Part shown: piece after piece, positions 1 through 64,000 of the stretch
Layout of the letters: the number at the start of each line of letters is the position of its first letter
Numbering within the stretch: position 1 is the stretch's first letter
DNA from: Sphingomonadales bacterium
GTDB lineage: Bacteria > Pseudomonadota > Alphaproteobacteria > Sphingomonadales > Sphingomonadaceae
Assembly (NCBI GenBank): GCA_027486895.1
Contig: JAIXOE010000028.1
Coordinates: 25,437-89,436, forward strand
DNA: 64,000 bases
Reading direction: 5' to 3'
The notes under the pieces: generated by a model
Told to the model about the DNA's origin: nothing
Seen by the model: only the letters and a program-made list of their open reading frames with translations
The model's database searches: none
Made by a program: the position numbers and the translations under genes

Positions 1-2542
1 ACGGCAGAAACTTCTCACGCTTTTTCAGCAGATAGGTTCCGTCCAGACCGGCGCTTAATACGCCACCCAAGGCATCCACGCCGCCGCGCAACGCAACCTC
101 AAGACCCTCTGTACGACGCGAGCCGATATTGTCGGCGCGCAGGTCGATGAGCGTGATGATCCCGTTGGTACGAGTCACCCGATCAGGGAAGAAGCTGATA
201 TTATCGAGCAACTGGCGCAATGTCAGTGCACCAATGGTATCGTCCACCGCAATGGACCAGTAATCGACCGAGGCGCTGAAACGGCTCGATGGCTGCAGCA
301 CAACGCCAACGCTATGCTGCTTCGATGTTTCTGGTCCAAGGTTAAGATTACCGCCCGAAAGCGTGTCTGGCGTGATCGCTGCACAACCGGGCAGCAAGCT
401 TACGGCGCCCGACGCACATGTTGTCGGGTCAACCAAAGTGTTGCCAGGATTTGGTGATTGCGTAACGCCGTTGAAAATCTGGTTAAACGCAGGAACGCGG
501 AAGCCGGTATTGAAGGACCCACGGAACATCAGCCAGTCAAGCGGCCGGAACTTCGCCGAAATCTTGGGATTAACCGTCGAGCCAAAGCCGCTATAATCGT
601 CAAGACGAACAGCGCCAGTCACCTCAAGCGCATCAAAAACCGGCACGAGCACTTCGGCATAGGCCGCTTTAACCGTGCGGTTTTTCGGGGTCAGCGCATT
701 GATATTGTCAAAGGCGACGTTGAAAATGTCTGGCGTTCCCGTGACAGCAGATGGTGAACCATTGAAGCTATATGTCTCGCGACGGTAATCCACGCCAAGC
801 GCGACCTGAACTGTTCCACCGGGCAAATCAAACAGCGATCCGGAAACCGATGCGTCGAGTTGCTTCACCTCATATTTACCGCCGTAAAGCGTTACGCCTT
901 CGGCAGAAATCGCGTCCAGTCCAGCAAGCGCCGCATCTGACTGCGACAGCGAGAACGGGTTCAGGATACCGCTGTTCAATAGGCCAACAATGCCCGGGCG
1001 CGTTGCGCCGGGAGCCGTTGGTGCGCGTGGATCAATACCGCCAGATACTGCGCCGGCAACACCCGACGCAGCCGCTGCTGCTGCCGAGGCGAAGGTTCCA
1101 CGATAATGGTACCCAGTGCCCAATACCGACGTCGATTGGCTGCGGGCATAAGATCCACCCGCACGATAGTCCCAACCATCCCACAACGGACCTTCTGCGC
1201 CTAAACCGGCGCGCAACGTCTTTGTGTTGGTTTCATATTCACGCACGCCGCATGATGTACAACGCCAGCGATACGATATCGGCTTGCCATAATTGGGAGC
1301 GATTTGCGGGAAAACCGCGACCAGCTTGCTGTAAACATCGTTGTACGTCGCTGCTGTCGTCGCGTTCAACGGATAATATAAAGGCAGGGTCGTGGCGTTG
1401 CCGGAATATTGGTTGTTGGAGAAACGCTTCGAGGAATCGGCGTCCGAGCCAGTGATTTCAGCATAAAATTGGTGGTCGCCAAGTTTCGCAGTTGCGCGTC
1501 CATAATAAGTCAGCGTGTTCAATGGCTGCTGAAGGACAGCAGCGCGGCCGGTATCCCAAGCACAGGCAAAACGGGCCGAGGTATTTGCCCACAATTGTTC
1601 ATCATAAGCCATGCCACCATCCATCGATGCGCAACCTGCGCCGCCGGGGAGGTCAAGAATATTGATCCCGCCAGTCGCAGGGACAGTTGCCCCCGCCTCG
1701 AGCAAGGTAACACCGCTTAAAAGCGAGCCGGTTGGAGCAAACAGCGCATTTGAACCTGTTGCGAACGCAGTAGCAATTGGCGTTCCACGTGTGTCGACCG
1801 AGAGACCGCGATTGGGCTGGTTGCCGTTAACAAAGCTGCGTTCTGAACCGTTCAGGGCTTTACTGACGCTTCTGCTAACGGTGGCCATGATGTTGAAGCC
1901 GTCTTCGTTCAGGTCGCCATAACCACCCGTCGCCGACAGCCGATAAATAGCGCCGCCGCCTGCTTCGGCCACGTCGGCAAATTCGTTTAACACGAGGCCT
2001 TGGAAATTGGTCTTGGTGATGAAGTTGATGACACCGCCGATGGCATCGGTTCCATAAATAGCCGACGCGCCATCTTTCAGAATCTCGACGCGCTCAAGCG
2101 CGGCCATCGGAATTTGGTTCACATCGACCGCCGATCCCGTCAGTCCGTGTGCAGCCACACGGCGTCCGTTGAGCAAGACCAACGTCGATGCCGCCCCCTG
2201 TCCGCGCAAGTTGGCTGCCGAAAGCCCATTGGTGCCGCGCTGCGCACCCGAGGTGACATCAGCATTTGAGGCAAGGTTGTCGGCGCCATTTCCGTTGGTC
2301 GAGAGATAGGAAATCAGCTGTTCAGGGCTGTTGATACCCTCACGCGAAAGATCGTCCGTGGTGATAACCTGCAACGGCAGCGCGCTCTTGGCAGGATCTT
2401 GCTTGATACGTGAACCGGTCACGATAATCGCCGCGCCGTCATCAGATGTTTCAGCGGCGCTGGGCGTGGATGCATCCTGCGCAAAGGCAGGCGCCGTCAG
2501 GCATGTGGCCAGCAAAAGAATCGCCGTTCTTGAATGTCTCAT
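1..2542 (-). CDS. TonB-dependent receptor (3' end runs off the window)
   Basis: Manual translation from ATG 2542: signal peptide MRHSRTAILLLATCLTAPAFAQ, TonB box IIVTGSRI, plug motifs NLRGQG..TLVLLNGRR and IPMAALERVEILKDGASAIYGTDAIGGVINFI. Absent from the ORF track because no stop lies in the window. Confidence 0.93.
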   Translation of the reverse strand, partial: MRHSRTAILLLATCLTAPAFAQDASTPSAAETSDDGAAIIVTGSRIKQDPAKSALPLQVITTDDLSREGINSPEQLISYLSTNGNGADNLASNADVTSGAQRGTNGLSAANLRGQGAASTLVLLNGRRVAAHGLTGSAVDVNQIPMAALERVEILKDGASAIYGTDAIGGVINFITKTNFQGLVLNEFADVAEAGGGAIYRLSATGGYGDLNEDGFNIMATVSRSVSKALNGSERSFVNGNQPNRGLSVDTRGTPIATAFATGSNALFAPTGSLLSGVTLLEAGATVPATGGINILDLPGGAGCASMDGGMAYDEQLWANTSARFACAWDTGRAAVLQQPLNTLTYYGRATAKLGDHQFYAEITGSDADSSKRFSNNQYSGNATTLPLYYPLNATTAATYNDVYSKLVAVFPQIAPNYGKPISYRWRCTSCGVREYETNTKTLRAGLGAEGPLWDGWDYRAGGSYARSQSTSVLGTGYHYRGTFASAAAAAASGVAGAVSGGIDPRAPTAPGATRPGIVGLLNSGILNPFSLSQSDAALAGLDAISAEGVTLYGGKYEVKQLDASVSGSLFDLPGGTVQVALGVDYRRETYSFNGSPSAVTGTPDIFNVAFDNINALTPKNRTVKAAYAEVLVPVFDALEVTGAVRLDDYSGFGSTVNPKISAKFRPLDWLMFRGSFNTGFRVPAFNQIFNGVTQSPNPGNTLVDPTTCASGAVSLLPGCAAITPDTLSGGNLNLGPETSKQHSVGVVLQPSSRFSASVDYWSIAVDDTIGALTLRQLLDNISFFPDRVTRTNGIITLIDLRADNIGSRRTEGLEVALRGGVDALGGVLSAGLDGTYLLKKREKFLP

Positions 2543-2680
2543 ATTATCCCCCTGTTATTTCAGCTCACCCCTGAGCCTTGTTTATCAGCACACGCTATGC
2601 CTACATTTTGTGCATTGCAACTATCTTTGGACGCAGCTTAGCTGCAAATCCGGTCCAATTTTACAACTATTCTTGCTTTG

Positions 2681-2697
2681 TCTACTTGGTGGGTTGA
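2681..2697. promoter_or_regulatory. Putative Rrf2 operator (TCTACT-N5-GGTTGA)
   Basis: Imperfect 6-5-6 palindrome just upstream of the Rrf2 gene; near-identical copy at 3241-3257; both preceded by TTG. Confidence 0.55.
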
Positions 2698-2728
2698 AAA
2701 AACAGGCCGTTCGGCCCAAAAGCGGCAT

Positions 2729-3166
2729 ATGCTGTCACAGAAAACCCGCTATGCCATTCGCGCCATGCAGCATCTTGCCGACCATTTCGGCGAAGGCCCT
2801 GTCCAATTGGCAGACATTGCCGAGGCGCAAAAAATTCCGCCAAAATTTCTGACGGTCATATTGTCCGAACTGACACGTTCGGGCCTAGTCGCATCGCAGC
2901 GGGGCAAAGATGGCGGATATTGGTTGGGCGTCGCGCCCATCGACATAAGCTATGGCGACCTCATCCGTATCATGCGCGGTTCGCTAGCATTGGTGCCCTG
3001 TGCCAGCCGTTACGCGCACGAGACATGCAAGAACTGCGTCGAGGAGGAAAACTGCCGCACCCGCGCGCTGATGCTTCAGGTGCGCGACAAGACCGCCGAC
3101 CTGTTGGACGGAATCAATCTATGCGACGTCGTCGACGCTGAAGCCTTCGCACAGGCCGCAGAATAA
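2729..3166 (+). CDS. Rrf2 family transcriptional regulator with four C-terminal Cys
   Basis: MLSQKTRYAIRAM..., wHTH motif SQRGKDGGYWL, C-terminal CASRYAHETCKNCVEEENC. Start moved to ATG 2729. Confidence 0.92.
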   Translation: MLSQKTRYAIRAMQHLADHFGEGPVQLADIAEAQKIPPKFLTVILSELTRSGLVASQRGKDGGYWLGVAPIDISYGDLIRIMRGSLALVPCASRYAHETCKNCVEEENCRTRALMLQVRDKTADLLDGINLCDVVDAEAFAQAAE

Positions 3167-3240
3167 TCCTGTAAAAACCGGATAGCGCACAAACAGAACC
3201 TTTTGGCGCTGAAAGCAAATTCTGGTTTCAAAACATATTG

Positions 3241-3257
3241 TCAATTGAATTGGTTGA
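3241..3257. promoter_or_regulatory. Putative Rrf2 operator (TCAATT-N5-GGTTGA)
   Basis: Second copy of the 6-5-6 motif, upstream of the YezD-like ORF. Confidence 0.55.
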
Positions 3258-3315
3258 GTTTAGCTATCTGCGAATGACGAGGCGGCATAATCTGCTCGTT
3301 GCATAAGGGGTGCCC

Positions 3316-3492
3316 ATGACCGATACTGATCAAAATCTAAGCGGCCAGCCTATCTCTGCATCGCTTTCCGAACCCATGCGCGCCGTTCTTGATGCACTCA
3401 ATACGCTGCGCTTTGGTGCCATCCAACTGACCGTCCACGATGGCAAACTCGTTCAGGTCGACATTACGGAGCGCAAGCGCTTCTCCAATTAA
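3316..3492 (+). CDS. YezD/DUF2292 (OscA-like) small protein
   Basis: Motif LRFGAIQLTVHDGKLVQVDITERKR is typical of DUF2292, a family found next to sulfate-uptake genes. Confidence 0.85.
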   Translation: MTDTDQNLSGQPISASLSEPMRAVLDALNTLRFGAIQLTVHDGKLVQVDITERKRFSN

Positions 3493-3559
3493 TTCTTCCT
3501 CCTCATATAAGAGGCAGACCGGACGTCCGGATGCATCTGTTTTTGCGAAAGTTAAACAC

Positions 3560-6001
3560 ATGCGTTTTCGTCCCATTGGGCCTTCATTGGCTCTGATAAT
3601 TATACTCGCCTCGGCCACGCCGGCGTTCGCGGAATCTGCGGCTACGCAGGATTCGGCAATCAATTCCGACACACAAGCACAAGAAGATCCCGGCCGAGGT
3701 GATGTCATCATCGTCACCGCACGCCGCCGCCAGGAAACCGCGCAAGAAGTGCCGCTGGCGATTTCGGTCATTCGTGGTGACAGCATCGAATCCACCGGCA
3801 ATTTCAACGTGGTGAAGCTTCAGCAGCTTGCCCCCACTTTGCAGGTTTACGCATCGAACCCGCGCAACACAGCTGTGAACATCCGTGGCCTTGGCGTGCC
3901 GTTCGGCCTGACCAGCGACGGATTTGAACAGGGCGTGGGCATATACGTCGACGATGTTTACAACGCACGCGTCGCCGCCGCGACGTTCGATTTCCTTGAT
4001 GTCGAACAAGTCGAAGTGCTGCGCGGGCCGCAAGGTTCGCTGTACGGCAAGAATACGACGGCAGGCGCGATTAACATCACCACAAACCAGCCGACCTTTA
4101 ACTTCGAAGGCCGCGCCGAAGTCACTGTGGGTAATCTCAATTTCAAACAAGCCAAGGCTGCCATATCAGGGCCGTTATCGGACACCATCGCCGCGCGCAT
4201 AGCGGTATCGTCGACCAGCCGCCGGGGCACGATATTCAACGTGACAAGCAATAGGTTCATTAACGAGCAGGACAATATCGGCTTGCGCGGCACATTGTTG
4301 TTCCTGCCCAATGACGACCTCAGCATAACATTATCGGGCGATTACAGCCGTCAAAATCCTGAATGCTGCGGCACAGTCTTTGTACGCACCGGACTGACGC
4401 AACGCCCCTTGGCACGCCAATATGAAGCGCTTGCAGCCGCGCAGAATTACAGCGTGATTTCGCGCAACCCGTTCGACCGCCTGACCGACATTGACGCGCC
4501 CTTGAACGCTGGCAATATCATCGGCGGTGCGTCGTTGAAGGTAAAGTTGGATGCCGGCCCCGGAACATTTACGTCGATTTCGGCATGGCGGTTCTGGGAT
4601 TGGAAGCCCGAGAACGACCGGGACTTCACCGGCTTGCCGATCGTTAGCGCTTCACAAAACCCCTCACAACAGGATCAGTACAGCCAAGAGTTTCGCTATA
4701 ATTATGCAGGTGACAAGGTTGATTTCGTCATCGGCGCTTTTGGTTTTAAGCAACGGATTGATACCCAAGGCTTTGAACAGCAAGGCGCGGCCTCCAGTCG
4801 CTGGAACTTGACCGGCACGCTTGCGAACAATCCTGCGGTTCTCGCCGGCCTCACCGCGCGCAACACGCAGTTTCTCAAAAGCACCAGCGCGGCATTATTT
4901 GGCCAAGCAAACTGGAAAGTCACCGATGCGCTGACCATTCAGCCAGGCTTGCGGATCAACTATGACAAGAAATCGGGCTTTTATCAGCGGGTCGTTACCA
5001 CAGGCTCAGGCGCGATCCTGACCTGCCCGCAGCCTGCCGGATCGATTGGCGCCGCACAGTGCGGCGTTTTTACCCCGCAAACCAGTGCCCCTTCGGTCAG
5101 CGATTGGAACTTCAGTTACGATCTGAATGCCAATTATAAAGTCGCGCAGGATGTCCTTGCTTATGCAAGCTATGCAAAGAGCTTCAAAACAGTTGGTATC
5201 AATCAAAATGGCCTTCCGCTTGATAGCGCGGGCGTGCCGATCGCGTCAGCTGGCGTGGTGAAGCCTGAATCGGTCAACCATTTTGAAGTTGGCGTCAAAA
5301 CGCAGTTCTGGGACCGCAGGGCGACATTCAACCTGACGGCCTTCCGCACGGACATCAAAAACTATCAGGCAACGGTCACCAATGGCCAGTTGGGGGTGTT
5401 GCGGGGATATCTCGCCAATGCGGGCAAAGTGCGTTCACAAGGTCTTGAAGCAGACTTCAAAATCCGCACCAGCGACCGCTTCAGCGCCTATTTGAACGGG
5501 GCCTATACCGACGCCAAATATGCTAGGTTCGTCGATGCGCCATGCCCGCCAGAACTTTCTGGCGGAACGACCGTCGGCGCGGGCCAGACACCAAGTGCGC
5601 CCGGAACCCCCGGCGGACTAAGCCCCGCGAATTGCGACATTTCCGGCCAGAGCCTTCCCGGCGTATCGAAATGGGCTGTGTCGTACGGCGCGGAGGTCAA
5701 TACGCCGCTGACGTTGCTCGCAACCGATGGCCAATTATATGTTGGATTTGACGGCAACTACCGGTCGGACTTCTCGTCCAACCCGTCACCTTCGATTTAT
5801 ACCAATATCGAGGGCTATGCTTTGTCCAATTACCGCGTCGGTTTCCGCGCGGATAATTTCGATATCTACGGCTGGGTTCGCAATATCTTTGACGTGCAAT
5901 ATTTCGAACTACTTCAGGTCGCGCCAAGCAATGTTGGCTTGATTGCGGGACAACTCGGCGATCCGCGCACATTCGGCGTGACCATCAAGTTCAACTTCTG
6001 A
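3560..6001 (+). CDS. TonB-dependent receptor
   Basis: TonB box IIVTARRR, plug motif VEVLRGPQGSLYGKNTTAGAINI, C-terminal PRTFGVTIKFNF. Start moved to ATG 3560. Confidence 0.95.
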   Translation: MRFRPIGPSLALIIILASATPAFAESAATQDSAINSDTQAQEDPGRGDVIIVTARRRQETAQEVPLAISVIRGDSIESTGNFNVVKLQQLAPTLQVYASNPRNTAVNIRGLGVPFGLTSDGFEQGVGIYVDDVYNARVAAATFDFLDVEQVEVLRGPQGSLYGKNTTAGAINITTNQPTFNFEGRAEVTVGNLNFKQAKAAISGPLSDTIAARIAVSSTSRRGTIFNVTSNRFINEQDNIGLRGTLLFLPNDDLSITLSGDYSRQNPECCGTVFVRTGLTQRPLARQYEALAAAQNYSVISRNPFDRLTDIDAPLNAGNIIGGASLKVKLDAGPGTFTSISAWRFWDWKPENDRDFTGLPIVSASQNPSQQDQYSQEFRYNYAGDKVDFVIGAFGFKQRIDTQGFEQQGAASSRWNLTGTLANNPAVLAGLTARNTQFLKSTSAALFGQANWKVTDALTIQPGLRINYDKKSGFYQRVVTTGSGAILTCPQPAGSIGAAQCGVFTPQTSAPSVSDWNFSYDLNANYKVAQDVLAYASYAKSFKTVGINQNGLPLDSAGVPIASAGVVKPESVNHFEVGVKTQFWDRRATFNLTAFRTDIKNYQATVTNGQLGVLRGYLANAGKVRSQGLEADFKIRTSDRFSAYLNGAYTDAKYARFVDAPCPPELSGGTTVGAGQTPSAPGTPGGLSPANCDISGQSLPGVSKWAVSYGAEVNTPLTLLATDGQLYVGFDGNYRSDFSSNPSPSIYTNIEGYALSNYRVGFRADNFDIYGWVRNIFDVQYFELLQVAPSNVGLIAGQLGDPRTFGVTIKFNF

Positions 6002-6143
6002 TGCGCACCCGACATTTGTTGCGATGCCCGGCGCTAAACACATTCTTGGGTGTTCCAAACAAATTAGTGAGATACAAAGCGGTGGCTAAAGAAGTTAGTC
6101 CCGATTATGCATTCGACATTCCAGCGCAAAGGGCGAGACTTGG

Positions 6144-6920
6144 ATGATTGACTATATTGCCAATATCGACTGGTCTGCCGTTGCGCCTTACATCGCGGTC
6201 GGCTTTGCCGCACAGTTGATCGATGGCGCGCTTGGAATGGCGTTCGGTGTCATTTGTAGCACATTGCTGGTCAGCGTCATGGGCGTCGCCCCTGCCCGCG
6301 CATCGGCTGCTGTGCATTTTGTCGAGATGTTCACAACTGGCGCATCGGGCATTAGCCATGTGTTGCACAAGAATGTCGATTGGAAACTCTTTAGCCGCAT
6401 CGCCATTCCCGGCGTCATAGGCGGCTGTACTGGCGCTTATCTTTTGGCGAATATCCATACCGAGGCGGCGCGCCCCTTTGTAATGGCATATCTCACGCTC
6501 ATCGGCTTTTACCTGCTGCATAAAGCGTGGGACTTCACCCATGAACACAAGCCACGCGACCCGAAGGTCACCATACCACTTGGCCTCATTGGCGGCTTTC
6601 TGGATGCATCGGGTGGCGGTGGATGGGGACCAGTCGTTACATCCAACCTGCTTATTCAGGGCGCGGATCCCCGCAAAACCATTGGTACCGTTAATACCGC
6701 CGAATTTTTCCTGACCGTTGCTGTGTCGATGACCTTCATCCTGACGATCGGACTGGAGGCGTTTACGGTTGTGACCGGAGGTCTGCTAATTGGCGGTTTA
6801 CTGGCCGCACCGTTCGGCGCGCTGGTAGCCAAGCGCATTCAACCGCGCATGTTGTTGTTCGCTGTCAGCATCGTCCTGATCGCGACAAGCATGTTCAGCC
6901 TCTACAAAGCACTGGCCTGA
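6144..6920 (+). CDS. TSUP (TauE/SafE) family sulfur-compound transporter
   Basis: Multi-TM protein with DGALGMAFGV and ASGGGGWGPV signature motifs. Confidence 0.9.
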   Translation: MIDYIANIDWSAVAPYIAVGFAAQLIDGALGMAFGVICSTLLVSVMGVAPARASAAVHFVEMFTTGASGISHVLHKNVDWKLFSRIAIPGVIGGCTGAYLLANIHTEAARPFVMAYLTLIGFYLLHKAWDFTHEHKPRDPKVTIPLGLIGGFLDASGGGGWGPVVTSNLLIQGADPRKTIGTVNTAEFFLTVAVSMTFILTIGLEAFTVVTGGLLIGGLLAAPFGALVAKRIQPRMLLFAVSIVLIATSMFSLYKALA

Positions 6921-7030
6921 TTCCGCACTAAGCTTGCTTTTCTGCGATAACCTACATATAGGCGCGCGCTTGCCGTTCATGGTCATCCCTGGAGGCGTGG
7001 CGGCAAGGTAACTTTTTTTGGAGAATAAAC

Positions 7031-7648
7031 ATGAGCGATCAGCTGACTTTGTCGGCAGAGACGCGCAATGGGGCAGGCAAGGGAGCCTCCCGCGAATTGC
7101 GTCGTCAAAACCGAGTGCCCGCCGTAATTTACGGCAACAAACAAGAACCCGAACTCATCCACGTTGAGGAAAAGGCGCTCATCAAACTTTTGATGACTGG
7201 CCACTTTTCAAACAGCGTCGTCGAGATCGAACTTGGTGGCAAAAAACAGATCACGATTCCAAAGGATGTTGCATTTCATCCTGTCAGCGATCGTCCAATG
7301 CATGTTGACTTCCTGCGCATCGTTAAGGGCGCCAAGGTCGATGTTGAAGTTCCTGTTATATTCGTCAACGAAGACGCATCGCCCGGTCTGAAGCGTGGCG
7401 GTGTCTTGAACATCGTGCGTCATGAACTTGAACTCATCTGCGACAATGACAAGATTCCTGATGACATCCAGATCGATGTTTCGGGCTTTGACATTGGCGA
7501 CTCGATCCACATCAGCAGCGTCAAGCTGCCTAAGGGTTCGGAAAGCAAGATCACTGACCGCGATTTCACCATCGCGACCATCGTTGCACCATCCGCGCTC
7601 AAGTCGAGCGATGGTGACACGACCGCCGAAGGCGAAGCAGCAGCTTAA
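7031..7648 (+). CDS. rplY: 50S ribosomal protein L25 / general stress protein Ctc
   Basis: [20 protein letters not shown] and HVDFLRI motifs; canonical position upstream of pth. Confidence 0.97.
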
Positions 7649-7707
7649 ATTAATCTCCGGGGTCGGGTTTTGGCCCGCCCCCGGATATTCCCCAAGGGAT
7701 GCGCGCG

Positions 7708-8280
7708 ATGCAATTATGGGTAGGTCTCGGTAATCCAGGCGCCACCTATGCGATGCACCGGCACAATATCGGTTTCATGGCGATTGATGCGCTGGCCGAA
7801 ATTCACGACCTGCCATTGCCCGCCAAGAAATTTTTAGGCTGGGTGCAGGTACTTCGTCTCGGATCCGAAAAAATCATCCTTCTCAAACCCGCAACGTTCA
7901 TGAACGAAAGCGGTCGCAGCGTGCGCGCAGCGATGGATTTCTATAAGCTTGAGTCCAAAGACGTGACCGTCTTTTATGACGAGCTCGACCTTGCGCCGTT
8001 CAAGGTGAAGGTTAAGTTTGGCGGCGGCGCTGCTGGCCATAATGGCATCCGGTCGATGACTGATCATATTGGCGCCGAATTCCGCCGTGTTCGTCTCGGC
8101 ATTGGCCATCCGGGCAATAAAGACCGCGTTACGGGCTATGTGCTCGGCAACTTCCACAAAAGCGAAATCGACGATTTGGCGGACTTATTGGGCGTACTGG
8201 CTTCAGAAGCCGATTGGCTGGCCAAGGGCGATGACGTACGCTTCATGAACGATGTCGCCATGCGTTTGCAGCAGGACTAA
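7708..8280 (+). CDS. pth: Peptidyl-tRNA hydrolase
   Basis: VGLGNPG, HRHNIGF, TFMNESG and GHNGIRS motifs. Confidence 0.97.
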   Translation: MQLWVGLGNPGATYAMHRHNIGFMAIDALAEIHDLPLPAKKFLGWVQVLRLGSEKIILLKPATFMNESGRSVRAAMDFYKLESKDVTVFYDELDLAPFKVKVKFGGGAAGHNGIRSMTDHIGAEFRRVRLGIGHPGNKDRVTGYVLGNFHKSEIDDLADLLGVLASEADWLAKGDDVRFMNDVAMRLQQD

Positions 8281-8284
8281 GCCC

Positions 8285-8794
8285 GTGCAACGCGTGCTGG
8301 TCATTGGCCCGTGCGGTGCAGGCAAATCAACATTGGCTGGTGAACTTGGCGGGCGCCTTAAACTGCCTGTGTTCCATATGGATCAGCTCAACTGGAAACC
8401 CGGCTGGGTCGAGAGCAGCAAGGATGAAATTGCTACAAAGCTGGGCGATATCGTCGCAACTGACCGCTGGCTGATTGATGGCACATATGGCGGCACGCTG
8501 GCCCCGCGCCTCGAGCGGGCTGACACGGTTGTCTACCTCGATTTCCCGATCAGCCTGTGCGTCCGCCGTTTGCTGAAACGTATCTGGACCTATCGCGGGC
8601 GAAGCCGCCCCGACATGACCGAGGGGTGCCCCGAACGTTTCGACATTGCGTTTCTTTTCTACCTGATCCGCTGGAACAGTGGCCCGCGCATTCGCACCGA
8701 GGCCCGGCTGAAGGGTCATGAAAACAAGATAATCCGACTGCGAAACCCCGATGAATTGCAGCGCTGGATGGACTCGTTGCCCGCCGTCGCCTAG
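8285..8794 (+). CDS. P-loop kinase of the FlaR / topology modulation protein type
   Basis: VLVIGPCGAGKST Walker A, WLIDGTY and PDMTEGCPERFD. GTG start at 8285. Confidence 0.8.
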   Translation: MQRVLVIGPCGAGKSTLAGELGGRLKLPVFHMDQLNWKPGWVESSKDEIATKLGDIVATDRWLIDGTYGGTLAPRLERADTVVYLDFPISLCVRRLLKRIWTYRGRSRPDMTEGCPERFDIAFLFYLIRWNSGPRIRTEARLKGHENKIIRLRNPDELQRWMDSLPAVA

Positions 8795-8827
8795 GGACGC
8801 CGCTATTCAATCTCCCACGAGGATCAT

Positions 8828-9928
8828 ATGGGCTTTAAATGCGGTATCGTCGGACTTCCCAATGTTGGCAAGTCCACCCTGTTCAACGCACTGACCGAAA
8901 CGGCAGCAGCGCAAGCGGCGAACTATCCGTTCTGCACGATTGAACCCAATATCGGCAACGTAGCGGTCCCTGACCCGCGCTTGCAAACCATCGCCAAAAT
9001 CGGCGGCAGCCAAAAAATTATCGAAACCCAATTGGGCTTTGTCGACATCGCTGGCCTCGTGCGCGGCGCTTCAAAGGGCGAAGGCCTTGGCAACCAGTTT
9101 CTGGGCAACATTCGCGAAGTCGATGCCATCGTCCACGTGCTGCGCTGTTTCGAAGATGACGACATCCAGCATGTCGACAACAAGATTGACCCGATTTCAG
9201 ACGCAGAAACGGTGGAAACCGAATTGATGCTGTCCGATTTGGAAAGCCTTGAAAAGCGCGTGCCCAATCTCATCAAAAAAGGGACGCAGGGCGACAAGGA
9301 AGCCAAGATCAGCGCGGCGGTATTGAGCCGTGCGCTTGACCTGCTGCGCGAAGGCAAGCCAGCGCGCCTGACCAAGCGCGACGATGCCGAAGAAGAGCGG
9401 CATTTCCAAATGGCACAGCTTTTGACCGCAAAGCCGGTGCTGTATGTCTGCAACGTCGAAGAGGCGAGCGCTGCCAACGGCAATGCGCTGTCCGCACGCG
9501 TATTTGAAAAGGCGAAGGCCGAGGGCGCCGAAGCTGTTGTCGTATCTGCTGCCATCGAAGCTGAAATCTCCACCATGCCAGCCGAAGACCGCGAAGTGTT
9601 CTTGGAAGACCTTGGCTTGACCGAAACCGGCCTCGCCCGCGTCATCCGCGCTGGGTATGAATTGCTTCACCTCATCACCTTCTTCACTGTCGGCCCCAAA
9701 GAGGCGCGTGCGTGGACCATCCACCAAGGCGATACCGCCCCCAACGCAGCGGGCGCGATCCACAGCGATTTCGAAAAAGGCTTCATCCGCGCCGAAACCA
9801 TGGCCTATGACGACTATGTCCAGTACAATGGCGAAGCCGGCGCGAAGGAAGCGGGCAAATGGCGTTCGGAAGGCAAGGAATATCTCGTCAAAGACGGCGA
9901 TATCCTGTTGTTCCGGTTTAACGTCTGA
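8828..9928 (+). CDS. ychF: Redox-regulated ATPase YchF
   Basis: GIVGLPNVGKST, FVDIAGLVRGASKGEGLGNQFL and C-terminal DGDILLFRFNV. Confidence 0.98.
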   Translation: MGFKCGIVGLPNVGKSTLFNALTETAAAQAANYPFCTIEPNIGNVAVPDPRLQTIAKIGGSQKIIETQLGFVDIAGLVRGASKGEGLGNQFLGNIREVDAIVHVLRCFEDDDIQHVDNKIDPISDAETVETELMLSDLESLEKRVPNLIKKGTQGDKEAKISAAVLSRALDLLREGKPARLTKRDDAEEERHFQMAQLLTAKPVLYVCNVEEASAANGNALSARVFEKAKAEGAEAVVVSAAIEAEISTMPAEDREVFLEDLGLTETGLARVIRAGYELLHLITFFTVGPKEARAWTIHQGDTAPNAAGAIHSDFEKGFIRAETMAYDDYVQYNGEAGAKEAGKWRSEGKEYLVKDGDILLFRFNV

Positions 9929-9949
9929 GGCGGCACGGTAGCCCATCCG

Positions 9950-10026
9950 GTCACCCTGAACGCGTTTCAGGATCTTAATGTGTGACCCGTGGAGAAAGTA
10001 AGATGCTGAAACAAGTTCAGCATGAC
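9950..10026. repeat. REP-like extragenic inverted repeat
   Basis: 27-bp imperfect arms GTCACCCTGAACGCGTTTCAGGATCTT (9950-9976) and AAGATGCTGAAACAAGTTCAGCATGAC (10000-10026); each arm is itself internally palindromic. Confidence 0.7.
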
Positions 10027-10056
10027 GGTTGAAGATAAATAGGCTAACTACAAGCC

Positions 10057-10374
10057 ATGTTCCGCAACGTTTTCCTTGCGATATTTCTGTTCGCGCTGGC
10101 CCTGCCCGCGCTTGCGGTGCCCGCTGCGCCAGTAGCAGCGGCGCAAGCAATGGCTTCGGATTGCCACGGTATGCCAATGGACAGGCAAGACGACGATGCC
10201 GAAGAGCATGGCAAAGGCGTGCGGCTTCATGGCTGCATCGGCTGTATTGCCCCTGTTTCGCCAAGTTTTGCGGTATTTCAGTCGGCATCATTGCCGTCCA
10301 TCACGCAAAGCGCCCCGCTCAACGAACTCCTGGGCACTATCGCAAGGCCGACAATTCCCCCTCCGCGAAGCTGA
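10057..10374 (+). CDS. Small secreted CxxC / C-terminal polyproline protein (CutF/CruR-like leader candidate)
   Basis: Signal peptide, DC at residues 35-36, CIGC at 60-63, ends RPTIPPPRS; directly upstream of a His/Met-rich outer-membrane protein. Confidence 0.7.
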   Translation: MFRNVFLAIFLFALALPALAVPAAPVAAAQAMASDCHGMPMDRQDDDAEEHGKGVRLHGCIGCIAPVSPSFAVFQSASLPSITQSAPLNELLGTIARPTIPPPRS

Positions 10375-10419
10375 GATTTGAACGACCAATATTGTCATTC
10401 AATCTACAGGAATAATAAC

Positions 10420-11757
10420 ATGAAAATGCCGATTTTATGGGTGAGTGCCAACGCGCTTGCCCTTCACGCCGTCCCTGCCGTTGCGCAGGATCACAGCCAG
10501 ATGGACCATTCGCAGCACCAAGCCGCGCCTGCGTCAAAGTCTGAACCCGTTGACCATTCGAAGATGGACCATTCAAATATGGGTCATGACATGGCGGCGA
10601 CGTCTGCCAACACCGCCGAAAAGCCTGCCGAAGGCTCAGGCACTTCGCGCCTGCCCGGCAACGAAGGCGGCATGCATGGCCTTCACTTGCCTATTGCCAA
10701 GGACTGGATGGTCATGGCGCATGGCTATGCCTGGGGAGTCACCACAAGCCAGTCGGGGCCACGCGGTGACGACAAAACCTATGTCCAATCGATGGCGATG
10801 CTGACCGCCGAGCGCCAGTTCGAAGGCGGGCGGTTCCAGTTCAAATCGATGTTTAGCCTTGAGCCATTGATGTCCAATCGCGGCTATCCCAATCTGTTCG
10901 CGACTGGCGAAACGGCGGGTGGTGCGCCATTGGTCGACCGGCAGCATCCGCATGACTTGTTTATGGAACTCGCCGCGCGGGTAGATTTCGACATCGCACA
11001 AGACGCCAGCCTTTTCCTGTATGGCGGTCCGGTCGGCGAACCGGCTTTGGGGCCAAGCGCCTTCATGCACCGCGGGTCGGCCAAGCTGAACCCTGAGGCA
11101 CCGATCACCCACCATTGGTTCGACAGTAGTCACATCACTTATGGCTTTGCGACCGCAGGCATTTCCACACGGCAGTTCCAGCTGGAAGGCTCGGTGTTCA
11201 CGGGACGAGAGCCCGACGAAGACCGCTGGGATATTGAAAAGCCACGTTTCGATAGCTGGTCAGTCCGCGCGACATTCAACCCTTCCCCGGAATGGGCATT
11301 GCAAGTCAGCCACGGCTTTTTGAAACAACCTGAATTCACAATCCACCCCGACGAGAACGAGCATCGCACAACCGCAAGCGCGCATTATGCCAATGGCAAT
11401 GGCTTGACGGCGACCGCCGCGTTCTCGGCCAAAAACCGCGATCCCGGCCCAACGCTAACCGCTTATCTGGTTGAAGCGAATTGGGACATTGACGACCATC
11501 ACACCGTCTTTGGCCGCTTTGAAAATGTCAAAAATGACGAGCTGTTTCCCGATCATGACGATCCGCTGCATGAGGTTCCGTTTCGCGTCAGCAAGTTTCA
11601 GGCAGGCTACGCCTATCGGCTACCGCTCACTGGCCCGCTGAACCTCGCCTTGGGCGGGACAGTATCGACTTATGCAAAGCCCAACGCCTTGGACGCTGCT
11701 TACGGCAATAATCCGATGGGCTTCACGCTGTTCGCAAAGCTGTCATTGGGGCATTGA
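10420..11757 (+). CDS. Hypothetical outer-membrane beta-barrel protein with His/Met-rich N-terminus (putative metal porin)
   Basis: Signal peptide, DHSQMDHSQH and DHSKMDHSNMGHDM repeats, amphipathic beta-strand pattern, HPHDLFMEL motif. Confidence 0.65.
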   Translation: MKMPILWVSANALALHAVPAVAQDHSQMDHSQHQAAPASKSEPVDHSKMDHSNMGHDMAATSANTAEKPAEGSGTSRLPGNEGGMHGLHLPIAKDWMVMAHGYAWGVTTSQSGPRGDDKTYVQSMAMLTAERQFEGGRFQFKSMFSLEPLMSNRGYPNLFATGETAGGAPLVDRQHPHDLFMELAARVDFDIAQDASLFLYGGPVGEPALGPSAFMHRGSAKLNPEAPITHHWFDSSHITYGFATAGISTRQFQLEGSVFTGREPDEDRWDIEKPRFDSWSVRATFNPSPEWALQVSHGFLKQPEFTIHPDENEHRTTASAHYANGNGLTATAAFSAKNRDPGPTLTAYLVEANWDIDDHHTVFGRFENVKNDELFPDHDDPLHEVPFRVSKFQAGYAYRLPLTGPLNLALGGTVSTYAKPNALDAAYGNNPMGFTLFAKLSLGH

Positions 11758-11766
11758 TCTTGAACT

Positions 11767-11793
11767 CCTCCCCATCCACTTGCGATGGGGAGG
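11767..11793. terminator. Bidirectional hairpin between convergent genes
   Basis: Perfect 10-bp inverted repeat CCTCCCCATC / GATGGGGAGG with a 7-nt loop. Confidence 0.6.
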
Positions 11794-11804
11794 CGTTAAT
11801 CGTT

Positions 11805-12889
11805 TCACTCGGCGTCGGGGTCTTTGACCTTGAACGGATCAGTGACCGCTGGCTGCACAGGCAAAGGCTGGCGTGGCAGTGTCTTGGCGCTGTTTGCAGA
11901 CTGCCAGAGCATTCCGGCCATCACCACCGCCGCTTGCCGCATGTCTTCGGCCTTGAGATGATCGAACGTATCGGCATTGCTGTGGTGCGTGCGGGTTGAA
12001 TAATCGAGCGGGTCCTGAATGAACTGATACGCTGGAACGCCGACGGCCTGCATGAAAACATGGTCCGTGCCGCTGGTGTCGGCGGCAACAACGCGGCCAG
12101 CGTCCATGCCACCAAAAGGGGACAACCATTCCTTGAGCAATGGCACAGCGGCGGCGTTACCTTCGGCGTATATACCGCGGAATTTGCCTGAGCCATTGTC
12201 CATGTTGAAATAGGCTTTCAGGTCGTTGTAGCCCGGCTGCGGCACGATTGGGTAACGATAGGTCCAGTCGTAAAAGGCCTCCAGTCCGTTCGGGTCCTGA
12301 CCAGCTTTTGGTTCGCGGCGTGCGAGATATTTCTCGGTATATGCACGCGACCCGATCAGGCCCTGTTCCTCACCGGACCACAAAGCAAAGCGGATGGTCC
12401 GCTTTGGCGTACCCATGCGCTTCAATATGCGTGCAGCTTCCATCACCACAGCGCTGCCAGCGGCATTGTCGGTCGCACCGTCGCCCGCAACCCAGCTGTC
12501 AAAATGTGCGCCAGCCATGACATAGCCGGCCTTGGGATCGCTGCCGGGGATTTCGGCGATGATATTGTAACCATTGCGGTCGCTGTCATCCGCGCGCTGG
12601 AGGAGACGATTTCCCAGCCACGGCCAAAATCAAACGGATCGCGGCGGACATTTTGCAGACCCCAGCCGTTGAACTTTTCGATGGCCCAAGCCTCTGCACG
12701 GCGCATCGCGGGCGAGTTGGTCAACCGGGGGCCAATGTCGTCGGTCATTTCCTGTGCAAGGCTCATGACTTGCGAACGATTCATGCCTTCATCGACCAAG
12801 CGATTGGTTTCATCCACCTGCGCCGCCGCTGGCATCGATGCCAAAGCAACGAAGGTGAGCGCACTGATAACCCGATATTTAAAACGCAT
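11805..12889 (-). pseudogene. M28 family (carboxypeptidase Q-like) metallopeptidase with internal deletion and frameshift
   Basis: The N-terminal part (signal peptide, DIGPRLTNSP, GRGW) and the catalytic part (NIIAEIPG, GAHFDSW, ATDNAAG, SGEEQGL, GTDH, HHSNADT) are in different frames. They join at GATGAC (12585-12590) with no PA domain between them. Confidence 0.8.
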
Positions 12890-13024
12890 ATCTCGTCCCC
12901 ATGTCTAAACAGAGGTGAATTTAGAGCGTGTTCATTGGGACGATGTAAGAGCAATAAAGTTGTCTGCGTGCGCAAATATCGGTTGCGCGGTGTTGGGTAA
13001 TTTCCCGTTAGCAAGCTTTTCGAT

Positions 13025-13921
13025 TTAGCTGCCCAAGAAGCGCGCCAGAGATGACACATCAATGGCGCAATGGCCGCCATAAAGTGGATGCCACTCAACC
13101 GAAACGCCTCGCTGCGCAGCCTGATCTGCAAGCATTTGCGTGCCCTCGAAATTTCCATATGCGTCGTACAGACCGTTTGACAGATAGAGGGCTGGATAAT
13201 TTTCATCTGCGCGCTTCACCAGTTCAAGAGGTGACATGCGCTTCCACTCGGCATCGTCGGCGACATATTCTTTTGCCCAAAGCCAAACGCCGAAACCGAT
13301 TTTGGGGTCAGCCCCCGTTCGCTTGAGGGTGTCTCTCATGGCTGACACAGAAGCAAAGGGAGATATGTTGTAAACACCGGGACAAAGTGACGCAATTTTA
13401 GCAAAACGTTGCGGGTAGGTGAAACCTGCAATGAGAACATTGAGGCCACCCATAGATTCGCCCAGTAATAACCGCTGCCTTGGTTTGCCGGTTTTCGTGT
13501 CGATTTCGGGCAGCTTGGTCATGAATGCTTCAAGCAACCCGCTATTCTGTTTCTTGCCCTTAGGAACCAGTAACCATGTCGGGCCGTATGATATGACCAC
13601 CACTGTGGGCGGCAGAATTTTTGCCTGCTGCCAGCTCGCTTGCACCATCGACGTCCAATAAGTGTAATCATTCCAGATTTGCGCATCAAGGTTGCGACCA
13701 TGAAGATGGTACACGACGTTTCCATTCGTGCCTGATTTCGAACGATAAATGCAGTATTTCAATCGTCCGGATGAATGACAGCTCTCGCTTGCCGGAATGA
13801 ACGCCACTTTTTGATTGCCCTGTGGAGCGGTGAGCTGTGTCCAAGCATAATAGCCGCCCACGATTAACAGGATCAGGATAAGCCATTTGCGATAGGATTT
13901 GAGGAAGCTTGGCTTATTCAT
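13025..13921 (-). CDS. Alpha/beta hydrolase (putative esterase) with N-terminal membrane anchor
   Basis: GESMGG nucleophile motif and GGHC near the C-terminus. Start moved to ATG 13921, which has a GGGGA SD. Confidence 0.8.
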   Translation of the reverse strand: MNKPSFLKSYRKWLILILLIVGGYYAWTQLTAPQGNQKVAFIPASESCHSSGRLKYCIYRSKSGTNGNVVYHLHGRNLDAQIWNDYTYWTSMVQASWQQAKILPPTVVVISYGPTWLLVPKGKKQNSGLLEAFMTKLPEIDTKTGKPRQRLLLGESMGGLNVLIAGFTYPQRFAKIASLCPGVYNISPFASVSAMRDTLKRTGADPKIGFGVWLWAKEYVADDAEWKRMSPLELVKRADENYPALYLSNGLYDAYGNFEGTQMLADQAAQRGVSVEWHPLYGGHCAIDVSSLARFLGS

Positions 13922-13989
13922 CTTGTCCCCCGTCTGATAAAATGCGCGTTGAGCAATAGCGGCGTTTACATTGCGTAATTGCGCCTCTG

Positions 13990-15822
13990 TCACTTCCGCC
14001 CGAACAGCTTTTCGACATCACCCAAAGCCAGCTTCACCCAAGTTGGCCGGCCATGGTTGCACTGGCCGCTGTGCGGGGTGACCTCCATTTCGCGGAGCAG
14101 CGCGTTCATTTCAGCTACCGACAAGACGCGGCCGGCGCGGACTGATCCGTGGCAGGCCATCGTTGCGGCGACATGGTCGATGCGTTCTTTCAGCGACAAT
14201 GCTTCATCATAAGCGGCAAGGTCATCGGCGAGGTCCTCCAGCAGTCCCTTGGCATCGCCATCACCTAACACGGCGGGTGTGGCGCGCACGAGCATCGCAG
14301 CGGGGCCAAAGCGTTCGAGGTCCAGCCCGAATGCAGACAGTTCATCCGCGCGTGCCTCAAGCCTGTCGCAGGCAGGTTCGTCGAGTTCAACGACTTGCGG
14401 CAACAACAACGCTTGCGAAGGCACAGCACCGCCAGCCGCGGCCATCGCCTTACGCATCCGTTCAAGCACCAGTCGTTCATGCGCGGCATGTTGATCGACG
14501 ATGACAAGGCCATCTTCCGCTTCGGCAACGATATAGGTGTTCGCGACCTGCCCGCGTGCAACGCCAAGTGGATGGCTGGCGCGTTCGGGCACTGGCTCGT
14601 GGGCAACGGCGGCCCTGCCCCATAATGGCGCGAGGTCTTCACCGGGAATAGCGCCCAAGTCCACAAAGCTGCTGCGGTTCTCATACACCGACGGATATGC
14701 AGAACGCTGGCCATATTGCCCCTGATAAGCCGTTGCACCTAACGCAGGAGCGCGCTCAAATATATCGCCTTGCGCTGTCTGGATCGGTTCCTGCTGCCAA
14801 GCTGCGAGCGCGTCCGCCGATGGTCTTTGCACCGCGCGGAAGCCGGACTGGTCAAGCGCGTGGCGCAGCCCCGATACGATCATGCCGCGGATTAACGCTG
14901 GCTCGCGAAAGCGGACCTCCGTCTTTGCCGGATGGACATTTACGTCGACCTGCGTCGGCGGCAAATCAATGAACAGGGCAACCACCGCATGCCGGTCGCG
15001 TGCCAGCATTTCGGCATAGGCGCCGCGTACAGCACCAATCAGCAGACGGTCCTTCACCGGACGCCCATTCACGAACAGGAACTGGTGGTCAGCAACACCG
15101 CGATTATATGTCGGCAGGCTTGCAACCCCGCCAAGGCGAACGCCTTCGCGTTCGAAATCAAGCGCCACGCTGTTTTCGATGAGCTCACCGCTGGTCAGCG
15201 CGGCGACGCGTTCGGGCCGCGCGCTGGTGGGTTGCACCGCCAGCACACGCCGGCCGTCATGCTCTACAGTGAAGCCAATATCTGGCCGCGCCATCGCCAA
15301 GCGTTTCATGGTGTCCAACGCTGCGGCATATTCGGCACGCGCACTACGCAGGAACTTGCGGCGCGCGGGCACATTGCCAAACAGGTGTTCGACGCGAACA
15401 CGCGTGCCCTGCGGCAACGCAGCTGGCCCCTCGCCTGTCACGACGCCATGGTCGACCGTGCGCGTCCAGCCTTCGGCGCCTGCGGGCCTGCTTTCGAGTG
15501 TCATTTTGGATACGCTGGCGATCGATGGCAAAGCTTCGCCGCGAAAGCCCAACGTCGATACCATTTCGATATCTTCATCAGGCAGTTTCGACGTCGCGTG
15601 GCGTTCCAGTGCCAAGGCCATATCAGCAGGGGACATGCCGCAGCCATCGTCGGTGACTTCCACCAAATCGATGCCGCCTGCACTCAGCCGCACCGCGATA
15701 TTGCGTGCGCCCGAATCGATAGCGTTTTCGACCAGTTCTTTTAACGCGCTGGCTGGTCTTTCCACCACTTCACCGGCGGCAATCCGGTTGACCAGGTTTT
15801 CAGGGAGTCTTCTTATTGACAT
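13990..15822 (-). CDS. mutL: DNA mismatch repair endonuclease MutL
   Basis: IAAGEVVERPASALKELVENAIDSGA, GFRGEAL, DQHAAHER and CNHGRPT. Confidence 0.98.
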   Translation of the reverse strand: MSIRRLPENLVNRIAAGEVVERPASALKELVENAIDSGARNIAVRLSAGGIDLVEVTDDGCGMSPADMALALERHATSKLPDEDIEMVSTLGFRGEALPSIASVSKMTLESRPAGAEGWTRTVDHGVVTGEGPAALPQGTRVRVEHLFGNVPARRKFLRSARAEYAAALDTMKRLAMARPDIGFTVEHDGRRVLAVQPTSARPERVAALTSGELIENSVALDFEREGVRLGGVASLPTYNRGVADHQFLFVNGRPVKDRLLIGAVRGAYAEMLARDRHAVVALFIDLPPTQVDVNVHPAKTEVRFREPALIRGMIVSGLRHALDQSGFRAVQRPSADALAAWQQEPIQTAQGDIFERAPALGATAYQGQYGQRSAYPSVYENRSSFVDLGAIPGEDLAPLWGRAAVAHEPVPERASHPLGVARGQVANTYIVAEAEDGLVIVDQHAAHERLVLERMRKAMAAAGGAVPSQALLLPQVVELDEPACDRLEARADELSAFGLDLERFGPAAMLVRATPAVLGDGDAKGLLEDLADDLAAYDEALSLKERIDHVAATMACHGSVRAGRVLSVAEMNALLREMEVTPHSGQCNHGRPTWVKLALGDVEKLFGRK

Positions 15823-15982
15823 ACGCGGGTTCCTAGCCCAAGCGCACAGCCCAAGCGACTCCTTAATCGTTCGCAATCCAGCCAAATATCTGTTTTTAAA
15901 AACAGCAAATTCCGCTAGGACCGCGCGATTACTTGGACGTGCTCCAAAGGACTCTCACCAAACCGGATTGGGTGGAAATTAA

Positions 15983-17023
<1,041 letters not shown>

Positions 17024-17036
17024 TTTAGGTCTCAGC

Positions 17037-17939
17037 ATGGCGCCGCCCCAACACCGGCGCCCCGGATTTTCCCGAAAGGCGCAATATGGCCTGTTCGTGA
17101 CCTATGTCGTCGCGATTGCCGGAACAATTGCGGCTGCGCTACTGCTTGCGATTTCGATTGCTGATCCTGCCGGCTTTGCCGCGCTTCGTGCGGCAGGTGC
17201 AGAGATAACAGCTCCGGTCGCGCGGGTGTTCAGCACTGTCCGCGGGGCGACGCAGAACATGAACGCTACGGTGGCTGCCTATATTCACGCAGGTTCTAAA
17301 AATGCCGCGTTGGAAAAAGAAGCCAAGGCCAACCGGAAAAAACTGATCGAGGCGCAAGCGCTGCGTGTCGAGAACGCCCGGTTACGTGGACTGCTGAAAT
17401 TGACTGAGGAAGGCGAAAGCCAAATCGCCGTTGGCCGCCTCATCAGTTCAACTTCCTCCAGCACGCGACGCGTGGCCACTTTATCCATAGGGCGAAACTT
17501 TGGCGTAGAACGGGCTCAGCCCGTGCGCGGACCAGCCGGATTGATTGGCCGCATCATCGAAGCGGGCCCCACCACGGCACGCATTCTGCTGGTGACGGAC
17601 TCCGAAAATCTGGTCCCCGTCATGCGCGTGAGCGATGGCCTTCCTGCTTTTTCGGCCGGCCTTGGAAATGGTACGGTCCTGATCAAGCCACTCAACCTTG
17701 GCGAAAGCCCGTTCAAGGTCGGCGATGTCATCGTGACGTCGGGCAATGGCGGCCTGTATCGGCCAAATATTCCCTTTGCCCGTGTCATTAAAAAGACGAG
17801 CGATGGCGCATTGGCAATACCTTTTGCCGACCCCGGCAACACGCCCTATGCCGTGGTGATGCAACCCTATCAGGGCGAAGCCCGCGCGGCTCAGCAAGCG
17901 GCTGCGCCTGATGGTGAAACGAAAGAAGTCGCGGAATGA
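17037..17939 (+). CDS. mreC: Rod shape-determining protein MreC
   Basis: N-terminal TM, coiled coil (ENARLRGLL), GLIGRI and VTSG motifs; synteny with mreB. Confidence 0.93.
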   Translation: MAPPQHRRPGFSRKAQYGLFVTYVVAIAGTIAAALLLAISIADPAGFAALRAAGAEITAPVARVFSTVRGATQNMNATVAAYIHAGSKNAALEKEAKANRKKLIEAQALRVENARLRGLLKLTEEGESQIAVGRLISSTSSSTRRVATLSIGRNFGVERAQPVRGPAGLIGRIIEAGPTTARILLVTDSENLVPVMRVSDGLPAFSAGLGNGTVLIKPLNLGESPFKVGDVIVTSGNGGLYRPNIPFARVIKKTSDGALAIPFADPGNTPYAVVMQPYQGEARAAQQAAAPDGETKEVAE

Positions 17940-18490
17940 AAATTCCGGTGACGGCCATTCGTCTGCCCACCCGTCCGGCACGCGAATATGAATCCCGATT
18001 TGATCGGGAGCAGTCGATGCTCAAGATGCTGGCGATCCCGATTGCCTCTGTCGCCTTGGCGTCAATGATTACAGCGTTACCGATATTTACCGATGAGCCG
18101 CTGTTGCCGCCATTTGGGCTGTTGATGTTTTTAAGCTGGCGCCTGATGCGTCCCGGGCTTCTGCCCGTCTGGTCGGGTGTCCCATTTGGTTTAATGGATG
18201 ACCTGTTCAGCGGTCAGCCCTTTGGCAGCGCTGGACTGTTATGGTCACTCGCTATGCTTATCATCGAGATTATCGACTCGCGCGCCATCTGGCGGGATCA
18301 CGTTCAAGACTGGTTGATTGCGGCGATCCTGATCGCGGCTGTGCTGTTGGGTGGATTGTGGATTGCCGGCATGGCGCATGCCGCACCTGAACCAATTGTG
18401 CTGCTTCCGCAGATCATATTGTCCATATTGCTATATCCGCTGGCCGTGCGAATATGCGCGCGTCTCGACAGCTGGCGATTGGCAACATGA
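17936..18490 (+). CDS. mreD: Rod shape-determining protein MreD
   Basis: Hydrophobic protein with GLMDDLFSGQPFG; lies between mreC and mrdA. Confidence 0.88.
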   Translation: MKIPVTAIRLPTRPAREYESRFDREQSMLKMLAIPIASVALASMITALPIFTDEPLLPPFGLLMFLSWRLMRPGLLPVWSGVPFGLMDDLFSGQPFGSAGLLWSLAMLIIEIIDSRAIWRDHVQDWLIAAILIAAVLLGGLWIAGMAHAAPEPIVLLPQIILSILLYPLAVRICARLDSWRLAT

Positions 18491-20394
18491 AGGTCGAAAA
18501 GCAGGTAACATCAGGACAGCTTGACTTCACCTTCACACGCCGTGCCGTTTTTGTGGGCGGCGTGCAGGCAGCGGTCGGCCTCACCGTTGCTGCGCGCATG
18601 TCCTATATCGCGGTCGCCGATAACGAGAAATATAAGCTTCTTGCCGAAAGCAACCGGGTCAACCTGACCATCATCCCGCCACGTCGTGGCTGGTTCGTTG
18701 ACCGTTATGGCAAACCAATCGCGACCAATCGTGCCGATTTCCGTGTCGACATCATCCCCGACCGGCTGGTTGATAAGGAGCAGACCGTCAAGACACTGGC
18801 GGAACTGCTGGCGCTGTCGACCGACGACGTTGACCGCATCCACCGCGAGTTAAAGCAGGCACAAGGCTTTCAACCCGTTCAGGTAGCAGACGGGCTGGAT
18901 TATGAGCGCTTCGCCGCCGTCAGTGTCCGCTTGCCTGATCTTCCCGGGGTCAGCCCTCGGCAGGGCTATTCACGCTTTTACCCAAGCGGTGCCGCGGTTG
19001 GCCATCTCATCGGTTATGTCGGCACGGTATCAGCCGAAGAATATCAAAAGAACAAAAATCCGCTGCTCATTACCCCCGGGTTCAAAGTCGGCAAGGACGG
19101 CCTCGAAAAGACGCTTGAGGATCGCTTGCAGGGTGAACCCGGCGCGAAGCGGACGGAGGTCACCGCACGTGGCAAGATCGTGCGCGACTTGGCCACCCGG
19201 CCCGACACACCGGGCAAGCCCGTCCAATTGACCATCGATATCGATTTGCACAATTACGCTGCGCGCCGACTTGGTCTGGAGTCCGGATCGGTGGTGATAT
19301 TCGATTGCCTCACAGGCGACATACTTACCATGGCGTCGATGCCTTGTTATGATCCAAACAGCTTTTCCGACGGCATTGGCCGAGTCGAATGGAAGATGTT
19401 GAATTCGGATGACCATATCCCGATGCTTAATAAGGCATTGCAGGGGCTGTATCCGCCGGGGTCAACAGTAAAGCCCGCCGCTGCGCTCGCGTTGCTGCAT
19501 CATGGCGTCGATCCTGAGGAAACGGTTGTGTGTGGCGGGGGGTACCGGCTGGGCAACCGCGTATTCAAATGCTTAGGCCGCCATGGCCCTATGAATATGC
19601 CCAACGCGCTGATGAAAAGCTGCAACACCTATTTCTATTCAATGGGCCGCCGCATTGGCTATGACGCGATTGCACCATTTTCAAAAGCGCTTGGTCTGGG
19701 GCAAGAGTTTCCTCTTCCCTTTCCATCGCAGCGATATGGCACCATTCCCGACAGCGCATGGAAAATGCGTAAATATGACCAAAAGTGGAGCGAATCAGAC
19801 ACGCTGAACGCGACCATTGGTCAGGGTTATGTTTCGGTTAGCCCCTTCCAGTTGGCGATGATGGCCGCGCGCATTGCGTCCGGATTGAATATCCAGCCGG
19901 AAATCATTCTGAAAAAACGCCCCGCGCCAGTCAGCCTGGGCTTCCCTGAAGAACATTTGGCGGTCGTGCGCGAAGGCATGAACCGCGTCGTCAACGGCGC
20001 TGGCACCGCCGTACGCAGCAGGCTGGATATTCCGGGCATCGCGATGGCCGGAAAAACCGGTACCGCTCAAGTGCGCCGCATTGAAGGGTCACAGCGCGGC
20101 CAATCGGGCGCGTGGAAATATCGCGACCATGGCCTGTTCGTCTGTTTCGCACCCGTCGAAAATCCGCGTTACGGCGCATCGGTTGTCATTGAACATGGCA
20201 TGGGCGGCGCACGTGCTGCCGCGCCCATCGCAAAAGACGTTCTGACATTCCTGTATGACCGTGAAAAGGCGATGGCTTCATTGGAAGCCCTCGAAGCTGG
20301 CTGGGGCGGCAATATTGAACAACGCATGGCGTCCAAATATGCTGCGTTCCAAGGTCAGCCGGCTGCACCGCCACCGCTGGATCCCACCACATGA
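18487..20394 (+). CDS. mrdA: Penicillin-binding protein 2
   Basis: STVK, SCN and KTG transpeptidase motifs; N-terminal TM. Confidence 0.96.
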   Translation: MKVEKQVTSGQLDFTFTRRAVFVGGVQAAVGLTVAARMSYIAVADNEKYKLLAESNRVNLTIIPPRRGWFVDRYGKPIATNRADFRVDIIPDRLVDKEQTVKTLAELLALSTDDVDRIHRELKQAQGFQPVQVADGLDYERFAAVSVRLPDLPGVSPRQGYSRFYPSGAAVGHLIGYVGTVSAEEYQKNKNPLLITPGFKVGKDGLEKTLEDRLQGEPGAKRTEVTARGKIVRDLATRPDTPGKPVQLTIDIDLHNYAARRLGLESGSVVIFDCLTGDILTMASMPCYDPNSFSDGIGRVEWKMLNSDDHIPMLNKALQGLYPPGSTVKPAAALALLHHGVDPEETVVCGGGYRLGNRVFKCLGRHGPMNMPNALMKSCNTYFYSMGRRIGYDAIAPFSKALGLGQEFPLPFPSQRYGTIPDSAWKMRKYDQKWSESDTLNATIGQGYVSVSPFQLAMMAARIASGLNIQPEIILKKRPAPVSLGFPEEHLAVVREGMNRVVNGAGTAVRSRLDIPGIAMAGKTGTAQVRRIEGSQRGQSGAWKYRDHGLFVCFAPVENPRYGASVVIEHGMGGARAAAPIAKDVLTFLYDREKAMASLEALEAGWGGNIEQRMASKYAAFQGQPAAPPPLDPTT

Positions 20395-21503
20395 ACGGCA
20401 TAGTCCCTGCCCCGATCGCCGCCCTGCCGTGGCGCGTGATATTCATCTTGGCAGCTTTGGTCGGCTTTGGCGCAACAGTCCTGTATTCCGCAGCAGGTGG
20501 TCATTTTGAACCATGGGCCGGAAAGCATGTCATCCGGTTTATGGTCCTGCTCGCCATGGCCATCGCCATGTCCCGAATGAAGCTTGAATTCTGGAAGTCG
20601 ATGACCTTCCCCTTGTATCTTTTGTTGCTCGTCCTGCTTGTCGTGGTTCAGCTCATGGGCTTTGTGGGTGGAGGCAGTCAGCGCTGGATCAACCTTGGTA
20701 TCATCACGCTTCAGCCGTCCGAGCTCATGAAGCCTGTGATGGTGCTCGCTGCCGCATGGTTTTTCGACCGGCTTCCGCCCAACCGGATTTACGGCGTCGA
20801 CGCCATTTGGCCGCTCGGCGCTCTGTTGCTGATCCCAAGTATACTGGTGATTATTCAGCCCGACTTCGACGCAGCCATTGCTTACGCCTTCGGGCTAGGC
20901 GTCGTCGGTTTCATGGCGGGTCTGCCGCTCATCTACTTCATCAGCGCTGGTGTAGGCGTCGCCGTCCTGGCACCATTGGTCTTCTTCTTTGGACTAAAGG
21001 CCTACCAACAAGACCGCGTCCTTATCTTCCTCAATCCGGAGAATGACCCGCTGGGTGCCGGCTACCATATCACCCAATCGAAAATCGCCATCGGCTCAGG
21101 CGGCATATTCGGCAAAGGCTTTGGCAATGGCACGCAAAGCCATCTCGATTATCTGCCTGAAGGACATACCGACTTTGTCTTTGCAACGATGGCAGAGGAA
21201 TGGGGCATCGTCGGCGGCTTTTTCATCCTCTTCATGTACTTCCTGCTCATGCGTTGGGGCCTGAACGTGGCGATGCAAAGCAAGACACGTTACGGGCAAC
21301 TCGTCGCCGCTGGTCTGACCTGCACCATTTTCTTCTACATCATGATCAACCTGTTGATGGTGGTGGGCCTTGCCCCGGTCGCGGGCATTCCCCTTCCTTT
21401 TGTTAGTCATGGCGGTTCTTCCATGCTGACGATGATGTTGTGTGTCGGAATCATCATGTCAATTGAGCGCCACCCCGGCGCAAAGCGCGGACAATTCCAA
21501 TAA
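20391..21503 (+). CDS. rodA: SEDS peptidoglycan polymerase RodA
   Basis: QPSELMK, YLPEGHTDFVF and LPFVSHGGSS. Confidence 0.96.
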   Translation: MNGIVPAPIAALPWRVIFILAALVGFGATVLYSAAGGHFEPWAGKHVIRFMVLLAMAIAMSRMKLEFWKSMTFPLYLLLLVLLVVVQLMGFVGGGSQRWINLGIITLQPSELMKPVMVLAAAWFFDRLPPNRIYGVDAIWPLGALLLIPSILVIIQPDFDAAIAYAFGLGVVGFMAGLPLIYFISAGVGVAVLAPLVFFFGLKAYQQDRVLIFLNPENDPLGAGYHITQSKIAIGSGGIFGKGFGNGTQSHLDYLPEGHTDFVFATMAEEWGIVGGFFILFMYFLLMRWGLNVAMQSKTRYGQLVAAGLTCTIFFYIMINLLMVVGLAPVAGIPLPFVSHGGSSMLTMMLCVGIIMSIERHPGAKRGQFQ

Positions 21504-21590
21504 GTGTCTTTGTCATGCTTGACAAAGACCACGAAACCCATCAAAGGCGGCGCTCCAAACGGGCCTGCGCATCTGGCCAGCCCGAAATGG

Positions 21591-21666
<76 letters not shown>

Positions 21667-21724
21667 TTCAAGTCATTTATCACTTTGTTTTCAAAAGAAT
21701 AAATGGTCTGTCCAAAAAACTGCG

Positions 21725-21745
21725 CCCACATTCGTTCCCACATTT
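21725..21745 (+). repeat. Putative integrase arm-type sites, left end
   Basis: CCCACA-N6-CCCACATTT (12-bp period), repeated at 48329-48349. Confidence 0.7.
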
Positions 21746-21814
21746 TGATTTGGACATACTGGGCGGTGCTGGGTCTCGATGGAACCGAACATCGGATGAC
21801 ATGCTGCTTGACTG

Positions 21815-22618
21815 TTAATTGCGAGACTCGCTCCCCGCCCGAATCCTGACCGTGCAACGCACCGGCTGCTTCGCGTTCGCAGCAGATTTTTGACAAGCCT
21901 CGATTGCGTCTCGATTATCGCGCAGCAAATCGGCTGCCCGCTCAAGCGCATTCAAAGCCTGAGGGCTTTCGGTCCGCATCAGGCGCGTGCCTGCATCCCA
22001 GCGCGACGATTCGCCGACCATCCTCGCCGCCATTCGCTCGGGCCAGTGCCAACTCTCCGGCACGGAACGGGCGATAGTTCCGGGAAGGAACGACCAAAGC
22101 AGGATGCCGCCAAGCATTCCGCCTCCGACTGCCTGAAACACCGTGCGGCGTTGGTCCGCGCGGGTGCGGGCGTGGGCGGTGACACCGCGCATTTCCTGTG
22201 TCGCTTGCCGAAGCTCATTATATGCGTCGTTGATCCGCGTTTGATCGCCGCGCCGGGCCGCGTCCGCTGCGGCTTCGATCCGCCTACCAAAGCTATCGGG
22301 CGTCACCTGCATGGCCGGGTGTTCCTCGATGCAATCGAGATTCTCCGCCATCTCTTCGAGCCGCTTTGTCATCTCAGTCAGAGTCGCGCCATAGTCAGGG
22401 ATAACGATGTCCGCTCGCTCGGCGGCAAGATGCTGGACCGCGCGCCGCATGAGGGCCAGTTCGCCTTCAAGCCGCGCGAACGCTTCGGCAGCAGGATCGC
22501 TTTCGACCTTGGCGAGCCTAGGTTTGGCCTTGCGCTTTGGTCTGGGCTTGGGCTTGGCCTCCGCTTCGGCCTCCTCCTCAATGTCCAGCGTCACTTCTTC
22601 GGTATCGGCATTATCCAT
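21815..22618 (-). CDS. DUF6118-like protein downstream of traA
   Basis: AFARLEGELALMRRAV..IPDYGATL and PESWHWPERMAA; typical position in sphingomonad elements (recalled, not searched). Confidence 0.7.
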   Translation of the reverse strand: MDNADTEEVTLDIEEEAEAEAKPKPRPKRKAKPRLAKVESDPAAEAFARLEGELALMRRAVQHLAAERADIVIPDYGATLTEMTKRLEEMAENLDCIEEHPAMQVTPDSFGRRIEAAADAARRGDQTRINDAYNELRQATQEMRGVTAHARTRADQRRTVFQAVGGGMLGGILLWSFLPGTIARSVPESWHWPERMAARMVGESSRWDAGTRLMRTESPQALNALERAADLLRDNRDAIEACQKSAANAKQPVRCTVRIRAGSESRN

Positions 22619-22628
22619 TTCACTTCTC

Positions 22629-25514
22629 CTAAAGGCTCATTCCAATCGAGCGGGTCCGCTCGAACGACACAGACGCGGCAAGGTCGCGCGACAAATCGCG
22701 CCCCATGTCCTTGCCGAGACCAAGTTCCCGCGTCCGGTTGCGCAACAGCGATTCCACCTGTGGATCGCGTTCCAGACCTTTCGCCATGTCGGCCATGCGC
22801 CCCGCGATACGGCCTGCACCATTGTCATTGCCGCTCTGCTGCATCACCGCACGAGCCTGCCCTAGCCGCTGCCAGTCGTTCACGAAGCGGTCGGCTCGCT
22901 GCACAGGATCGGCGCGGATTTCAGACTCAAGCTGCATGGCGCGGATTGTGCCTCGGCTGCGGCCATCGGCTGCTTCGCGGGTGAGTTCAGGCTGTCGCTG
23001 CAAAGCGCTGGCAAGATCGGCGGCGGCATGGGGCCTAATCGCGTCGAGGGTCTTCCCGGCCTTGTCGAGCGCCTCGCGCTGATGAGGTAGCACCGGCAAT
23101 CCTTGCTCGCGCATCTGCGCCATATCGTCGGCGGCACGGGCAAAGCGTTCGACCGCACGGCGCTGGTTCGATAGGTTGGCCTGTTCGGTTGGCAGCGGTT
23201 CCAGCTTCTGCGCCTGCGGGCGGAAGCCCGCAAAGATGGATTTCGCACGCTCGGGCAATTGCCTTGCAATCTCCACAAGTCGTTCACGAAATGTGATCCC
23301 GCGCCGCTCGGCAAATCGCTGCTCGGGGCTGTAGTCGCTCGCCATGTCTTTGCCGCGCTCACGGCTGAGTGTGCGAACAAGCTTTGACTGATCGGCGAAG
23401 TCGTCGCGGCCATAATGCAGATCGACGCGCTGCCGGTGGCGCGACAACGCAACATAGGCACCGTGGCTGTCCATGCCGGGCGTCGCCAGAACATGCGCCC
23501 TGTCCACGGTCATGCCCTGCGCTTTGTGGATCGTGGCGGCGTAACCGTGATCGACATGCGCATAGTCCTTGGTGTCGAACGCGACGCTGCGGCCATCGTC
23601 GGTGCGCACCGCCATGCGCTGTGGCGTAACCTGCTCGACGATACCAAGCGTGCCATTCTTCACGCCAAGCCCGCGCTCGTTGCGGAGAAACATTATGCGG
23701 TCTCCGGACGCAAAGGCGCGTTCACCGCGCTCGGCTTTCACCGAGACATCGCCGCCCAACTCTCCACTCGCGCGCATCTTTCCGCGCGCCGCTTCATTAA
23801 GTTCGCGCACTTCGTCATTGGTGTGGGTGAGAATGATCCGCGTATCAGTTGGGAGAGCCTGACGGTCGCGATCCCAGCGCTCGATCAGGTCACTACGCGC
23901 GGCCTCGCGCGTCTCGGCAACATGCACCATCCCCCGCTCGTCATAAACCTGAACCGCAAGGCCGGGCCGCCCTGTCGCAAGGTGGCGTGTCGCATCCTGC
24001 TGCCAGCCTTTATGCTGGCGTCGCACTTCACTGATTTCGAAACCGCCATGCCGCTCATGGATGGCGCGGAACGCCGCTCCGGCTTCGATAGCCTGCAACT
24101 GTTGCGGGTCACCAACCAGCACGACTTTCGCGCCTGCATCGGCGGCGTGTGACAGGACGCGCTCCATCTGGCGCGTGCCGACCATGCCCGCCTCGTCGAT
24201 TACCAACACGTCGCGCGAAGTCAGTTGTTCGCGGCCCTGTCCCCATTGATATTCAAGGCTGGCAATGGTGCGCGAGGCAATACCCGAACCATGCTCAAGT
24301 CCCTCGGCGGCGATACCAGACAGGGCCGCACCGCGAACGGTGTAGCCCGCACTCTCCCAAGCCTCACGCGCGACGCCGAGCATCGCGCTCTTGCCGGTCC
24401 CGGCATAGCCGACAACGATACTCAGGCCGCGCCCGTCTGTAACATGCTCAAAGGCCGCGCGTTGCTCTCCCGATAGCACCAAGCCGCGCTCCTCGGCGCG
24501 CGTCAAAGCGTTCGCTTGGTCCTTCTCACCAACGCGATGCCGCTCTCGTTCTGCCATCAATTCGGATGCGCGCTGCAACCGCTGCTCGGTCTCGATCATG
24601 GCCCGCGAAGTGAACCGGTCTTCTCCGCGTCCGTCCTTGCCCAGCGCAATCAGGTCGGACGATGCGCGAACTGCACTTAGCGCCGCATCGAACTGCTCCT
24701 TCCCGTCGCTGTGCCGATGTACGAAAATGGCAAGGTCGCGGTTCGTGAAGGTGGCTTGGCTGTGCGTGATCGCATCGAGCGCGACACTGGGATTAGCAAT
24801 GATCCGCTCACCGTTGCGCTGTGCGACGGCGCGGTGTTCTTCGATCCGCTCGGCCTCAAGCCCGCGCTCGCCCATGCGAGAGGCGGCGGGGCCAATCTTG
24901 TCCTGCGGCTCCAGCTGAATGCCTTGCGCTTCTAAACTGCGGTGATCGACGCGGGCGTCGATATCGAGTTCGGCGAGCCGCTGATTAACATGCTCGGCCC
25001 AGCGCTCGCGCCACTGTTCCACCAACTCGGCCTTGTTCCACTCGCGCACCTTCGCGCCGAACCCGTCCTTGCCGACCTCGCGCATGGTCAGCATGACATG
25101 CGCGTGCGGTTTCGCCTGGCCGTCCTTGCCGATATCCCAATGCACGTTGAGATCGGCAATCATGCCCTTTTCAACGAACTCGGTCTTCACAAAGTCGCGG
25201 GCCAGCGCAATGCCTTGGCTCTTGTTCATCTCGCGCGGAATCGCAAACTCGACCTCGCGGGAAAGCTGCGCATCCTTTCGTTTCTCGGCGGCTTCGACCG
25301 CGTTCCAGAGTTTTTCGCGGTCGGCAAACTCGGGCGGCGCGCCCTCGGGCAGCATCACTTCAGAATGAACGACGCCGTCCTTGTTGGTGAAGTCGTGGTA
25401 GCGGTCGAGCCGCTCGTCGTGGAGACGCTCGGCTCCGCGATAGGCCGCTGCCGCCACAGCACTGCGCCCGCTGGCGCGGCTGATGACTTTGACCGAGAGA
25501 TGAAAGATTGCCAT
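22629..25514 (-). CDS. traA: Ti-type conjugative relaxase-helicase TraA (MOBQ)
   Basis: MAIFHLSVKVISR..AAAAYR catalytic Tyr, HWD..PHAH, helicase GYAGTGKS and DEAGM, HGYAATIHKAQG. Confidence 0.95.
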   Translation of the reverse strand: MAIFHLSVKVISRASGRSAVAAAAYRGAERLHDERLDRYHDFTNKDGVVHSEVMLPEGAPPEFADREKLWNAVEAAEKRKDAQLSREVEFAIPREMNKSQGIALARDFVKTEFVEKGMIADLNVHWDIGKDGQAKPHAHVMLTMREVGKDGFGAKVREWNKAELVEQWRERWAEHVNQRLAELDIDARVDHRSLEAQGIQLEPQDKIGPAASRMGERGLEAERIEEHRAVAQRNGERIIANPSVALDAITHSQATFTNRDLAIFVHRHSDGKEQFDAALSAVRASSDLIALGKDGRGEDRFTSRAMIETEQRLQRASELMAERERHRVGEKDQANALTRAEERGLVLSGEQRAAFEHVTDGRGLSIVVGYAGTGKSAMLGVAREAWESAGYTVRGAALSGIAAEGLEHGSGIASRTIASLEYQWGQGREQLTSRDVLVIDEAGMVGTRQMERVLSHAADAGAKVVLVGDPQQLQAIEAGAAFRAIHERHGGFEISEVRRQHKGWQQDATRHLATGRPGLAVQVYDERGMVHVAETREAARSDLIERWDRDRQALPTDTRIILTHTNDEVRELNEAARGKMRASGELGGDVSVKAERGERAFASGDRIMFLRNERGLGVKNGTLGIVEQVTPQRMAVRTDDGRSVAFDTKDYAHVDHGYAATIHKAQGMTVDRAHVLATPGMDSHGAYVALSRHRQRVDLHYGRDDFADQSKLVRTLSRERGKDMASDYSPEQRFAERRGITFRERLVEIARQLPERAKSIFAGFRPQAQKLEPLPTEQANLSNQRRAVERFARAADDMAQMREQGLPVLPHQREALDKAGKTLDAIRPHAAADLASALQRQPELTREAADGRSRGTIRAMQLESEIRADPVQRADRFVNDWQRLGQARAVMQQSGNDNGAGRIAGRMADMAKGLERDPQVESLLRNRTRELGLGKDMGRDLSRDLAASVSFERTRSIGMSL

Positions 25515-25543
25515 GATGGCAATCCATCTACGCCATCAAAGCC

Positions 25544-25574
25544 ACGTCGGCACGACGTATAAGCGCGCCCTCCC
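25544..25574 (+). other. oriT (MOBQ nic site, predicted nick 25567^25568)
   Basis: ACGTCG-gca-CGACGT inverted repeat followed by ATAAGCGCG^CCCTCCC, matching RSF1010/Ti-type nic sites; lies between divergent traA and traC/D. Confidence 0.85.
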
Positions 25575-25686
25575 ATGATAAAATCCTGCTCGGGACTAGG
25601 TGGTGTCAGACTGTCTCGACAACTCTGCATCATTAGGAGCGGCGCGATATTATGATGGGTGCATCAACTCTCAACGGAGACAGAAG

Positions 25687-25992
25687 ATGCGCAAACCCCG
25701 TGATATTGATTCGGAACTGAAGGCACTTGCCGAAAGAGCAAAGCAACTCAAAGAGCGCCGTATCCAGCAACTTGGTGAACTGGTGATTGCCACCGGAGCC
25801 GATGCGTTGGACGCAGAAACGCTCGCCGGTGCATTGCTATCCATTGTCGAGACAACCGATGCCGCAAAGAGGGAAAGCTGGCGCAAACGCGGCAATGCCT
25901 TCTTTCAAGGCGCGGCGCGAAAGCGTGGCGAAGGAGCTGAAAACAAGCTGGACGGCGCTCGCACGTTTGACGGCGGCACGGCATCGGCTTGA
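25687..25992 (+). CDS. Conjugal transfer accessory protein (TraC/TraD-like)
   Basis: MRKPRDIDSELKAL..QLGELVIATGAD; divergent from traA across oriT. Confidence 0.75.
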   Translation: MRKPRDIDSELKALAERAKQLKERRIQQLGELVIATGADALDAETLAGALLSIVETTDAAKRESWRKRGNAFFQGAARKRGEGAENKLDGARTFDGGTASA

Positions 25993-26014
25993 GGCAGCAA
26001 AGGCACGAACAGAC

Positions 26015-26242
26015 ATGCGTGAATGGCAAATCAAAAGACGCGAGCGCACGCGCCAGCTTATCGAGCTGGGCGGTCTCGTTGTGAAAGCCGAACTGGTTGA
26101 ACTGACCGACGATGATCGCGCGACACTCTACGGCGCGTTCCTCACCGTCGCTGCCAAGTTGCAGAGTGATGAGCGCGAACAGGCGCTCATGCATTGGAAG
26201 CGTAAGGGCAAACGAGCGTTTGAGGCGGAAAGCGAAACCTGA
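26015..26242 (+). CDS. traD: Conjugal transfer protein TraD (Ti type)
   Basis: RRERTRQLIELGGLVVKA motif. ATG at 26015. Confidence 0.8.
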   Translation: MREWQIKRRERTRQLIELGGLVVKAELVELTDDDRATLYGAFLTVAAKLQSDEREQALMHWKRKGKRAFEAESET

Positions 26243-26267
26243 AGGCGGCGGCACTTGGCCGCCGCCT
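26243..26267. terminator. Bidirectional hairpin between traD and ssb
   Basis: Perfect 10-bp inverted repeat AGGCGGCGGC / GCCGCCGCCT. Confidence 0.6.
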
Positions 26268-26273
26268 CTTGGG

Positions 26274-26609
26274 TCAGCCGCGTTCGTCGTCGGTAGGCTT
26301 GCCGCTCGCTTTGGCAAGGATTGCGAAACCGTCGGCGATCATGTCCACACCATAGCGAGTCGTGCTTTTGGCTTCGTAGCTGGTTTGGCGAACGCGTCCG
26401 GTGATGCGAACGAGATCGCCTTTGTCTGCCTTGACGAGACGGTCACGCAGCTTGCCAAAAAGCGTAACGCGGTTCCAGTGCGGGTCGGTCTTCCATTCGT
26501 CGCCATCGCGGCGATTATAGTTTGCAGCAACCGACAGGTGCGTGACGTCCTTGGCTTCGTCGATCTTGCCAATCCGTCCTATGATGTGAAATTCAGCGAT
26601 ATTCTGCAC
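26274..26609 (-). CDS. ssb: Single-stranded DNA-binding protein
   Basis: OB-fold motifs IIGRIG, WNRVTLFG, KGDLVRITGRVRQTSY. GTG start with a GGAG SD. Confidence 0.85.
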   Translation of the reverse strand: MQNIAEFHIIGRIGKIDEAKDVTHLSVAANYNRRDGDEWKTDPHWNRVTLFGKLRDRLVKADKGDLVRITGRVRQTSYEAKSTTRYGVDMIADGFAILAKASGKPTDDERG

Positions 26610-26618
26610 GTGACTTCT

Positions 26619-26808
26619 CCTGATCGCGTCAGGCGAAATGTCCTGACGGACATTAAAGGGCCGCGCGCTGCCCGCGCGCAAGCCAAAAAACGGAGGCTCC
26701 ATCCATGGAAACCGTAGGCGCATCGCGCCGGTTTTTTGCTTGCGGGCACAAGGGCGGCGCTGAGCGGCCAAACGTCCGTCGATCAAGGACATTCCTAACG
26801 CGGTCAGG
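26619..26808. promoter_or_regulatory. ~190-nt imperfect hairpin upstream of ssb (candidate single-strand promoter)
   Basis: Nested complementary arms (detailed in findings); minus strand reads TTGCGC-N18-TTTAAT within the left arm. Confidence 0.55.
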
Positions 26809-26861
26809 CGGAAAGCAATGACGTCGCTCGTCGCCTATCCGTCACTGGACTTTGGCTTGGG

Positions 26862-27782
26862 TCAGCGATGCAAACTCTCCTCATCGCCACACGGTTCGGT
26901 TTCGGTCTGGATTGTCGCATGATGAATGTTGAACTTGCTTTCGAGCATTTCAGCAAGAGCGCGTCGTATTGCTTCTGCATTGCCGCCTTCGGCTAATGCG
27001 ACATGGGCGGTCAGGCTCGCGTCGTCACCGGCAACCGACCATAAATGAAAATCATGAACGCCGGTAACGCCCTCGACTTCATTAATCGCCGAACGGATCG
27101 TTTGGAGGTCAAACCCGCGCGGCACGCCTTGCAGCAAAATATGCGTGGTATCGCGCAGCAAGGTCCAAGTGCGCGGCAGCACCCATAGGCCGATGGCGAT
27201 GGCAACGATGGGGTCGATCCAGTTTAGCTTCGTCACGTAAATCGCAATCGCCGCTCCGATCACGCCAATCGAACCGAGCATGTCGGCCCAGACTTCGAGA
27301 TAGGCACCCTTCACATTGAGGCTGTCATCTTTGCCGCCTGCAAGGATACGCATCGAAATAAGATTCACGATCAAGCCAAGGCTGGCAACTATGAGCATTC
27401 CCACAGACTCAACGGGCCTTGGGTCGAAAAAGCGCTGAACACCCTCAATCAACACATAGCCCGCGACCGCAAAGAGCAGAATGGCGTTGAAGGCGGCAGC
27501 CAGAATTTCAAAGCGACGATAGCCAAAGGTGCGTTTGTCGTCGGGCGGGCGCTGACCGATCTTTACCGCAGCAAGCGCAATGGCGAGCGCGGCGCTGTCG
27601 GTAAACATATGCGCCGCGTCGGAAAGCAACGCGAGGCTGTCAAATACAAACGCGCCAATTAACTCGGCGATTAGGAACGCCGTTGTTAGCCCGAGCGCGA
27701 TGGCGAGCCTTTTTGTGCTCGCTCCGGCACCGTGGTTATGTCCGGCATGACCGTCGCCGCCGTGATCGTGTGTCGCGCTCAT
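26862..27782 (-). CDS. czcD: CDF family Co/Zn/Cd transporter
   Basis: His-rich N-terminus, LSDAAHMFTD, RTFGYRRFEILAA, YLEVWADML, HDFHLW and HATIQTE. Confidence 0.9.
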   Translation of the reverse strand: MSATHDHGGDGHAGHNHGAGASTKRLAIALGLTTAFLIAELIGAFVFDSLALLSDAAHMFTDSAALAIALAAVKIGQRPPDDKRTFGYRRFEILAAAFNAILLFAVAGYVLIEGVQRFFDPRPVESVGMLIVASLGLIVNLISMRILAGGKDDSLNVKGAYLEVWADMLGSIGVIGAAIAIYVTKLNWIDPIVAIAIGLWVLPRTWTLLRDTTHILLQGVPRGFDLQTIRSAINEVEGVTGVHDFHLWSVAGDDASLTAHVALAEGGNAEAIRRALAEMLESKFNIHHATIQTETEPCGDEESLHR

Positions 27783-27839
27783 ATCAATGTGCCGCCTGTC
27801 CAATGAGTGCTTTTAACAAACCATGTTTCCTCTCCGCCG

Positions 27840-28220
27840 TTAGTGATTGTCATGCGTGCCATCGGCTTTCGTGGTTGTTTGCTTGCCGTTCTTCGCCAGC
27901 CACGCCTTCATCTGCGCGATCTCGGCTTCCTGCGCGGCAATCACTTCCTCGGCGAGCTTGCGAACTTCCGCGTCCTTGCCATGTTCGAGCGCCACCTTCG
28001 CCATTGCGACCGCGCCCTCGTGGTGCGGGATCATGCTGCGCATAAAATCGACATCGGCGTTGCCAGTGAGTGCAATGCCCATATCCTTGTGCATCTTGTC
28101 ATTCGCAGCCTTGAAAGCGGCAGTCGCAGGGCTGTTGGTCGATGCCGGAGCTTCGGCCTCCTTGTTCGCGGGCGAACAAGCGGCGGCGGCAATTGTGGCG
28201 ACCAAAATCAGTTTCTTCAT
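27840..28220 (-). CDS. DUF305 (CopM-like) metal-binding lipoprotein
   Basis: Lipobox AAAC and [17 protein letters not shown]. Start moved to ATG 28220. Confidence 0.85.
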
Positions 28221-28236
28221 TTCGGATTCCTTTCGA

Positions 28237-31425
<3,189 letters not shown>

Positions 31426-32664
31426 TCAATGGTCATGGCTCGCGCCCGACTTTTCGATGTCGGCGCGAATGAGAAATGCTCCCTTGGCGGCATAAGGCGT
31501 GCTGGGCTTGATGCCCGAAAGCACCTCGGTCCATTCGGGCGACTTGCGCCCGAGTTCCAACATGCGGACCTCGTAATCTTGACCGTAATTGGCAAAGACC
31601 ACCGTGAAGTCGCGGAAGCGTTGCAATGCTTCGGTGCGCACCGCTAGCGGCACCTGTACCGCGTTGATCGTCACACGGCCACGAAGCGCCATACCGGGAC
31701 GCAACCGTCCACCTCGATTGGGGACCGACGCCCGGACAAGCGCAGTGCCTGCTTCTGCATTGCCGTCGGGCAGATATTGGCCCAGCCGTGCCGCCGCGAT
31801 TGCGGTGCCTTCCATCGTTTCGATCTGCACGGCCATGCCGGGCTGGATTGCGCCCAAATCCTTGGGGAAGATGTTGAACACGACCGTCGTCTGCGCAGGG
31901 TCGGTGATGACATAGAGTGCGCGGTCGAAGGTCACATCGCCGGGGTTGCCATTGCGTTCGGCAACGACGCCGCTGACGGTCGAATAGACCGGATAGACTT
32001 GCAAGGACTCGCTCGACTCGATCCGCGCCAGCAATTGACCGCGCTTCACAGTGTCTCCGACCTGTTTTGTGACCGAGACAATCCGCCCCGGAAACTGGCC
32101 GCGAATCTCCGACCTTGCGGTCGTCGCCAACTGGACTGTCCCGTATAGCTCGCGCGTCTCACCGATGGTCGCAGGCCCCACAGTTTCAATCTCGATCCCG
32201 CCCGCCTTGGCAGCGTCAGCGGTAATCCGTGTGCGGCCTTCGGGGCTAGCATAACGCCAGACATGGCGTTTACCGTTCTCGACCGCGACAACTTCGACAT
32301 CGAAGCTGTGCGGTTCCTCGACCACGCCTTGACCAGTCAGATAGTCCTTCTCGGCCTTGAACGGGAACGTGTTGACCTCACCGCCCAGCCGCTTGAGCGT
32401 CACCGTCAGCTGCACGGTCTTTGCATCGACTGGTTTGCCGTCCTTTGTCGGATATATCCGGAACTGCGGCGGCACACCGTCCTCGAAGATGGTCATTTCA
32501 ACCGCGAAGTCGCCGTCCTTCAAAAGTCGGCCGTTGTGCGGCCCCTTCGCTGGTTCACCTTCCTCGCCATGCTCCTCGGCGGGCTCGCGGCTGCTACCGC
32601 AGGCTGCCAAGGGCGTGATGATAAAAAGCGCGACGGCAAGCCGCTTTATGATTGTCTTTTTCAT
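31426..32664 (-). CDS. czcB: RND periplasmic adaptor subunit
   Basis: Lipoprotein signal, GPHNGRLL N-terminal domain, lipoyl-like GDTVKRGQLL, ends SGASHDH. Confidence 0.9.
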   Translation of the reverse strand: MKKTIIKRLAVALFIITPLAACGSSREPAEEHGEEGEPAKGPHNGRLLKDGDFAVEMTIFEDGVPPQFRIYPTKDGKPVDAKTVQLTVTLKRLGGEVNTFPFKAEKDYLTGQGVVEEPHSFDVEVVAVENGKRHVWRYASPEGRTRITADAAKAGGIEIETVGPATIGETRELYGTVQLATTARSEIRGQFPGRIVSVTKQVGDTVKRGQLLARIESSESLQVYPVYSTVSGVVAERNGNPGDVTFDRALYVITDPAQTTVVFNIFPKDLGAIQPGMAVQIETMEGTAIAAARLGQYLPDGNAEAGTALVRASVPNRGGRLRPGMALRGRVTINAVQVPLAVRTEALQRFRDFTVVFANYGQDYEVRMLELGRKSPEWTEVLSGIKPSTPYAAKGAFLIRADIEKSGASHDH

Positions 32665-33899
32665 GGATTAGTCCCCCTGTCGGCAGCGGCGTCAAAGCGT
32701 CCGGTCAGCCGGTCAATTTCTGTTTGAAGGTCACGGTAGCGGATGACCGCATCGAGCCATTCGGCCTGCGCCTGAATGATCGCGTCGGCTGCACCCTGCA
32801 TGTCGCGGAAATTGAAGCCGCCGCGCGCATAGCCTTCGCGCACCTGCCGGAGCGCCTTGGTCGTCTGCGGATAGACTTCAAGGACGATGGCGTCGGCGCG
32901 GGCACGTGCGGCGTCGGCTTCGGCCCCAAGGCTAGCAAGACGGCGGAGCCGGTCAAGCCTTTGCCCTTCGGCGGTAAGCTCGATCCGAAGCTTCTCGGCT
33001 TGCGCCCGTGCGATATTGCCCTGATTGCGGTCGAAGCGTCCCAGCGGGATAGTCACGCCCGCAACCACCGCGACATCATTGGTCCCGCGAAGGAAGCGTG
33101 CGCCGCCGCTGAGCGTGTAATCCTGTCGCGTCCGAGTCTGTTCAACCGCCACTGCCGCCGAAGCCCGCGCAGCTGCTGCCTGAGCAAGCTCAGCGTCGGC
33201 AACCGCAAGCTGCCGTGCCGCTGGTATGCCGGATAACACCTCGCCCTCAGTCTCAACTTCTTCGGCTCTGCCATTCCAGAACGCAGCAAGTGCCGCGCGC
33301 GCGCCTTCGCGCCTCGCTTGCGCCTCGGTCAGATTGAGCCGCGCTTGCGTCACCCGCGCCGACGCGCTCGTCTCGACGAACAGCGGATCTTTATATCCGC
33401 GCACACGGCGCAATGCTTCCCGCTGCATTTCGACTTCGACACCAAGCCGCGTTTCCGCGATCTCGACAACATAGCCTGCGATCACAACGTCGAGAAACGC
33501 ACGCTGGACGGCGCTGACAAGTTCAAGCCGTGCGACCCGCGACGATGCTTGGGCAACGCCGATGTCACGTTCTGCATAGGCAACACGCGCGTCCCGTTTG
33601 CCACCGCGTTCAATCGTCTGGCTATAGGTGCCAGTGATCTCAGCTTGGCCAAAGACATTATAGGGTCCGCTGCCGATAAGGTTTTCGCCTTCGACGGTGA
33701 CGGTTGGGTTGGGGCGGACGCCCGCTTGGACTCGGCCAGCTTGTGCGGCAGCGACCGCCGCCTCATTGGCGCGGATCGACGGCGCGGCCTCAATGGCCTT
33801 GGCAATGGCTTCATCCAGCGTGAACGGCTCCGCAAAGGCAGCCGTAGCCGGAATGGCCAGCGCCGCCGCCAGCAAGGCGGTGCGCAATTTGGGAAACAT
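32661..33899 (-). CDS. czcC: TolC family outer-membrane factor
   Basis: Signal peptide, RPNPT, IERGGKR, IPLGRFDRNQGNI; first gene of the CBA cluster. Confidence 0.9.
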   Translation of the reverse strand: MFPKLRTALLAAALAIPATAAFAEPFTLDEAIAKAIEAAPSIRANEAAVAAAQAGRVQAGVRPNPTVTVEGENLIGSGPYNVFGQAEITGTYSQTIERGGKRDARVAYAERDIGVAQASSRVARLELVSAVQRAFLDVVIAGYVVEIAETRLGVEVEMQREALRRVRGYKDPLFVETSASARVTQARLNLTEAQARREGARAALAAFWNGRAEEVETEGEVLSGIPAARQLAVADAELAQAAAARASAAVAVEQTRTRQDYTLSGGARFLRGTNDVAVVAGVTIPLGRFDRNQGNIARAQAEKLRIELTAEGQRLDRLRRLASLGAEADAARARADAIVLEVYPQTTKALRQVREGYARGGFNFRDMQGAADAIIQAQAEWLDAVIRYRDLQTEIDRLTGRFDAAADRGTNP

Positions 33900-33908
33900 A
33901 TTAAAACT

Positions 33909-33970
33909 CCTGAACCGGATGACACGTTAAAGGGTCGGGCGCGACGCCCGCCCTAACGGCGCGGTTCAGG
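33909..33970 (-). promoter_or_regulatory. SD-sequestering mRNA hairpin upstream of czcC
   Basis: CCTGAACCG / CGGTTCAGG 9-bp perfect stem linking the upstream ORF stop to the czcC SD, with an inner GC-rich hairpin at 33932-33953. Confidence 0.65.
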
Positions 33971-34304
33971 CAGAGGGTGGTTCGGTGGGGGGTGCCTGAC
34001 TGAAAGAGGTCAGCGGGTTTGCACGGTGGAATGACAACAGCGCCTTCGCGGAGGCCGCAACGAGCGCAATGTCAGTCGTCCGTGCGTCCAGCGCGGTCGG
34101 GCAGTGATGATGGTGAAGGCTTTCACCCGCACCTTCATGCGAGGGTGCTTCGTCGCCGTGATAGTCAGTCATCGCGTCATGACCAAAGCTAACGCCGTGT
34201 TCTGTGTGATGGCTTGCCGGTTCCTCATGTGCGACCGCAGGCGCATGGATCGTGCTTGCGACAAGCGCGAAAACAAGAATCAAGCGGGCGAGCAAATACT
34301 TCAC
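33966..34304 (-). CDS. Small secreted His-rich protein ending PPTEPPSA (CzcI-like / leader candidate)
   Basis: GTG start with a GAGGA SD, signal peptide, HHHHC at residues 64-68, C-terminal proline motif. Confidence 0.7.
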   Translation of the reverse strand: MKYLLARLILVFALVASTIHAPAVAHEEPASHHTEHGVSFGHDAMTDYHGDEAPSHEGAGESLHHHHCPTALDARTTDIALVAASAKALLSFHRANPLTSFSQAPPTEPPSA

Positions 34305-34348
34305 AAGTCCTCGCTTAGTCGTGGCTCCCGGTTTGGGCAAATAGTTCG

Positions 34349-35143
34349 TCATTCGGAAGGGGCTTCAATTGCACGGCGCAAGTCGTCGGGAACAGGCATC
34401 GGTTGAAAAGCGCTGACGTTCGAACGCCCGGTATTACCGACCGGGATGCGTCCGGTCAGCGCGCCCAAAGGCGCAAGCGCGAGCCGGACAAGTTGCCCTA
34501 CCGTCTCACGCCAGTCGCGTTGTTCGACCGCAAAGCCGAGCATCGACACATGACTGGCCAGATGCAGCCCCAAATGCGGCTGCGATACGATGTGCGCTCG
34601 TTCGAGGTGCAGCCATGCAGTGGCCTGCTCCCCGGACGCTCGTGCGTTGCGAAATAAGGTCATTTCATCCGCGATGACGCGGCGCATCGGCAGCGTCCGC
34701 GCAAGCCCGCGCCATCGCCGCTGCCTGTGCGAATAGAAAATCTGGGCAAACCCCCAAATGAACGGGGTCAATATTCCGGCAGAAATTTCGACGTTATCGC
34801 TATAATGTGTCCCGCCACCGGCATCCGGCGCAATCGTAATCCAATGGTCCCACTTGGGAATAAGCGTGCTGTAGCCATTGTCGCGCAACCGCTTTGGCCA
34901 TTCGCCGGTTTCAGGCTCGTGGAGCGAGGTCACAATCCACTGCGTCCCGAAAGGGATAAACCCGAACAGACGCAACTTGACCTGATAGCGCCCGCCGGGC
35001 TGAAAGGCGTCGAGCGAGGTTTCGCCAACAGGAATGAAGCACACCATCGGCCATGCAATATGCTGCAACAGGGGCGCGGTCTGAACCTCTGCCCAAACGG
35101 TCGCGGTCGGCAGGTCGATCCTAGTCGAGCGGGAAACTTTCAT
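34349..35143 (-). CDS. SRPBCC-like domain fused to DUF3703
   Basis: Real start is ATG 35143 (ATGA overlap). N-terminal SRPBCC-like part; C-terminal HLERAHIVSQ and GRIPVGNTGRSNVSAFQPMPVP. Confidence 0.7.
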   Translation of the reverse strand: MKVSRSTRIDLPTATVWAEVQTAPLLQHIAWPMVCFIPVGETSLDAFQPGGRYQVKLRLFGFIPFGTQWIVTSLHEPETGEWPKRLRDNGYSTLIPKWDHWITIAPDAGGGTHYSDNVEISAGILTPFIWGFAQIFYSHRQRRWRGLARTLPMRRVIADEMTLFRNARASGEQATAWLHLERAHIVSQPHLGLHLASHVSMLGFAVEQRDWRETVGQLVRLALAPLGALTGRIPVGNTGRSNVSAFQPMPVPDDLRRAIEAPSE

Positions 35144-35766
35144 GCTGCAACCGACCGCAATTCGGCGTTCGCCTGCCGGAACACCTGAACGCCGCCAGTG
35201 AGCGCAAGTCCCGCCATGATCGAGGCAACAATCAGGTCGGGCCATGCGCTGCCGGTCCCAAAAACGCCAAGCGCTGCCAGCATCACAGCGACATTGCCAA
35301 TGGCGTCGTTGCGCGAGCATATCCAGACCGAGCGCATGTTCGCATCGCCGGTGCGGTAACGGTAAAGCATCAAGGCCACACCAACATTGGCTGCTAGCGC
35401 CAACGCGCCGATTGCGCCCATCATGGTCGGGTCCGGTTCGGTACCGTTGATGAAAGCAAGCACCGCGCTGGCAAAAACCCAGGCGGCAAAGCCAAGCATG
35501 AACAGCGATTTGAGCAATGCCGCCCGCGCCCGCCATGCCAGGGCTGCCCCGACGACCGCCAGACTGACTGCATAGTTCGCAGCATCGCCAAGAAAATCGA
35601 GCGCGTCGGCTTGAAGCGCGCGGCTGTCCGCCGCCGCGCCTGCACCCATTTCCACGAAGAACATGGCGGCATTGACGATTAGCGCAATCCAGAGAATGCG
35701 CCGCCAGCGCGGATCGGCCTTGGCCGTTTCGCTCCCGCAGGCGCTTTCGCAACAACTGTCCGCCAT
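35140..35766 (-). CDS. Short CDF-type cation transporter lacking the C-terminal cytoplasmic domain
   Basis: N-terminal CCESAC, ALQADALDFLGD and WICSRNDAIGN; 208 aa. Confidence 0.8.
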   Translation of the reverse strand: MADSCCESACGSETAKADPRWRRILWIALIVNAAMFFVEMGAGAAADSRALQADALDFLGDAANYAVSLAVVGAALAWRARAALLKSLFMLGFAAWVFASAVLAFINGTEPDPTMMGAIGALALAANVGVALMLYRYRTGDANMRSVWICSRNDAIGNVAVMLAALGVFGTGSAWPDLIVASIMAGLALTGGVQVFRQANAELRSVAA

Positions 35767-35802
35767 TCAACATCCTTCTCGACAAATCCCGAGTCGGACA
35801 TC

Positions 35803-35833
35803 TATCTACACCCTGTAGCAACTACAGGGTCAA
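35803..35833 (-). promoter_or_regulatory. MerR-type promoter/operator (CadR/PbrR-like)
   Basis: TTGACC-19bp-TAGATA on the minus strand with a perfect dyad ACCCTGTAG-caa-CTACAGGGT (35810-35830). Confidence 0.88.
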
Positions 35834-35850
35834 GCAGTAAGGATTGGGCA

Positions 35851-36258
35851 GTGAAAATCGGCGAACTCGCGAGTGCAACGGCAACCAAGGTCGAGACGGT
35901 GCGCTACTATGAAAAGATCGGCCTGCTGCCTCCGCCTGCGCGCACATCGGGGAATTACCGTGCCTATGGCAGCGAACATCTTGCCCGCCTGTCATTCATT
36001 CGCCGCGCGCGTGATCTCGGCTTCACGCTGGAAGCTGTGCGGGAATTGCTCACGCTGTCGGACGACAAGGCACAATCGTGCGAGGCAGTCGATGGCATCG
36101 CCCGCGTCCACCTCACCGAAATCGACCGCAAGGTTACTGATTTGACCGCGCTCCGCAACGAACTCGACCGTGTGATCGGCTCCTGCCGCCACGGGACGGT
36201 CGCCGATTGCAAAATCATCGAAACATTGGGGCCAAGAGTAAGAGCCAACATCGTTTAG
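35851..36258 (+). CDS. MerR family regulator, three Cys (CadR/PbrR-like)
   Basis: VETVRYYEKIGLL HTH; Cys in SCEAV and in C-x7-C (CRHGTVADC). Confidence 0.9.
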   Translation: MKIGELASATATKVETVRYYEKIGLLPPPARTSGNYRAYGSEHLARLSFIRRARDLGFTLEAVRELLTLSDDKAQSCEAVDGIARVHLTEIDRKVTDLTALRNELDRVIGSCRHGTVADCKIIETLGPRVRANIV

Positions 36259-36274
36259 CCTCTCGCTGCGCCGT

Positions 36275-36469
36275 TCAAAACATCTCCAACTGATTGCGCA
36301 TCGGGTCCCAAAACCCGATATCCAACGCTCGTTGGCCCCGCTTGGGTTGCATCGGCTGATTGGCAAGCGAGCCAAGCCGCTCCCCCATGCTGACGGGCGC
36401 AACACCCACCATCACAATCTGGTCGGGGTCGGGCGGCGTTATCCGCGGTAACGTCTTGCGCTTGGCCAT
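36275..36469 (-). CDS. Small hypothetical protein (element backbone)
   Basis: MAKRKTLPRITPP..DIGFWDPMRNQLEMF; co-oriented immediately after the DUF3768 gene. Confidence 0.55.
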   Translation of the reverse strand: MAKRKTLPRITPPDPDQIVMVGVAPVSMGERLGSLANQPMQPKRGQRALDIGFWDPMRNQLEMF

Positions 36470-36482
36470 TATCTGCACTCGC

Positions 36483-36884
36483 TCAATATTCGTCGGCAAG
36501 CATGATGATCAGCACCCGCCGCGTGACGGCGGCGTTTGCCGCGTCCTCGCTGGCAAATTGCAATTCACGGTCATAATAATCCAGTTTCCAGAACACCCGT
36601 GCGCGCTCATCCTCCCGAACCCTCGGGCGCTCGGTCGTCCACCGCCCATTGCCAAGCTGATAGACGCACCCAAAATCGCGTTCGCCATGCGGGTCGTTAT
36701 CCTCGGTAAAAGCGTCGAATGTTTCGATAAGTTCACGAACGCGAGACTGGTCAGCATCGGACAGCGACCGAAAACCGACAGTAGCAACGACGGTGCAAGC
36801 AACCCCCATCGCCTGCCGCGCAAGGTCGTTCAAACGCGCAATCCGTGCTGCCTGTTCACGCGCTGAAATAGGAGCCGCGCTCAT
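36483..36884 (-). CDS. DUF3768 domain protein
   Basis: RIARLNDLAR, FDAFTEDNDPHGERDFG, VFWKLDYYD and RVLIIMLADEY. Confidence 0.88.
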   Translation of the reverse strand: MSAAPISAREQAARIARLNDLARQAMGVACTVVATVGFRSLSDADQSRVRELIETFDAFTEDNDPHGERDFGCVYQLGNGRWTTERPRVREDERARVFWKLDYYDRELQFASEDAANAAVTRRVLIIMLADEY

Positions 36885-37093
36885 TGCACTCGCCCTTGTC
36901 TTTGGTTGGCAGTCCGCGCGTGGCGTTCTTCGCAAATCAAGACCAAAGCGCCAAAATCTTCGCGCTCACCCAGCCGCTCGGCAATCCTCTGAACGCACTC
37001 CAGCGGCAAACCATTTTCGTTGGCCAAATCACGCAAATAATCGTCGCGGCACTCCGCGCCGCAAGCACGATAGTTCAAAAGCAAATCGGTCAT
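36881..37093 (-). CDS. Small hypothetical protein (element backbone)
   Basis: 70 aa with DYLRDLANENG..EDFGALV; ATGA overlap with the DUF3768 gene; AAGGAAGG SD-like sequence upstream. Confidence 0.6.
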   Translation of the reverse strand: MTDLLLNYRACGAECRDDYLRDLANENGLPLECVQRIAERLGEREDFGALVLICEERHARTANQRQGRVQ

Positions 37094-37612
37094 CTCAAAC
37101 CTTCCTTGTAGCGAAGCCGCACTGGCTGCGGCATGCGGCTCTGCCTTCCGGCGAGGATGGGAGGGGGAGGGAAAGCTGAATCGCTACCCTTGGCGCGGGC
37201 CAGCGGGCGCAAAGCGACCGCCACACGGGGGTGGCTATTCTGCTTTGGGAACGAGAGGGCAAAGCCCTTGGCGTTCCCACACGATCAATTGAACGGAGGC
37301 GGTTAGCCTCCCCTAGCCGCCACGCGGAAAAACGACTGCACCCTTGCACAAAACGACGCCAGCCGGACGCCATGCGCCCGGGCCTGTGGGCCAGCGGGCA
37401 TTCGGCAAGGAGAGTGGCAAGAGCGCCAGCGGGTCAGCTCAAGAACGCCGCACCCTAGGGAGCGCGAAGCGCGGGGAAGAGTGCGACCCTAAAACCTCCC
37501 GCTCGTCGAACTCCGCTCCCGATCGTCACCCGAATGGGCCGGGACTACAGGCCCGGTCTGCGCCAGCGGATAGAGCGGGTTGCCCGTAAGGGCAGCGCCT
37601 TAGCTTTATAAT

Positions 37613-38002
37613 TCAACTAGGTTCAAAGGCCTCGATAATCGGACATCGCCCATCGCCGCCCTCGGCACATTCATCCGCCAAGCGCCGAAGCGATTTTCGC
37701 GCGGACTGGAGTGCCGCAATTCTCTCGTCAATCTCAGCTATCCGCTTGTTTGCGAGTTCGCGCGCCCTCGCCCGGTCTTCGGTAGCGTCCAAGGCAAGCA
37801 GTTCGCCGATCTCTGCAAGCGTGAATCCTCCGGCCTGTGCCGCTCTGATAAAACGCAGACGGCTGACGTCAGTTTCGTCATACCGCCGAACCCCGCCGTT
37901 ACGTTCTGGCTCAACGAGCAGGCCTCGCCGCTGGTAAAAGCGGACGGTTTCGACGCCCACTCTGCCCGCCGCTGCCAATTTTCCTATCGTCATTGCATTC
38001 AT
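37613..38002 (-). CDS. MerR family regulator, two Cys (CueR-like loop)
   Basis: TIGKLAAAGRVGVETVRFYQRRGLL and C-x7-C (CAEGGDGRC); no Cys at the MerR C82-equivalent position. Confidence 0.88.
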   Translation of the reverse strand: MNAMTIGKLAAAGRVGVETVRFYQRRGLLVEPERNGGVRRYDETDVSRLRFIRAAQAGGFTLAEIGELLALDATEDRARARELANKRIAEIDERIAALQSARKSLRRLADECAEGGDGRCPIIEAFEPS

Positions 38003-38005
38003 CGC

Positions 38006-38037
38006 TTGACTCCGTACTATGCTACGGAACCTATATA
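38006..38037 (+). promoter_or_regulatory. MerR-type promoter/operator of mer-like sequence
   Basis: TTGACT, dyad TCCGTA-N6-TACGGA, extended 19-20 bp spacer to TATATA. Confidence 0.85.
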
Positions 38038-38072
38038 GGCTGGGTGACGTTATCTGCCAACAAGGAACACCT

Positions 38073-38849
38073 ATGACCCAAGCCGCAATTTCAACGCCAG
38101 CGAAAGCCAGTGCCGCCGCCAAAACCGCCACCATCTATCGCATGGTGATGCCGAACCATACCTGCCCTTATGGTCTGAAGGCGCTCGACCTGCTCAAGCG
38201 CAAGGGCTTTACTGTCGAGGACCGCTGGCTGACAGCGCGCGAAGAAACCGACGCGTTCAAAGCCAAGCACAACGTCCAGACGACACCGCAAATCTTCATC
38301 AGCGGCGAGCGTATCGGCGGACATGACGATCTCCGCCGCTACCTCGGCCTGTCAGTCGCCGATCCGAAGGCGACCACCTATCAGCCGGTCATAGCGCTGT
38401 TTTCAATGACCGCCTTGATGGCGCTGGCTGCGAGTTTCGCGGTCTATGGCTCGCCTTTCACCGGGCGCGCCGCCGAATGGTTCATCGCCTTCAGCATGAT
38501 CATCCTCGCGATGCTCAAGCTACAGAATGTCGACAAGTTTGCGACAATGTTCCTGAACTACGACCTGCTCGCGAAACGCTGGGTGCCTTACTCGCGCATC
38601 TATCCATTTGCCGAAGGGCTGGCTGGCGTCCTTATGGCGGCGGGCGCGCTCAACTGGCTGTCGATCCCGGTCGCTTTGTTTATTGGCGGCATTGGTGCGG
38701 CATCGGTATTCAAAGCGGTCTACATCGACAAGCGCGAGCTAAAATGCGCCTGCGTCGGTGGCGATAGCAATGTGCCGCTGGGCTTTGTCTCGCTCACCGA
38801 GAATGTGATGATGGTCGGGATGGCCATTTGGATGATTTTCGCACATTAA
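38073..38849 (+). CDS. Glutaredoxin-MauE/DoxX fusion membrane protein
   Basis: TCPYG and TTPQIFISGERIGG (Grx fold) followed by a TM region with YDLLAKRW and CACVGG. Confidence 0.82.
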   Translation: MTQAAISTPAKASAAAKTATIYRMVMPNHTCPYGLKALDLLKRKGFTVEDRWLTAREETDAFKAKHNVQTTPQIFISGERIGGHDDLRRYLGLSVADPKATTYQPVIALFSMTALMALAASFAVYGSPFTGRAAEWFIAFSMIILAMLKLQNVDKFATMFLNYDLLAKRWVPYSRIYPFAEGLAGVLMAAGALNWLSIPVALFIGGIGAASVFKAVYIDKRELKCACVGGDSNVPLGFVSLTENVMMVGMAIWMIFAH

Positions 38850-38880
38850 GTTCGCGATCTGACAAGCGTTTGGTAGAAGT

Positions 38881-38902
38881 CGCCCGACCAGTTGGCCGGG
38901 CG
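38881..38902. terminator. Hairpin between convergent genes
   Basis: CGCCCG..CGGGCG stem with an inner CCA/TGG pair. Confidence 0.45.
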
Positions 38903-38920
38903 CTTCCTCAATGCAGTTAT

Positions 38921-39073
38921 TTAGTCGTCACAGCAGTCCATTGCCTGCTCGCAACATGCGTCGAGTGCCGCGCAACAGGCGCCCACCGCGTCTGCAACAG
39001 TCGAGGCTTGGGCTGCAAAGGCAGCTGGCGCAACAAAAAGCAGGGCGGCAGCAGCGGCAAAATATTTGGTCAT
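38921..39073 (-). CDS. 50-aa secreted Cys-rich micropeptide with three CC pairs
   Basis: GGAGAG SD, signal peptide ending AFA, mature part AQASTVADAVGACCAALDACCEQAMDCCDD. Confidence 0.65.
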   Translation of the reverse strand: MTKYFAAAAALLFVAPAAFAAQASTVADAVGACCAALDACCEQAMDCCDD

Positions 39074-39163
39074 AAACTCTCTCCGTTGGGAAGCTGGAAT
39101 AGCGTCGCAAAATATCGGCGCTATCAATGATATTCGGGCCAGAAACGCCAACGGTTACAATGT

Positions 39164-39592
39164 TTAATGCTTAGCAAATACGCTCGTTTTACCGGAACCG
39201 AAGGCAATGACGTTATAGCGGTCTGCCGGATATCCCGGCGCTTCCATGCCAGGCGAGCCTAAGGGCATACCAGCAACTGCTAGCCCACGGACACCTTTGG
39301 GCTTTGCTGCCAATACCCGCTTCATATCAGCGACGGGGACATGACCTTCGAAGGCCATGCCGTCGATAAGCGCGGTGTGGCATGATGCGAGGCCAGCAGG
39401 CAATCCGACCCGCCGTTGCAACGCCGGACGGTTCGCATCGTCGATGACTTTGACGCTGCGACCGAACGCCTTGCGGACTTGCGCGGCCCATTTTTCGCAG
39501 CAACCGCAGCCGGGATCACGGTGCATCACTGCCTCGCTTGCCGCCAACGCCGGTGTGGCAACGAGAGCTATTGCCAAAAAGAACTTTCGCAT
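39164..39592 (-). CDS. DUF411 metal-binding periplasmic protein
   Basis: HRDPGCGCCEKW, SCHTA, FEGHVP and GLAVAGMPLGSPGME. Confidence 0.92.
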   Translation of the reverse strand: MRKFFLAIALVATPALAASEAVMHRDPGCGCCEKWAAQVRKAFGRSVKVIDDANRPALQRRVGLPAGLASCHTALIDGMAFEGHVPVADMKRVLAAKPKGVRGLAVAGMPLGSPGMEAPGYPADRYNVIAFGSGKTSVFAKH

Positions 39593-39652
39593 TTTGAATT
39601 TCCTTCAACGAAGAAACGCGGAGAGCCGTCACCAGCCCTCCGCGCCGTCTAC

Positions 39653-39856
39653 TTACTTATGGTCCATGCCACCCATGTCATGGCCTTCATGCTCGTCACC
39701 GGACTTGGCGTCCTTGTCCTTGCAGCAGGCCATCTTGCCATGTTCGTCCTTTTTGCAACAGCAGCACTCCTTTTCAGGGGTAGGTGCTGGATCGGCGGCA
39801 AAGGCAGCGGTGGACATGGTGAGCGCGAGAGCACCCAAAAGATACTTGGTTTTCAT
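39653..39856 (-). CDS. 67-aa secreted Cys/His/Met-rich micropeptide
   Basis: GGAG SD, signal peptide ending AFA, ECCCCKK..MACCK..HEGHDMGGMDHK. Confidence 0.75.
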   Translation of the reverse strand: MKTKYLLGALALTMSTAAFAADPAPTPEKECCCCKKDEHGKMACCKDKDAKSGDEHEGHDMGGMDHK

Positions 39857-39869
39857 GATTTAACTCCGA

Positions 39870-40208
39870 TTATAGATTGAAAAAACAGTGCGCGCCGTGC
39901 CTTCGCGGAGGCGGGATTGGCGGTTTGAGTGCGCCGCCCGACAATTGCGCGCTGGCCGAAAGATTCGGGACCGCGATGACCCGCAAGAGCTGCGTTACGT
40001 CGGCGGTTGCCACGGGCGGAAAGGCACAGGCATGACACGAACGCGCCGCATCGCCACCTTTCTGTCCACCCTTTCCGTCACGATGATCGGGAATGTCCTC
40101 GCAATCCGCCATCATTGCGATTGTTTCTGTTTGAACAGGCGCGGCGCAAATCGGTGCTGCCCGCAGCACGAGCGCAATTGCGAGAAAACAGGCAGCGAGT
40201 ATTTTCAT
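39870..40208 (-). CDS. Small secreted CxxC / polyproline protein (CutF/CruR-like leader candidate)
   Basis: ATG 40208 (ATGA overlap with the PepSY gene), signal peptide, DC at 35-36, CHAC at 58-61, PPIPPPR at 96-102. Confidence 0.65.
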   Translation of the reverse strand: MKILAACFLAIALVLRAAPICAAPVQTETIAMMADCEDIPDHRDGKGGQKGGDAARSCHACAFPPVATADVTQLLRVIAVPNLSASAQLSGGALKPPIPPPRRHGAHCFFNL

Positions 40209-40927
40209 GCCGTGCGCCGCTTGCGCCGAAACGGCCAGCGGATGAACAGTAACACCGAGCCTGCAACGCCGAGGATCAGGCCTCCGATGGCAAATGCCAG
40301 CAGCCACCATGTGTTGAAATTCTCATGGTTCTTCCAATCCATGATGTGGAGGCTCCAGAAAAAATCATAGAGCCGCCATGTGCCGGTGCGAACGGCGGTG
40401 ATTTTCCCGGTATCGACGGCAACAAAAATACTGGTGGCATCGGGGTCAGCATAAGCGATACGCCACGCAGGCAGAGCAGCCCGATATTCAGGGCTTTCAG
40501 TCGTGACGCGCGATGCCTTGGAAACCGGCTTCTCGGCTGACTTCCACGCGGCATTCGCAATGGCCGTTGCTTGGGCGGCACCGACTGGCGGAATTAGCTC
40601 GCCTGTTTGGGCATCGAAGAGTTTGATGCCTTGGGCGGTCGTCACTTCCGCAACCGCGACACTTCCCATCATGTGCCAGTTGATAGCTTGGACCGGCGCT
40701 CCAGCCATTGCGTTTATCTGCGCCGGATCGGCGAACTTGATGCCTGCCGGAATGATCATCACCGTTTCACGGTCTACCAAATGCTCACCGCGCACCTTCT
40801 CGATGGGCAGGAAGCTCATAATTACGCCACTGGCGAACCAGATCAGCAACTGCGCGCCAATAACCAAAGCCAACCATTTGTGGATACGGCTTGCCGTTAG
40901 ATGGATACGGGTGCGTCTGCTGCTCAG
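40205..40927 (-). CDS. PepSY-associated TM helix protein (probable non-canonical CTG start)
   Basis: RIHKWLALVIGAQLLIWFASG and WRLYDFFWSLHIMD. The conserved HKW motif lies upstream of the track's TTG start at 40873. Confidence 0.78.
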   Translation of the reverse strand: MSSRRTRIHLTASRIHKWLALVIGAQLLIWFASGVIMSFLPIEKVRGEHLVDRETVMIIPAGIKFADPAQINAMAGAPVQAINWHMMGSVAVAEVTTAQGIKLFDAQTGELIPPVGAAQATAIANAAWKSAEKPVSKASRVTTESPEYRAALPAWRIAYADPDATSIFVAVDTGKITAVRTGTWRLYDFFWSLHIMDWKNHENFNTWWLLAFAIGGLILGVAGSVLLFIRWPFRRKRRTA

Positions 40928-41850
40928 AACCAGATCCTTATCCCTGCCACAAGGCTGATAGTTTCAGGATCTTCGCCTGAAGCCCGAGAAAAGCGCGCGG
41001 TTGCACCTGTCTGCTTGCGCCATTCCACGCCAATGTAGGGCGCTATTTCCTGCTCGATCTCATAGCGCAGGCGTAACCCGGCTTCGAAATCTGTCAATCC
41101 TGACCCGACACCAATAGCGCGAATGTCCTGAAAAGCGATATTGGCTTCGATCCTCGGCTGCAAAATCAGCGATTGGGTGATCCGCTGGTCGTATGATGCC
41201 TCCAGCCTCGCGCGCACCTCGCCCTTGTTCGAGACAAAGCCAGCCGCATTCATCTTGAACCAATAGGGGGCTATGCCCTCCACACCGGCGACAAGATAGG
41301 TGCGCGACGGGTCGGGCTTTATGTCATACCGGACACCGGCTTGCAGGTTCCAATAGGGCGCTATTGCGCGCGAATAGAGTGCTTGCAACTCCAGATCGTC
41401 AATGCGTTCACCGAATGCGCCTTCGCCTTCAAACTTCACCCCAAACCGGTTGATGTTACCGCCGGTAAAGGCCTCGCCTTCAAACCGGTAGCTTTCTTCA
41501 CCCTTTTGGAAGCCGACTTCGAGCAGGTCGATGGTCACCAACGAATAGCCCATGCCACCTACTTCATAAGCCAGCTCCTTGCGAGACTTTGCCATAATGT
41601 CAGCGCCAAATATCGCATCAGCCGCATGATCCTCTGGCGGGGCTGGCGCTGGCGCATTACCGACCTCGTCGCTCGGAGGCATTTCAGCCGCACTTGAACC
41701 CATGTCATGACCGGCATGGGGATCGTTTTCGGGAGGTGGCTTGGTAGGCTCGGCCTTGACGGCGGGCATGTCATGCCCCTGATGCCCCGATTGTGCGAAC
41801 GCGGGGGTTGCCAGCAATAATGCGGCAGGAAGCAGCAACAAGGTGTTCAT
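40924..41850 (-). CDS. copB: Copper resistance outer-membrane protein B
   Basis: His/Met-rich N-terminus, YSRAIAPYWNLQAGVR, GLRLRYEI..APYIGV, terminal WF. Confidence 0.93.
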   Translation of the reverse strand: MNTLLLLPAALLLATPAFAQSGHQGHDMPAVKAEPTKPPPENDPHAGHDMGSSAAEMPPSDEVGNAPAPAPPEDHAADAIFGADIMAKSRKELAYEVGGMGYSLVTIDLLEVGFQKGEESYRFEGEAFTGGNINRFGVKFEGEGAFGERIDDLELQALYSRAIAPYWNLQAGVRYDIKPDPSRTYLVAGVEGIAPYWFKMNAAGFVSNKGEVRARLEASYDQRITQSLILQPRIEANIAFQDIRAIGVGSGLTDFEAGLRLRYEIEQEIAPYIGVEWRKQTGATARFSRASGEDPETISLVAGIRIWF

Positions 41851-43622
41851 TGCCCTTCCTCTTCATGCCGCACAGTGACAACACGGAACATTCCAGCGTG
41901 CATGTGCATAAGCATATGGCAGTGGAACGCCCAGTCGCCCATCGCGTCCGCCGTGAAATCGAATGTCACCTTGGCACCCGGCAGTACGTTGACCACGTTC
42001 TTACGCGGATATCGCCCTTTCTGTCCGTTCACCACTTCGAAGAAATGGCCGTGCAGATGGATCGGGTGCGGCATCATGGTGTGGTTGATGAGGTTCACCC
42101 GCACCCGCTCATTGTGGCGGAACGGCAATGGCTCAGTCTTCTCGCTATATTTTTCGCCGTCCATCGACCACATATAGCGCTCCATATTGGCCGTAAGGTG
42201 GACGTCGATTTCACGCGATGGCGTACGCTGGTCGGGATTAGGTTCAAGCGCGCGGAGCTGGCTAAGCGTCAGCACGCGGTGCGGCACTTTCTCCAAACCG
42301 GTTGGCCGCTCGCTGTTCCGATCCAATGGCATCGGCGCAAGACTGGCTACACCCGGTCCCATCTTCACCTGCGGCGCGACCGACGGGTCACGCATGTTCA
42401 TAGAACTGTGATCCATGCTTCCCATTGCAGCCATTTCTTCCGGCATCATATTGCTATGGTCCATGCCTGCCATGTCGCCGCCACCGCTGCCATGATCCAT
42501 GCCCATGTCTTTCATGGTGAGCAAAGGACGTTCACGAAGCTCGGGTATTGGTGCGGTCATGCCCATTTGCGGAGCCAAAGTTGCGCGGCACTGGCCTGAA
42601 CGGTCAATCGATTCAGCGATAAATGCGTAAGGAATCGCTTCTTTAGGCTCAATGATCACGTCCCACGTTTCGGCAACCGCAATCTGGAACTCGTCGGTTT
42701 CAACAGGCGTTAGCGGCAGCCCATCCGACGCAACAATCGTCATCGGCAGGCCCGGAACGCGAATGTTGAAATTGCTCATCGCCGCTGCATTGATAATGCG
42801 CAGCCGCACCCGCTCGCCGGGTTTAAAAATGCCGGTCCAATTGCCCATGCTGTCATGGCCGTTGATCAGATAGTGATAATAAGCGCCGGTGACATCGGCG
42901 ATGTCGGTCGGGTCCATCAACATCTGGCCCCACATCATGCGTTCGGACAACGGCTGATCTTCGCCTTTGGCAAGGCCAGCAAAGGTCTGTTTACGCTTGT
43001 TGAAATAGCCTGCCTTCTGCTTCTGCTTGGTAAAGTTCACATGCGCGTGCGCGAAACTCCAGTCCGACAACACCAGGACATGTTCACGGTCATAAGCAAT
43101 CGGGTCTTTGCCCGCAGGATCGACGATCAACGCGCCATACATCCCCATCGCTTCCTGCATATGCGAATGGCTGTGATACCAATAGGTGCCGTGCTGCTTC
43201 ATCGGAAATTCGTAAGTGAAGCTCTCGCCGGGGCCGATGCCGGGATAGCTTACGCCGGGAACTCCATCCATGTGGAAAGGAAGCAGCATCCCATGCCAGT
43301 GAACCGACGTATCTTCGTCGAGCGTGTTGCGCACCACGAGCTTTACATTCTGGCCTTCACGCAGGCGAATGAGTGGTCCCGGTAGCGTCCCGTTGATGGT
43401 ATAGGCATGGCCGGTTTTCTTGCCGATCTTGAACGCCGATTGCCCGACGCTGACTTCGATATTATCGCCCGATAACATGCCGGGTTTACCGGCGAGGCTG
43501 TGCAACCCATGCGACCCACTTTTTGCCCAAGCGGGAAATAAAGGCGCAAGCGCCATCCCACCGCTCGCAAGCGCTGCACCGCGCAAAAGGTGTCGGCGAT
43601 CTACCGGAGTTTTCAGGGTCAT
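41847..43622 (-). CDS. copA: Copper resistance multicopper oxidase
   Basis: Tat signal DRRHLLRG; Cu motifs HWHG, WYHSH, HPIHLHGH and HCHMLMHMHAGM; Met-rich insert. Confidence 0.96.
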   Translation of the reverse strand: MTLKTPVDRRHLLRGAALASGGMALAPLFPAWAKSGSHGLHSLAGKPGMLSGDNIEVSVGQSAFKIGKKTGHAYTINGTLPGPLIRLREGQNVKLVVRNTLDEDTSVHWHGMLLPFHMDGVPGVSYPGIGPGESFTYEFPMKQHGTYWYHSHSHMQEAMGMYGALIVDPAGKDPIAYDREHVLVLSDWSFAHAHVNFTKQKQKAGYFNKRKQTFAGLAKGEDQPLSERMMWGQMLMDPTDIADVTGAYYHYLINGHDSMGNWTGIFKPGERVRLRIINAAAMSNFNIRVPGLPMTIVASDGLPLTPVETDEFQIAVAETWDVIIEPKEAIPYAFIAESIDRSGQCRATLAPQMGMTAPIPELRERPLLTMKDMGMDHGSGGGDMAGMDHSNMMPEEMAAMGSMDHSSMNMRDPSVAPQVKMGPGVASLAPMPLDRNSERPTGLEKVPHRVLTLSQLRALEPNPDQRTPSREIDVHLTANMERYMWSMDGEKYSEKTEPLPFRHNERVRVNLINHTMMPHPIHLHGHFFEVVNGQKGRYPRKNVVNVLPGAKVTFDFTADAMGDWAFHCHMLMHMHAGMFRVVTVRHEEEGQ

Positions 43623-43667
43623 AGGGAATCCATATTTAGGTGCTGACCATGATACGCAGGTCAAAGA

Positions 43668-44231
43668 CTAATCCCTCAATAATTCGTTCAAGCTTGCGCG
43701 CGCACGGTAAAGCCGGGTTTCGACGGTTTTCTCGGTAACGCCCAACGCTTCGGCAGCCTCGGCCTGCGACATGCCTTCTATAGCGCGCAGGATGAGCGCT
43801 TCTCGGAGTTTCAAGGGTAAGTAACCGATGGCAGCACTCACGCGGCCCAATTCTGCGCGGTCGCCTGCTTCTGTTTCGGGCGAAGCGCCGTCGCTTGCCA
43901 AGTCGAAGGCGTCTTCGATGGGCTGCGCACGGGTAAAGAAGGAACGCACCGCTCGCCGCCTTGCCCAATCGCGGCATTTGTTGATCGCAATTCGCGAAAT
44001 CCAGAGTTTGAAAGGCCGCTCGCGATCATATCGCTTCAACGCGGCGAAGGCTGAGACGAAACTCTCCTGCGTGACATCGAGCGCCTCTTCGCTATCGCGG
44101 ATTGTGTTGCGAACAAGCCGATATACTGGGTCTCGATAGCGCCGCAGGAACTCGCGATACGCTCGTTCCTGCCCACCGAGTGCGAGTGCCGCCAGCTCGC
44201 CATCGCTACACTGGCCTAAATCGAGGCTCAC
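43668..44231 (-). CDS. ECF sigma factor (CnrH-like)
   Basis: DVTQESFVSAF, WISRIAINKCRD and TVETRLYRAR; last gene of a Y-X-H-like triad. Confidence 0.9.
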   Translation of the reverse strand: MSLDLGQCSDGELAALALGGQERAYREFLRRYRDPVYRLVRNTIRDSEEALDVTQESFVSAFAALKRYDRERPFKLWISRIAINKCRDWARRRAVRSFFTRAQPIEDAFDLASDGASPETEAGDRAELGRVSAAIGYLPLKLREALILRAIEGMSQAEAAEALGVTEKTVETRLYRARASLNELLRD

Positions 44232-44668
44232 CGCGCTTCGGCGGTCAGCGCCTTGACCACGGTCTTGTCAAAGCGCCGCGCTTGGTCGGGATTCATGACA
44301 GCGCGCATCTCGAACAGATGTTCTAGCGTGGATTTTTGCATTTCGCCCATGACATGATGAACATGATCGACCGCCGCCGTAACCTTGGGGCCATAGCCAT
44401 GTTCGGCCTCAATTGCTTCGGCAAGCCGCGCGTTGGCCGCGCGCATGTCAAGCTCCAGCGCCTTCTTTCGCACGGCAAAGCGCGCCTCTATGGCTTCGAT
44501 TTTCGCTTCCTGAGCGGCGTCCAGCTTCAATTCATTGTGCAAAAAGGCATGAAGCTCGCTCTCGCTCTTGCGCGGCTGCTCGCTGAATGTTCGTGCCGCA
44601 TATACTCCCGCTACGGCTGCGATGAAGGCAATCAGCGCAATCAGCCCGATCCGCCACCCCGAACGCAT
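44228..44668 (-). CDS. Periplasmic heavy-metal sensor (CnrX-like)
   Basis: N-terminal TM, HAFLH (H-x3-H) and EHLFEM (H-x3-M), matching the CnrX metal site. Confidence 0.85.
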   Translation of the reverse strand: MRSGWRIGLIALIAFIAAVAGVYAARTFSEQPRKSESELHAFLHNELKLDAAQEAKIEAIEARFAVRKKALELDMRAANARLAEAIEAEHGYGPKVTAAVDHVHHVMGEMQKSTLEHLFEMRAVMNPDQARRFDKTVVKALTAEAR

Positions 44669-44931
44669 CAAAGCAAATCCAGCAAAGTCGATGGCGCGAG
44701 CGCGGTTTCTGCAATCACCAAATCACCACCAGCCGCGCGCGCCGGGGTTGGCAGTATAGAGCCGCCTGCATAGCCGATGCCAAGGGCAACAAACGCAGCA
44801 GCCGACAAGAGCCGCGATGTCGCGCGTGCTTCGCTTTGGCGTTCGGCCAAGCCAGCCAGAACGGCGTCATCAAGCTGCAACAACCTCGCCGGGACCGACA
44901 TTGCCCCTAGCCTTTGCAATAAATCGTCCAT
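44668..44931 (-). CDS. Anti-sigma factor (CnrY-like)
   Basis: 87 aa, single TM, C-terminal LAPSTLL; first gene of the triad. Confidence 0.72.
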   Translation of the reverse strand: MDDLLQRLGAMSVPARLLQLDDAVLAGLAERQSEARATSRLLSAAAFVALGIGYAGGSILPTPARAAGGDLVIAETALAPSTLLDLL

Positions 44932-44960
44932 CGAATGGTCCTCATGTTCTTAGTCCCTCT

Positions 44961-44988
44961 TATACGCAGCGCGGCCCTCTCGCCCTCA
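44961..44988 (-). promoter_or_regulatory. ECF (CnrH-type) promoter for the cnrYXH-like/copAB operon
   Basis: TGAGGG-N16-CGTATA on the minus strand. Confidence 0.7.
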
Positions 44989-44996
44989 AGAAAAAT

Positions 44997-45024
44997 TGAG
45001 GGGCGTTGCCGCGACATGCGTATT
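44997..45024 (+). promoter_or_regulatory. ECF (CnrH-type) promoter for copCD
   Basis: TGAGGG-N16-CGTATT; same spacing as the divergent copy. Confidence 0.7.
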
Positions 45025-45058
45025 GTTACATATGACCCACTGTTTTGGAGATTTCTAA

Positions 45059-45436
45059 ATGCCCCGCAAGTTTCTAGCAATCGCAGCCGCGCTGCTCGTC
45101 GCCTTACCCGGCGCGGCAATGGCGCATGTCAAGCTGACTGCCTCGACACCAACTGCAAACGCCACGGTCACTAAGCCCGTGCGCATCGAGCTCAAATTCA
45201 GCGAAAAGCTGATCGCGCCAACCATCAAGACCGAAGTTATCATGACTGGAATGCCGGGTATGAAGGATCACCCGCCAATGCCGATGCCGCATAATTCGCA
45301 AATGGGCAAAGACGGTAAGTCGATGACGTTGATCCTCAAAAAGGCCCTGCCGTCGGGCAGCTACACCGTAAAATGGTCGGCAGCGGGCGCAGACAGCCAC
45401 CGCATGGGCAGCGAGTTCAGCTTCAAGGTCAAATAG
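45059..45436 (+). CDS. copC: Copper-binding periplasmic protein CopC
   Basis: Signal peptide then HVKL..STP, Met-rich loop, Y.VKW..ADSHRM. Confidence 0.92.
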   Translation: MPRKFLAIAAALLVALPGAAMAHVKLTASTPTANATVTKPVRIELKFSEKLIAPTIKTEVIMTGMPGMKDHPPMPMPHNSQMGKDGKSMTLILKKALPSGSYTVKWSAAGADSHRMGSEFSFKVK

Positions 45437-45439
45437 GGC

Positions 45440-46357
45440 ATGACCGACTGGGGGTTGGTTGCTATTCGGTTCGCGCTTTATGCGGACCTGATGCTGCTCG
45501 TCGGATTGGCGGCGTTTCCGCTCTACAGTCTGACCCAAGCCGAGCGCGACGACCATGCAATTCTGCCACTTGGCGGAAGGCTGGCTTGGCTGGCGGTGGC
45601 GGCATTGCCGCTGTCGGCAGCGGGTTTCGCAGTATCCAGCGCCGCTATGATGGGCGTGCCAGTAAGCGCGCTCGACTTTCCAATGCTGGTGTCGATGGCA
45701 GGCGACACCGAACAAGGCGCGGCATTCCTCGTCAGGATGGCGGCGCTTGTAGCGACTCTCGCCGCGCTCGTCCTGCTGCGACCGTCCCAAACGCCTCGAT
45801 ACGTCGTAGCTATGGTAGGTGGTTCGATTATGCTGGCGACGCTGTTGTGGTCCGGTCACGCCGCCGCCACCGAAGGCGCGCTTGGCACCATCCACCGGAT
45901 CAGCGACATCGCGCATATGATTGCCGCAGCTTTATGGATTGGGGGAATAGCGGCCTTCTGGATTTTGCTCGCTCGCCCCGTGCAAGGCGAGGCGCATGTT
46001 ACACTCGCCGCCCGTTCGCTTGCAAACTTCGCGCGGGTGGGAACGGTGGCAGTCGCAATTATCGTGCTCACCGGCCTGTTCAACGGTTACGCGATTCTGG
46101 GCGCGGACATAACGACGCTGTTCCAATCGACCTACGGCCTCCTGTTGGCGGCCAAGCTCCTGCTATTTGCCGCAATGCTAAGCCCTGCCGCCAACAATCG
46201 TTGGAGATTGACGCCTGCGCTGGAACGCGCGGCGGCAAGCGGCGACTCCGAAGGCGCGTGGACCCGCTTGCGCATCTCGGTCGCGCTGGAAGCCGCTGCC
46301 GGTGCCGCTGTCTTGGCGCTGGTCGCTTGGTTGGGGACGCTCGCGCCAGCAAACTGA
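45440..46357 (+). CDS. copD: Copper homeostasis membrane protein CopD
   Basis: LWSGHAAA, AHMIAAALWIGG, YGLLLAAKLLLF and WLGTLAP. Confidence 0.92.
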   Translation: MTDWGLVAIRFALYADLMLLVGLAAFPLYSLTQAERDDHAILPLGGRLAWLAVAALPLSAAGFAVSSAAMMGVPVSALDFPMLVSMAGDTEQGAAFLVRMAALVATLAALVLLRPSQTPRYVVAMVGGSIMLATLLWSGHAAATEGALGTIHRISDIAHMIAAALWIGGIAAFWILLARPVQGEAHVTLAARSLANFARVGTVAVAIIVLTGLFNGYAILGADITTLFQSTYGLLLAAKLLLFAAMLSPAANNRWRLTPALERAAASGDSEGAWTRLRISVALEAAAGAAVLALVAWLGTLAPAN

Positions 46358-46717
46358 TGCGCCCAAAGTGAAGCGGGACATTCGTGGAATGAAACTTTGC
46401 ATGCGGCGACAACGTCCGGCTCGGGCGCAGATCGCGCCCTCCACTGACTGAATTTGCGCGTGCGTTGGCGAATTTTGTCAATGATAGAGCAAGGTCACCG
46501 CGAACAGCAAAAAATTTTGCCCACTTTGCTCCGCCAAGCGTCACCGTCCATAGTCGGTTCTATTCTTTCATAGCCATCCCTTGTCGTTCGCAGCCCACTG
46601 CCGCTTTTCCTTCGCCTGCGCTCACTGTCCCCAAAAACGCTCTTGCGCGTGCAATTTTCTTTGCCAATTCTCGGCTCATGGGGAGCCAATGACTGTCAAA
46701 GAATGGAACTGCGTCCC

Positions 46718-46924
46718 ATGTCCGAACACGAAAGAATTATCCGCCTCAAGACCGTTTTGTCGCGAACCGGCCTCTCCCGCTCGACGATGTATCGCAAGAT
46801 CGCCGAAGGCACCTTCCCGTGTCAGGTCAGGATCAGTATTCACGGGGCGGGCTGGCGCGAGTCCGCCGTCAACCGCTGGATCGCCGATCCGGTCAGCTTC
46901 CGCAACGAAAGCGCCGTGTCATGA
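46718..46924 (+). CDS. AlpA family phage regulatory protein
   Basis: IIRLKTVLSRTGLSRSTMYRKIAEGTFP..WRES. Confidence 0.9.
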   Translation: MSEHERIIRLKTVLSRTGLSRSTMYRKIAEGTFPCQVRISIHGAGWRESAVNRWIADPVSFRNESAVS

Positions 46925-47115
46925 TTGCGCCGCTTCCTCCCGACCCGATATGCGTGAGGATAAACGACGCTGCTCGCATGATCGGCGTCGGTCGCACCAA
47001 GCTGTATGAGCTGATTGCGACAAACGAGATTGAAGTCGTTAAGCTCGGCAAATCGACGCGCGTTACAACAGCAAGTCTGCGCGCGCTAGTCACGCGGCTT
47101 CGCGCATTGGAGTAG
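46921..47115 (+). CDS. Excisionase-like helix-turn-helix protein
   Basis: VRINDAARMIGVGRTKLYELI; convergent with the integrase. Confidence 0.8.
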   Translation: MIAPLPPDPICVRINDAARMIGVGRTKLYELIATNEIEVVKLGKSTRVTTASLRALVTRLRALE

Positions 47116-48274
47116 CTTCGACTGCCTCTGCGCGGGCCGTGTCGAGATGCGCAGCCCAACGCGCCATCAAGTCGCGGCGCTTTTCGAAAAAGTCGGTGCG
47201 GCGATACGCGGCTTCGACCCGGTTGGGCAGCTTGTGCGCCAGTGCCTTTTCGACGACCTCCTTCGGAAAGGCAGTAGTTTCCGCCGCCCAATCGGTGAAT
47301 GCAGAACGAAAGCCGTGCACGGTCACGCCCGTTATGCCGTCATCTCGCAGCAGCTTGGTCATAGTCATGTCGCTGATCGGCTTTTTACCGCTATTCGAAA
47401 ACACAAGCCCATCGTCGCTAGTTCGCTCATTCCATCGCCTTCGAAGCAACGCCACGACGGGCAATGAGAGCGGCACGATATGTGTCTCGCGGGCCTTCAT
47501 GCGCTCGCCGGGTATCGTCCAGATGGCTTTGTCGAGGTCGAACTCGCTCCACACGGCAAAGCGCGTCTCGTTCGATCTGACTGCGTTATAGATGGTGAAG
47601 CGCAAGGCGTCGCGTCCTGTCGTCGCTGCGGCGGCCGCTAGCCTCGTCATCAGCGCTGGAACGTCAGCATAGGGCATGGCGATGAAGTGCCCGGCCTTTT
47701 CGGTTTGCCGGGGTAGCCCCTTCCGCACGGAGCGCAGAGAAACCTCTCCGGAAATCCATCCTTTGATGTGCGCGAAGTCCAACACCACGCCAATCCGCTG
47801 AAGGATGCGCCGCGCAGTTTCTGGAATTTCTAGCCAGATAGGTGAGAGCACTTCGACGACACACGCGCTGTCCACCTTATCGACCGGCTTTCTACCGATG
47901 CGGGGAAACACATGCCGTTCGAAACCAGATAGCCAGCGAGAATGATGGCCGTCCTTCCATCCATCTCCCAAGGTTTCGTGGCAAGCCCGTGTCGCGGTCT
48001 CGAAGCTGGGTATGATTCTTCGAGCCTTTTGGCGTTCTGCGACGGGGTCAAAGCCATCGCGTACCCGGCGACGCAATTCTGCCGCTGCCATTCGCGCATC
48101 TGCAAGTGGCACGTCATACGCTGACCCCATGCCGTAGTCGCGGCGTTGCCCGTTGAGTTGCATTCTCAAGACCCAAGTGCGCGAACCGCTCGGTTTGACA
48201 ACCAAGCACAGACCCCTGCCATCGACATGGCGACCGGGCTTCGCATTCTTCACTTTTAAAACTGTTAACGCCAT
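47090..48274 (-). CDS. int: P4-like tyrosine integrase
   Basis: N-terminal arm-binding domain (DGRGLCLVVKPSGSRTW), catalytic R (VRSNE), HGFR, LAH and AAYRR. Start moved to ATG 48274. Confidence 0.95.
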   Translation of the reverse strand: MALTVLKVKNAKPGRHVDGRGLCLVVKPSGSRTWVLRMQLNGQRRDYGMGSAYDVPLADARMAAAELRRRVRDGFDPVAERQKARRIIPSFETATRACHETLGDGWKDGHHSRWLSGFERHVFPRIGRKPVDKVDSACVVEVLSPIWLEIPETARRILQRIGVVLDFAHIKGWISGEVSLRSVRKGLPRQTEKAGHFIAMPYADVPALMTRLAAAAATTGRDALRFTIYNAVRSNETRFAVWSEFDLDKAIWTIPGERMKARETHIVPLSLPVVALLRRRWNERTSDDGLVFSNSGKKPISDMTMTKLLRDDGITGVTVHGFRSAFTDWAAETTAFPKEVVEKALAHKLPNRVEAAYRRTDFFEKRRDLMARWAAHLDTARAEAVEATPMREAA

Positions 48275-48328
48275 AAAGTTCGATTCCCTGACAGGAAACC
48301 ATACCGCCAAAACCGGGGGTATTTCGGT

Positions 48329-48349
48329 CCCACAATCTTTCCCACATTT
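48329..48349 (+). repeat. Putative integrase arm-type sites, right end
   Basis: CCCACA-N6-CCCACATTT, matching 21725-21745. Confidence 0.7.
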
Positions 48350-48465
48350 CAGCGAGAATTCAGGCAAATCAGGGCGACCGACCACGAACGACTTACAACA
48401 TAAATCATTGTTTTTACAGTGTGCTTAGAGACGCCTTGAAATCGCTTGACACGAAAGTTATAGCG

Positions 48466-48482
48466 CCTCAGCGTCTACCATT
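48466..48482 (+). repeat. attR core (17-bp direct repeat)
   Basis: CCTCAGCGTCTACCATT, a copy of the tRNA-Lys 3' end. Confidence 0.92.
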
Positions 48483-49155
48483 TTTCTCAATGGTTTAGCG
48501 AATAAAAGACACATAAGAGTCGCGCTGTCTAACATTCCGTCTAACGTTTTGACCGAATTTTTCTTTTCTGCGGAATTGAGAGATTCGCTTAGAATCCGGT
48601 CAATTGAACGCGCTTGATCCGGTCGTTGCGCCTCAGACAGCCATGGCGGACAGCATCTGCGCCGTGTTCGGGTCCGGTAGAATCGACGTCTTCAACGCGG
48701 TTTTGGTCGCGAGCAAGATACGGGACGGTTGACCAAAAATATTCGCAGGATCGGGATACATAACGGCCCAGCACATCTGGCTTGCCAGCGTCAAACCGCA
48801 TTGGGGCGCAAAGCAGACATTGCAATGGGTCCTATAAAAACTGTGTATGGCTGAAGCAGCTGCTTCAAAACATCATCTGCGCCAACTGGTCGATTTGCCC
48901 TTCGACAAACACATCGCGCTCCATGAGCCGATCCACCAGCCGTTCCCGCGACTAGCTTAAATCCGGAATGTTGGTTGAAGCCGATACGTTGCCCGGCATC
49001 ACCGAGACTTTCTATGCGGTAACATTGAAACGGCGTTTTCCAGATCCCGTCGTGCAATCTTTGATTTCAGACGCAAAAGGTGACGTCATCAGGATATAGT
49101 CTCCAAAGCTCACCTCCTATTCCCCAGCGGTCCGAGCAATGGGCGTTAGTATCGC

Positions 49156-49629
49156 TTATTCCAACCCGAGCAGAGCTGCCGCTGCGACTTCGCCATCCTG
49201 CTCTGAACTCCCGCCGCTAACGCCAATCGCACCGACAATCCGGCCATTGATGACGATCGGTGTACCGCCTTCGATGGCAACAACACCCGGAAGGCTCAGA
49301 ACAGCGTTGCGGCCTCCCGCGACGGAATCGGAGAAGGCTTTCGTGCTCCGTTTGAAGCGCGCGGCTGTTCGGGCCTTTTCGCGCGCGACCAGTTCGGATC
49401 CATATTGTGTGCCATCCATCTTGTGGAACAGGACAAGCTCACCGCTTGGTTCGACCACGGCAAAAGCCATTGTAAAATTGCGGGACTGTGCGGACCGTTC
49501 AGCGGCTGCTACAATCGTTTTTGCCTGCTCTAGGGTTATTGGGTTACCATAAGACACCGGCAATTGCTGCGCACCTGCGGAAGCGGTCAAAGCAATCGCG
49601 GCGACAGCAGCCAAAAACATCCGGTTCAT
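49156..49629 (-). CDS. GlcG/HbpS family heme-binding protein
   Basis: Signal peptide, AVVEPSGEL, KARTAA, IEGGTPI..GAIGVSGG..QD. Confidence 0.88.
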   Translation of the reverse strand: MNRMFLAAVAAIALTASAGAQQLPVSYGNPITLEQAKTIVAAAERSAQSRNFTMAFAVVEPSGELVLFHKMDGTQYGSELVAREKARTAARFKRSTKAFSDSVAGGRNAVLSLPGVVAIEGGTPIVINGRIVGAIGVSGGSSEQDGEVAAAALLGLE

Positions 49630-49758
49630 AATTACCTACCCTTTGCAGCGGTTTATAAAGCCGGTGGTAATTGTCAGATATTTTACGCGTGCGCCATCGG
49701 TAAAGTGCAGCTGACATCACAGCAGTTGCGCCATAACAAGGCCGTCCGGCCAGCAGCT

Positions 49759-50010
49759 TCAACCGGCATGTCGTTTCAAATGCTCATGACGGGCGGTGCG
49801 GCAAACACTTACGGGGTCTTCGGCGGCGATAATGTCAGCGATGCTTGCCTGCGACTGCGCAATGAAATCGAGCTGCTGCAACGCGGTGATATGGCTCGTT
49901 ATGACAGCGGGATCCGCGCACAGATGCTGGCCAAGAGCCTCAAGATTTTGGCTCATGCCCCGCAATTCGTGCGCAAGAACGAAAAACAATTGTTGTTGCG
50001 AAGGTGCCAT
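49759..50010 (-). CDS. Small hypothetical protein at the end of the chemotaxis operon
   Basis: 83 aa helical protein (LQQLDFIAQ); start abuts the cheB2 stop. Confidence 0.6.
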   Translation of the reverse strand: MAPSQQQLFFVLAHELRGMSQNLEALGQHLCADPAVITSHITALQQLDFIAQSQASIADIIAAEDPVSVCRTARHEHLKRHAG

Positions 50011-51038
50011 TACGATGTCGTCCCGCTTGCATTCAATAATGTATTTGCGATCGCGCCAAGCGCGACGGAGTGATCAACTGCACCAGCCGCAACAGCAGCG
50101 GCGGGGGCTTCGTAAACCATCGCCGTTGCTTCATCCTGCGCAATGGCAAAGCCGCCAGCGTTACGCAGCGCTTTCAGGCCGGCAGCGCCGTCGCTCCCCA
50201 TGCCAGTCAGAACCGCGCCGATTGTTTCTGTGCCGGTTTTTGCCATCGAGGCAAAAAGCAAACTCGCCGATGGCTTAAAGCCTTGAACGGATTCCTTGTC
50301 GAGGAAACGCAGGCATCCTTCAGGCCATTTGTCGACCACGACATGGGCCAACGGATCGGCCGCAATGTAGACGCAACCTTGCTCCAGCTTCATGCCGTCC
50401 TGCGCCTGTTTCACATCCGCATCGATCTCGCCTTTCAATCGCGTGACCAATGGCTCGATAAAGCGAGGATCGATACGCATGAGTGCAATCGTCGGCGGGC
50501 AATTGGCGGGAAACGATCGCAATATTTCGGATATGGCTTCGATACCGCCGGTCGAGGCGCTCAGCGCGACGAGTTTGCCATCCCAATGATAGGTACCGTT
50601 GAACTTCTGGTCATTAGCCTTTTTGGGCGTTGTAACTTTACCGTTGGCGGCGGCAAGGACAAGCTTGCCAAGCTTCGCAGAAATCTTTGCGAACTCTGCT
50701 GAATTGGAATTTTGCGGCTTGGGAAAACAGTCGACCGCACCGAGTTCGAATGCCTTCATGGAAGTCGCCGCGCCTTTTTGTGTCAATGTCGACAGCATGA
50801 CCACGGGCATGGGATGATTTTCCATGACTTCGGCAAGAAAATCGAGGCCGTTCATGCCGGGCATTTCAACATCGAGCGTCAGCACATTGGGCCGTTCGCT
50901 CAGAATCATCTGGCGCGCCTGATCGGCGCCATTGGCGGTACCAACCACGACAATATCCCTCGTTTGTTCAAGCGCTTCGCTGAACAAAGCACGCATCGTG
51001 ATCGAATCGTCGATCACCAGTACTTTTGCAATCGCCAT
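50010..51038 (-). CDS. cheB: CheB paralog with catalytic His replaced by Arg
   Basis: Receiver domain (TLDVEMP), SASTGG and GMGSDG present; the QHM position reads MRI. Confidence 0.85.
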   Translation of the reverse strand: MAIAKVLVIDDSITMRALFSEALEQTRDIVVVGTANGADQARQMILSERPNVLTLDVEMPGMNGLDFLAEVMENHPMPVVMLSTLTQKGAATSMKAFELGAVDCFPKPQNSNSAEFAKISAKLGKLVLAAANGKVTTPKKANDQKFNGTYHWDGKLVALSASTGGIEAISEILRSFPANCPPTIALMRIDPRFIEPLVTRLKGEIDADVKQAQDGMKLEQGCVYIAADPLAHVVVDKWPEGCLRFLDKESVQGFKPSASLLFASMAKTGTETIGAVLTGMGSDGAAGLKALRNAGGFAIAQDEATAMVYEAPAAAVAAGAVDHSVALGAIANTLLNASGTTS

Positions 51039-51078
51039 TTTATTCTCCGTCTTTCAGATGATATCGCTGAGGCGCGCT

Positions 51079-51528
51079 TCAGGCGGCCTCTGGCAACGCC
51101 AATGGATCAAGGACCAAGGCCAGCTGATCGAGTGCAAGGACCATGACCATTCGATCTTCGATGGAAGCGAGACCAAGAATATATGAAGCCGCGTCTTCTC
51201 CGGCCATATTGGGTGGCGGTTGCAGATCGGCATCTTCAATAGCCACAATGTCATTGACCGCGTCGACGATCAGCCCTTGCAGCTGGTCCTGAATACGCAC
51301 CACAATGATGACATGGCGAACGGATGGTTCGGTCTTTCCCCAGCCAAGACGGGCGCGCAAGTCCATGACCGGCAACACAGTGCCGCGCAGGTTTACGACG
51401 CCCTGCACATGTTCAGCGACGCGCGGCAACGCCGTCGTTGGCGACCAGGCGCGGATTTCACGAATGGCCATGATGTCGATGCCGAAATACTGGTCGTTGA
51501 TTTCGAACGTGATTAATTGTCGGGTCAT
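51079..51528 (-). CDS. cheW: Chemotaxis protein CheW
   Basis: FGIDIMAIREI, GVVNLRGTVLPV and GLIVDAVNDI. Confidence 0.95.
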   Translation of the reverse strand: MTRQLITFEINDQYFGIDIMAIREIRAWSPTTALPRVAEHVQGVVNLRGTVLPVMDLRARLGWGKTEPSVRHVIIVVRIQDQLQGLIVDAVNDIVAIEDADLQPPPNMAGEDAASYILGLASIEDRMVMVLALDQLALVLDPLALPEAA

Positions 51529-51554
51529 GTTTGCTTTCCTGTTCGGGCAGATAT

Positions 51555-51923
51555 TTAGGTGACGCGGCGCACAGCGGTGGCCAATTTTTCAGGATCGAAA
51601 GGTTTCACGATCCAGCCGGTCGCACCGGCATTGCGGGCACGGCTTTTCTTTTCGTCCGAACTTTCCGTGGATAAAACAAGCATGGGCATGTCGCGAAAAA
51701 CGTCTTGGGCGCGCACTGCTTCGATCAGGCAGAATCCATCCATATTCGGCATGTTGATATCTGTGATGACAAGGTCCGGCTTGCCGTTGGCGGAAAGCCA
51801 ATCAAGCGCGGCCAAACCATCTTCTGCTTCCGCGACGACATGCCCTTCGCAGGTCAATGTGTGTCGCAACAAAGCCCGCATGCTAGGACTGTCATCAACG
51901 GTTAAAATGGAAATTGCAGACAT
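51555..51923 (-). CDS. cheY: Chemotaxis response regulator CheY
   Basis: Single receiver domain: VDDS, ITDINMP and GWIVKPF. Confidence 0.92.
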   Translation of the reverse strand: MSAISILTVDDSPSMRALLRHTLTCEGHVVAEAEDGLAALDWLSANGKPDLVITDINMPNMDGFCLIEAVRAQDVFRDMPMLVLSTESSDEKKSRARNAGATGWIVKPFDPEKLATAVRRVT

Positions 51924-51941
51924 GGTCTTACCTTTCGATCA

Positions 51942-52505
51942 CTAGAATAATTCGACATCGCCAACAGGGCGCGATGGCGGCTTTACGGATTTTGGAACAT
52001 CGGCTGCCGTCATCGGTATCTGGCGACACCTTGCCTGTCCGGACACAACACGGAATTCAACGCGGCGCGCACTGTTGCCTCCCACATCTTCATGCGAAAT
52101 CAGGATTCTGTCGCGCTCCAGAAAGTTGCGGGCGAAGGCCCGGTTTGCCGTGCCTATGCGCTCCATTCCGGGACGCAGCATGCCGCCGCCGTAGACATGT
52201 GCGCGCATTGTTTCCCGGCGCGCGCCGTTCTTGATCATTTCGTTGATCAACTGCTCCATCGCAAACGCGCCAAAGCGTTCGAGCGAATGAGAATCCACGG
52301 CATCACCGGCCGATGGTTCGGCCAACAGGAAATGGTTCATTCCTCCCAGTCGTGCCAGCGTATCGTAGAGGCAGACGGCAACGCAGCTTCCAAGGACAGT
52401 GCTCAGCACGTCGCCTTCGCGGCGGCTAACCTTGAAGCTGCCTTGGATCACATTGATCAGTCGGGCAGGGCCCAGCAAATCCTCAGTTCCGGTTAAGTTC
52501 GGCAT
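51942..52505 (-). CDS. cheD: Chemoreceptor glutamine deamidase CheD
   Basis: TVLGSCVAVCLYD, GGMNHFLL and EDVGG. Confidence 0.93.
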   Translation of the reverse strand: MPNLTGTEDLLGPARLINVIQGSFKVSRREGDVLSTVLGSCVAVCLYDTLARLGGMNHFLLAEPSAGDAVDSHSLERFGAFAMEQLINEMIKNGARRETMRAHVYGGGMLRPGMERIGTANRAFARNFLERDRILISHEDVGGNSARRVEFRVVSGQARCRQIPMTAADVPKSVKPPSRPVGDVELF

Positions 52506-53548
52506 AAAGCGCGCACCTTTTCAGTAATTCCGCCAATCGGCAGCATATGGAGGGCAGCACCATTTTCAGCTGCAGCGCGCGGCATTCCGTACACCAGCGA
52601 AGTCCGCCGATCCTGCGCTATCGTCGCGCTGCCGCTCTGGCGCATTTTCAGAAGCCCCTGTGCGCCATCGCTGCCCATTCCGGTCATGATGATGCCAAGC
52701 GCACGGCCAGGCATTGTCTTCGCAACCGAGGCAAACAGCTTGTCGATGCTGGGGCGATGGCCTGAAACTTCCGGGCCTTCGAGCAGCCGCGACATCGGGC
52801 GATTGGTGCCGCGCACGACCAGATGCCGTTCGTTGCCGGGTGCCACATAGACATGACCGGGTTTCAAGAACGTATCGGTTTCAGCGACCCCAACTTTGGC
52901 GGGGCATATCGTATCGAGACGGGCAGTCAGCGCTTCGGCAAAAGATCCGAAAATGTGCTGCACGATTAATGTCGGCGGGCAATTCTCGTCCCAATCCGCA
53001 AGCAACTGGGTCAGCGCCTCGACACCCCCCGTTGATGCACCAATGGCGATCAACTCTGGCGTCGCCGAAGAGACAGGCCCATTTACAATCGGAAATGCCG
53101 GTGCCCCAACTTCAACCGGTTCCAAAGCTTTTCCTTTTAGACTGGTTCGCCCATGCCGCGCCGCCAAATGGATTACGCGCGAGAGCATGCCGCCGTCGGT
53201 CGCGATCAAATCGCCGCCTAAACCTTGGGGCTTTACGTAACAGTCAAAGGCGCCGAGCTGCAGCGCCTGCATCGTCGTATCAGCACCCTTCGATGTCAGG
53301 CTGGACACGATAATGACCGGCATCGGCCGCAGCGTCATGATCTTGTCGAGAAATTCGAGGCCGTTCATGCCCGGCATTTCGATATCGAGCGTAATGACGT
53401 CCGGGCTCACTTCGCGGATCATTTTGCGTGCTTCATTGGCATCCGCAGCTGCGCCTACGACTTCGATATCGCTATCGGCCTCCAGCAGCATCTGCAGGAT
53501 TGCGCGCATTGTTGGGGAATCGTCCACGATCAAGGTCCGGATCGCCAT
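52493..53548 (-). CDS. cheB: Chemotaxis methylesterase CheB
   Basis: Receiver domain plus intact triad: GASTGG, VQHI and GMGSDG. Confidence 0.95.
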   Translation of the reverse strand: MAIRTLIVDDSPTMRAILQMLLEADSDIEVVGAAADANEARKMIREVSPDVITLDIEMPGMNGLEFLDKIMTLRPMPVIIVSSLTSKGADTTMQALQLGAFDCYVKPQGLGGDLIATDGGMLSRVIHLAARHGRTSLKGKALEPVEVGAPAFPIVNGPVSSATPELIAIGASTGGVEALTQLLADWDENCPPTLIVQHIFGSFAEALTARLDTICPAKVGVAETDTFLKPGHVYVAPGNERHLVVRGTNRPMSRLLEGPEVSGHRPSIDKLFASVAKTMPGRALGIIMTGMGSDGAQGLLKMRQSGSATIAQDRRTSLVYGMPRAAAENGAALHMLPIGGITEKVRALCRT

Positions 53549-54417
53549 TATGCCGTCCTCTGATAGATGGTTTTGCCAACAGCCGTCAGATAGTCCTCGG
53601 CGGGTCCGGACAGCCGTTCGCTGTGGCCGATATACAAATAGCCTGAAGGGGCGAGCTGCTGGGCAAAGCGAAGAAGCAACTGCTCCTTCGTAGCGGTATC
53701 AAAGTAAATCATAACATTCCGGCAAAAAATGGCGTCGAACAATCCGGTGAACGGCCATTGATGAAGCAAGTTTAGGCTGCGGAAGCGGATGAGATTCTGA
53801 ATCGCCGGTGCGATAACTGCTTCGTCGCCAATGTTTTTCGTCCAAAGATTGCGAAGATCAGCTGGCACTGGCGTCAACGCACTTTTGGCGTATGTCGCGG
53901 CGCGTGCTGTCTCAATCGATTGATCGTCCAGGTCGCTTGCCAGAAACCGGACGTCCTTGCTTGCTATGCGCATGCCTTCGCCCCGGTGTTCGCCCAGAAA
54001 AGCCATGCCAAGCGAGTAAACTTCTTCGCCGCTCGAACATCCTGCCGACCAAATGCGAACTGGTTTGCCGCGCATCGCCTTGTCGATCAGATCCGGCCGC
54101 ATTGTATTGATGAAGTGATCGTAATGATGTTCTTCACGATAGAAATATGTGTGATTGGTCGTCAGAAGATTGACCATGATCCGCCGCTCGGCTGCGTTGT
54201 TTGCGACGAGCATGATATATTCGCCAAAGCTGGCTGTGCGATTGATCTGCAACCTTTTTGTCAGGCGCGAATAGACCAGCATCGCTTTACCTTCCGGGTA
54301 AACATTGCCGGACTCGCCGTAGACGATCTCCGCAATCGCGTCGAAATCGGCACGCGAAAAAATGGCGCTGTTGGTACCGTCAAAAGGACATAAGGATGTA
54401 ACGGCCAATGCGCTCAT
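53548..54417 (-). CDS. cheR: Chemotaxis methyltransferase CheR
   Basis: LTTNHTYFYRE, IWSAGCSSGEEVYS and IFCRNVMIYF. Confidence 0.95.
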   Translation of the reverse strand: MSALAVTSLCPFDGTNSAIFSRADFDAIAEIVYGESGNVYPEGKAMLVYSRLTKRLQINRTASFGEYIMLVANNAAERRIMVNLLTTNHTYFYREEHHYDHFINTMRPDLIDKAMRGKPVRIWSAGCSSGEEVYSLGMAFLGEHRGEGMRIASKDVRFLASDLDDQSIETARAATYAKSALTPVPADLRNLWTKNIGDEAVIAPAIQNLIRFRSLNLLHQWPFTGLFDAIFCRNVMIYFDTATKEQLLLRFAQQLAPSGYLYIGHSERLSGPAEDYLTAVGKTIYQRTA

Positions 54418-56510
54418 GCCGCTACCTGCAGATCATCGACAATCATGTCGCACGTCGCCAATGCTTCAATGTCGGCGATCAGCGCGATGCGGCCGTCACC
54501 CAATATTGTTGCACCAGCCACGCCATCGACGGCCCGGTAATTTGTCTCAAGACTTTTGATGACAACTTGCCGCTGGTCGCAGATAGTGTCGACCATCAGG
54601 ACAACCTGACCCCTTGCTTCGGTTTCAACAACAACGAGGACTGCTTTCGACGGGTCGCTTTCGGCTTCCGCAATGTCCAGCGCTGCTGCCACCGACTGTA
54701 TCGGCAAGAACCGCCCGCGCACATCGAGCACGTTGCGCCCGGGGCCAACGGCCTTCACGTCGCCTGGCTGCGGCTGCAGGCATTCGACGATATGTGTCAG
54801 CGGCATCACCATCGTTTCCGTACCCACCTTCACAATCATGCCGTCGGCAATTGCTAGTGTCAGCGGCAACGCGAGTGTGAATGTTGAACCTAAGCGGGGG
54901 TTCGAGACGATTGTAACGCGCCCGCCAAGCGCCTGAATATTCTGTTTCACCACGTCCATGCCGACACCGCGACCGGAAATGTTGGACACGGTCTGTGCCG
55001 TCGAAAAGCCCGGCGCGAAAACCAGATTGTCGATCTCTTCGTCAGTCAGCTTGGCATCGCGCGCAACGATCCCGCGTTCGATTGCCTTGGCAAGGACGCG
55101 TTCACGGTTAATCCCGCGACCGTCGTCAGCAACCGAGATGAGAATGCGGCCGCCGCGATGCTCCGCAGATAGCCGGATGACGCCTTGTTCAGGTTTGCCC
55201 GCAGCGATACGTTCATCAGGTGTTTCGAGACCATGGTCGACCGCATTGCGGATCAAGTGAGTCAACGGTTCGGCAATGCGTTCAATGACGGTCTTGTCGA
55301 GTTCAGTGCTTTCGCCTTCAACATCGAGACGCACATTCTTGCCGGTTTGTGCTTCAACTTCGCGGACGATGCGCGGAACGCGGCTGAACACCGCGCTGAT
55401 GGGCTGCGCACGCAGAGACATCGCGCAGTCCTGCAATTCGCGCGTCAGATATTCGAGTTGCGACATTTCATCGCCAGAGTTCACCCCGAAGCTCTCGAGC
55501 CGCTGGACGAGCATGGCCTGCGTGATGACAAGCTCACCAACGGTGTCGACCAACCGGTCAAGCTTGTCCAGGTCAACGCGAATGGTGGGCGTCGACGCGA
55601 CCGGCGTTACCGCTGACTTTGTGTGTGGTTCAATGTCGACAGGCCCATTTCTGGGGTCGAAAGCGGGCAGCACAACGGCCTCAGGCTCAAGCTTGGCTTC
55701 GGACGCTGTGGCGGCTTCGCTGACGGACAGGATATAATCATCGGCAACGAAATCGAAAATTTCGTCAATATTTGCGCGATCAACGGTGCCATCAATTTCT
55801 ACCGTCCAGATCACATAAGATTGATCGGCTTCGATGGCATCAATGTCGGGCAGCGCAGAAATATCGAGGTCGACGACTTTGCCGCCGATGCTGCATAGTT
55901 CGCGGATCACCCGCAGCGGCTCACCGCCATTGGCCATGGCTTCCGCCTTTGGTTGCACCTTGACGATCCAGGCGCGCGGCGTTTCAGCCGGATCGTCACT
56001 CAAATCAAAATCAAGGTCAGCCAGCAGCAAGTCAAAGTCCGGCTCGCTGTCGTGGTCGGAAGCATCTGCGTCTTTTTCGACATCCGACACAGGCCGGGCA
56101 GTTTCAGCCACGTCTGATCCTACCGTCTGCGCAGCGCCATCTGCAATCGCGGCAAGCTCGGCGCAGATTTCCCGGTCATCCGGATCGTCCGCCTCGCCTT
56201 TGATTGCGCTGACATGATCGCTCAGCATATCGAGCGCCTGAAACAGGATTTTCAGCAACCCGCTGTCCAAAGTCCGGTCGCCATCACGGACCTGTTGCAG
56301 CACGGTTTCAAACTTGTGCGTAAACGCCTGCAGGTTGATGAACCCAAATGCACCTGCACCGCCCTTGATTGAATGCACCGCACGGAAAATGCTGTTGATA
56401 GCCTCGTCATCGGTCGGATCAATTTGACAAGCTGTTAGGCCCTCTTCGGCAGCAGTCAGCCCCTCGTCACATTCCAGCAAGAATATGTTCTGGATTTCTT
56501 CATTTGTCAT
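54414..56510 (-). CDS. cheA: Chemotaxis histidine kinase CheA
   Basis: HPt motif FRAVHSIKGGAG, HLIRNAVDHG, GRGVGMDVV and a C-terminal CheW-like domain. Confidence 0.97.
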   Translation of the reverse strand: MTNEEIQNIFLLECDEGLTAAEEGLTACQIDPTDDEAINSIFRAVHSIKGGAGAFGFINLQAFTHKFETVLQQVRDGDRTLDSGLLKILFQALDMLSDHVSAIKGEADDPDDREICAELAAIADGAAQTVGSDVAETARPVSDVEKDADASDHDSEPDFDLLLADLDFDLSDDPAETPRAWIVKVQPKAEAMANGGEPLRVIRELCSIGGKVVDLDISALPDIDAIEADQSYVIWTVEIDGTVDRANIDEIFDFVADDYILSVSEAATASEAKLEPEAVVLPAFDPRNGPVDIEPHTKSAVTPVASTPTIRVDLDKLDRLVDTVGELVITQAMLVQRLESFGVNSGDEMSQLEYLTRELQDCAMSLRAQPISAVFSRVPRIVREVEAQTGKNVRLDVEGESTELDKTVIERIAEPLTHLIRNAVDHGLETPDERIAAGKPEQGVIRLSAEHRGGRILISVADDGRGINRERVLAKAIERGIVARDAKLTDEEIDNLVFAPGFSTAQTVSNISGRGVGMDVVKQNIQALGGRVTIVSNPRLGSTFTLALPLTLAIADGMIVKVGTETMVMPLTHIVECLQPQPGDVKAVGPGRNVLDVRGRFLPIQSVAAALDIAEAESDPSKAVLVVVETEARGQVVLMVDTICDQRQVVIKSLETNYRAVDGVAGATILGDGRIALIADIEALATCDMIVDDLQVAA

Positions 56511-56534
56511 CGAACGGTCCCGATATGGATAAGG

Positions 56535-56825
56535 TTACGACAGTCCGAGCAAACCGCTCGCACCCGCAAGGCTTGCAGCGGCATTGAAGGAATCGCTTGG
56601 TTGCGTGATATCGAATTTCGAACCACGCTGGCGGGCGCTGGCAAAGCCGGTCAGCAAGATCTGCAAGCCGGCTTGGCCGATATGCGTCACCTTGCTGCCG
56701 TCGATTATGACATCTTTGCCTGACTGAATGGCCCCGGCGAATGCATGTGCCATTTCAGCTGCGGCCGAACGGTCGACATTGTCGGGCAAAGCAAATGCAA
56801 ACGCCGGGGTCGTTGCGCCGGTCAA
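56535..56825 (-). CDS. STAS domain protein
   Basis: VIIDGSKVTHIGQAGLQILL; usual position upstream of cheA. Confidence 0.8.
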   Translation of the reverse strand: MTGATTPAFAFALPDNVDRSAAAEMAHAFAGAIQSGKDVIIDGSKVTHIGQAGLQILLTGFASARQRGSKFDITQPSDSFNAAASLAGASGLLGLS

Positions 56826-58642
56826 AACTCGGTCCAGTCTTCGCTGCTCGGCACCGCTTTCAATGCAAGATTACCCGATACCCGAGGCGGGGCCATTTTG
56901 CGAACGCCGGCTGGCTTGCTTTTGGTTTTCGGGGCAGCTGCCTTTTTGGCCGTGAAGTGGGCAACAAGCTCAGCCAACTGATTGGCTTCAGACGCAAGAC
57001 TGCGCGCTGCCGCCGTGCTTTCTTCGACCATTGCCGCGTTTTGCTGAGTCATCTTGTCCATATCGCTAACGGCGACGTTGATCTGGTTCAAACTCGACGC
57101 CTGCATTTCCGCTGACGAAGATATTTCACTCGCGAGCGCATTTATCTCGCCGACCTTCTCGACAATCCGCCCGAGCATATCGCCAGTCTTATCGACCAGA
57201 GAGACACCGCGTTCGACCTGACTGGTCGATTGCGTAATCAGGTTTTTGATATCCTTCGCCGCATCAGCCGATCGTTGTGCAAGGGCGCGCACTTCGTTTG
57301 CGACCACCGCAAAGCCTTTGCCTGCATCACCGGCACGCGCCGCTTCTACACCGGCGTTGAGCGCCAGCAAATTGGTCTGAAACGCGATGCCATCGATGAC
57401 GTTGATGATCTGTGCGATCTCTTGCGCGCTTTGTTCAATGTCGCCCATCGCGGTTACGGCCTGACGAACGATTTCACCGCCTTCAGTGGCTTCGTGATGG
57501 GTGTCAGAAACAGATTCGCTGACGTTTTGCGCGCTTTTGGCGGTTTCGCGGACAGCAGCCGTCACTTCACTCATGGCTGCGGCGGTCTCCTCAAGCGACG
57601 CTGCTTGTTGTTCCGTCCGCCGGGCAAGATCGTCCGACGCGGCGCTGATTTCAGCGGATCCGGTGCTGACGCTTTCTGCCGAGCCGGCAACCTGTCCAAT
57701 GATGCTGCCCAGTTCTTCGGCGGCATGGTTGAAGTCAGCGCGCAATGCTTCGTAGCGATCGTCGAATTCGGTTTCGATGCGATGATCCATTTCGCCGCTG
57801 GACAGAGCCTTCAACCCCTTGGCGAGCTCCCCTACCACTAGGTTTTGGGCACGCTCGTCAGCTTGTTTCGACAGGGCAGCTTCGCGGAAAAATTCGACCG
57901 ACTGTACCATCGATCCAATTTCGTCATTTCGGGCCGCACCGTGTACACTGACGCTGTAGTCGCCCCGCGCCATGGCCGCCATGGCACCCGAGGTTTCGGC
58001 TACGGGAGCAACGATTTTGCGAACGACAAACCATGCTGCTGTGCCTATGGACACAAGCATCAGCAGCGCAATAATGGCAGCTTTCCAGATCGCCCATTGC
58101 AGAGATAAAGCCGCGTCGGCTTGCAGTTCTCCGATTTTGGAATTTACGTCGACGACAAGCGCATCAATAGTCTTGCGTTGTTCCTTATAATGTTTGGTCA
58201 GCCGAGCATGGCTTGCCTTCACCGCTTCGGAATCGCCGCTTTCAGCGGCCGGCAGGAAGACGTCGTTCAGTTCAGCCCAAAACCGGTCAGCCGGTTCGAC
58301 TGTATCGACGTCGATCTGCCTTTTCAGATTGGGGTCCAACGAGGAATTCTTCCAATGTTGGTGGCGATCATCATACGCCTTTTGCTGCTGGACAAGACGC
58401 GCCTTACCTTCTTTTAACGATTCGTCCGAAAATGCGATCGCTGTGGCCTCTAGGTAAGGCTCTATTACATAGGCGGGTGGCGGCAAGATGTCAGCGAGCA
58501 GGTCACTTGCTGTCTGGTTGTCGACCTGAAGTGGACCGCCGAAGCGGATGTTGTTGATGGTGCTGCCGGTCAGCAACATGCCAATAATGAAGATGGCGGC
58601 GAGTGTTGCCGCTCCAACCTTGCTTACGCGCTGAATAGTCAT
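56822..58642 (-). CDS. Methyl-accepting chemotaxis protein
   Basis: Two TMs, HAMP, IAFQTNLLALNAGVEAARAG signalling tip, C-terminal pentapeptide DWTEF. Confidence 0.95.
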   Translation of the reverse strand: MTIQRVSKVGAATLAAIFIIGMLLTGSTINNIRFGGPLQVDNQTASDLLADILPPPAYVIEPYLEATAIAFSDESLKEGKARLVQQQKAYDDRHQHWKNSSLDPNLKRQIDVDTVEPADRFWAELNDVFLPAAESGDSEAVKASHARLTKHYKEQRKTIDALVVDVNSKIGELQADAALSLQWAIWKAAIIALLMLVSIGTAAWFVVRKIVAPVAETSGAMAAMARGDYSVSVHGAARNDEIGSMVQSVEFFREAALSKQADERAQNLVVGELAKGLKALSSGEMDHRIETEFDDRYEALRADFNHAAEELGSIIGQVAGSAESVSTGSAEISAASDDLARRTEQQAASLEETAAAMSEVTAAVRETAKSAQNVSESVSDTHHEATEGGEIVRQAVTAMGDIEQSAQEIAQIINVIDGIAFQTNLLALNAGVEAARAGDAGKGFAVVANEVRALAQRSADAAKDIKNLITQSTSQVERGVSLVDKTGDMLGRIVEKVGEINALASEISSSAEMQASSLNQINVAVSDMDKMTQQNAAMVEESTAAARSLASEANQLAELVAHFTAKKAAAPKTKSKPAGVRKMAPPRVSGNLALKAVPSSEDWTEF

Positions 58643-58723
58643 TTCTGTACCAATTCCCCAGATGCAATATTACGCCACCGGCGCAGCGCACTGGAGGCAT
58701 CGCGGCAGGACGCCGCTCCGATG

Positions 58724-58750
58724 TGAACGGCTGCCCGCTCAAAAGCTTTA
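58724..58750 (-). promoter_or_regulatory. Sigma28 (FliA)-type promoter of the chemotaxis operon
   Basis: TAAA-N15-GCCGTTCA on the minus strand, about 80 bp upstream of the MCP start. Confidence 0.7.
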
Positions 58751-59003
58751 ATGGGAAATTTGGGGGGCGCGCGATCAGTGATGTAGGTCATCTGCGGGGC
58801 AGCCATCGCCCTATCCAGCGTGAAAACAAAGGGCCGCGCACGATGACTGCCTTTGGGCCCGAGGGCATTGGATGACGTGTTCTCCTGGCCTTTTGCCGAA
58901 GTCGGCGACGCCACGCACATTGTGTCAGCAAATATTATGAAGCGTGCCCGCCTTTGCATTGACACAGACGTTCAAATGCCGCTAAGCGCGCCCCCTACCC
59001 TGT

Positions 59004-59090
59004 GCCCGGATGGCGGAATTGGTAGACGCACCAGCTTCAGGTGCTGGCGCTGGTAACGGCGTGGAGGTTCGAGTCCTCTTCCGGGCACCA
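59004..59090 (+). tRNA. tRNA-Leu (CAG)
   Basis: 87 nt; GCCCGGA/TCCGGGC acceptor stem, CCAGC-TTCAGGT-GCTGG anticodon arm, long variable arm, encoded CCA. Confidence 0.96.
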
Positions 59091-59162
59091 TTTTCGTGAT
59101 GGCGCAAATTCTTGCGGGACCGTTCAAGGCGAGACGCCTGTGCTGGACGTCCCGTCAAAGGC

Positions 59163-60668
59163 TCATGCAGGCGCCGGGCAATATTTCTTCAAATAATCGC
59201 CGTGCGAAGGCATATGTTGGACAACGAACTGGATCGATTTTTCCATTTCGTCGATTTCCCGGCGCGTAGTTGGTTCCTTTACGGCATCTGCCATCGCGTT
59301 ATGGCCGCCCATTTTGATGCCCTGCCCCATCATGACCGCAGCCCAGCTGGTTTCGGTAAACAGCTCATCATCTTCACGGAATATCTGGCCGTTTTGACGG
59401 AACAATTCGACCTTTTCGGTTAAGCTGTCAGGCACCGGCATATTACGGCAATAGTTCCAGAACGGACTGTCGTCCCGCGTCGTGCTGTTATAATGGAGGA
59501 TAAGGAAATCGCGGATGCGCGCATATTCCTTGCCGGTCAGGCGGTTGAACGCATCTTCCTGCGCTTGCGTCACACCATCAAGAGACAGCAGCGCAATCAG
59601 CTTATTGATACCGGTATTCACAAGGTGAAGCGAGGTTGATTCCAAAGGTTCCATAAAGCCCGACGCCAGCCCAAGCGCGACAACATTCTTGTTCCAGAAC
59701 TTCTTGCGCCTACCCGTCAGAAAGCGAAGGAAATTTGGTTCAGCGCCGGGTTTGCCAGCGATGTTGTTGACGAGGATGCTATGCGCTTCATCGTCCGACA
59801 TATATTCATTGCAATATACATGGCCGTTGCCATTGCGATGCTGCAGCGGCACTTGCCATTGCCAGCCAGCCGAATGGGCGGTGGCACGGGTATAGGGCAA
59901 AGGCCCGCTGCCATCTTCGCGCAGGCATGGCAACGCCACCGCCCGATTGCACGGCAAGTAATTGGACCAGTCATCATATCCGGTTTTGAGCGCTTGTTCG
60001 ATCAGCAGGCCACGGAAGCCAGAGCAATCAATGAACAAGTCGCCCTTCAAAACATCGCCATTGTCCATCGTTACGGACGATACAAAACCGCTTTCATTGT
60101 CCAGCGTGACATCGTTGATTTTGCCTTCACGCCGAACCACGCCTCGGACTTCCGCATAATTGCGCAGGAACTTCGCATAACGGCCAGCATCGATATGGTA
60201 CGCGTAATTGACCGGCGGAAGATCCTCACGTTGGTAGTCCTCGGTACGGGCGAAGCGGCCAAAATGTGCCGCCATTGTTTCCACATTGAAAACCTGAATC
60301 GGGCGCTTGTCGCCTGCTTGCTGATATTTGTGCCAGACATGGTGAAATGAAATCCCGTCGACCTGATAACCGTAATTACCAAAGGGGTGGATATAACTAT
60401 CGCCAATCTTGCCCCAGTTTACGAACTGGATGCCAAGCTTGAAGCTGCCTTGCACCATCGACAGCATTTCGCGTTCGTCAATTTCGAGCAGACGGTTGAA
60501 ATCCAGAAATGGCGGGATCGTCGCCTCGCCTACGCCAACCGTGCCGATTTCCTCCGACTCGATGAGTGTAATCTCCACTGGCCGACCAGCGCGGAGGCGC
60601 GACAGCGCGGCAGCGGCCATCCAGCCTGCAGTTCCGCCGCCAACGATGATGATTTGCTCGATTGCCAT
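59163..60668 (-). CDS. Tryptophan halogenase-family flavin-dependent enzyme
   Basis: GGGTAGW, GVGEATIP, SFKLGI (catalytic Lys), WQWQVP and GFMEPLEST. Alternative GTG start at 60674. Confidence 0.92.
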   Translation of the reverse strand: MAIEQIIIVGGGTAGWMAAAALSRLRAGRPVEITLIESEEIGTVGVGEATIPPFLDFNRLLEIDEREMLSMVQGSFKLGIQFVNWGKIGDSYIHPFGNYGYQVDGISFHHVWHKYQQAGDKRPIQVFNVETMAAHFGRFARTEDYQREDLPPVNYAYHIDAGRYAKFLRNYAEVRGVVRREGKINDVTLDNESGFVSSVTMDNGDVLKGDLFIDCSGFRGLLIEQALKTGYDDWSNYLPCNRAVALPCLREDGSGPLPYTRATAHSAGWQWQVPLQHRNGNGHVYCNEYMSDDEAHSILVNNIAGKPGAEPNFLRFLTGRRKKFWNKNVVALGLASGFMEPLESTSLHLVNTGINKLIALLSLDGVTQAQEDAFNRLTGKEYARIRDFLILHYNSTTRDDSPFWNYCRNMPVPDSLTEKVELFRQNGQIFREDDELFTETSWAAVMMGQGIKMGGHNAMADAVKEPTTRREIDEMEKSIQFVVQHMPSHGDYLKKYCPAPA

Positions 60669-60718
60669 CTGCACTCTCCCTTGATCTTCTGCATAACGAT
60701 ATAGACCAGAACTGCAAA

Positions 60719-60756
60719 TTGTGAACGTTCATTTTGCCTCTTGTGAACGCTCTCAA
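60719..60756. promoter_or_regulatory. Two LacI-family-like operators in the divergent promoter
   Basis: TGAACGTTCA palindrome (60722-60731) and TTGTGAACGCTCTCAA (60741-60756); TTGTGAACG repeats at 22-bp spacing. Confidence 0.55.
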
Positions 60757-60821
60757 TTGTGGATATGTGTTAGGATGAAGGGGGAATTTATATCCTCCGA
60801 ATCAACATCAGGGAGGATCAT

Positions 60822-63800
60822 TTGGCACGCAAATCTTTTTTTGGAGCATCGCAATTGCAGCGCCTTGCTGTATTGACGACCGCTTCCAGCATTGCACTTT
60901 GCGCGGCACAGCCCGCTTTTGCGCAAGCTGCTGATCAGCCTGATGAGGCTGCTAAAACCGATGAAGCCGAAGACGCCATCGTCGTTAGCGGCTATAAAAA
61001 GTCTCTCGCAAACTCCCAGAGTATAAAGCGCGATTCTGACACATTTGTTGATGTGATCACTTCCGAAGATATTGGTGCGCTTCCTGATCGTTCCGTTGCA
61101 GAAGCGTTGCAGCGCGTTCCTGGCGTCAACATCTCACGTTTTGAGCAGCGCAATGACCCGGATCGTTTTTCGGTTGAAGGCTCAGGCGTTGTTATTCGCG
61201 GATTGCCATATGTGCTGTCGAACCTGAATGGCCGCGAAATCTTTTCGGCCAATGGTGGCCGGGAATTGTCGTTCAACGACGTTTCGCCTGAATTGTTGGG
61301 CCGGGTAGAGGTTTTCAAAAACTCGACCTCAGACATGTTGGAAGGCAATATCTCTGGTTCCGTCAACCTTGTGACGCGCAAGCCACTCGACAAACCCGGC
61401 TTTCATGTCGCTGGCGCGGTTGAGGGCAACTATGGCGATATGGCGAAAAAGTGGTCGCCGGGCTTTTCCATTCTGGGTTCAAATACATTTGAGACAGGCA
61501 TCGGTACCTTCGGCTTGCAACTCGCGTACAGCCAATCGGAACTGGCGACCCGAACCGACGCATCGCAAATTACCGATCCTTGCTATCGTGACCGTTCACT
61601 GACTGGCCCATGTATCCGTGTACGCCCTGTCGGATCTGGCGGTTTTGGCGGTGGTACGCCTTTGAACGCGTCCAACTTTCCACCTGCAAATTCGGTTTTT
61701 GTGCCGAAAGGCGCCGGCGTTCGCACAACCGACCTGACTCGTGACCGCAATTCATTTTCGGCGGTTGGTCAATGGGAAAGCAATGACGGTCGTGCTCAAG
61801 TCACTGTCGAATATCTGCGCGCAGAGACCGCAGCGACTTTGAATGAGTTTGCGGCCCTTGCTTTGGTCAATGACGACGCGCTGTTCCCGGTACTGGCGCC
61901 AGGCACCACGGCCATCTATGATGGCAATCAGTTTGTTGCTGGTACACTGACGCAGCTGCAGCCATTCACCGGTGGCCGAGGCATTCCGACCGAATTGTTG
62001 CGCTTCCAACGCGAAGACACTGCAAAGACAGAAGATTTTTCAGCACATATCAAACTGAGCCCAACTGATCGGTTGCGTTTCAACTTTGAAGTACAGCACA
62101 TTAAATCAGACCGAACCGAAGATGGCTTTATCTCGGCGATGCAGACTTACACGGATCTGCGGATAGACAACCGCGGCAGCACACCTTTGGTCGAGTTTCT
62201 TCAACCCGGGCTCACTACGTCGCCGTCGACCTATTTCAACGATCCGAGCAAGACCTTTTACTGGTTCCTCATCGACAATCAGGTGAAAAACGAAGGCGCA
62301 TTGACCAGCATGCGCGCCGATGCCGAATATGACGTCAGCGATGAAGGCTTTATCAAAAAAGCACGTTTTGGCGCACGTTGGGGTGATCGTAACCGCGTAA
62401 CGCGTAGTTCGAACTTCTCCAACTGGGGTAACTTGGGTGCGCCTTGGACTGGACGTGGCGGCAATTGGAACTGCGGCGACTTCCAAGCCTTTGGCTGCGG
62501 TGGCGCTTATGTTCGTGATTTCCCGACGTCGGCCAATCTGCGCAACCCGTTTGGTGACAGCTTCCAACGTGGCAACGCGCCAACGCCGTTCGGCGATGGT
62601 TCCGCCTTTTTCTTTGGCGGCGACAATATGGTCGCTGACTATCTGAGCGGTGCAATCCGCAACCAAGCCAATGCAATCACAGCGTACACTTTGACGCCGA
62701 ATGCATGGTTCCCGATTTCGGCACGCACCGGCAACCTGCCGGGTGGTCCTTGGACAGCCGGCGAAATTTCGGATGTGGAAGAAGGCACATTTGGCGCTTA
62801 TGCTCGCGTCGATTTTGGAACAGACATTGGTGGAGCGACACTCAGCGGTAATGTCGGCCTGCGCTATGTCAGCACCCAAGTTAGAAGCGGTGGCTCGTTC
62901 AGCCTTCCTACGCCAGAGTTTTTTGATAACAACGGTAACCGTGATGGCATCGTCCAGTTGGCAGAAGTTCAGGGCTCTTGCGCCTTTATCTTAGCCAACA
63001 ACATCACACCGGTGCCCGGCTACTGCGGTCTGTCTCCAGCACGCCAAGCCACATACGCATCATTGTTTACAGGCGAGGTCATTTCCGACCCACTCAATAT
63101 CCGTTACACAAACTGGCTGCCCAACTTCAATGCCAAGCTAGATTTTGGCAATGGTGTCCTGGTTCGCGGTGCAATCTCGAAGGGTATATCGCGACCAGAT
63201 CTATCGGCATTCACATCGGGTGGCGGTGCATATGACAACACCAACAACCTGCGTGCCGGCGGGCTTTTGGCCACGGGTCCATTGCTTGCCATTAACACGG
63301 GCAATCGTTTCCTGCGCCCTGTCGAGTCAATGAACTACGACCTTTCGCTCGAATGGTATTGGGCAGATGTTGGCTCGTTGACCGTCTCCGGCTTCGTTAA
63401 GGATATTTCGAATATCGTTAACAGCGGCGCTATCGTACGTCCCTTTGTGACGCCGAAGGGCGTCAACACCGATATTCTGTTCAACACACCAGTGAATAGC
63501 GACGGCGGAACATTAAAGGGTGTCGAGGTCGCCTATCAGCAGGCCTATGATTTCCTACCGGGCATATTGAGCGGTTTGGGTGCAGGGCTGACATACACCT
63601 ATGTTGATGCAGGCGATTTCAACAACGCTTCGCTTGGTTCTGAACAGAGCCCGCTGTCAGGCGGTCTGCCGTTGGCCGGGGTATCGAAGCATACGATTAA
63701 CGCCGTCGGATTTTACGAAAAAGGTCCGTTGTCGTTCCGCTTGGCTTATAATTGGCGGTCTGATTTTGTGCAGACACCGCGCGACGTCATCTTCCCGTTC

Positions 63801-64000
63801 TCGCCAATTTACGGCGAAGCGACAGGCCAGCTCGACGGGTCAATATTTGTCTCTGTGACCAAGCAATTGAAACTGGGCATTCAGGGCGTAAACTTGCTCG
63901 ACGAAGTTACGCAAACATCGCAGGTTATTGACTTCAGCGGAACACGGGCAACCCGCTCGGCCTTCCGCAATGACCGGCGGTTTACCTTCTTGGCACGGTT
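60822..64000 (+). CDS. TonB-dependent receptor (last codons beyond the window)
   Basis: TTG start after a GGGAGGA SD; IVVSGYKKSL, DVITSEDIGALPDRSVAEALQRVPGV; ends at RNDRRFTFLAR. Absent from the ORF track. Confidence 0.92.
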   Translation, partial: MARKSFFGASQLQRLAVLTTASSIALCAAQPAFAQAADQPDEAAKTDEAEDAIVVSGYKKSLANSQSIKRDSDTFVDVITSEDIGALPDRSVAEALQRVPGVNISRFEQRNDPDRFSVEGSGVVIRGLPYVLSNLNGREIFSANGGRELSFNDVSPELLGRVEVFKNSTSDMLEGNISGSVNLVTRKPLDKPGFHVAGAVEGNYGDMAKKWSPGFSILGSNTFETGIGTFGLQLAYSQSELATRTDASQITDPCYRDRSLTGPCIRVRPVGSGGFGGGTPLNASNFPPANSVFVPKGAGVRTTDLTRDRNSFSAVGQWESNDGRAQVTVEYLRAETAATLNEFAALALVNDDALFPVLAPGTTAIYDGNQFVAGTLTQLQPFTGGRGIPTELLRFQREDTAKTEDFSAHIKLSPTDRLRFNFEVQHIKSDRTEDGFISAMQTYTDLRIDNRGSTPLVEFLQPGLTTSPSTYFNDPSKTFYWFLIDNQVKNEGALTSMRADAEYDVSDEGFIKKARFGARWGDRNRVTRSSNFSNWGNLGAPWTGRGGNWNCGDFQAFGCGGAYVRDFPTSANLRNPFGDSFQRGNAPTPFGDGSAFFFGGDNMVADYLSGAIRNQANAITAYTLTPNAWFPISARTGNLPGGPWTAGEISDVEEGTFGAYARVDFGTDIGGATLSGNVGLRYVSTQVRSGGSFSLPTPEFFDNNGNRDGIVQLAEVQGSCAFILANNITPVPGYCGLSPARQATYASLFTGEVISDPLNIRYTNWLPNFNAKLDFGNGVLVRGAISKGISRPDLSAFTSGGGAYDNTNNLRAGGLLATGPLLAINTGNRFLRPVESMNYDLSLEWYWADVGSLTVSGFVKDISNIVNSGAIVRPFVTPKGVNTDILFNTPVNSDGGTLKGVEVAYQQAYDFLPGILSGLGAGLTYTYVDAGDFNNASLGSEQSPLSGGLPLAGVSKHTINAVGFYEKGPLSFRLAYNWRSDFVQTPRDVIFPFSPIYGEATGQLDGSIFVSVTKQLKLGIQGVNLLDEVTQTSQVIDFSGTRATRSAFRNDRRFTFLAR

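Follow-up and report, generated by a model that had tools for sequence, protein, structure and literature searches.

A CutF-like leader peptide and a porin-like protein of the outer membrane form a candidate copper-responsive unit in a Sphingomonadales bacterium

The leader and barrel genes

Within a 64,000-nt stretch of DNA from a Sphingomonadales bacterium (the window), two adjacent genes lie on the forward strand: a 105-aa leader ORF (10057–10374), which the ORF listing and homologs suggest encodes a CutF-like/DUF2946-like secreted peptide, and a gene for a predicted 445-aa porin-like outer-membrane protein of an unannotated family (10420–11757), here called the barrel. The leader begins with a putative Sec-type signal peptide (MFRNVFLAIFLFALALPALA, followed by VP; 10057–10116), in which n-, h-, and c-regions and a terminal ALA can be recognized by inspection, and whose residues 2–20 are modeled by AF2 as a helix (pLDDT 85–92). 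Downstream lie DCHGMP, with an upstream semi-conserved Cys and His (residues 35–40; 10159–10176), then HGCIGC, a putative Cu-binding CxxC motif (residues 58–63; 10228–10245, with CIGC itself at residues 60–63 and nt 10234–10245), the PPPR codons, a putative ribosome-stalling site (residues 101–104; 10357–10368), and finally a UGA stop codon (10372–10374). An earlier, sequence-only reading of the locus had pointed to the leader ORF, its CIGC and PPPR, a 45-nt gap, and the His/Met repeats of the barrel, and all of these are present where it placed them.

A search for relatives of the leader returned 89 homologs, nearly all of them 105 aa long (97–135 aa when divergent leaders are included), with no variation in the signal peptide, HGCIGC, or PPPR. 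HGCIGC is identical in 29/29 aligned sequences, and the invariant residues include M1, R3, H58, G59, C60, I61, G62, C63, P101–P103, and R104, as well as F10, L14, A15, P17, and A18 of the signal peptide. DCHGMP is at least 90% conserved in the alignment of close leaders; its H37 does not vary in any of the divergent leaders aligned, nor do C60 and C63 in any of the 25 divergent leaders. The last Cys and the last Pro are 40 residues apart in the window leader and 40–45 apart in 22/24 divergent leaders, and the invariant PPPR is located 1–7 codons ahead of the stop across the family. Conservation is confined to these short motifs and their spacing, and in the AF2 model (pLDDT 58) only the signal peptide is structured. 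Between relatives, the Pro codons show synonymous differences and the amino acids are unchanged, and UGA serves as the stop in 45 of 48 leader loci compared with ~53% of long ORFs. Together with the linkage to the barrel in 26 genomes (see below), these sequence comparisons indicate that the leader is a conserved, translated gene and that neither the ORF nor its association with the barrel is a chance occurrence.

Neither Pfam nor NCBIfam scans gave a match for the leader, and the PF11162 (DUF2946) HMM did not match it even at E ≤ 1. Of the leaders that precede distant barrel homologs, three scored 17–20 bits against PF11162 (E 0.001–0.009), under the gathering score of 23.7 bits, and none of 193 profile matches carried a Pfam annotation. 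A promoter/terminator scan yielded no convincing promoter for the leader, and a search for RNA-seq runs that contain the locus returned none.

The barrel gene is found downstream of the leader in all 26 genomes (26/26), and the gap between the leader stop and the barrel ATG (10420), 45 nt in the window, spans 26–53 nt across 27 genomes. The leader-barrel pair recurs in an unrelated housekeeping context in Brevundimonas and is also carried on a Sphingobium plasmid. Among 63 distant barrel homologs (40–65% identity), ~24 are preceded by a divergent CutF-like leader of their own and ~60% have none; in Sphingorhabdus profundilacus, the barrel directly follows ychF with no leader. The leader is thus not obligatory. 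The window's own copA/copB cluster includes a paralogous leader. Past the barrel stop, a hairpin read from the sequence (CCTCCCCATC/GATGGGGAGG; 11767–11793) is the likely end of the two-gene unit; because it lacks a T-run, it was not called by a simple terminator scan. A convergent gene for an M28 peptidase has its end at 11805.

The ORF listing starts the barrel at a TTG (10378), but we took the ATG at 10420 as its start because both the Shine-Dalgarno (SD) sequence and the signal peptide go with it. The barrel has >8000 word-sharing homologs, every one of them named 'hypothetical', and its family counts 2681 clusters at 50% identity. Pfam and NCBIfam gave no match, a sequence-profile search against the PDB gave nothing, and a literature search for the family and for the Brevundimonas locus tags was likewise empty; among 58 barrel relatives, Pfam returned one Porin_4 and one BBP2 match, both weak. 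The AF2 model (pLDDT 87.6, pTM 0.82) has general porins as all of its top 50 Foldseek matches (probability 1.0, E ~1e-11 to 1e-12), and the protein is confidently modeled as a 16-stranded porin fold, with a third loop that, judged from the secondary-structure string, would fold inward. The proposal that the downstream protein is a porin of an unstudied family is thus upheld as regards a porin fold and an unannotated family.

Two features of the barrel could bind metal. The first is the His/Met-rich, disordered N-terminal tail of the mature protein (residues 23–71; 10486–10632), which contains DHSQMDHS and DHSKMDHSNMGHDM (the N-terminus reads QDHSQMDHSQ...DHSKMDHSNMGHDM) and has a pLDDT of <50 over residues 18–65. 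Its His+Met content is 20% in the window, and the median is 16% in 63 family representatives versus 7% in their barrels; the tail is a trait of the family. The second consists of two motifs placed in long loops, a placement derived from the secondary-structure string (DSSP) of the AF2 model only. QHPHD (residues 175–179; 10942–10956) is predicted between strands 137–145 and 181–193, and HHWFDSSH (residues 231–238; 11110–11133) is predicted in the next long loop (207–239), which contains a short helix (231–234). Across 58 diverse barrel homologs, Q175, H176, and H178 do not vary, P177 shows at least 90% conservation, and H231, H232, D235, and H238 are likewise invariant. By its position, the HHWFDSSH loop is the analogue of porin loop L3, and analogy with OmpF-type porins would put it in the pore.

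Leaderless barrel homologs adjoin genes for CueR (a neighboring CueR scored above the TIGR02044 cutoff), CsoR-family repressors, the CopA P-type ATPase, CopC, and CopD, and a Pontibacter plasmid operon comprises a Cu-ATPase, a Met-rich lipoprotein, and the barrel. CueR, CsoR, CopA, and CopCD belong to copper-stress genes, which are turned on by copper excess. Four independent kinds of gene context link the barrel family to copper: CutF-like leaders, CueR, CsoR, and copper ATPase/CopCD operons. An assignment of the barrel to CopB/PcoB was rejected, since it gave no PF05275 match at E ≤ 1; the window encodes a genuine CopB elsewhere (40924–41850; PF05275 E 3.7e-82), and in a BLASTP comparison of the two proteins only the His/Met tail aligned (E 0.008).

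A hairpin at the leader stop codon

MFE folding predicts a hairpin on the forward strand between the two genes (10371–10409; 5' arm 10371–10386, loop 10387–10393, 3' arm 10394–10409) with a free energy of -10.5 kcal/mol (z = -2.5 versus shuffles). Its base would occlude part of the SD region of the barrel, CAGGAA (10407–10412, core AGGA at 10408–10411), which is the best anti-SD duplex site and lies 7 nt upstream of the ATG. The leader stop codon belongs to this base: in the MFE structure, its U10372 is paired with A10408 and its G10373 with C10407. The stems of the hairpin are kept in 15 relatives, where the loop is hypervariable. Hairpins also occupy the equivalent position in all other clades, where their sequences are unrelated between clades. 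Given that a single cross-clade alignment was structurally meaningless and that RNAalifold on the 15 close relatives returned a covariation term of ~0, we used per-locus folding with shuffles, which showed RNA structure beginning 1–9 nt past the final Pro codon in all 48 loci (mean z -2.2). An Rfam scan of 9800–10600 matched nothing, so a known riboswitch or leader RNA is absent from that interval.

A ribosome footprint on the PP codons changes the computed accessibility of the window's SD, with P(unpaired) rising from 0.003 in free mRNA to 0.147; in GC-rich loci, the computed opening upon stalling is small and uninformative. The SD pairs with the segment just past PPP in 30 of 48 loci versus 19.7 expected, an enrichment that is weak and inflated by relatedness.

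The anti-SD originally suggested, ATTCC (10354–10358) pairing with GGAAT (10409–10413), does not hold up: such a pairing arises in 23–33% of dinucleotide shuffles and survives in no more than 2 of 14 close relatives, ATTCC being mostly lost because the Ile codon is elsewhere ATA or a Leu codon. Nor does ATTCC lie wholly within the proline codons, as had been supposed; the Ile100 codon is outside them, and only 2 nt of Pro101 are inside. The conserved RNA element is the hairpin at the leader stop codon, not ATTCC/GGAAT.

A putative copper-on switch and its alternatives

Building on the observed anatomy, conservation, synteny, fold, and gene context of the unit, we infer copper binding and stalling by the leader, the direction of the switch, and a transport function for the barrel. 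The account toward which we lean, and which we regard as somewhat probable, is that the unit is a self-contained copper module of two genes, the first of which encodes a CutF-type sensor that acts during its own synthesis and through which copper turns on a copper-handling outer-membrane channel. The signal peptide of the leader would target the nascent chain to the Sec translocon, and once the ribosome reaches the PPP codons (10357–10365), HGCIGC would be ~40 residues behind the peptidyl-transferase center, just outside the exit tunnel; at this distance, the Cys motif might still be short of the periplasm when the ribosome stalls, which counts against the model. Copper on the Cys/His motifs would hinder the pull of translocation, and the intrinsically slow PPP would turn into a lasting stall. 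The stalled ribosome would cover the mRNA to ~10375 and melt the base of the hairpin (10371–10409), which would free the SD (10407–10412) and allow the barrel to be translated. Without copper, the leader would be completed and released, the hairpin would re-form, and the barrel would be off. When made, the channel, with its Met/His copper-catching tail in the periplasm and its His-lined inner loops, would serve the copper-stress response by letting copper through the outer membrane.

In favor of this account stand the features that the leader family shares with CutF, its linkage to the barrel, the structure just past the Pro codons, the short gap, and the copper-related gene context with the His/Met tail. 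Several observations count against a CutF-type reading. The Cys motif is CxxC, as in CruR, and not CxxxC; a C>G bubble resembles a CruR rut site; S. profundilacus and most distant homologs manage without a leader; and DUF2946 gave no match, covariation within the close clade is negligible, the enrichment of SD pairing is weak, and the computed SD opening in GC-rich loci is small.

The first two of these also speak for a CruR-type switch of the opposite sign, in which a default stall at PPP would shield a C-rich Rho-loading site and copper, sensed by CxxC, would relieve the stall, so that Rho terminates transcription and an uptake porin is turned off. Both CutF and CruR had been cited in the sequence-only reading as cases of translational control, which is right for CutF, a translational, copper-on switch (PMC9973294), but not for CruR, which acts by Rho-dependent transcription termination and whose target is turned off by copper (PMC9426467). 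Taken as a whole, that reading stands with respect to the leader features, the porin fold, and a link to copper and falls with respect to the anti-SD and to translational control by CruR. The CxxC of the leader with its upstream semi-conserved Cys is exactly the DUF2946/CruR pattern; DCHGMP is the counterpart of the 'semiconserved Cys' reported for DUF2946 (PMC9426467), and the C>G bubble over 10254–10409 (C 33–37%, G 21–22%) resembles the described cruR rut region. In addition, porins usually mediate influx, and the CruR target is likewise an outer-membrane copper importer. Set against this, the gap here is 45 nt and structured, compared with 162 nt and unstructured in cruR; the leader ends in PPPRx-stop like CutF, not in RAPP; its signal peptide is strongly conserved, while CruR functions without its own; and the leaderless homologs group with the copper-induced CueR, CsoR, CopA, and CopCD. 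We consider a CruR-type switch unlikely.

It is less plausible, and in our view quite improbable, that the leader binds copper in the periplasm as a stable partner or chaperone for the barrel, co-expressed with it and devoid of cis-regulation. The leader would be secreted, its Cys/His motifs are typical of copper chaperones, and it is always beside the barrel in the 26 genomes; CutF itself was originally read in this manner (PMC8456105). However, the leader has no predicted fold, short motifs and spacing alone are conserved in it, mature CutF and CruR are undetectable and both act in cis only, and a chaperone would leave unexplained the invariant PPPR before the stop and the positionally conserved hairpin. 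Finally, an attenuator or stabilizer role for the post-PPP hairpin, acting on transcription or mRNA stability with the stalled ribosome preventing a terminator and no SD masking, strikes us as very improbable, for although several GC-rich loci (L033, L034, L038, and L108) have a strong GC stem followed by a U-rich stretch with the SD untouched, and SD pairing to the stop region is only weakly enriched, the hairpin of the window and its clade is weak (-10.5 kcal/mol), lacks a U-tract, and contains SD bases. Attenuation and SD masking have an identical switch output (stall = on).

Under the CutF-type reading, the unit is a new member of an established kind of regulation, with the unstudied barrel family as its cargo. 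To our knowledge, the crossing of the outer membrane by ionic copper is poorly understood beyond a few TonB-dependent importers and CopB/PcoB, and this locus points to a concrete candidate, the barrel, for a copper channel in that membrane. We tentatively raise the possibility, itself rather doubtful, that the barrel founds a very large unannotated family of metal-selective, 16-stranded outer-membrane channels with a constriction lined by the His residues of QHPHD and HHWxDSxH and a periplasmic Met/His tail that captures copper. Its ~2,700 clusters at 50% identity are spread over Alphaproteobacteria and Bacteroidota, and if the possibility is true, the family could provide the general path, missing so far, for copper to leave or enter the periplasm through the outer membrane. 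In many lineages, the channel would then be controlled by its own nascent-chain copper sensor, which spans the membrane and needs no transcription factor, to give a minimal autonomous sense-and-respond module. As a two-gene unit with no other regulator nearby, and with leaderless related species as built-in controls, the locus is suited to studying the coupling between a metal bound outside the ribosome and a stall within it.

Relation to known systems

The locus widens the class of copper sensors, including CutF and CruR, that act during their own synthesis. CutF-like proteins have been defined operationally as those with <150 aa, PP in the last 15 residues, a Sec (SPI) signal peptide, and a central Cys/His motif, and they are listed with their neighbors in File S1 of PMC9973294. 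The window leader has 105 aa, PPPR at residues 101–104 of 105, a signal peptide by inspection, HGCIGC, and a short gap; it thus shows all the features by which CutF-like/DUF2946-like copper uORFs are recognized operationally. The leader subfamily, apparently new and missed by Pfam, combines the CxxC of CruR with the PPPRx-stop of CutF, and File S1 of PMC9973294 may include it.

Like the leader, CutF of the Rhodobacter capsulatus cutFOG operon (PMC8456105, PMC9973294) is small and Sec-secreted with a central Cys motif, ends in PPPR plus one residue and a stop, separates Cys from PPP by ~40–43 residues (43 in CutF, 40 in the window leader), and has no detectable fold; it is followed by a short intergenic region whose stem-loop touches the SD of the next gene. 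CutF ends in GPPPRL-stop, and changing PPP to PAP abolishes regulation (bioRxiv 10.1101/2025.02.05.636593); its copper induction needs both the Cys and the PPP motifs. The two differ in that CutF has CxxxC rather than CxxC, with no sequence match via Pfam, and in that the CutF target is a Tat-exported multicopper oxidase, whereas the leader target would be a Sec-exported porin-like barrel whose regulation is proposed by analogy.

CruR (Bp2923) of Bordetella pertussis (PMC9426467) has in common with the leader the CxxC, a semi-conserved Cys upstream of it, a Pro motif near the C-terminus whose fixed spacing is comparable rather than identical, a C>G bubble toward the 3' end of the ORF, and an outer-membrane copper-related barrel as target, a putative one in the case of the leader. 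The AF2-unstructured character of the leader, in which only motifs and spacing are conserved, also agrees with what was reported for CruR. The differences are that CruR ends in RAPP rather than PPPR, with 45 residues between Cys and Pro compared with 37 in the window leader, has a 162-nt unstructured gap, employs Rho, works without a signal peptide, and targets a TonB-dependent transporter.

CopB/PcoB (PF05275; PMC9210255) resembles the barrel in its signal peptide, disordered His/Met N-tail, outer-membrane beta-barrel, and association with copper resistance. The barrel sequences are unrelated, and the barrel studied here is larger (~375 residues) and porin-like, with invariant His clusters predicted in its inner loops. 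The best structural matches are OmpF, OmpC, OmpK36, Omp32, and BpsOmp38 (target-normalized TM 0.6–0.68), and the model, like general porins, has 16 strands, short turns on the periplasmic side, and a long third loop that carries a helix. Unlike those porins, to which it is ~10% identical, the barrel adds an N-terminal putative metal-binding tail, QHPHD, and HHWxDSxH.

As regards arrest peptides, SecM, VemP, and MifM sense translocon activity, use other arrest motifs, and regulate Sec/YidC components, in all of which they differ from the leader. What they share with the leader as proposed here is that each is secreted and that a C-terminal arrest holds the ribosome so as to open a stem-loop masking an SD.

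The leader ORF and its association with the barrel gene

The leader ORF (105 aa; 10057-10374, + strand) begins with a predicted Sec-type signal peptide (MFRNVFLAIFLFALALPALA, followed by VP), carries DCHGMP at residues 35-40 and HGCIGC at residues 58-63 (CIGC, 60-63), and ends in PPPR (residues 101-104), a single Ser codon, and UGA (10372-10374). The barrel gene (445 aa, + strand) starts with the ATG at 10420, 45 nt after the leader stop. The sequence-only reading had placed the leader, CIGC, PPPR, this gap, and the ATTCC and GGAAT pentamers exactly. Almost all of the 89 leader homologs, found in Sphingorhabdus and other Sphingomonadales, are precisely 105 aa long, and their alignment revealed that parts of the signal peptide, H58-G-C-I-G-C63, A65, P66, P98, and P101-P-P-R104 are invariant and that DCHG.P is ≥90% conserved, with the remaining residues being variable. 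The Pro codons differ synonymously among relatives (CCC CCT CCG, CCC CCA CCG, CCG CCT CCG, and others) and the residues stay constant; therefore, selection acts on the leader peptide, not the RNA. As judged from sequence, the leader can be regarded as a real, translated, and constrained gene. Its AF2 model has no fold outside the signal-peptide helix (pLDDT 58, pTM 0.24).

A leader-pattern scan of one genome per species yielded 27 loci, all from Sphingomonadales, in which the leader ends in PPPR plus 1-7 residues and a stop, and the gap to the barrel gene is 26-53 nt. In the reverse test, we used metagenomic distant barrel homologs (40-65% identity; 63 loci with ≥250 nt upstream), and 28 loci were flagged for an upstream leader, ~24 of them credible, i.e., a small secreted ORF just 5' of the barrel that has a Cys motif and, a few codons ahead of its stop, PP(P)R/K (e.g., HGCIGCVPP...LRPPREA, CCLGCMPAP...HPPRSGV, CCVACVAAP...GPPRLLIA, and CECIAVL...LRPPRA). 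These distant leaders can scarcely be aligned to one another; nevertheless, C60, C63, H37, and P102-P103 are invariant, and the last Cys and last Pro are 40-45 residues apart in 22 of the 24. The proposal that the leader is conserved upstream of barrel homologs holds for all 26 Sphingomonadales loci having downstream sequence, where a barrel homolog follows the leader, and for ~24 of the 63 distant loci, but not for the ~60% of distant homologs that have no leader, nor for Sphingorhabdus profundilacus. In the latter, the syntenic interval (ychF ... mutL) holds a 78%-identical barrel gene that starts 9 nt beyond the ychF stop (5991-6001 of relative locus L001), and this locus is a natural leaderless control. 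The leader-barrel pair stands isolated amid housekeeping genes in Brevundimonas and lies within a metal-resistance region on a Sphingobium baderi plasmid.

Small palindromes were also observed between ychF and the leader at 9955-9971 and 10003-10023 (CCTGAAcgcgtTTCAGG and ATGCTGAAacaagTTCAGCAT). Four relatives' loci (L002, L003, L005, and L007) carry ATCCTGAAacaagTTCAGGAT, a G/C swap on both arms that preserves the palindrome. These could represent a ychF terminator, a REP-like element, or an operator.

The barrel family and its copper context

The mature N-terminus of the barrel protein reads QDHSQMDHSQHQ...DHSKMDHSNMGHDM. The family comprises >8000 word-sharing homologs, every named one a "hypothetical protein," and 2681 clusters at 50% identity in an exhaustive search; the public record likewise names the barrel "hypothetical," with occasional automatic UniRef labels of "porin" or "TonB-dependent receptor." Searches of Pfam, NCBIfam, and PDB sequences returned no match, which, together with a porin-like structure prediction, upholds the earlier assignment to an unstudied family. 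The AF2 model (pLDDT 87.6, pTM 0.82) comprises disordered residues 1-65 and ~16 strands from about residue 88, with short turns on one side and long loops on the other (146-180 and 207-239, the latter containing a short helix). The best 50 Foldseek matches in the PDB were all 16-stranded general porins (BpsOmp38, OmpF, OmpC, OmpK36, and Omp32), with E values of 3e-12 to about 5e-10 for the top hits and target-normalised TM scores mostly of 0.6-0.68. Across 58 diverse homologs, invariant residues cluster in the two long loops as Q175-H-P-H178-D and H231-H-W-x-D235-x-x-H238, which, by analogy with porin loop L3, may line the pore. The His/Met-rich tail is a trait of the family, the median His+Met content of 63 representatives being 16% in the tail vs 7% in the barrel portion. 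Identification of the barrel as CopB was rejected: the window's own CopB (40924-41850) matches PF05275 (E 3.7e-82), and the composition of the tail is all that the two proteins have in common. The barrel gene and the M28 peptidase gene converge on a 10-bp GC-rich hairpin (CCTCCCCATC/GATGGGGAGG; 11767-11793), likely a terminator for both, although a clear T-tract is lacking.

Within 2.5 kb of distant barrel homologs, we found copper-type P1B ATPases (6 loci), MerR-family regulators (5 loci; 2 above the CueR equivalog cutoff and one divergent, 193 nt upstream), glutaredoxin-MauE fusions (4 loci), CsoR-family repressors (3 loci; 2 same-strand, 120-153 nt upstream), CopC (3 loci), and CopD (3 loci). 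On a Pontibacter akesuensis (Bacteroidota) plasmid (NZ_CP014767; locus L114, 4180-8667), a copper P-type ATPase, a 151-aa Met-rich lipoprotein, and the barrel form an apparent operon, with a convergent four-helix-bundle copper-binding protein 3' of the barrel. On the S. baderi plasmid (NZ_CP128178; locus L113, 4744-8862) and at locus L029, the leader-barrel unit is preceded by a divergent pair, a MerR-family gene and a glutaredoxin-MauE fusion; on the plasmid, a gene for a Cys-rich secreted protein of 64 aa (CCADAPCCKEGTDPCKDGKSCC) separates leader from barrel, and the unit is followed by DUF305. Such partners (copper ATPases, CueR/CsoR, CopC/CopD, etc.) are all switched on by copper excess, which favors a barrel that is induced by copper and acts on the detoxification side and, consequently, the polarity of CutF for the leader. 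The barrel belongs to an uncharacterised porin-like family whose links to copper are strong, though circumstantial.

The window also contains a mobile-looking heavy-metal resistance island (~21800-44300; the Pfam check covered some of its genes), with a relaxase-like ORF (22629-25514), a CDF transporter (26862-27803), an RND/MFP/OMF efflux set (28237-33899), MerR-family genes (35851-36258 and 37613-38134), a glutaredoxin-MauE fusion (38019-38849), PepSY_TM (40205-40873), CopB, the multicopper oxidase CopA (41847-43664), and an ECF-sigma-like ORF (43668-44231). The MerR and glutaredoxin-MauE pair (37613-38849) occurs here as well, not adjoining the chromosomal leader. Inside the copA/copB cluster lies a second CutF-like ORF (39870-40208, - strand; 112 aa from MKIL..., with ADCEDIP, SCHACAFPP, and IPPPRRHGAHCFFNL-stop), a homolog of the chromosomal leader family according to hhalign (probability 96.7%, E 3e-10). 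The stop codon of the PepSY_TM gene upstream and the ATG of this ORF share an ATGA, and a DUF411 gene (39164-39592) follows 277 nt downstream of the ORF.

The intergenic hairpin and candidate mechanisms

The sequence-only reading had proposed a 5-bp anti-SD, and ATTCC (10354-10358) and GGAAT (10409-10413) are both in the sequence. However, dinucleotide shuffling produces an equivalent match in 23-33% of cases, and the pairing is kept only in the window and its closest relative, the Ile codon elsewhere being ATA or the residue Leu. We rejected it as a conserved element; what is conserved is a hairpin starting at the leader stop codon. In the MFE fold (-10.5 kcal/mol, z = -2.5), the 5' arm CUGAGAUUUGAACGAC (10371-10386), the loop (10387-10393), and the 3' arm GUCAUUCAAUCUACAG (10394-10409) are arranged such that, at the base, C-U-G (third nucleotide of the Ser codon, then UG of the stop) forms three pairs with C-A-G of the barrel SD region (CAGGAA, 10407-10412). 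Comparison of 15 close relatives showed conserved stems, a hypervariable 7-nt loop, and few compensatory changes. Other clades have hairpins unrelated in sequence at the same place (e.g., GAAAUGUGA/UCACAUUUC, UGAAAUGCU/AGCAUUUCA, CGUCGC/GCGACG, and GCUCCC/GGGAGC), those of GC-rich genomes having strong GC stems. In every one of the 48 leader-barrel loci, the onset of predicted structure lies 1-9 nt 3' of the last Pro codon (mean z -2.2; 33 below -1.64). No Rfam family matched the region around the leader and the barrel start (9800-10600). UGA is the leader stop in 45 of the 48 loci vs ~53% of long ORFs in the same sequences, a count inflated by kinship, and in many loci it lies within a CCUGA/UCAGG pairing with the SD flank.

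The most probable mechanism, in which we have moderate confidence, is that copper-stabilised ribosome stalling at the leader PPP would open the stop-codon hairpin and unmask the barrel SD. The computed probability that the window SD is single-stranded is 0.003 in free mRNA and 0.147 when the mRNA under a ribosome with P-site Pro102 is constrained to be unpaired. Pairing between the SD and the 20 nt that follow PPP occurs in 30 of the 48 loci vs 19.7 expected, a weak enrichment among related sequences, and the hairpins of several GC-rich loci resemble attenuators more than SD masks. The opposite-sign logic of CruR and Rho seems rather unlikely: a C>G bubble at 10254-10409 leaves room for Rho, but the copper-excess-induced neighbors of barrel homologs favor CutF polarity. 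That the leader acts as a plain chaperone is less probable still. The observations of the sequence-only reading are upheld except for the anti-SD, and its interpretation of the leader-barrel unit is right in outline.

Comparison with CutF, CruR, and DUF2946

CutF of Rhodobacter capsulatus is a 118-aa protein with a Sec signal peptide, C69xxxC73, and the C-terminus P109EPEGPPPRL118; its stalling at PPP is prolonged by copper on the nascent exported chain, and induction is lost upon changing PPP to PAP or Cys to Ala (PMC8456105, PMC9973294, bioRxiv 10.1101/2025.02.05.636593). In CruR of Bordetella pertussis (Pfam DUF2946), CxxC and RAPP are 45 residues apart, the intergenic region is 162 nt long and unstructured, and copper relieves stalling, leading to Rho-dependent termination that turns off the downstream TonB-dependent transporter (PMC9426467). 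The Cys-to-Pro distance is 43 in CutF (C73 to P116), 49 in CruR, and mostly 40-45 in the distant leaders. The window leader has every feature by which CutF-like ORFs are recognized (length <150 aa, PP among the final 15 residues, a signal peptide, a Cys motif, and a close same-strand neighbor), sharing its PPPRx-stop end with CutF and its CxxC with CruR. It did not match PF11162 (DUF2946) even at E ≤ 1, three distant leaders scored just under the DUF2946 gathering cutoff, and a profile built from all leaders retrieved 193 proteins, 0 of them annotated. We regard the leader as a new CutF-like copper uORF subfamily, one that is invisible to Pfam. The regulatory principle is already known; what makes the locus interesting is the cargo family, together with a clean two-gene architecture with natural leaderless controls.

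Follow-up and report, generated by a model that had tools for sequence, protein, structure and literature searches.

The window analysed here, a 64,000-nucleotide stretch of a contig from a Sphingomonadales bacterium, contains three small open reading frames, ORF1, ORF2 and ORF3, each with a K/R n-region, a hydrophobic core and an AxA-like site at the N-terminus (Table 1). When all 50–170-aa ORFs in the window were scanned for a hydrophobic N-terminus and PP among the final 20 residues, the hits were these three peptides and three out-of-frame ORFs overlapping real genes. By comparison with homologues, ORF1, ORF2 and ORF3 are real genes: each belongs to a conserved family in Sphingomonadales (F1, F2 and F3, respectively) with fixed neighbours, although some of the conservation reflects shared ancestry because the homologue sets are almost all Sphingomonadales.

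Table 1. Features of the three leader-peptide loci (positions within the window).
Feature	Position	Strand	Description
ORF1 (family F1)	10057..10374	+	105-aa peptide, predicted exported; signal peptide ~aa 1-31
ORF1 D35-C36-H37	10159-10167	+	
ORF1 C60xxC63	10234-10245	+	
ORF1 P101-P103-R104	10357-10368	+	stop 10372-10374
Hairpin 3' of ORF1	10371..10409	+	from last codon/UGA stop to CAG of the next gene's CAGGA ribosome-binding site
Gene after ORF1	10420..11757	+	445-aa predicted exported protein, His/Met-rich N-terminus
czcA	28237-31410	-	Pfam ACR_tran
czcB	31426-32664	-	Pfam HlyD_D23
czcC	32661-33899	-	Pfam OEP
Three-tier stem-loop, ORF2 to czcC	33909..33970	-	outer 8-bp helix around GC-rich hairpin
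Outer helix 3' strand GGUUCAGG	33916-33909	-	overlaps AGGAG site 33911-33907
Outer helix 5' strand CCUGAACC	33970-33963	-	end of last Ala codon, UGA stop, ACC
ORF2 (family F2)	33966..34352	-	128 aa if ATG 34352; 112 aa if GTG 34304
ORF2 C-terminus A120-PPTEPPSA-128	33995-33969	-	stop 33968-33966
ORF2 H80-H83-C84	34115-34101	-	
DUF3703 gene	34349..34702	-	stop codon overlaps ORF2 ATG as ATGA
CDF transporter	35140-35766	-	precedes DUF3703
MerR regulator	35851-36258	+	divergent
DUF411 protein	39164..39592	-	last gene of ORF3 row; Pfam DUF411, E = 1.4e-23
Cys/His/Met-rich micropeptide	39653..39856	-	67 aa, predicted exported; 13 nt past ORF3
ORF3 (family F3)	39870..40208	-	112-aa peptide, predicted exported
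ORF3 P99-P101-R102	39914-39903	-	then 10-aa tail without conservation
ORF3 C58xxC61	40037-40026	-	
ORF3 D35-C36	40106-40101	-	
PepSY_TM-like membrane protein	40205..40873	-	stop overlaps ORF3 ATG as ATGA

An initial annotation of this DNA had described ORF1 and ORF3 as sharing a signal peptide, D35-C36, a CxxC and 38 residues from the last Cys to the first Pro of PPPR. These features were all recovered (C63 to P101 in ORF1, counted by hand, and C61 to P99 in ORF3), with the qualification that in ORF3 'last Cys' holds only for the CxxC, as the tail past PPPR contains a further one, C108. The 38-residue spacing was kept in 84/89 homologues of ORF1 and 26/30 of ORF3. In F1, 83/84 had a spacer of 37 intervening residues, and segment lengths elsewhere differed. 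AlphaFold gave a confident helix for ORF1 residues 3–18 but a mature peptide without a fold, predicted to be disordered (pLDDT 46–57; 86 sequences), so a compact domain does not explain the fixed spacer length. In F3, tail length ranged over 3–17 aa and the reading frame was not preserved, while the distance from PPP to the next ATG was fixed at 56–59 nt. ORF1 and ORF3, both with PPPR near the C-terminus, are paralogues as judged from their alignment (BLASTP, 31% identity, E = 2e-6; hhalign of F1 with F3, probability 96.6%).

For ORF2, the count in the annotation agreed with ours: the Cys of HHHHC lies 37 residues ahead of the first PP and 41 ahead of the second. The F2 pattern was HHHC-37-xAPPxEPPxA-stop, with a spacing of 37 counted from the last Cys in 52/61 homologues and a 35-residue segment from the HHHC Cys to APP in 61/61; some members carry a literal RAPP. 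Conservation of the spacing among homologues, a check that the annotation had proposed, was thus borne out in all three families; with dozens of homologues in each that keep the motifs, the pattern goes beyond coincidence. An index-free HMMER search extended F2 to 203 representatives at E <= 1e-3. Of the 150 best, 149 ended in xPPx(E/Q/D)PP plus exactly two residues, and the HHC Cys preceded the first Pro by exactly 37 residues in 119/127. The spacer was indel-free in 131/150, compared with 19/150 for the adjoining N-terminal mature region, with sequence conservation being alike in the two (0.26 versus 0.24). The sequence comparison therefore supports a spacer that acts as a length ruler, kept in length and not in sequence. 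Within the mature peptides, conservation was highest at the metal motif and over the final ~15 residues, as in arrest peptides, with HHHC and CxxC at the top (column identity 0.91). Divergence is far faster in the leaders than in the neighbouring genes, for example 38–41% identity for a leader versus 89% for CzcC. Upstream His-rich or DCH motifs are conserved in the leader families too.

The annotation had treated the three ORFs as one design. The shared features were confirmed: all three fit the published, rule-based description of the CutF-like/DUF2946 class, being shorter than 150 aa, carrying an export signal and a Cys/His motif, having PP in the final 15 residues and being followed on the same strand by a gene <100 nt away. 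A common origin was not, as ORF2 had no detectable homology to ORF1 or ORF3 (hhalign probability 8% and 2%). None of the three reached the Pfam DUF2946 threshold; ORF2 scored 20.1 bits, below the gathering score of 23.7, sub-threshold matches were found for 36/62 F2 and 16/86 F1 members, and one cluster member is named 'DUF2946 domain-containing protein'. With sub-threshold DUF2946 as their sole link, the ORF2 and ORF1/ORF3 designs may be convergent or very distantly related.

Once the minus strand, which the annotation had not remarked on, is taken into account, ORF2 and ORF3 do lie upstream of metal-handling genes, as it had stated. The ORF2 locus runs merR/CDF-DUF3703-ORF2-czcCBA; CzcA has the DFG-DGA-VEN signature of divalent-cation pumps, and CzcC followed F2 in 23/23 loci with downstream sequence. 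Metatranscriptome contigs span ORF2 and the ORF2–czcC junction. The ORF3 locus runs copA-copB-PepSY_TM-ORF3-Cys-rich micropeptide-DUF411. For ORF1, the supposed 'barrel' is a protein with no match in Pfam, NCBIfam or PDB; its family (mean column identity 77%) came directly after F1 in 20/20 loci. Synteny was complete in the three families. MerR genes are found beside F2 and F3 loci and, in some cases, beside F1 loci. The description of ORF2 and ORF3 as operon leaders had to be given up, as their ATGs overlap the stops of the upstream genes; the 4-nt PepSY_TM/ORF3 overlap recurs in loci L009, L010, L049 and L050.

Between ORF2 and czcC, pairing of CCUGAACC with GGUUCAGG gives a predicted helix that contains the ORF2 stop codon and sequesters the czcC ribosome-binding site. 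The stem-loop window had z = -2.8 to -3.5. The outer helix was unbroken at 13/16 unique loci, with one mismatch or bulge in the remaining three, and has no covariation of its own because it is invariant; its 3' strand contains the ribosome-binding site, conserved in any case. Across the unique loci compared, the terminal Ala codon was always GCC and the stop always UGA, while in the eight codons preceding the last two the synonymous positions all varied. The inner helices covaried (six pairs with double changes), and their cells were paired in 91% of cases versus 20–50% when slid. Support for the ORF1 hairpin was moderate: its fold z was -1.2 to -1.9, the F1 stop codon was paired in the minimum-energy fold at 13/13 unique loci, two compensatory pairs were seen across nine close loci, and the hairpin includes no more of the ribosome-binding site than its first G. 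No conserved RNA structure was found between ORF3 and the micropeptide gene in the F3 loci compared. The proposed coupling to the next gene thus gained an RNA helix after ORF2, a weaker one after ORF1 and none after ORF3.

We consider it probable (about 0.6) that ORF1, ORF2 and ORF3 are peptides of the CutF/CruR (DUF2946-like) class, in which the nascent chain is the cis regulator. The ribosome would slow at the C-terminal proline motif, PPPR in ORF1 and ORF3 and xAPP-x-E-PP in ORF2, for a time set by metal occupancy of the Cys/His motif 37–38 residues back. At the pause, this motif would be just leaving the ribosome exit or entering SecY, and metal binding would alter folding and hence the pulling force on the nascent chain. 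A point against this reading is that PPxEPP has two di-prolines only, which are weaker stallers than PPP. In ORF2, the anti-Shine-Dalgarno strand that masks the czcC ribosome-binding site would consist of the final codon, the UGA stop and the three nucleotides after it. By pausing at the second PP, two codons short of the stop, a ribosome would cover this strand and free the site, and czcCBA translation would follow occupancy of the leader end. Since the target is an efflux pump, metal of the Zn/Co/Cd type would be expected to prolong the ORF2 pause, as in CutF. ORF1 probably acts likewise, through its weaker hairpin; for ORF3, an effect on the micropeptide and DUF411 genes by tight translational coupling or by polarity is more likely. 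Stalling, its dependence on metal and the direction of that dependence, and cis-only action of the leaders are what we infer here; for CutF and CruR, metal-dependent stalling was shown by experiment (PMC9973294, PMC9426467, bioRxiv 10.1101/2025.02.05.636593).

CutF of Rhodobacter capsulatus (cutFOG; Ozturk et al. 2021, 2023, 2025) is likewise small and Sec-exported with a central Cys motif, ends in GPPPRL where ORF1 ends in IPPPRS (PPPR plus one or two residues), precedes a metal-detoxification gene and has a short intergenic stem-loop hiding the next ribosome-binding site, a likeness seen clearly with ORF2 and less so with ORF1. Its Cys-to-Pro distance is similar, 41 compared with 38 in ORF1 and ORF3. 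It differs in having CxxxC in place of CxxC or HHHC, and its target is a multicopper oxidase and not an RND pump, an unassigned exported protein or a micropeptide. In the helices predicted here, moreover, the leader's own stop codon lies inside the anti-Shine-Dalgarno strand, and ORF2 and ORF3 are not first in the operon. The 37–38-residue distance is a counter-point, as the sensor cannot yet be periplasmic, which misfits the periplasmic-sensing model of CutF. Nor is the annotation's coupling of secretion with metal binding a given: that distance corresponds to the exit port or SecY, and CruR works without its signal peptide, whereas CutF needs its own. The RAPP-type and SecM-type arrest peptides that monitor secretion (ApdA/ApdP, SecM, VemP and MifM) also combine an N-terminal export signal with a conserved C-terminal arrest segment that sets exposure of a downstream ribosome-binding site via an RNA helix, but what they report on is the secretion machinery and not a metal, and they lack a Cys/His sensor placed at a constant distance.

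The novelty that the annotation saw in a His-type variant was overstated, as the design principle is already published in its spacing, His/Cys variants and RND neighbours (Roy 2022; Ozturk 2023, 2025). Spacing is conserved in the CruR family and spacing mutants were tested (Roy 2022); the 5,334 CutF-like proteins reported, whose motifs were Cys, His or mixed, had outer-membrane RND factors as their commonest neighbour, and His-only clusters adjoined Ni/Co genes (Ozturk 2023). What the window adds is three small predicted exported peptides ahead of metal-resistance genes that look related to the copper-sensing CutF and CruR; one of them, with a His3-Cys motif, precedes a Zn/Co/Cd-type efflux pump.

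An unlikely alternative, though the strongest, is that the mature peptides act in trans as periplasmic metal-binding proteins, chaperones or regulators (CzcI- or CopL-like), the Pro end being a contact or stability element and the helix ordinary coupling. All three are Cys/His-rich and predicted exported, their upstream motifs are conserved, and ORF2 weakly matches the NCBIfam 'CopL family metal-binding regulatory protein'. CzcI/CzcI2 of Cupriavidus metallidurans, a small exported His/Cys protein in the same place right before czcCBA, has been discussed as a metal-sensing regulator of the periplasm and was reported without a C-terminal proline motif (PMC9973294), although CzcI was put among CutF-like proteins (SSN cluster 20; Ozturk 2023); the xAPPxEPPxA end of F2 is near-invariant. 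A trans role is hard to square with exactly two residues from PP to the stop and a stop codon in the anti-Shine-Dalgarno strand, nor does it fit a predicted disordered mature part, a spacer conserved in length only and an ORF3 tail kept in neither frame nor length. CutF and CruR were undetectable in cells, and CutF showed no trans complementation (PMC9973294, PMC9426467).

Somewhat more doubtful still is regulation of the CruR type, in which a stalled ribosome shields the transcript from Rho or a weak terminator and metal relieves the stall, shutting off downstream genes; this is most plausible for ORF3 and for ORF1, whose target has no assigned function and might serve in uptake or lie in the outer membrane. 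CruR (Bp2923) of Bordetella pertussis, the Pfam DUF2946 prototype (Roy et al. 2022) and its characterised member, with signal-peptide-independent regulation (PMC9426467), is a small exported protein, predicted unstructured, with CXXC, an xAPP-type arrest motif two or three residues before the stop and a functionally important, family-wide motif spacing. A sensor located at the exit port, as the 37–38-residue ruler places it, would suit release by folding force, and a short U-rich stretch follows the GC-rich ORF2 hairpin in most loci, but the terminator scan did not pick up that hairpin. CruR has 48 residues from its last Cys to the first Pro, versus 37–38 here, and its regulation is independent of EF-P. 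The gene stands first in its operon, unlike the internal ORF2 and ORF3, coupled to upstream genes, and its 162-nt intergenic region, with Rho-dependent termination, contrasts with 13–66 nt here. Copper-relieved stalling there represses an uptake transporter; a metal-dependent shut-off would have the wrong sign for an efflux pump, and the sequestering helix points to translation-initiation control.

Least probable is constitutive coupling without sensing, in which translation of any ORF through the stop would be enough to open the helix, the prolines would do no more than slow the ribosome, and the Cys/His motifs would have a different role or no role: the adjoining MerR regulator alone could account for metal regulation, and the ATGA overlaps show ORF2 and ORF3 to be translationally coupled to upstream genes, but HHHC and CxxC are the most conserved mature residues and lie at a fixed distance from the prolines, neither of which coupling needs. 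Metatranscriptome contigs span ORF2 and the ORF2–czcC junction.

Translation of the window confirmed the three small ORFs of the initial annotation as it had described them (ORF1, ORF2 and ORF3; table), each with a typical Sec-type N-terminus as judged by sequence features and the AlphaFold helix. The 38-residue distance claimed between the last cysteine and the first proline is present in ORF1 (C63 to P101) and in ORF3 (C61 to P99, followed by a 10-residue tail), and the first PP of ORF2 lies 37 residues past the Cys of HHHHC. When the whole window was scanned for small ORFs that combine a hydrophobic N-terminus with PP close to the C-terminal end, only these three, all within 30 kb, and three out-of-frame artefacts were returned. 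Chance ORFs are ruled out by the conserved family and fixed synteny of each. Metatranscriptome contigs span ORF2 and the ORF2–czcC junction, which indicates presence in RNA libraries and nothing more.

Coordinates in the window of the three ORFs and of the neighbouring features discussed in the text
Feature	Position	Strand	Description
ORF1	10057-10374	+	105 aa; D35-C36, C60xxC63 (C60IGC63), P101PPR104; PP at residues 101-103/105; 45 nt to next gene
ORF2	GTG 34304 or ATG 34352 to 33966	minus	112/128 aa; APPTEPPSA-stop end; PP at residues 121-126/128; 66 nt to next gene
ORF3	39870-40208	minus	112 aa; D35-C36, C58xxC61 (C58HAC61), P99PPR102; PP at residues 99-101/112; 13 nt to next gene
Inverted repeat ATGCTGAAACAAGTTCAGCAT	10003-10023		8-nt arms, 5-nt centre; 34 nt upstream of ORF1 start
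ORF1 signal peptide	10057-10122		first 22 positions
Arg codon after PPP, ORF1	10366-10368
Arg codon after PPP, ORF3	39905-39903
Exported protein	10420-11757	+	445 aa; His/Met-rich N-terminus
Glutaredoxin-MauE fusion	38019-38849	+
Hairpin	39615-39646	minus	14 bp, GC-rich, T-rich tail; between micropeptide stop and DUF411 start
Exported micropeptide	39653-39856	minus	67 aa; EKECCCCKKDEHGKMACCKD...GHDMGGMDHK
ECF sigma factor + Metal_resist/LTXXQ protein	43668-44671	minus	directly upstream of copA

Database searches returned 89, 61 and 30 relatives of ORF1, ORF2 and ORF3, sets almost wholly confined to one order, with every named relative belonging to the Sphingomonadales. The spacing between metal motif and proline, which had been proposed as a common design, proved near invariant in length among the homologues of all three families. 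There are 37 residues between CxxC and PPP in 83/84 sequences of the ORF1 family, in which the segment before CxxC can measure anything between 19 and 22 residues and the tail has a length of 2, 4 or 8. A spacer of 37 intervening residues also occurs in 23/25 sequences of the ORF3 family. An exhaustive HMMER search for the ORF2 family gave 203 representatives clustered at 50% identity, and counts were made on the best 150 of these. The C-terminus is xPPx(E/Q/D)PP plus exactly two residues in 149/150, HHHC occupies positions -40 to -37 in 110/150, and a Cys stands exactly 37 residues ahead of the first Pro in 119 of 127 among the same best 150. In the profile alignment, the 35-position spacer is free of indels in 131/150 and keeps its net length in another 10, against only 19/150 indel-free sequences for the 38-position N-terminal mature region, and the two regions are equally variable in column identity (0.26 versus 0.24). 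AlphaFold, given 86 sequences, predicted no structure for the mature ORF1 peptide. The spacer is conserved in length with neither a conserved sequence nor a predicted fold, and conservation of the mature part peaks in the metal motif and over the final ~15 residues.

The initial annotation had treated the three ORFs as one candidate family, which holds for ORF1 and ORF3 but not for ORF2. BLASTP (31% identity, E = 2e-6) and hhalign (probability 96.6%, full length) identify ORF1 and ORF3 as paralogues, whereas hhalign detected no homology of the ORF2 family to either (probabilities 8% and 2%). ORF2 scored 20.1 bits (E = 1.1e-3) against Pfam DUF2946 (PF11162), below the gathering threshold of 23.7 bits, and ORF1 and ORF3 gave no match to this Pfam family. 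At E <= 0.1, DUF2946 matched 36/62 members of the ORF2 family (best E = 4.9e-5) and 16/86 members of the ORF1 family (best E = 1.2e-3), and one ORF2-family cluster member in UniRef is named DUF2946 domain-containing protein.

DUF2946 is the family of CruR, a copper-sensing ribosome-stalling peptide of Bordetella pertussis, and is defined by CXXC and RAPP with 45 residues between them, conserved within 1–2 residues in >2000 proteins; a five-residue addition to this spacer strongly lowers copper regulation, and copper lifts the stall, upon which Rho ends transcription (Roy 2022, PMC9426467). CXXC is present in ORF1 and ORF3 only, ORF2 having H81-H-H-C84 (HxxC). The C-termini (IPPPR-S in ORF1, QAPPTEPP-SA in ORF2 and IPPPR plus 10 residues in ORF3) carry xPP motifs, none of them a literal RAPP, and SRAPPxxPPxA was found in several ORF2-family representatives. 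From the last Cys to the residue before xPP there are 34–35 residues, in place of the 45 (+/-2) of the CruR family, and from Cys to the first Pro there are 48 in CruR compared with 37–38 in ORF1–3. The first-in-operon position and long intergenic region of the CruR family are absent, as the starts of ORF2 and ORF3 overlap upstream genes and the gaps to the next genes are 45, 66 and 13 nt.

The second tested peptide, CutF of Rhodobacter capsulatus, has C69xxxC73 and a P114PPRL118 end with 41 residues from Cys to Pro, and requires its signal peptide (PMC8456105, PMC9973294, bioRxiv 10.1101/2025.02.05.636593). ORF1–3 agree with the rule-based definition of CutF-like proteins (Ozturk et al. 2023) in length, PP position, next-gene distance and predicted export signal. 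The stem-loop that shields the downstream Shine–Dalgarno (SD) sequence in the CutF mechanism is predicted for ORF2 (16/16 loci), partially and weakly for ORF1, and is absent from ORF3. The survey behind that definition sorted 5,334 CutF-like proteins into 29 clusters, whose motifs consist of Cys, of His or of both; an outer-membrane RND factor was the most frequent gene next downstream, clusters with His alone preceded HupE/UreJ genes, and CzcI was assigned to the family though without a proline motif (Ozturk 2023).

What the initial annotation had observed (ORFs, motifs and spacing) therefore stands, and its interpretation is supported in part; the concept it offered as new had already been published, with conserved spacing, His and Cys variants and RND neighbours (Roy 2022, Ozturk 2023). 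We regard ORF1–3 as probable new variants in the known CutF/CruR-like class of predicted metal-sensing arrest peptides. New here are a large His3-Cys subfamily ahead of a divalent-cation pump, a ruler that at 37–38 residues is both shorter and very exact, an anti-SD strand that includes the leader's own stop codon, and the occurrence of three such units within 30 kb.

Among the compared loci, all three families kept fixed gene partners. A 445–459-aa protein without a known domain is always next downstream of the ORF1 homologue, which is often located after ychF; in the window ORF1 stands first in its operon, yet its homologues lie 16–25 nt after other genes in several loci. Every compared locus of ORF3 homologues has the row copA-copB-PepSY_TM-ORF3-67-aa Cys-rich peptide-DUF411. 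ORF2 and ORF3 each begin at an ATG that is joined in an ATGA overlap to the stop codon of the gene before it, so these two are internal, translationally coupled genes and not the operon leaders that they had been taken for. The leaders diverge much faster than their neighbours (for example, 38–41% identity for the leader versus 89% for CzcC). Compared with the window, the homologous locus L030 (and L031) is a mosaic: identity is 99% for CDF and 87% for DUF3703 and drops to only 35% for the leader and 30% for CzcC, which hints at recombination with a breakpoint in or close to the leader. Annotated sphingomonad plasmids were considered as relatives and set aside: the merR-CDF-DUF3703 block is present there and the DNA match stops where ORF2 begins, and DNA matches to plasmid PepSY–DUF411 blocks do not cover ORF3. 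In the one copper locus inspected (L054, a Sphingomonas sp. NIC1 plasmid), DUF305 replaces ORF3 and the micropeptide between PepSY and DUF411, with a 170-nt unannotated gap after PepSY (L054 3196-3368), and the other plasmid matches carry the same three annotations (PepSY, DUF305, DUF411).

ORF2 homologues lie in a merR <-> CDF-DUF3703-ORF2-OEP-CzcB-CzcA arrangement in every compared locus, and metal regulation could be exerted at the level of transcription by the adjacent MerR regulators. CzcA (ACR_tran, 1087 bits) matches DFG-x3-DGA-x3-VEN at residues 402–416, a motif that Nies, in 2003, is said to have placed in transmembrane helix 4 as the mark of HME-RND divalent-cation pumps; we take CzcA here to be of this type and not of the Cus type.

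As a candidate arrest peptide, ORF2 with czcCBA is the best-supported case and the most informative one to test. Around the 66-nt ORF2–czcC intergenic region, pairing is predicted between CCUGAACC, a strand that runs from the end of the last Ala codon through the UGA stop to the third base beyond it, and GGUUCAGG, which overlaps the czcC AGGAG ribosome-binding site, the helix surrounding a GC-rich hairpin (window z = -2.8 to -3.5). The fold was predicted in 16/16 unique loci; its outer helix is invariant in 13/16, is interrupted by one mismatch or bulge in each of the remaining three, and showed no covariation of its own across these 16. The inner stems differ in sequence among subgroups, with compensatory changes at 6 pairs; 91% of their cells are paired, compared with 20–50% when the partners are slid, and their covariation score was reached by 0/500 shuffles. 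In these loci GCC is the only terminal Ala codon and UGA the only stop, although synonymous variation occurs in each of the eight codons that precede the last two. An intrinsic terminator was considered for this hairpin and rejected on the terminator-scan criteria, a short U stretch being present. An Rfam search of the ORF junctions found no known RNA family.

Some 38 residues from the peptidyl-transferase centre approximate the length of the exit tunnel, so that a stall would find HHHC or CxxC at the exit port or on its way into SecY. The last ~15 residues would then occupy the upper tunnel, and the DCH or His-rich segments that lie ~65 residues back could have emerged by then. This geometry fits the proposal of Roy et al. 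that folding close to the exit, driven by metal, exerts force-dependent control over arrest. If the P-site is on Pro125, with two to three codons left to the stop, the ribosome would cover CCUGAACC and free the ribosome-binding site; experiments have established this logic for CutF (PMC9973294). Sequence does not reveal the sign of the response; for an efflux pump as target, we expect metal to lengthen the stall. With a probability of roughly 0.4, the ORF2 family may be a Zn/Co/Cd-responsive arrest peptide and the first non-copper nascent-chain sensor, acting as on-switch of an RND pump through the stop-codon-containing anti-SD strand, with the 37-residue ruler placing the sensor at the exit or SecY and its folding setting the pulling force.

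Metal-sensing arrest peptides are a recent discovery and, to our knowledge, only two examples have been tested to date, both copper-specific. The exact ruler, the His3-Cys motif ahead of an RND pump and a link from stall to ribosome-binding site that is legible in the RNA offer a clean system for two questions: whether nascent-chain metal sensing also works for zinc, cobalt or cadmium, and in what way stalling is altered by a ligand bound ~38 residues from the peptidyl-transferase centre. Such peptides are routinely annotated 'hypothetical protein', and the motifs would permit their annotation.

The ORF1 loci have a predicted hairpin that starts in the stop codon (paired in 13/13) and in most cases extends as far as the CAG of CAGGA. 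This is a weak hairpin (z = -1.2 to -1.9), with only two compensatory pairs. No conserved RNA structure was found at the ORF3 junction. In the ORF3 family the stop position floats, with tails of 3–17 residues and the frame not kept, and the distance from PPP to the next ATG is steady at 56–59 nt, so that the peptide appears to end, in functional terms, with PPPR. Pairing of the PPP codons (CCUCCG) with the micropeptide GGAG as an anti-SD was predicted in only 1/7 loci and was dropped.

The 445-aa protein has many invariant His and 77% column identity across 10 loci, and searches of Pfam, NCBIfam and PDB gave no match. The CopB-like barrel first considered for it gained no support, as profile similarity is confined to the signal peptide and His/Met region and PDB gave no match; a single-sequence AlphaFold model was unusable (pLDDT 31). 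Its family is uncharacterised and goes together with a predicted metal-sensor leader. The palindrome ATGCTGAAACAAGTTCAGCAT was rejected as a conserved operator, being absent upstream of ORF1 homologues in other loci.

The signal peptide of the ORF1 family is conserved to a degree that is unusual and atypical of signal peptides, most of its first 22 positions being >70% conserved and several invariant. In 12/13 unique ORF1-family loci (among L001-L048) the Arg that follows PPP is encoded by a rare codon, CGA or AGA (5.3% and 0.6% of the Arg codons in the window's genes); this pattern is less consistent in the ORF3 family and could lengthen the pause. The 67-aa micropeptide is 97–98% identical where the ORF3 homologue is only ~65–78% identical, and the hairpin that follows it is terminator- or attenuator-like, inside an apparent operon. 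The copA gene is immediately preceded by genes for an ECF sigma factor and a Metal_resist/LTXXQ protein, and a nearby glutaredoxin-MauE fusion is met again in other genomes, next to homologues of ORF1 and ORF3.

Follow-up and report, generated by a model that had tools for sequence, protein, structure and literature searches.

A small protein, probably exported, is encoded upstream of a CzcCBA-type pump

The window (the whole stretch of DNA that we analyzed, 64,000 nt from a member of the Sphingomonadales) contains a string of metal-related genes on the minus strand (Table 1). A cation-diffusion-facilitator gene heads the string, and it is followed by a DUF3703 gene or segment, a small ORF for a His-rich protein that we call the leader, and genes for the three components of a predicted heavy-metal efflux pump (czcC, czcB, and czcA). 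CzcA contains, starting at residue 402, the DFGxxxDGAxxxVEN-type motif of transmembrane helix 4 by which CzcA-type HME-RND pumps are recognized, and we take this motif to mark pumps for divalent cations. The best NCBIfam match of CzcC is to IhpA, a subunit of a divalent metal exporter, with a score below the cut-off.

The leader is separated from czcC by just 66 nt, and the order leader-czcC-czcB-czcA is kept in the related loci whose flanks are long enough. The DUF3703 segment is found 5' of the leader in 26 of the 49 related loci that we compared. The sequence-only reading had assumed that the leader starts at GTG 34304, which would give a protein of 112 amino acids, but the 128-residue form that starts at ATG 34352 is the commonest in database gene calls. 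This ATG overlaps the upstream stop codon as ATGA, and there is another ATGA overlap at 35143.

Table 1. Features of the leader-czcCBA region, in window coordinates.
Feature	Position	Strand	Details
CzcA-type heavy-metal RND pump	28237..31410	-	TIGR00914, 1574 bits (cut-off 701)
czcB-like membrane-fusion protein	31426..32664	-	Pfam HlyD_D23; NCBIfam IhpB and CzcB/NccB, both below cut-off
czcC-like outer-membrane efflux protein, 412 aa, RBS predicted to be sequestered	32661..33899	-	Pfam OEP, E = 8.5e-26
Outer stem, 3' arm (predicted)	33907..33917	-	CGGUUCAGGAG; includes the czcC SD AGGAG (33911-33907)
Inner GC-rich hairpin with extended lower stem (predicted)	33926..33960	-	Core arms 33933-33941 / 33945-33953
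Outer stem, 5' arm (predicted anti-SD)	33962..33973	-	CU-G-CCUGAACCG; last two leader codons, UGA, and 4 nt beyond
Leader ORF, divergent DUF2946/CutF-like His-rich protein, predicted to be exported	33966..34352	-	128 aa from ATG 34352; stop UGA 33968-33966
C-terminal arrest-like tail, residues 114-128	33969..34013	-	LTSFSQAPPTEPPSA
HHHHC putative metal-binding motif, residues 80-84	34101..34115	-	Identified by conservation
Predicted Sec signal peptide	34230..34352	-	Basic n-region, hydrophobic LLARLILVFALVAST, HAPAVA↓HEE with A-x-A cleavage motif; by inspection of the translation
DUF3703 domain gene or segment	34349..34687	-	Pfam DUF3703, E = 2.5e-39; stop overlaps leader ATG (ATGA)
Cation-diffusion-facilitator gene, heads the same-strand string	35140..35766	-	Pfam Cation_efflux, E = 2.7e-16
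Presumed MerR-type promoter	35803..35833	-	TTGACC 35833-35828, 19-nt spacer, TAGATA 35808-35803
Divergent MerR-family metal regulator gene	35851..36258	+	Pfam MerR_1, E = 1.2e-20; MerR-DNA-bind, E = 1.5e-21

Upstream of the string is a divergent gene for a MerR-family regulator, and between them lies what we take to be a MerR-type promoter, whose spacer contains a perfect 9-bp palindrome (ACCCTGTAG-TTG-CTACAGGGT). Given this gene and promoter, transcriptional control of the gene string by metal probably exists, and any control by the leader would be a second layer rather than the sole regulation. It had been remarked that no two-component regulator is adjacent to the pump. We found none among the ORFs that we scanned (part of the ORFs between 22.6 and 40.3 kb), but the string is headed by the MerR-type regulator and promoter, which weakens what had been concluded from that remark.

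In sequencing runs, the locus is present in DNA runs, while RNA runs contain fragments alone, and the RNA contigs are too sparse for interpretation. One 151-nt metatranscriptome contig, a variant, spans 33891-34041; both co-transcription and DNA carry-over fit this contig.

The Shine-Dalgarno sequence of czcC is predicted to pair with the end of the leader gene

The sequence-only reading had proposed that the ribosome-binding site of czcC is locked in a hairpin that overlaps the stop codon of the leader, and every sequence statement behind this proposal was correct on the minus strand. Specifically, CCUGAACCG (33970-33962) includes the UGA stop codon of the leader, and CGGUUCAGG (33917-33909) is its exact complement (9 nt, 100%), with 44 nt between the two arms. 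CGGUUCAGG covers the AGG of the Shine-Dalgarno (SD) sequence AGGAG, which is 7 nt 5' of the czcC start codon (ATG 33899-33897). The minimum-free-energy structure adds a C-G pair and a U-A pair past a bulged G, so that AGGAG is wholly paired, as had been claimed, and the GC-rich inner hairpin that had been described is there as well. This structure has a predicted free energy of -37.0 kcal/mol, compared with -25.6 +/- 2.9 kcal/mol for dinucleotide shuffles (z = -3.9), and 1 of 200 shuffles was equally good. A permissive search of 25-40 kb against Rfam gave just two chance-level matches, both of them away from this element, where no family matched.

We also considered whether the UGA and the hairpin could form a SECIS-like element for selenocysteine insertion or readthrough. 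We rejected this possibility because there is no conserved in-frame extension: the frame continues for 12 codons in the window and for 7 codons in one relative (L013), and there is an immediate second stop in another (L019). Also, the lengths of the spacer differ by non-multiples of three.

Conservation and covariation of the RNA element

The arrangement of stem, stop codon, and SD sequence is found in 59 related loci, and the stop codon is UGA in every one of them. (These are the 58 loci of the helix-permutation test described below and a plasmid locus from Novosphingobium ES2-1, which was read separately; in the plasmid, the leader is directly 5' of a membrane-fusion protein gene, and only the short core of the stem is present.) The spacing between the arms varies across loci, from 47 to 59 nt. 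Both the outer stem and the inner hairpin are predicted in all 27 unique intergenic sequences from the relatives, and the hairpin is kept in all 27 even though the sequences that form it are unrelated. Nine diverse relatives gave the same fold, with z scores of -2.2 to -4.5. Thus an SD-sequestering stem-loop, which is one of the criteria for a CutF-type switch, is predicted in silico in the window and in all of the relatives, with covariation.

In a MAFFT alignment, 94.7% of the outer-stem cells pair, and there are double changes from CG to AU or UA and from GC to UA. If the arms are anchored instead (27 distinct arm pairs), the share of paired cells is 90.5%, both sides have changed in 15 cells, and the covariation score is 0.208 vs. 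0.096; none of 500 shuffles reached these values for pairing or covariation. The five core pairs are unbroken across the anchored arm pairs. Just four core cells differ from the common pair, with three kinds of single-side change, and all of them preserve pairing as a wobble. In the distal pairs, both partners change and the pairing is retained. The stem does have an A to U mismatch at two loci (L014 and L020). Finally, cognate arms form a helix of 8.0 bp on average, compared to 6.4 bp for non-cognate arms, and none of 10,000 permutations reached the cognate value. Covariation in the homologous intergenic regions was one of the checks that the sequence-only reading had suggested, and across the 59 loci the inverted repeat is kept with compensatory changes.

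The leader peptide has a nearly invariant C-terminal tail

We found 61 homologues of the leader, and the family comprises about 199 clusters at 50% identity. In the alignment, the signal-peptide region has three invariant residues (H36, A41, and H42) and a nearly invariant one (P38, at least 90%). Within and next to the putative metal-binding motif, the invariant residues are H82, C84, and P85, and the nearly invariant ones are H81 and H83. Across the family, HHHC is fixed at positions -48 to -45 relative to the C-terminus (frequencies of 0.89, 0.91, 0.93, and 0.79).

The tail has the near-invariant pattern L-x-S-x3-A-P-P-x-[EQD]-P-P-x-A, and it is mostly invariant among 38 sequences, down to 43% identity. 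Family-wide frequencies are 0.99 for P-8, 0.87 for P-7, 0.97 for [EQD]-5, 1.00 for both P-4 and P-3, and 0.89 for A-1. The exceptions in the first PP include one relative (L037) with APL; 12% of the family has leucine at this position. All of 149 representative proteins have the second PP, and the spacing of the tail and HHHC is fixed among them.

Most columns of the tail have a single amino acid but 3-4 synonymous codons, which implies selection at the level of the peptide. The final alanine codon is GCC in 22 of 22 cases, which implies that selection at this codon acts on the RNA. Judging from its sequence, the leader peptide shows the signatures of an arrest peptide: an invariant tail under peptide-level selection and a fixed distance to HHHC.

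The leader is related to DUF2946 and CutF-like proteins

The leader matches the Pfam family DUF2946 (PF11162) with 20.1 bits (E = 1.1e-3), which is below the gathering score of 23.7. Among 38 relatives, 20 match DUF2946 at E <= 0.1, and the best has E = 5.5e-5. We think the leader is best described as a divergent relative of DUF2946 rather than as a threshold-passing member.

Ozturk et al. (2023) gave an operational definition of CutF-like genes (PMC9973294). The leader has fewer than 150 amino acids, whether it starts at ATG or at GTG. It precedes a gene for an outer-membrane efflux protein (OEP), followed by czcB and czcA, and this position is kept in relatives. By inspection, it appears to have a signal peptide, in which a hydrophobic core follows a basic n-region and the cleavage-like motif HAPAxA↓H is conserved. 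Lastly, it has a Pro-rich C-terminus (...SQAPPTEPPSA*). The hallmark of DUF2946 is a CXXC metal motif and a C-terminal RAPP at conserved spacing (PMC9426467). The analogous motifs in the leader family are HHHC at -48 to -45 and [Q/T/S]APP at -10 to -7, also with fixed spacing; a His replaces the first Cys and the Arg is absent.

More distant members of the leader family lie upstream of genes for OEP or MFP-RND proteins. A tblastn search of a plasmid collection found family members in just two Novosphingobium plasmids (strains ES2-1 and THN1), and a DNA search of plasmids found nothing beyond weak matches to DUF3703. Overall, the leader appears to be a well-conserved new addition to the CutF/CruR (DUF2946) leader peptides, a class of metal sensors that was described recently.

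A proposed mechanism for control of czcCBA

We lean toward the view that the small ORF encodes a DUF2946/CutF-like leader peptide that senses metal and acts in cis on czcCBA. In free mRNA, the SD sequence of czcC would be locked in a stem of 9-11 bp. The 5' arm of this stem would be formed by the last leader codon (GCC), the UGA, and the next 4 nt, and the GC-rich hairpin would keep the two arms together. A ribosome on the last codons of the leader (at the second PP of APPTEPPSA or at the stop codon) would cover the 5' arm, which would free the SD sequence and allow a second ribosome to initiate on czcC. Pump synthesis would rise with the length of the dwell. By analogy to CutF, the invariant Pro-rich tail may be a motif for arrest or slow translation that sets the dwell. 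The dwell may be modulated by a divalent metal bound to HHHHC, likely Zn, Co, Cd, or Ni given the type of pump, while the chain is exported co-translationally with HHHHC always 41-43 residues behind the peptidyl-transferase center. More metal would then lead to more pump, and the leader would act only in cis. Transcription of the gene string as a whole probably has a control of its own, through the divergent MerR-type regulator.

To model the effect of the ribosome's position, we used the free energy of opening the ribosome-binding site. This replaced the unpaired probability of the SD sequence, which is misleading because weak alternative helices of 3 bp dominate it. The modelled cost of opening has a median of 8.4 kcal/mol if the mRNA is free or if the ribosome is at the first PP, and it drops to 2.3-4.3 kcal/mol once the ribosome has reached the second PP or the stop codon. 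This agrees with the earlier suggestion that a ribosome at the final PP-S-A codons would cover the 5' arm. As for the broader suggestion of SecM/CutF-style translational control, the stem, its covariation, the signatures in the peptide, and the kinship to DUF2946 are consistent with it. Several points speak against the leader reading. The RAPP of the family is QAPP here, without the Arg, and the first PP has Leu in part of the family; the score for DUF2946 is below the gathering threshold; two loci have a mismatch in the stem; and CzcI of C. metallidurans is reported to act in trans (PMC10127602). Also, because only 41-43 residues separate the Cys from the second PP, HHHHC would hardly have emerged from the ribosome by the time of stalling.

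A more specific version is possible, although we doubt it: metal bound to HHHC at the ribosome exit or at SecYEG would prolong the dwell at EPP-x-A-UGA. The leader would then be the first arrest peptide that senses divalent metal ions (Zn, Co, Cd, or Ni), and together with the cytoplasmic MerR-type sensor at the promoter it would give two-compartment, AND-like control of an RND pump without a two-component system.

If control by the leader is confirmed, then metal sensing by nascent chains would extend beyond copper, and the tuning of czcCBA operons that lack CzcRS would be explained. To our knowledge, CutF and CruR are the only DUF2946 leader peptides that have been studied experimentally, and both respond to copper, in opposite ways. 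The way in which the numerous CutF-like genes 5' of RND pumps act was explicitly left open (PMC9973294). The subfamily that we describe is a clean test case, with the signature HHHC, 43 amino acids, and then APPxEPPxA-COOH. It offers a compact RNA switch that comes with covariation, an anti-SD that is the leader's own stop codon, and a pump for divalent cations. The fixed spacing between HHHC and the tail limits where sensing could take place, and the plasmid-borne members in named strains (Novosphingobium ES2-1 and THN1) could ease experiments.

Alternative explanations

Because the stop codon lies within the 5' arm, any terminating ribosome would open the stem and unmask the SD sequence, so plain translational coupling, without metal-modulated stalling, explains the RNA data equally well. 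The tail and HHHC would then serve the mature periplasmic protein, perhaps as a modulator of the pump, as with CzcI from Cupriavidus metallidurans, a protein described as quenching CzcCBA from within the periplasm (PMC10127602). The ATGA overlaps at 35143 and 34352 also suggest a chain of coupled genes. The peptide argues otherwise. While the protein as a whole diverges fast, its 15-residue tail is better conserved than any other part, which is the signature of an arrest peptide or a DUF2946 regulator and not of a folded binding domain (PMC9426467); the distance from the tail to the metal motif is fixed across about 150 clusters; and CzcI from C. metallidurans lacks the Pro motif (PMC9973294). 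We consider it unlikely that coupling is the whole explanation.

The leader might instead control transcription, as CruR does. A ribosome on the leader's tail would shield a Rho-loading site, and once the ribosome was gone and czcC was untranslated, Rho would terminate transcription within czcC. The last ~18 codons of the leader (34020-33961) do have more C than G (0.48 vs. 0.15), like the rut region of cruR (PMC9426467), but the spacer is short (66 nt) and structured, compared to the 162-nt spacer between cruR and bfrG. Or the inner hairpin might be a weak intrinsic terminator or a stabilizer of the 3' end, which would yield a separate transcript for the leader; in C. metallidurans, both a monocistronic czcI mRNA and a czcICBA mRNA occur (PMC10127602). 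Some relatives have a short run of U 3' of the hairpin (UUUUCG in L050, AUUUGUU in L019). However, a scan of 33.0-36.5 kb for terminators and promoters called no terminator at the hairpin (33925-33960). In the window, the hairpin is followed by CCCUUUAACG instead of the U-run of an intrinsic terminator, and by eye, the U-tract is not consistent among the relatives. Furthermore, the element that is conserved and covaries is the outer stem with the SD sequence, which a terminator would not need. The outcome that the sequence-only reading had set against its own proposal, an inverted repeat that behaves only as a terminator, was thus not seen, and control of transcription at this site seems quite improbable to us. 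(The scan's lone match, at 34759-34740, is within an open reading frame and is at chance level.)

High-GC genomes contain many chance hairpins, and a further six inverted repeats, all imperfect, lie within 800 nt, so we also considered whether the repeat could be due to chance, a repetitive extragenic element, or a protein-bound DNA operator. But the element is at the same place relative to the stop codon and the SD sequence in 59 loci; compensatory changes and arms that are 47-59 nt apart fit RNA pairing and not a fixed operator; and there was no match in Rfam and no further copy in the stretches examined. A single recent mobile copy is contradicted by the range of protein identity among the relatives (25-95%). 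Explanations of this kind are very hard to believe.

Comparison with known systems

We compared the leader with CutF, CruR, and CzcI by their published descriptions. [quoted passage not shown] Unlike SecM, the leader lacks the FxxxxWIxxxxGIRAGP motif; it ends with LTSFSQAPPTEPPSA and is followed by czcC instead of secA. Also, SecM, VemP, and MifM sense export activity rather than metal, and their targets are secretion factors.

Like CzcI and CzcI2 of C. metallidurans, which belong to a czcICBA unit, the leader is a small and apparently exported protein encoded just 5' of czcC. CzcI was grouped with the CutF-like proteins by Ozturk et al. (cluster 20 of their sequence similarity network; PMC9973294). 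By its description, CzcI is set apart from the leader of the window, as it has no C-terminal Pro motif (PMC9973294), and it is reported to act in trans on CzcCBA in the periplasm (PMC10127602).

CruR (Bp2923) from Bordetella pertussis resembles the leader in that its metal motif and a C-terminal xAPP near the stop codon are a conserved distance apart, in its C-rich tail, and, as is proposed for the leader, in acting on the downstream metal-transport genes of its operon (PMC9426467). In CruR, the motif is RAPP, and copper relieves stalling, which leads to Rho termination and repression of the importer. The spacer of CruR is 162 nt, and a stem that sequesters the SD sequence is not described, whereas the window has QAPP, a second PP, and a 66-nt spacer with a predicted stem of this kind.

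The closest parallels are to CutF from Rhodobacter capsulatus (cutFOG). There, a stem-loop shields the SD sequence of cutO, and copper-induced stalling at the C-terminal Pro motif is proposed to melt the stem (PMC9973294; bioRxiv 10.1101/2025.02.05.636593). The genes downstream of CutF-like genes most often encode OEP proteins (CusC/CzcC/SilC), and some CutF-like genes are not copper-specific (PMC9973294; bioRxiv 10.1101/2025.02.05.636593). Both CutF and the leader are encoded by ORFs of under 150 codons, with a Sec signal peptide (predicted here), a Cys/His motif, and a Pro-rich C-terminus. Both are on the same strand as, and directly 5' of, a metal-detoxification gene, with a short intergenic stem-loop (predicted here) that shields the SD sequence. 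The leader of the window differs in being below the Pfam threshold and known here from sequence alone, in its metal motif (HHHHC vs. CxxxC), and in its tail (APPxEPPxA vs. PPP). The apparent target is an HME-RND pump with a divalent-cation signature instead of a multicopper oxidase, and, unlike in CutF, the anti-SD arm contains the leader's own stop codon.

Predicted pairing of the leader gene's end with the czcC ribosome-binding site

The leader gene, which lies directly upstream of czcC and encodes a His-rich exported-type protein of 128 amino acids, ends with ...CCA CCC UCU GCC UGA. A 9-mer that includes its stop codon (CCUGAACCG) has a perfect complement, CGGUUCAGG, which overlaps the AGGAG Shine-Dalgarno (SD) sequence 7 nt before the czcC start codon. 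This is the pairing that was claimed in the sequence-only reading. ViennaRNA gave a single dominant fold (-37.0 kcal/mol, z = -3.9; 1 of 200 shuffles was equally stable) and recovered two other proposed features: the outer stem crosses a bulged G, pairing the whole AGGAG, and an inner GC hairpin stands on the extended lower stem. Rfam has no family matching the stem element, and a consensus terminator scan did not score the inner hairpin as a terminator.

Features of the metal-resistance region and its surroundings
Feature	Positions	Strand	Remarks
YchF GTPase	8828-9928	+	housekeeping
CutF/CopL-like ORF	10057-10374	+	105 aa
MutL	13990-15885	-	housekeeping
MobA/MobL relaxase	22629-25514	-
SSB	26274-26792	-
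Second CDF	26862-27803	-	end of string
DUF305 gene	27840-28310	-	after CzcA
CzcA-type RND pump	28237-31410	-	after MFP
MFP (czcB-like)	31426-32664	-	after OEP
OEP (czcC-like)	32661-33899	-	after leader
czcC ATG	33899-33897	-
AGGAG	33911-33907	-	SD of czcC
CGGUUCAGG	33917-33909	-	3' arm
Inner hairpin	33933-33953	-
CCUGAACCG	33970-33962	-	5' arm; UGA at 33968-33966
C>G bubble	33961-34020	-	last ~18 leader codons
Leader ORF	33966-34352	-	third in string
Frame ending in DUF3703 domain	to 34349	-	second in string
490-aa open frame	34349-35821	-
CDF transporter	35140-35766	-	first in string
TTGACC to TAGATA	35803-35833	-
MerR-family gene	35851-36258	+	divergent from first CDF
Second MerR gene	37613-38134	-
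Cys/His-rich exported ORF	39653-39856	-	67 aa
DUF2946-like ORF	39870-40310	-
CopB	40924-41850
Multicopper oxidase	41847-43664

Conservation and covariation of the stem

We compared 50 loci from genome and metagenome scans (the genome hits are all Sphingomonadales or unclassified Alphaproteobacteria MAGs), 10 loci from distant family members, and one locus from an annotated Novosphingobium plasmid. Related loci with long enough flanks keep the order leader-czcC-czcB-czcA, and the DUF3703 segment upstream of the leader was detected in about half. Some distant members lack the OEP gene and have the leader upstream of the MFP gene.

Each of the 27 unique close-range spacers folds with this stem and hairpin architecture, and nine diverse representatives have z from -2.2 to -4.5. 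The inner hairpin is always present, although different clades build it from sequences unrelated to each other (GGGCGGGCG.., GGCGAGC.., UGCGCGGC.., GGAGGCA.., GCGUGAACGC..). In a MAFFT alignment, 94.7% of outer-stem cells are paired; one pair shows CG>AU and CG>UA changes, and a second shows GC>UA. When ungapped arms were aligned with the stop codon and SD as anchors (27 distinct arm pairs), 90.5% of cells were paired and both sides had changed in 15 cells. The covariation score was 0.208, versus 0.096 in shuffles, and 0/500 shuffles reached the observed values, so the covariation in homologous intergenic regions that had been proposed as a check is present.

None of the 27 arm pairs breaks any of the five core pairs (CCUGA/UCAGG). 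Four core cells differ from the common pair, and each retains a wobble: two have C>U, making GUC the last codon; one has U-A>U.G, making the SD GGGAG; and one has G-C>G.U. The distal pairs can be rebuilt wholesale, as in loci L055 (CCUGAUUCA/UGAAUCAGG) and L057 (CUGACCAAAUU/AAUUUGGUCAG). Cognate arms form a mean contiguous helix of 8.0 bp, versus 6.4 bp for non-cognate arms (0/10,000 permutations reach the observed total). The stop codon is UGA in 58/58 loci of this test, and also in the separately read locus from the Novosphingobium ES2-1 plasmid; the stop-to-SD distance is 47-59 nt. As exceptions, a few loci require a one-base bulge in the outer stem, and two unrelated loci (L014 and L020) have the same A>U change (CCUGAUCC) at position 6 of the 5' arm, which gives a U.U mismatch; the nearest relatives of each keep an intact stem. 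The covariation and the variable arm spacing exclude a chance repeat or a DNA operator.

Two paralogous leader-czcCBA operons are found in one Sphingomonadales MAG (NCJG01000017.1 and NCJG01000018.1; L001 and L017). Their leaders share 93% and 41% identity with the window leader, and the tail and stem are common to both. The body of the leader (25-95% identity across loci) evolves much faster than CzcC (60-93% in most loci), and the first ~45 nt of czcC are nearly identical. In L058, a distant relative without the OEP gene (GCA_947476735.1, ~1857-1996), the sequestered SD precedes a 23-codon ORF (MSLQFCAEHG...), and its UAA shares bases with the czcB-like ATG (UAAUG); this ORF looks like a czcC remnant retained for coupling. 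Metagenomes from groundwater, rock, soil, freshwater, and biofilm contain the exact locus.

The leader peptide family

A word-indexed search found 61 leader homologues (97-47% identity); those with a source name are labelled "hypothetical." Conservation is focused on a signal-peptide-like N-terminus ending in HAPAxA|H, an HHHHCP motif, and foremost the C-terminal 15 residues (LTSFSQAPPTEPPsA), most of which stay constant even at 43% overall identity. An exhaustive profile search (E <= 1e-3) gave 199 representative clusters at 50% identity. Counting back from the C-terminus in 149 of these, the conserved positions are H, H, H, and C at -48 to -45 (frequencies of 0.89, 0.91, 0.93, and 0.79), L/M at -15 (0.99), S at -13 (0.96), A at -9 (0.83), P at -8 (0.99) and -7 (0.87), E/Q/D at -5 (0.97), P at -4 and -3 (both 1.00), and A at -1 (0.89). 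In all members with the strict motif pattern, the CP of the metal motif is 42-44 residues, nearly always 43, from the C-terminus.

Constraint on the tail sequence is of two kinds. At most tail codons, 3-4 synonymous forms occur (Pro CCA/CCC/CCG/CCT; Ser TCT/TCG/TCA/TCC; Ala-110 GCA/GCT/GCG) while the amino acid is fixed in most columns, which shows selection on the peptide. In contrast, the final Ala is GCC in 22/22 cases, and the sole exception, GUC (not Ala), keeps a G.U pairing, which shows selection on the RNA.

Ribosome position and models of control

We computed the cost of opening the SD..AUG region with the ribosome-covered mRNA forced unpaired, to +12 from the first P-site base. The median cost is 8.4 kcal/mol for free mRNA and 8.1 with a ribosome stalled at the first PP (QAP|P). 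It is 2.3 with the P-site at Pro125, 4.3 at Pro126, and 4.1 at the last Ala with the stop codon in the A site. Because of this drop, a ribosome at either the second PP or the stop is predicted to unmask the czcC ribosome-binding site, and a first-PP stall is not. The modelled drop agrees with the earlier proposal that a ribosome paused at the final PP-S-A codons would cover the 5' arm.

By analogy with CutF from Rhodobacter capsulatus, the Pro-rich tail would set the ribosome's dwell time, HHHC of the exported nascent chain would modulate the dwell by binding metal, and metal would raise pump synthesis; the analogy is the basis for predicting that the ribosome stalls, that the response depends on metal, which metal it is, and in which direction the response goes. 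CutF's effect requires its signal peptide and metal motif, and EF-P modulates it (PMC9973294; bioRxiv 10.1101/2025.02.05.636593).

Because the leader's stop codon lies inside the 5' arm, any terminating ribosome would open the stem, as in plain translational coupling. The RNA data alone cannot tell this from regulated stalling, but the arrest-like peptide signature favors regulation. The leader might also act in trans: CzcI of Cupriavidus metallidurans, which is reported to quench the pump from the periplasm (PMC10127602), makes this feasible, and cis and trans roles would not be mutually exclusive.

The putative switch could be reinforced by Rho-dependent polarity on untranslated czcC, because the end of the leader gene has a C>G bubble (C 0.48, G 0.15) like the rut-like region of cruR from Bordetella pertussis. 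The inner hairpin is probably not an efficient intrinsic terminator, because a consistent U-tract is absent; it may clamp the arms together or stabilize a leader transcript. SECIS or readthrough at the UGA was rejected, as relatives have no conserved in-frame extension.

Gene neighborhood and transcription

The leader belongs to a string of same-strand genes whose CzcA contains the 15-residue signature motif of divalent-cation HME pumps. It had been noted that no two-component regulator adjoins the pump, and we found no histidine kinase or response regulator among the ORFs scanned between 22.6 and 40.3 kb (a subset of the ORFs). As an argument that there is no regulator, this is incomplete, because of the divergent MerR gene and its promoter. 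The 84-nt spacer between MerR and CDF has TTGACC, 19 nt, and TAGATA, with a perfect palindrome (ACCCTGTAG-TTG-CTACAGGGT) inside the 19 nt, which is the classic MerR-type promoter layout. The string is therefore likely to be transcribed in response to metal, and the promoter would add cytoplasmic sensing at the level of transcription. L058 is arranged in the same way, with MerR and CDF divergent and then the leader, CzcB, and CzcA.

The 490-aa open frame spans from within the CDF gene to the DUF3703 stop. An ATG at 35143 overlaps the CDF stop as ATGA, and an unassigned segment of ~150 aa then continues stop-free into the DUF3703 domain; in L057, DUF3703 is a separate 117-aa gene. With ATGA overlaps at both 35143 and 34352, translation of these genes may be coupled in series.

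The relaxase and SSB genes that flank the metal-resistance genes indicate a mobile element. YchF and MutL are a few kb from the relaxase and SSB genes, which suggests an integrated element rather than a plasmid.

Two other ORFs in the window resemble CutF or DUF2946 proteins. The CutF/CopL-like ORF has a signal-peptide-like start, HGCIGC, and a tail of ...ARPTIPPPRS*; neither it nor the 459-aa ORF downstream has a Pfam match, and between it and the next ATG (10422) lie 47 AT-rich nt in which no stem is evident. In the DUF2946-like ORF, SCHAC is present, and 9 more residues come after ...KPPIPPPRR. Its end is separated by 13 nt from the Cys/His-rich exported ORF (..KECCCCKKDEHGKMACCKDKD..), whose GGAG immediately follows the stop. 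DUF411, CopB, and multicopper oxidase genes adjoin this pair.

Comparison with known leader peptides

The window leader matches Pfam's DUF2946 with E = 1.1e-3, just under the gathering score, and 20/38 of its relatives match as well (best E = 5.5e-5). By the operational definition of CutF-like proteins (PMC9973294), it has three of the four features outright, and the fourth, a Sec signal peptide, is suggested only by inspection of its sequence. The published hallmarks of DUF2946 leader peptides, whose own motifs are CXXC and RAPP at conserved spacing (PMC9426467), are like those of our family: a fast-evolving body, a metal motif at a fixed distance, and an invariant Pro-rich end. We consider the leader to be a divergent DUF2946 relative that is putatively CutF-like in mechanism. 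According to PMC9973294, the gene that follows a CutF-like gene is most often an OEP gene of an RND pump, and some CutF-like proteins may respond to other metals; the mechanisms of those before OEP genes were left open there. This kind of system is already known, and what appears new is the details: a sharply defined subfamily (HHHC, 43 aa, APPxEPPxA-COOH) with about 200 clusters at 50% identity, its association with divalent-type czcCBA operons, and a covariation-supported stem that sequesters the SD, in which the anti-SD is the leader's last codon and its UGA.
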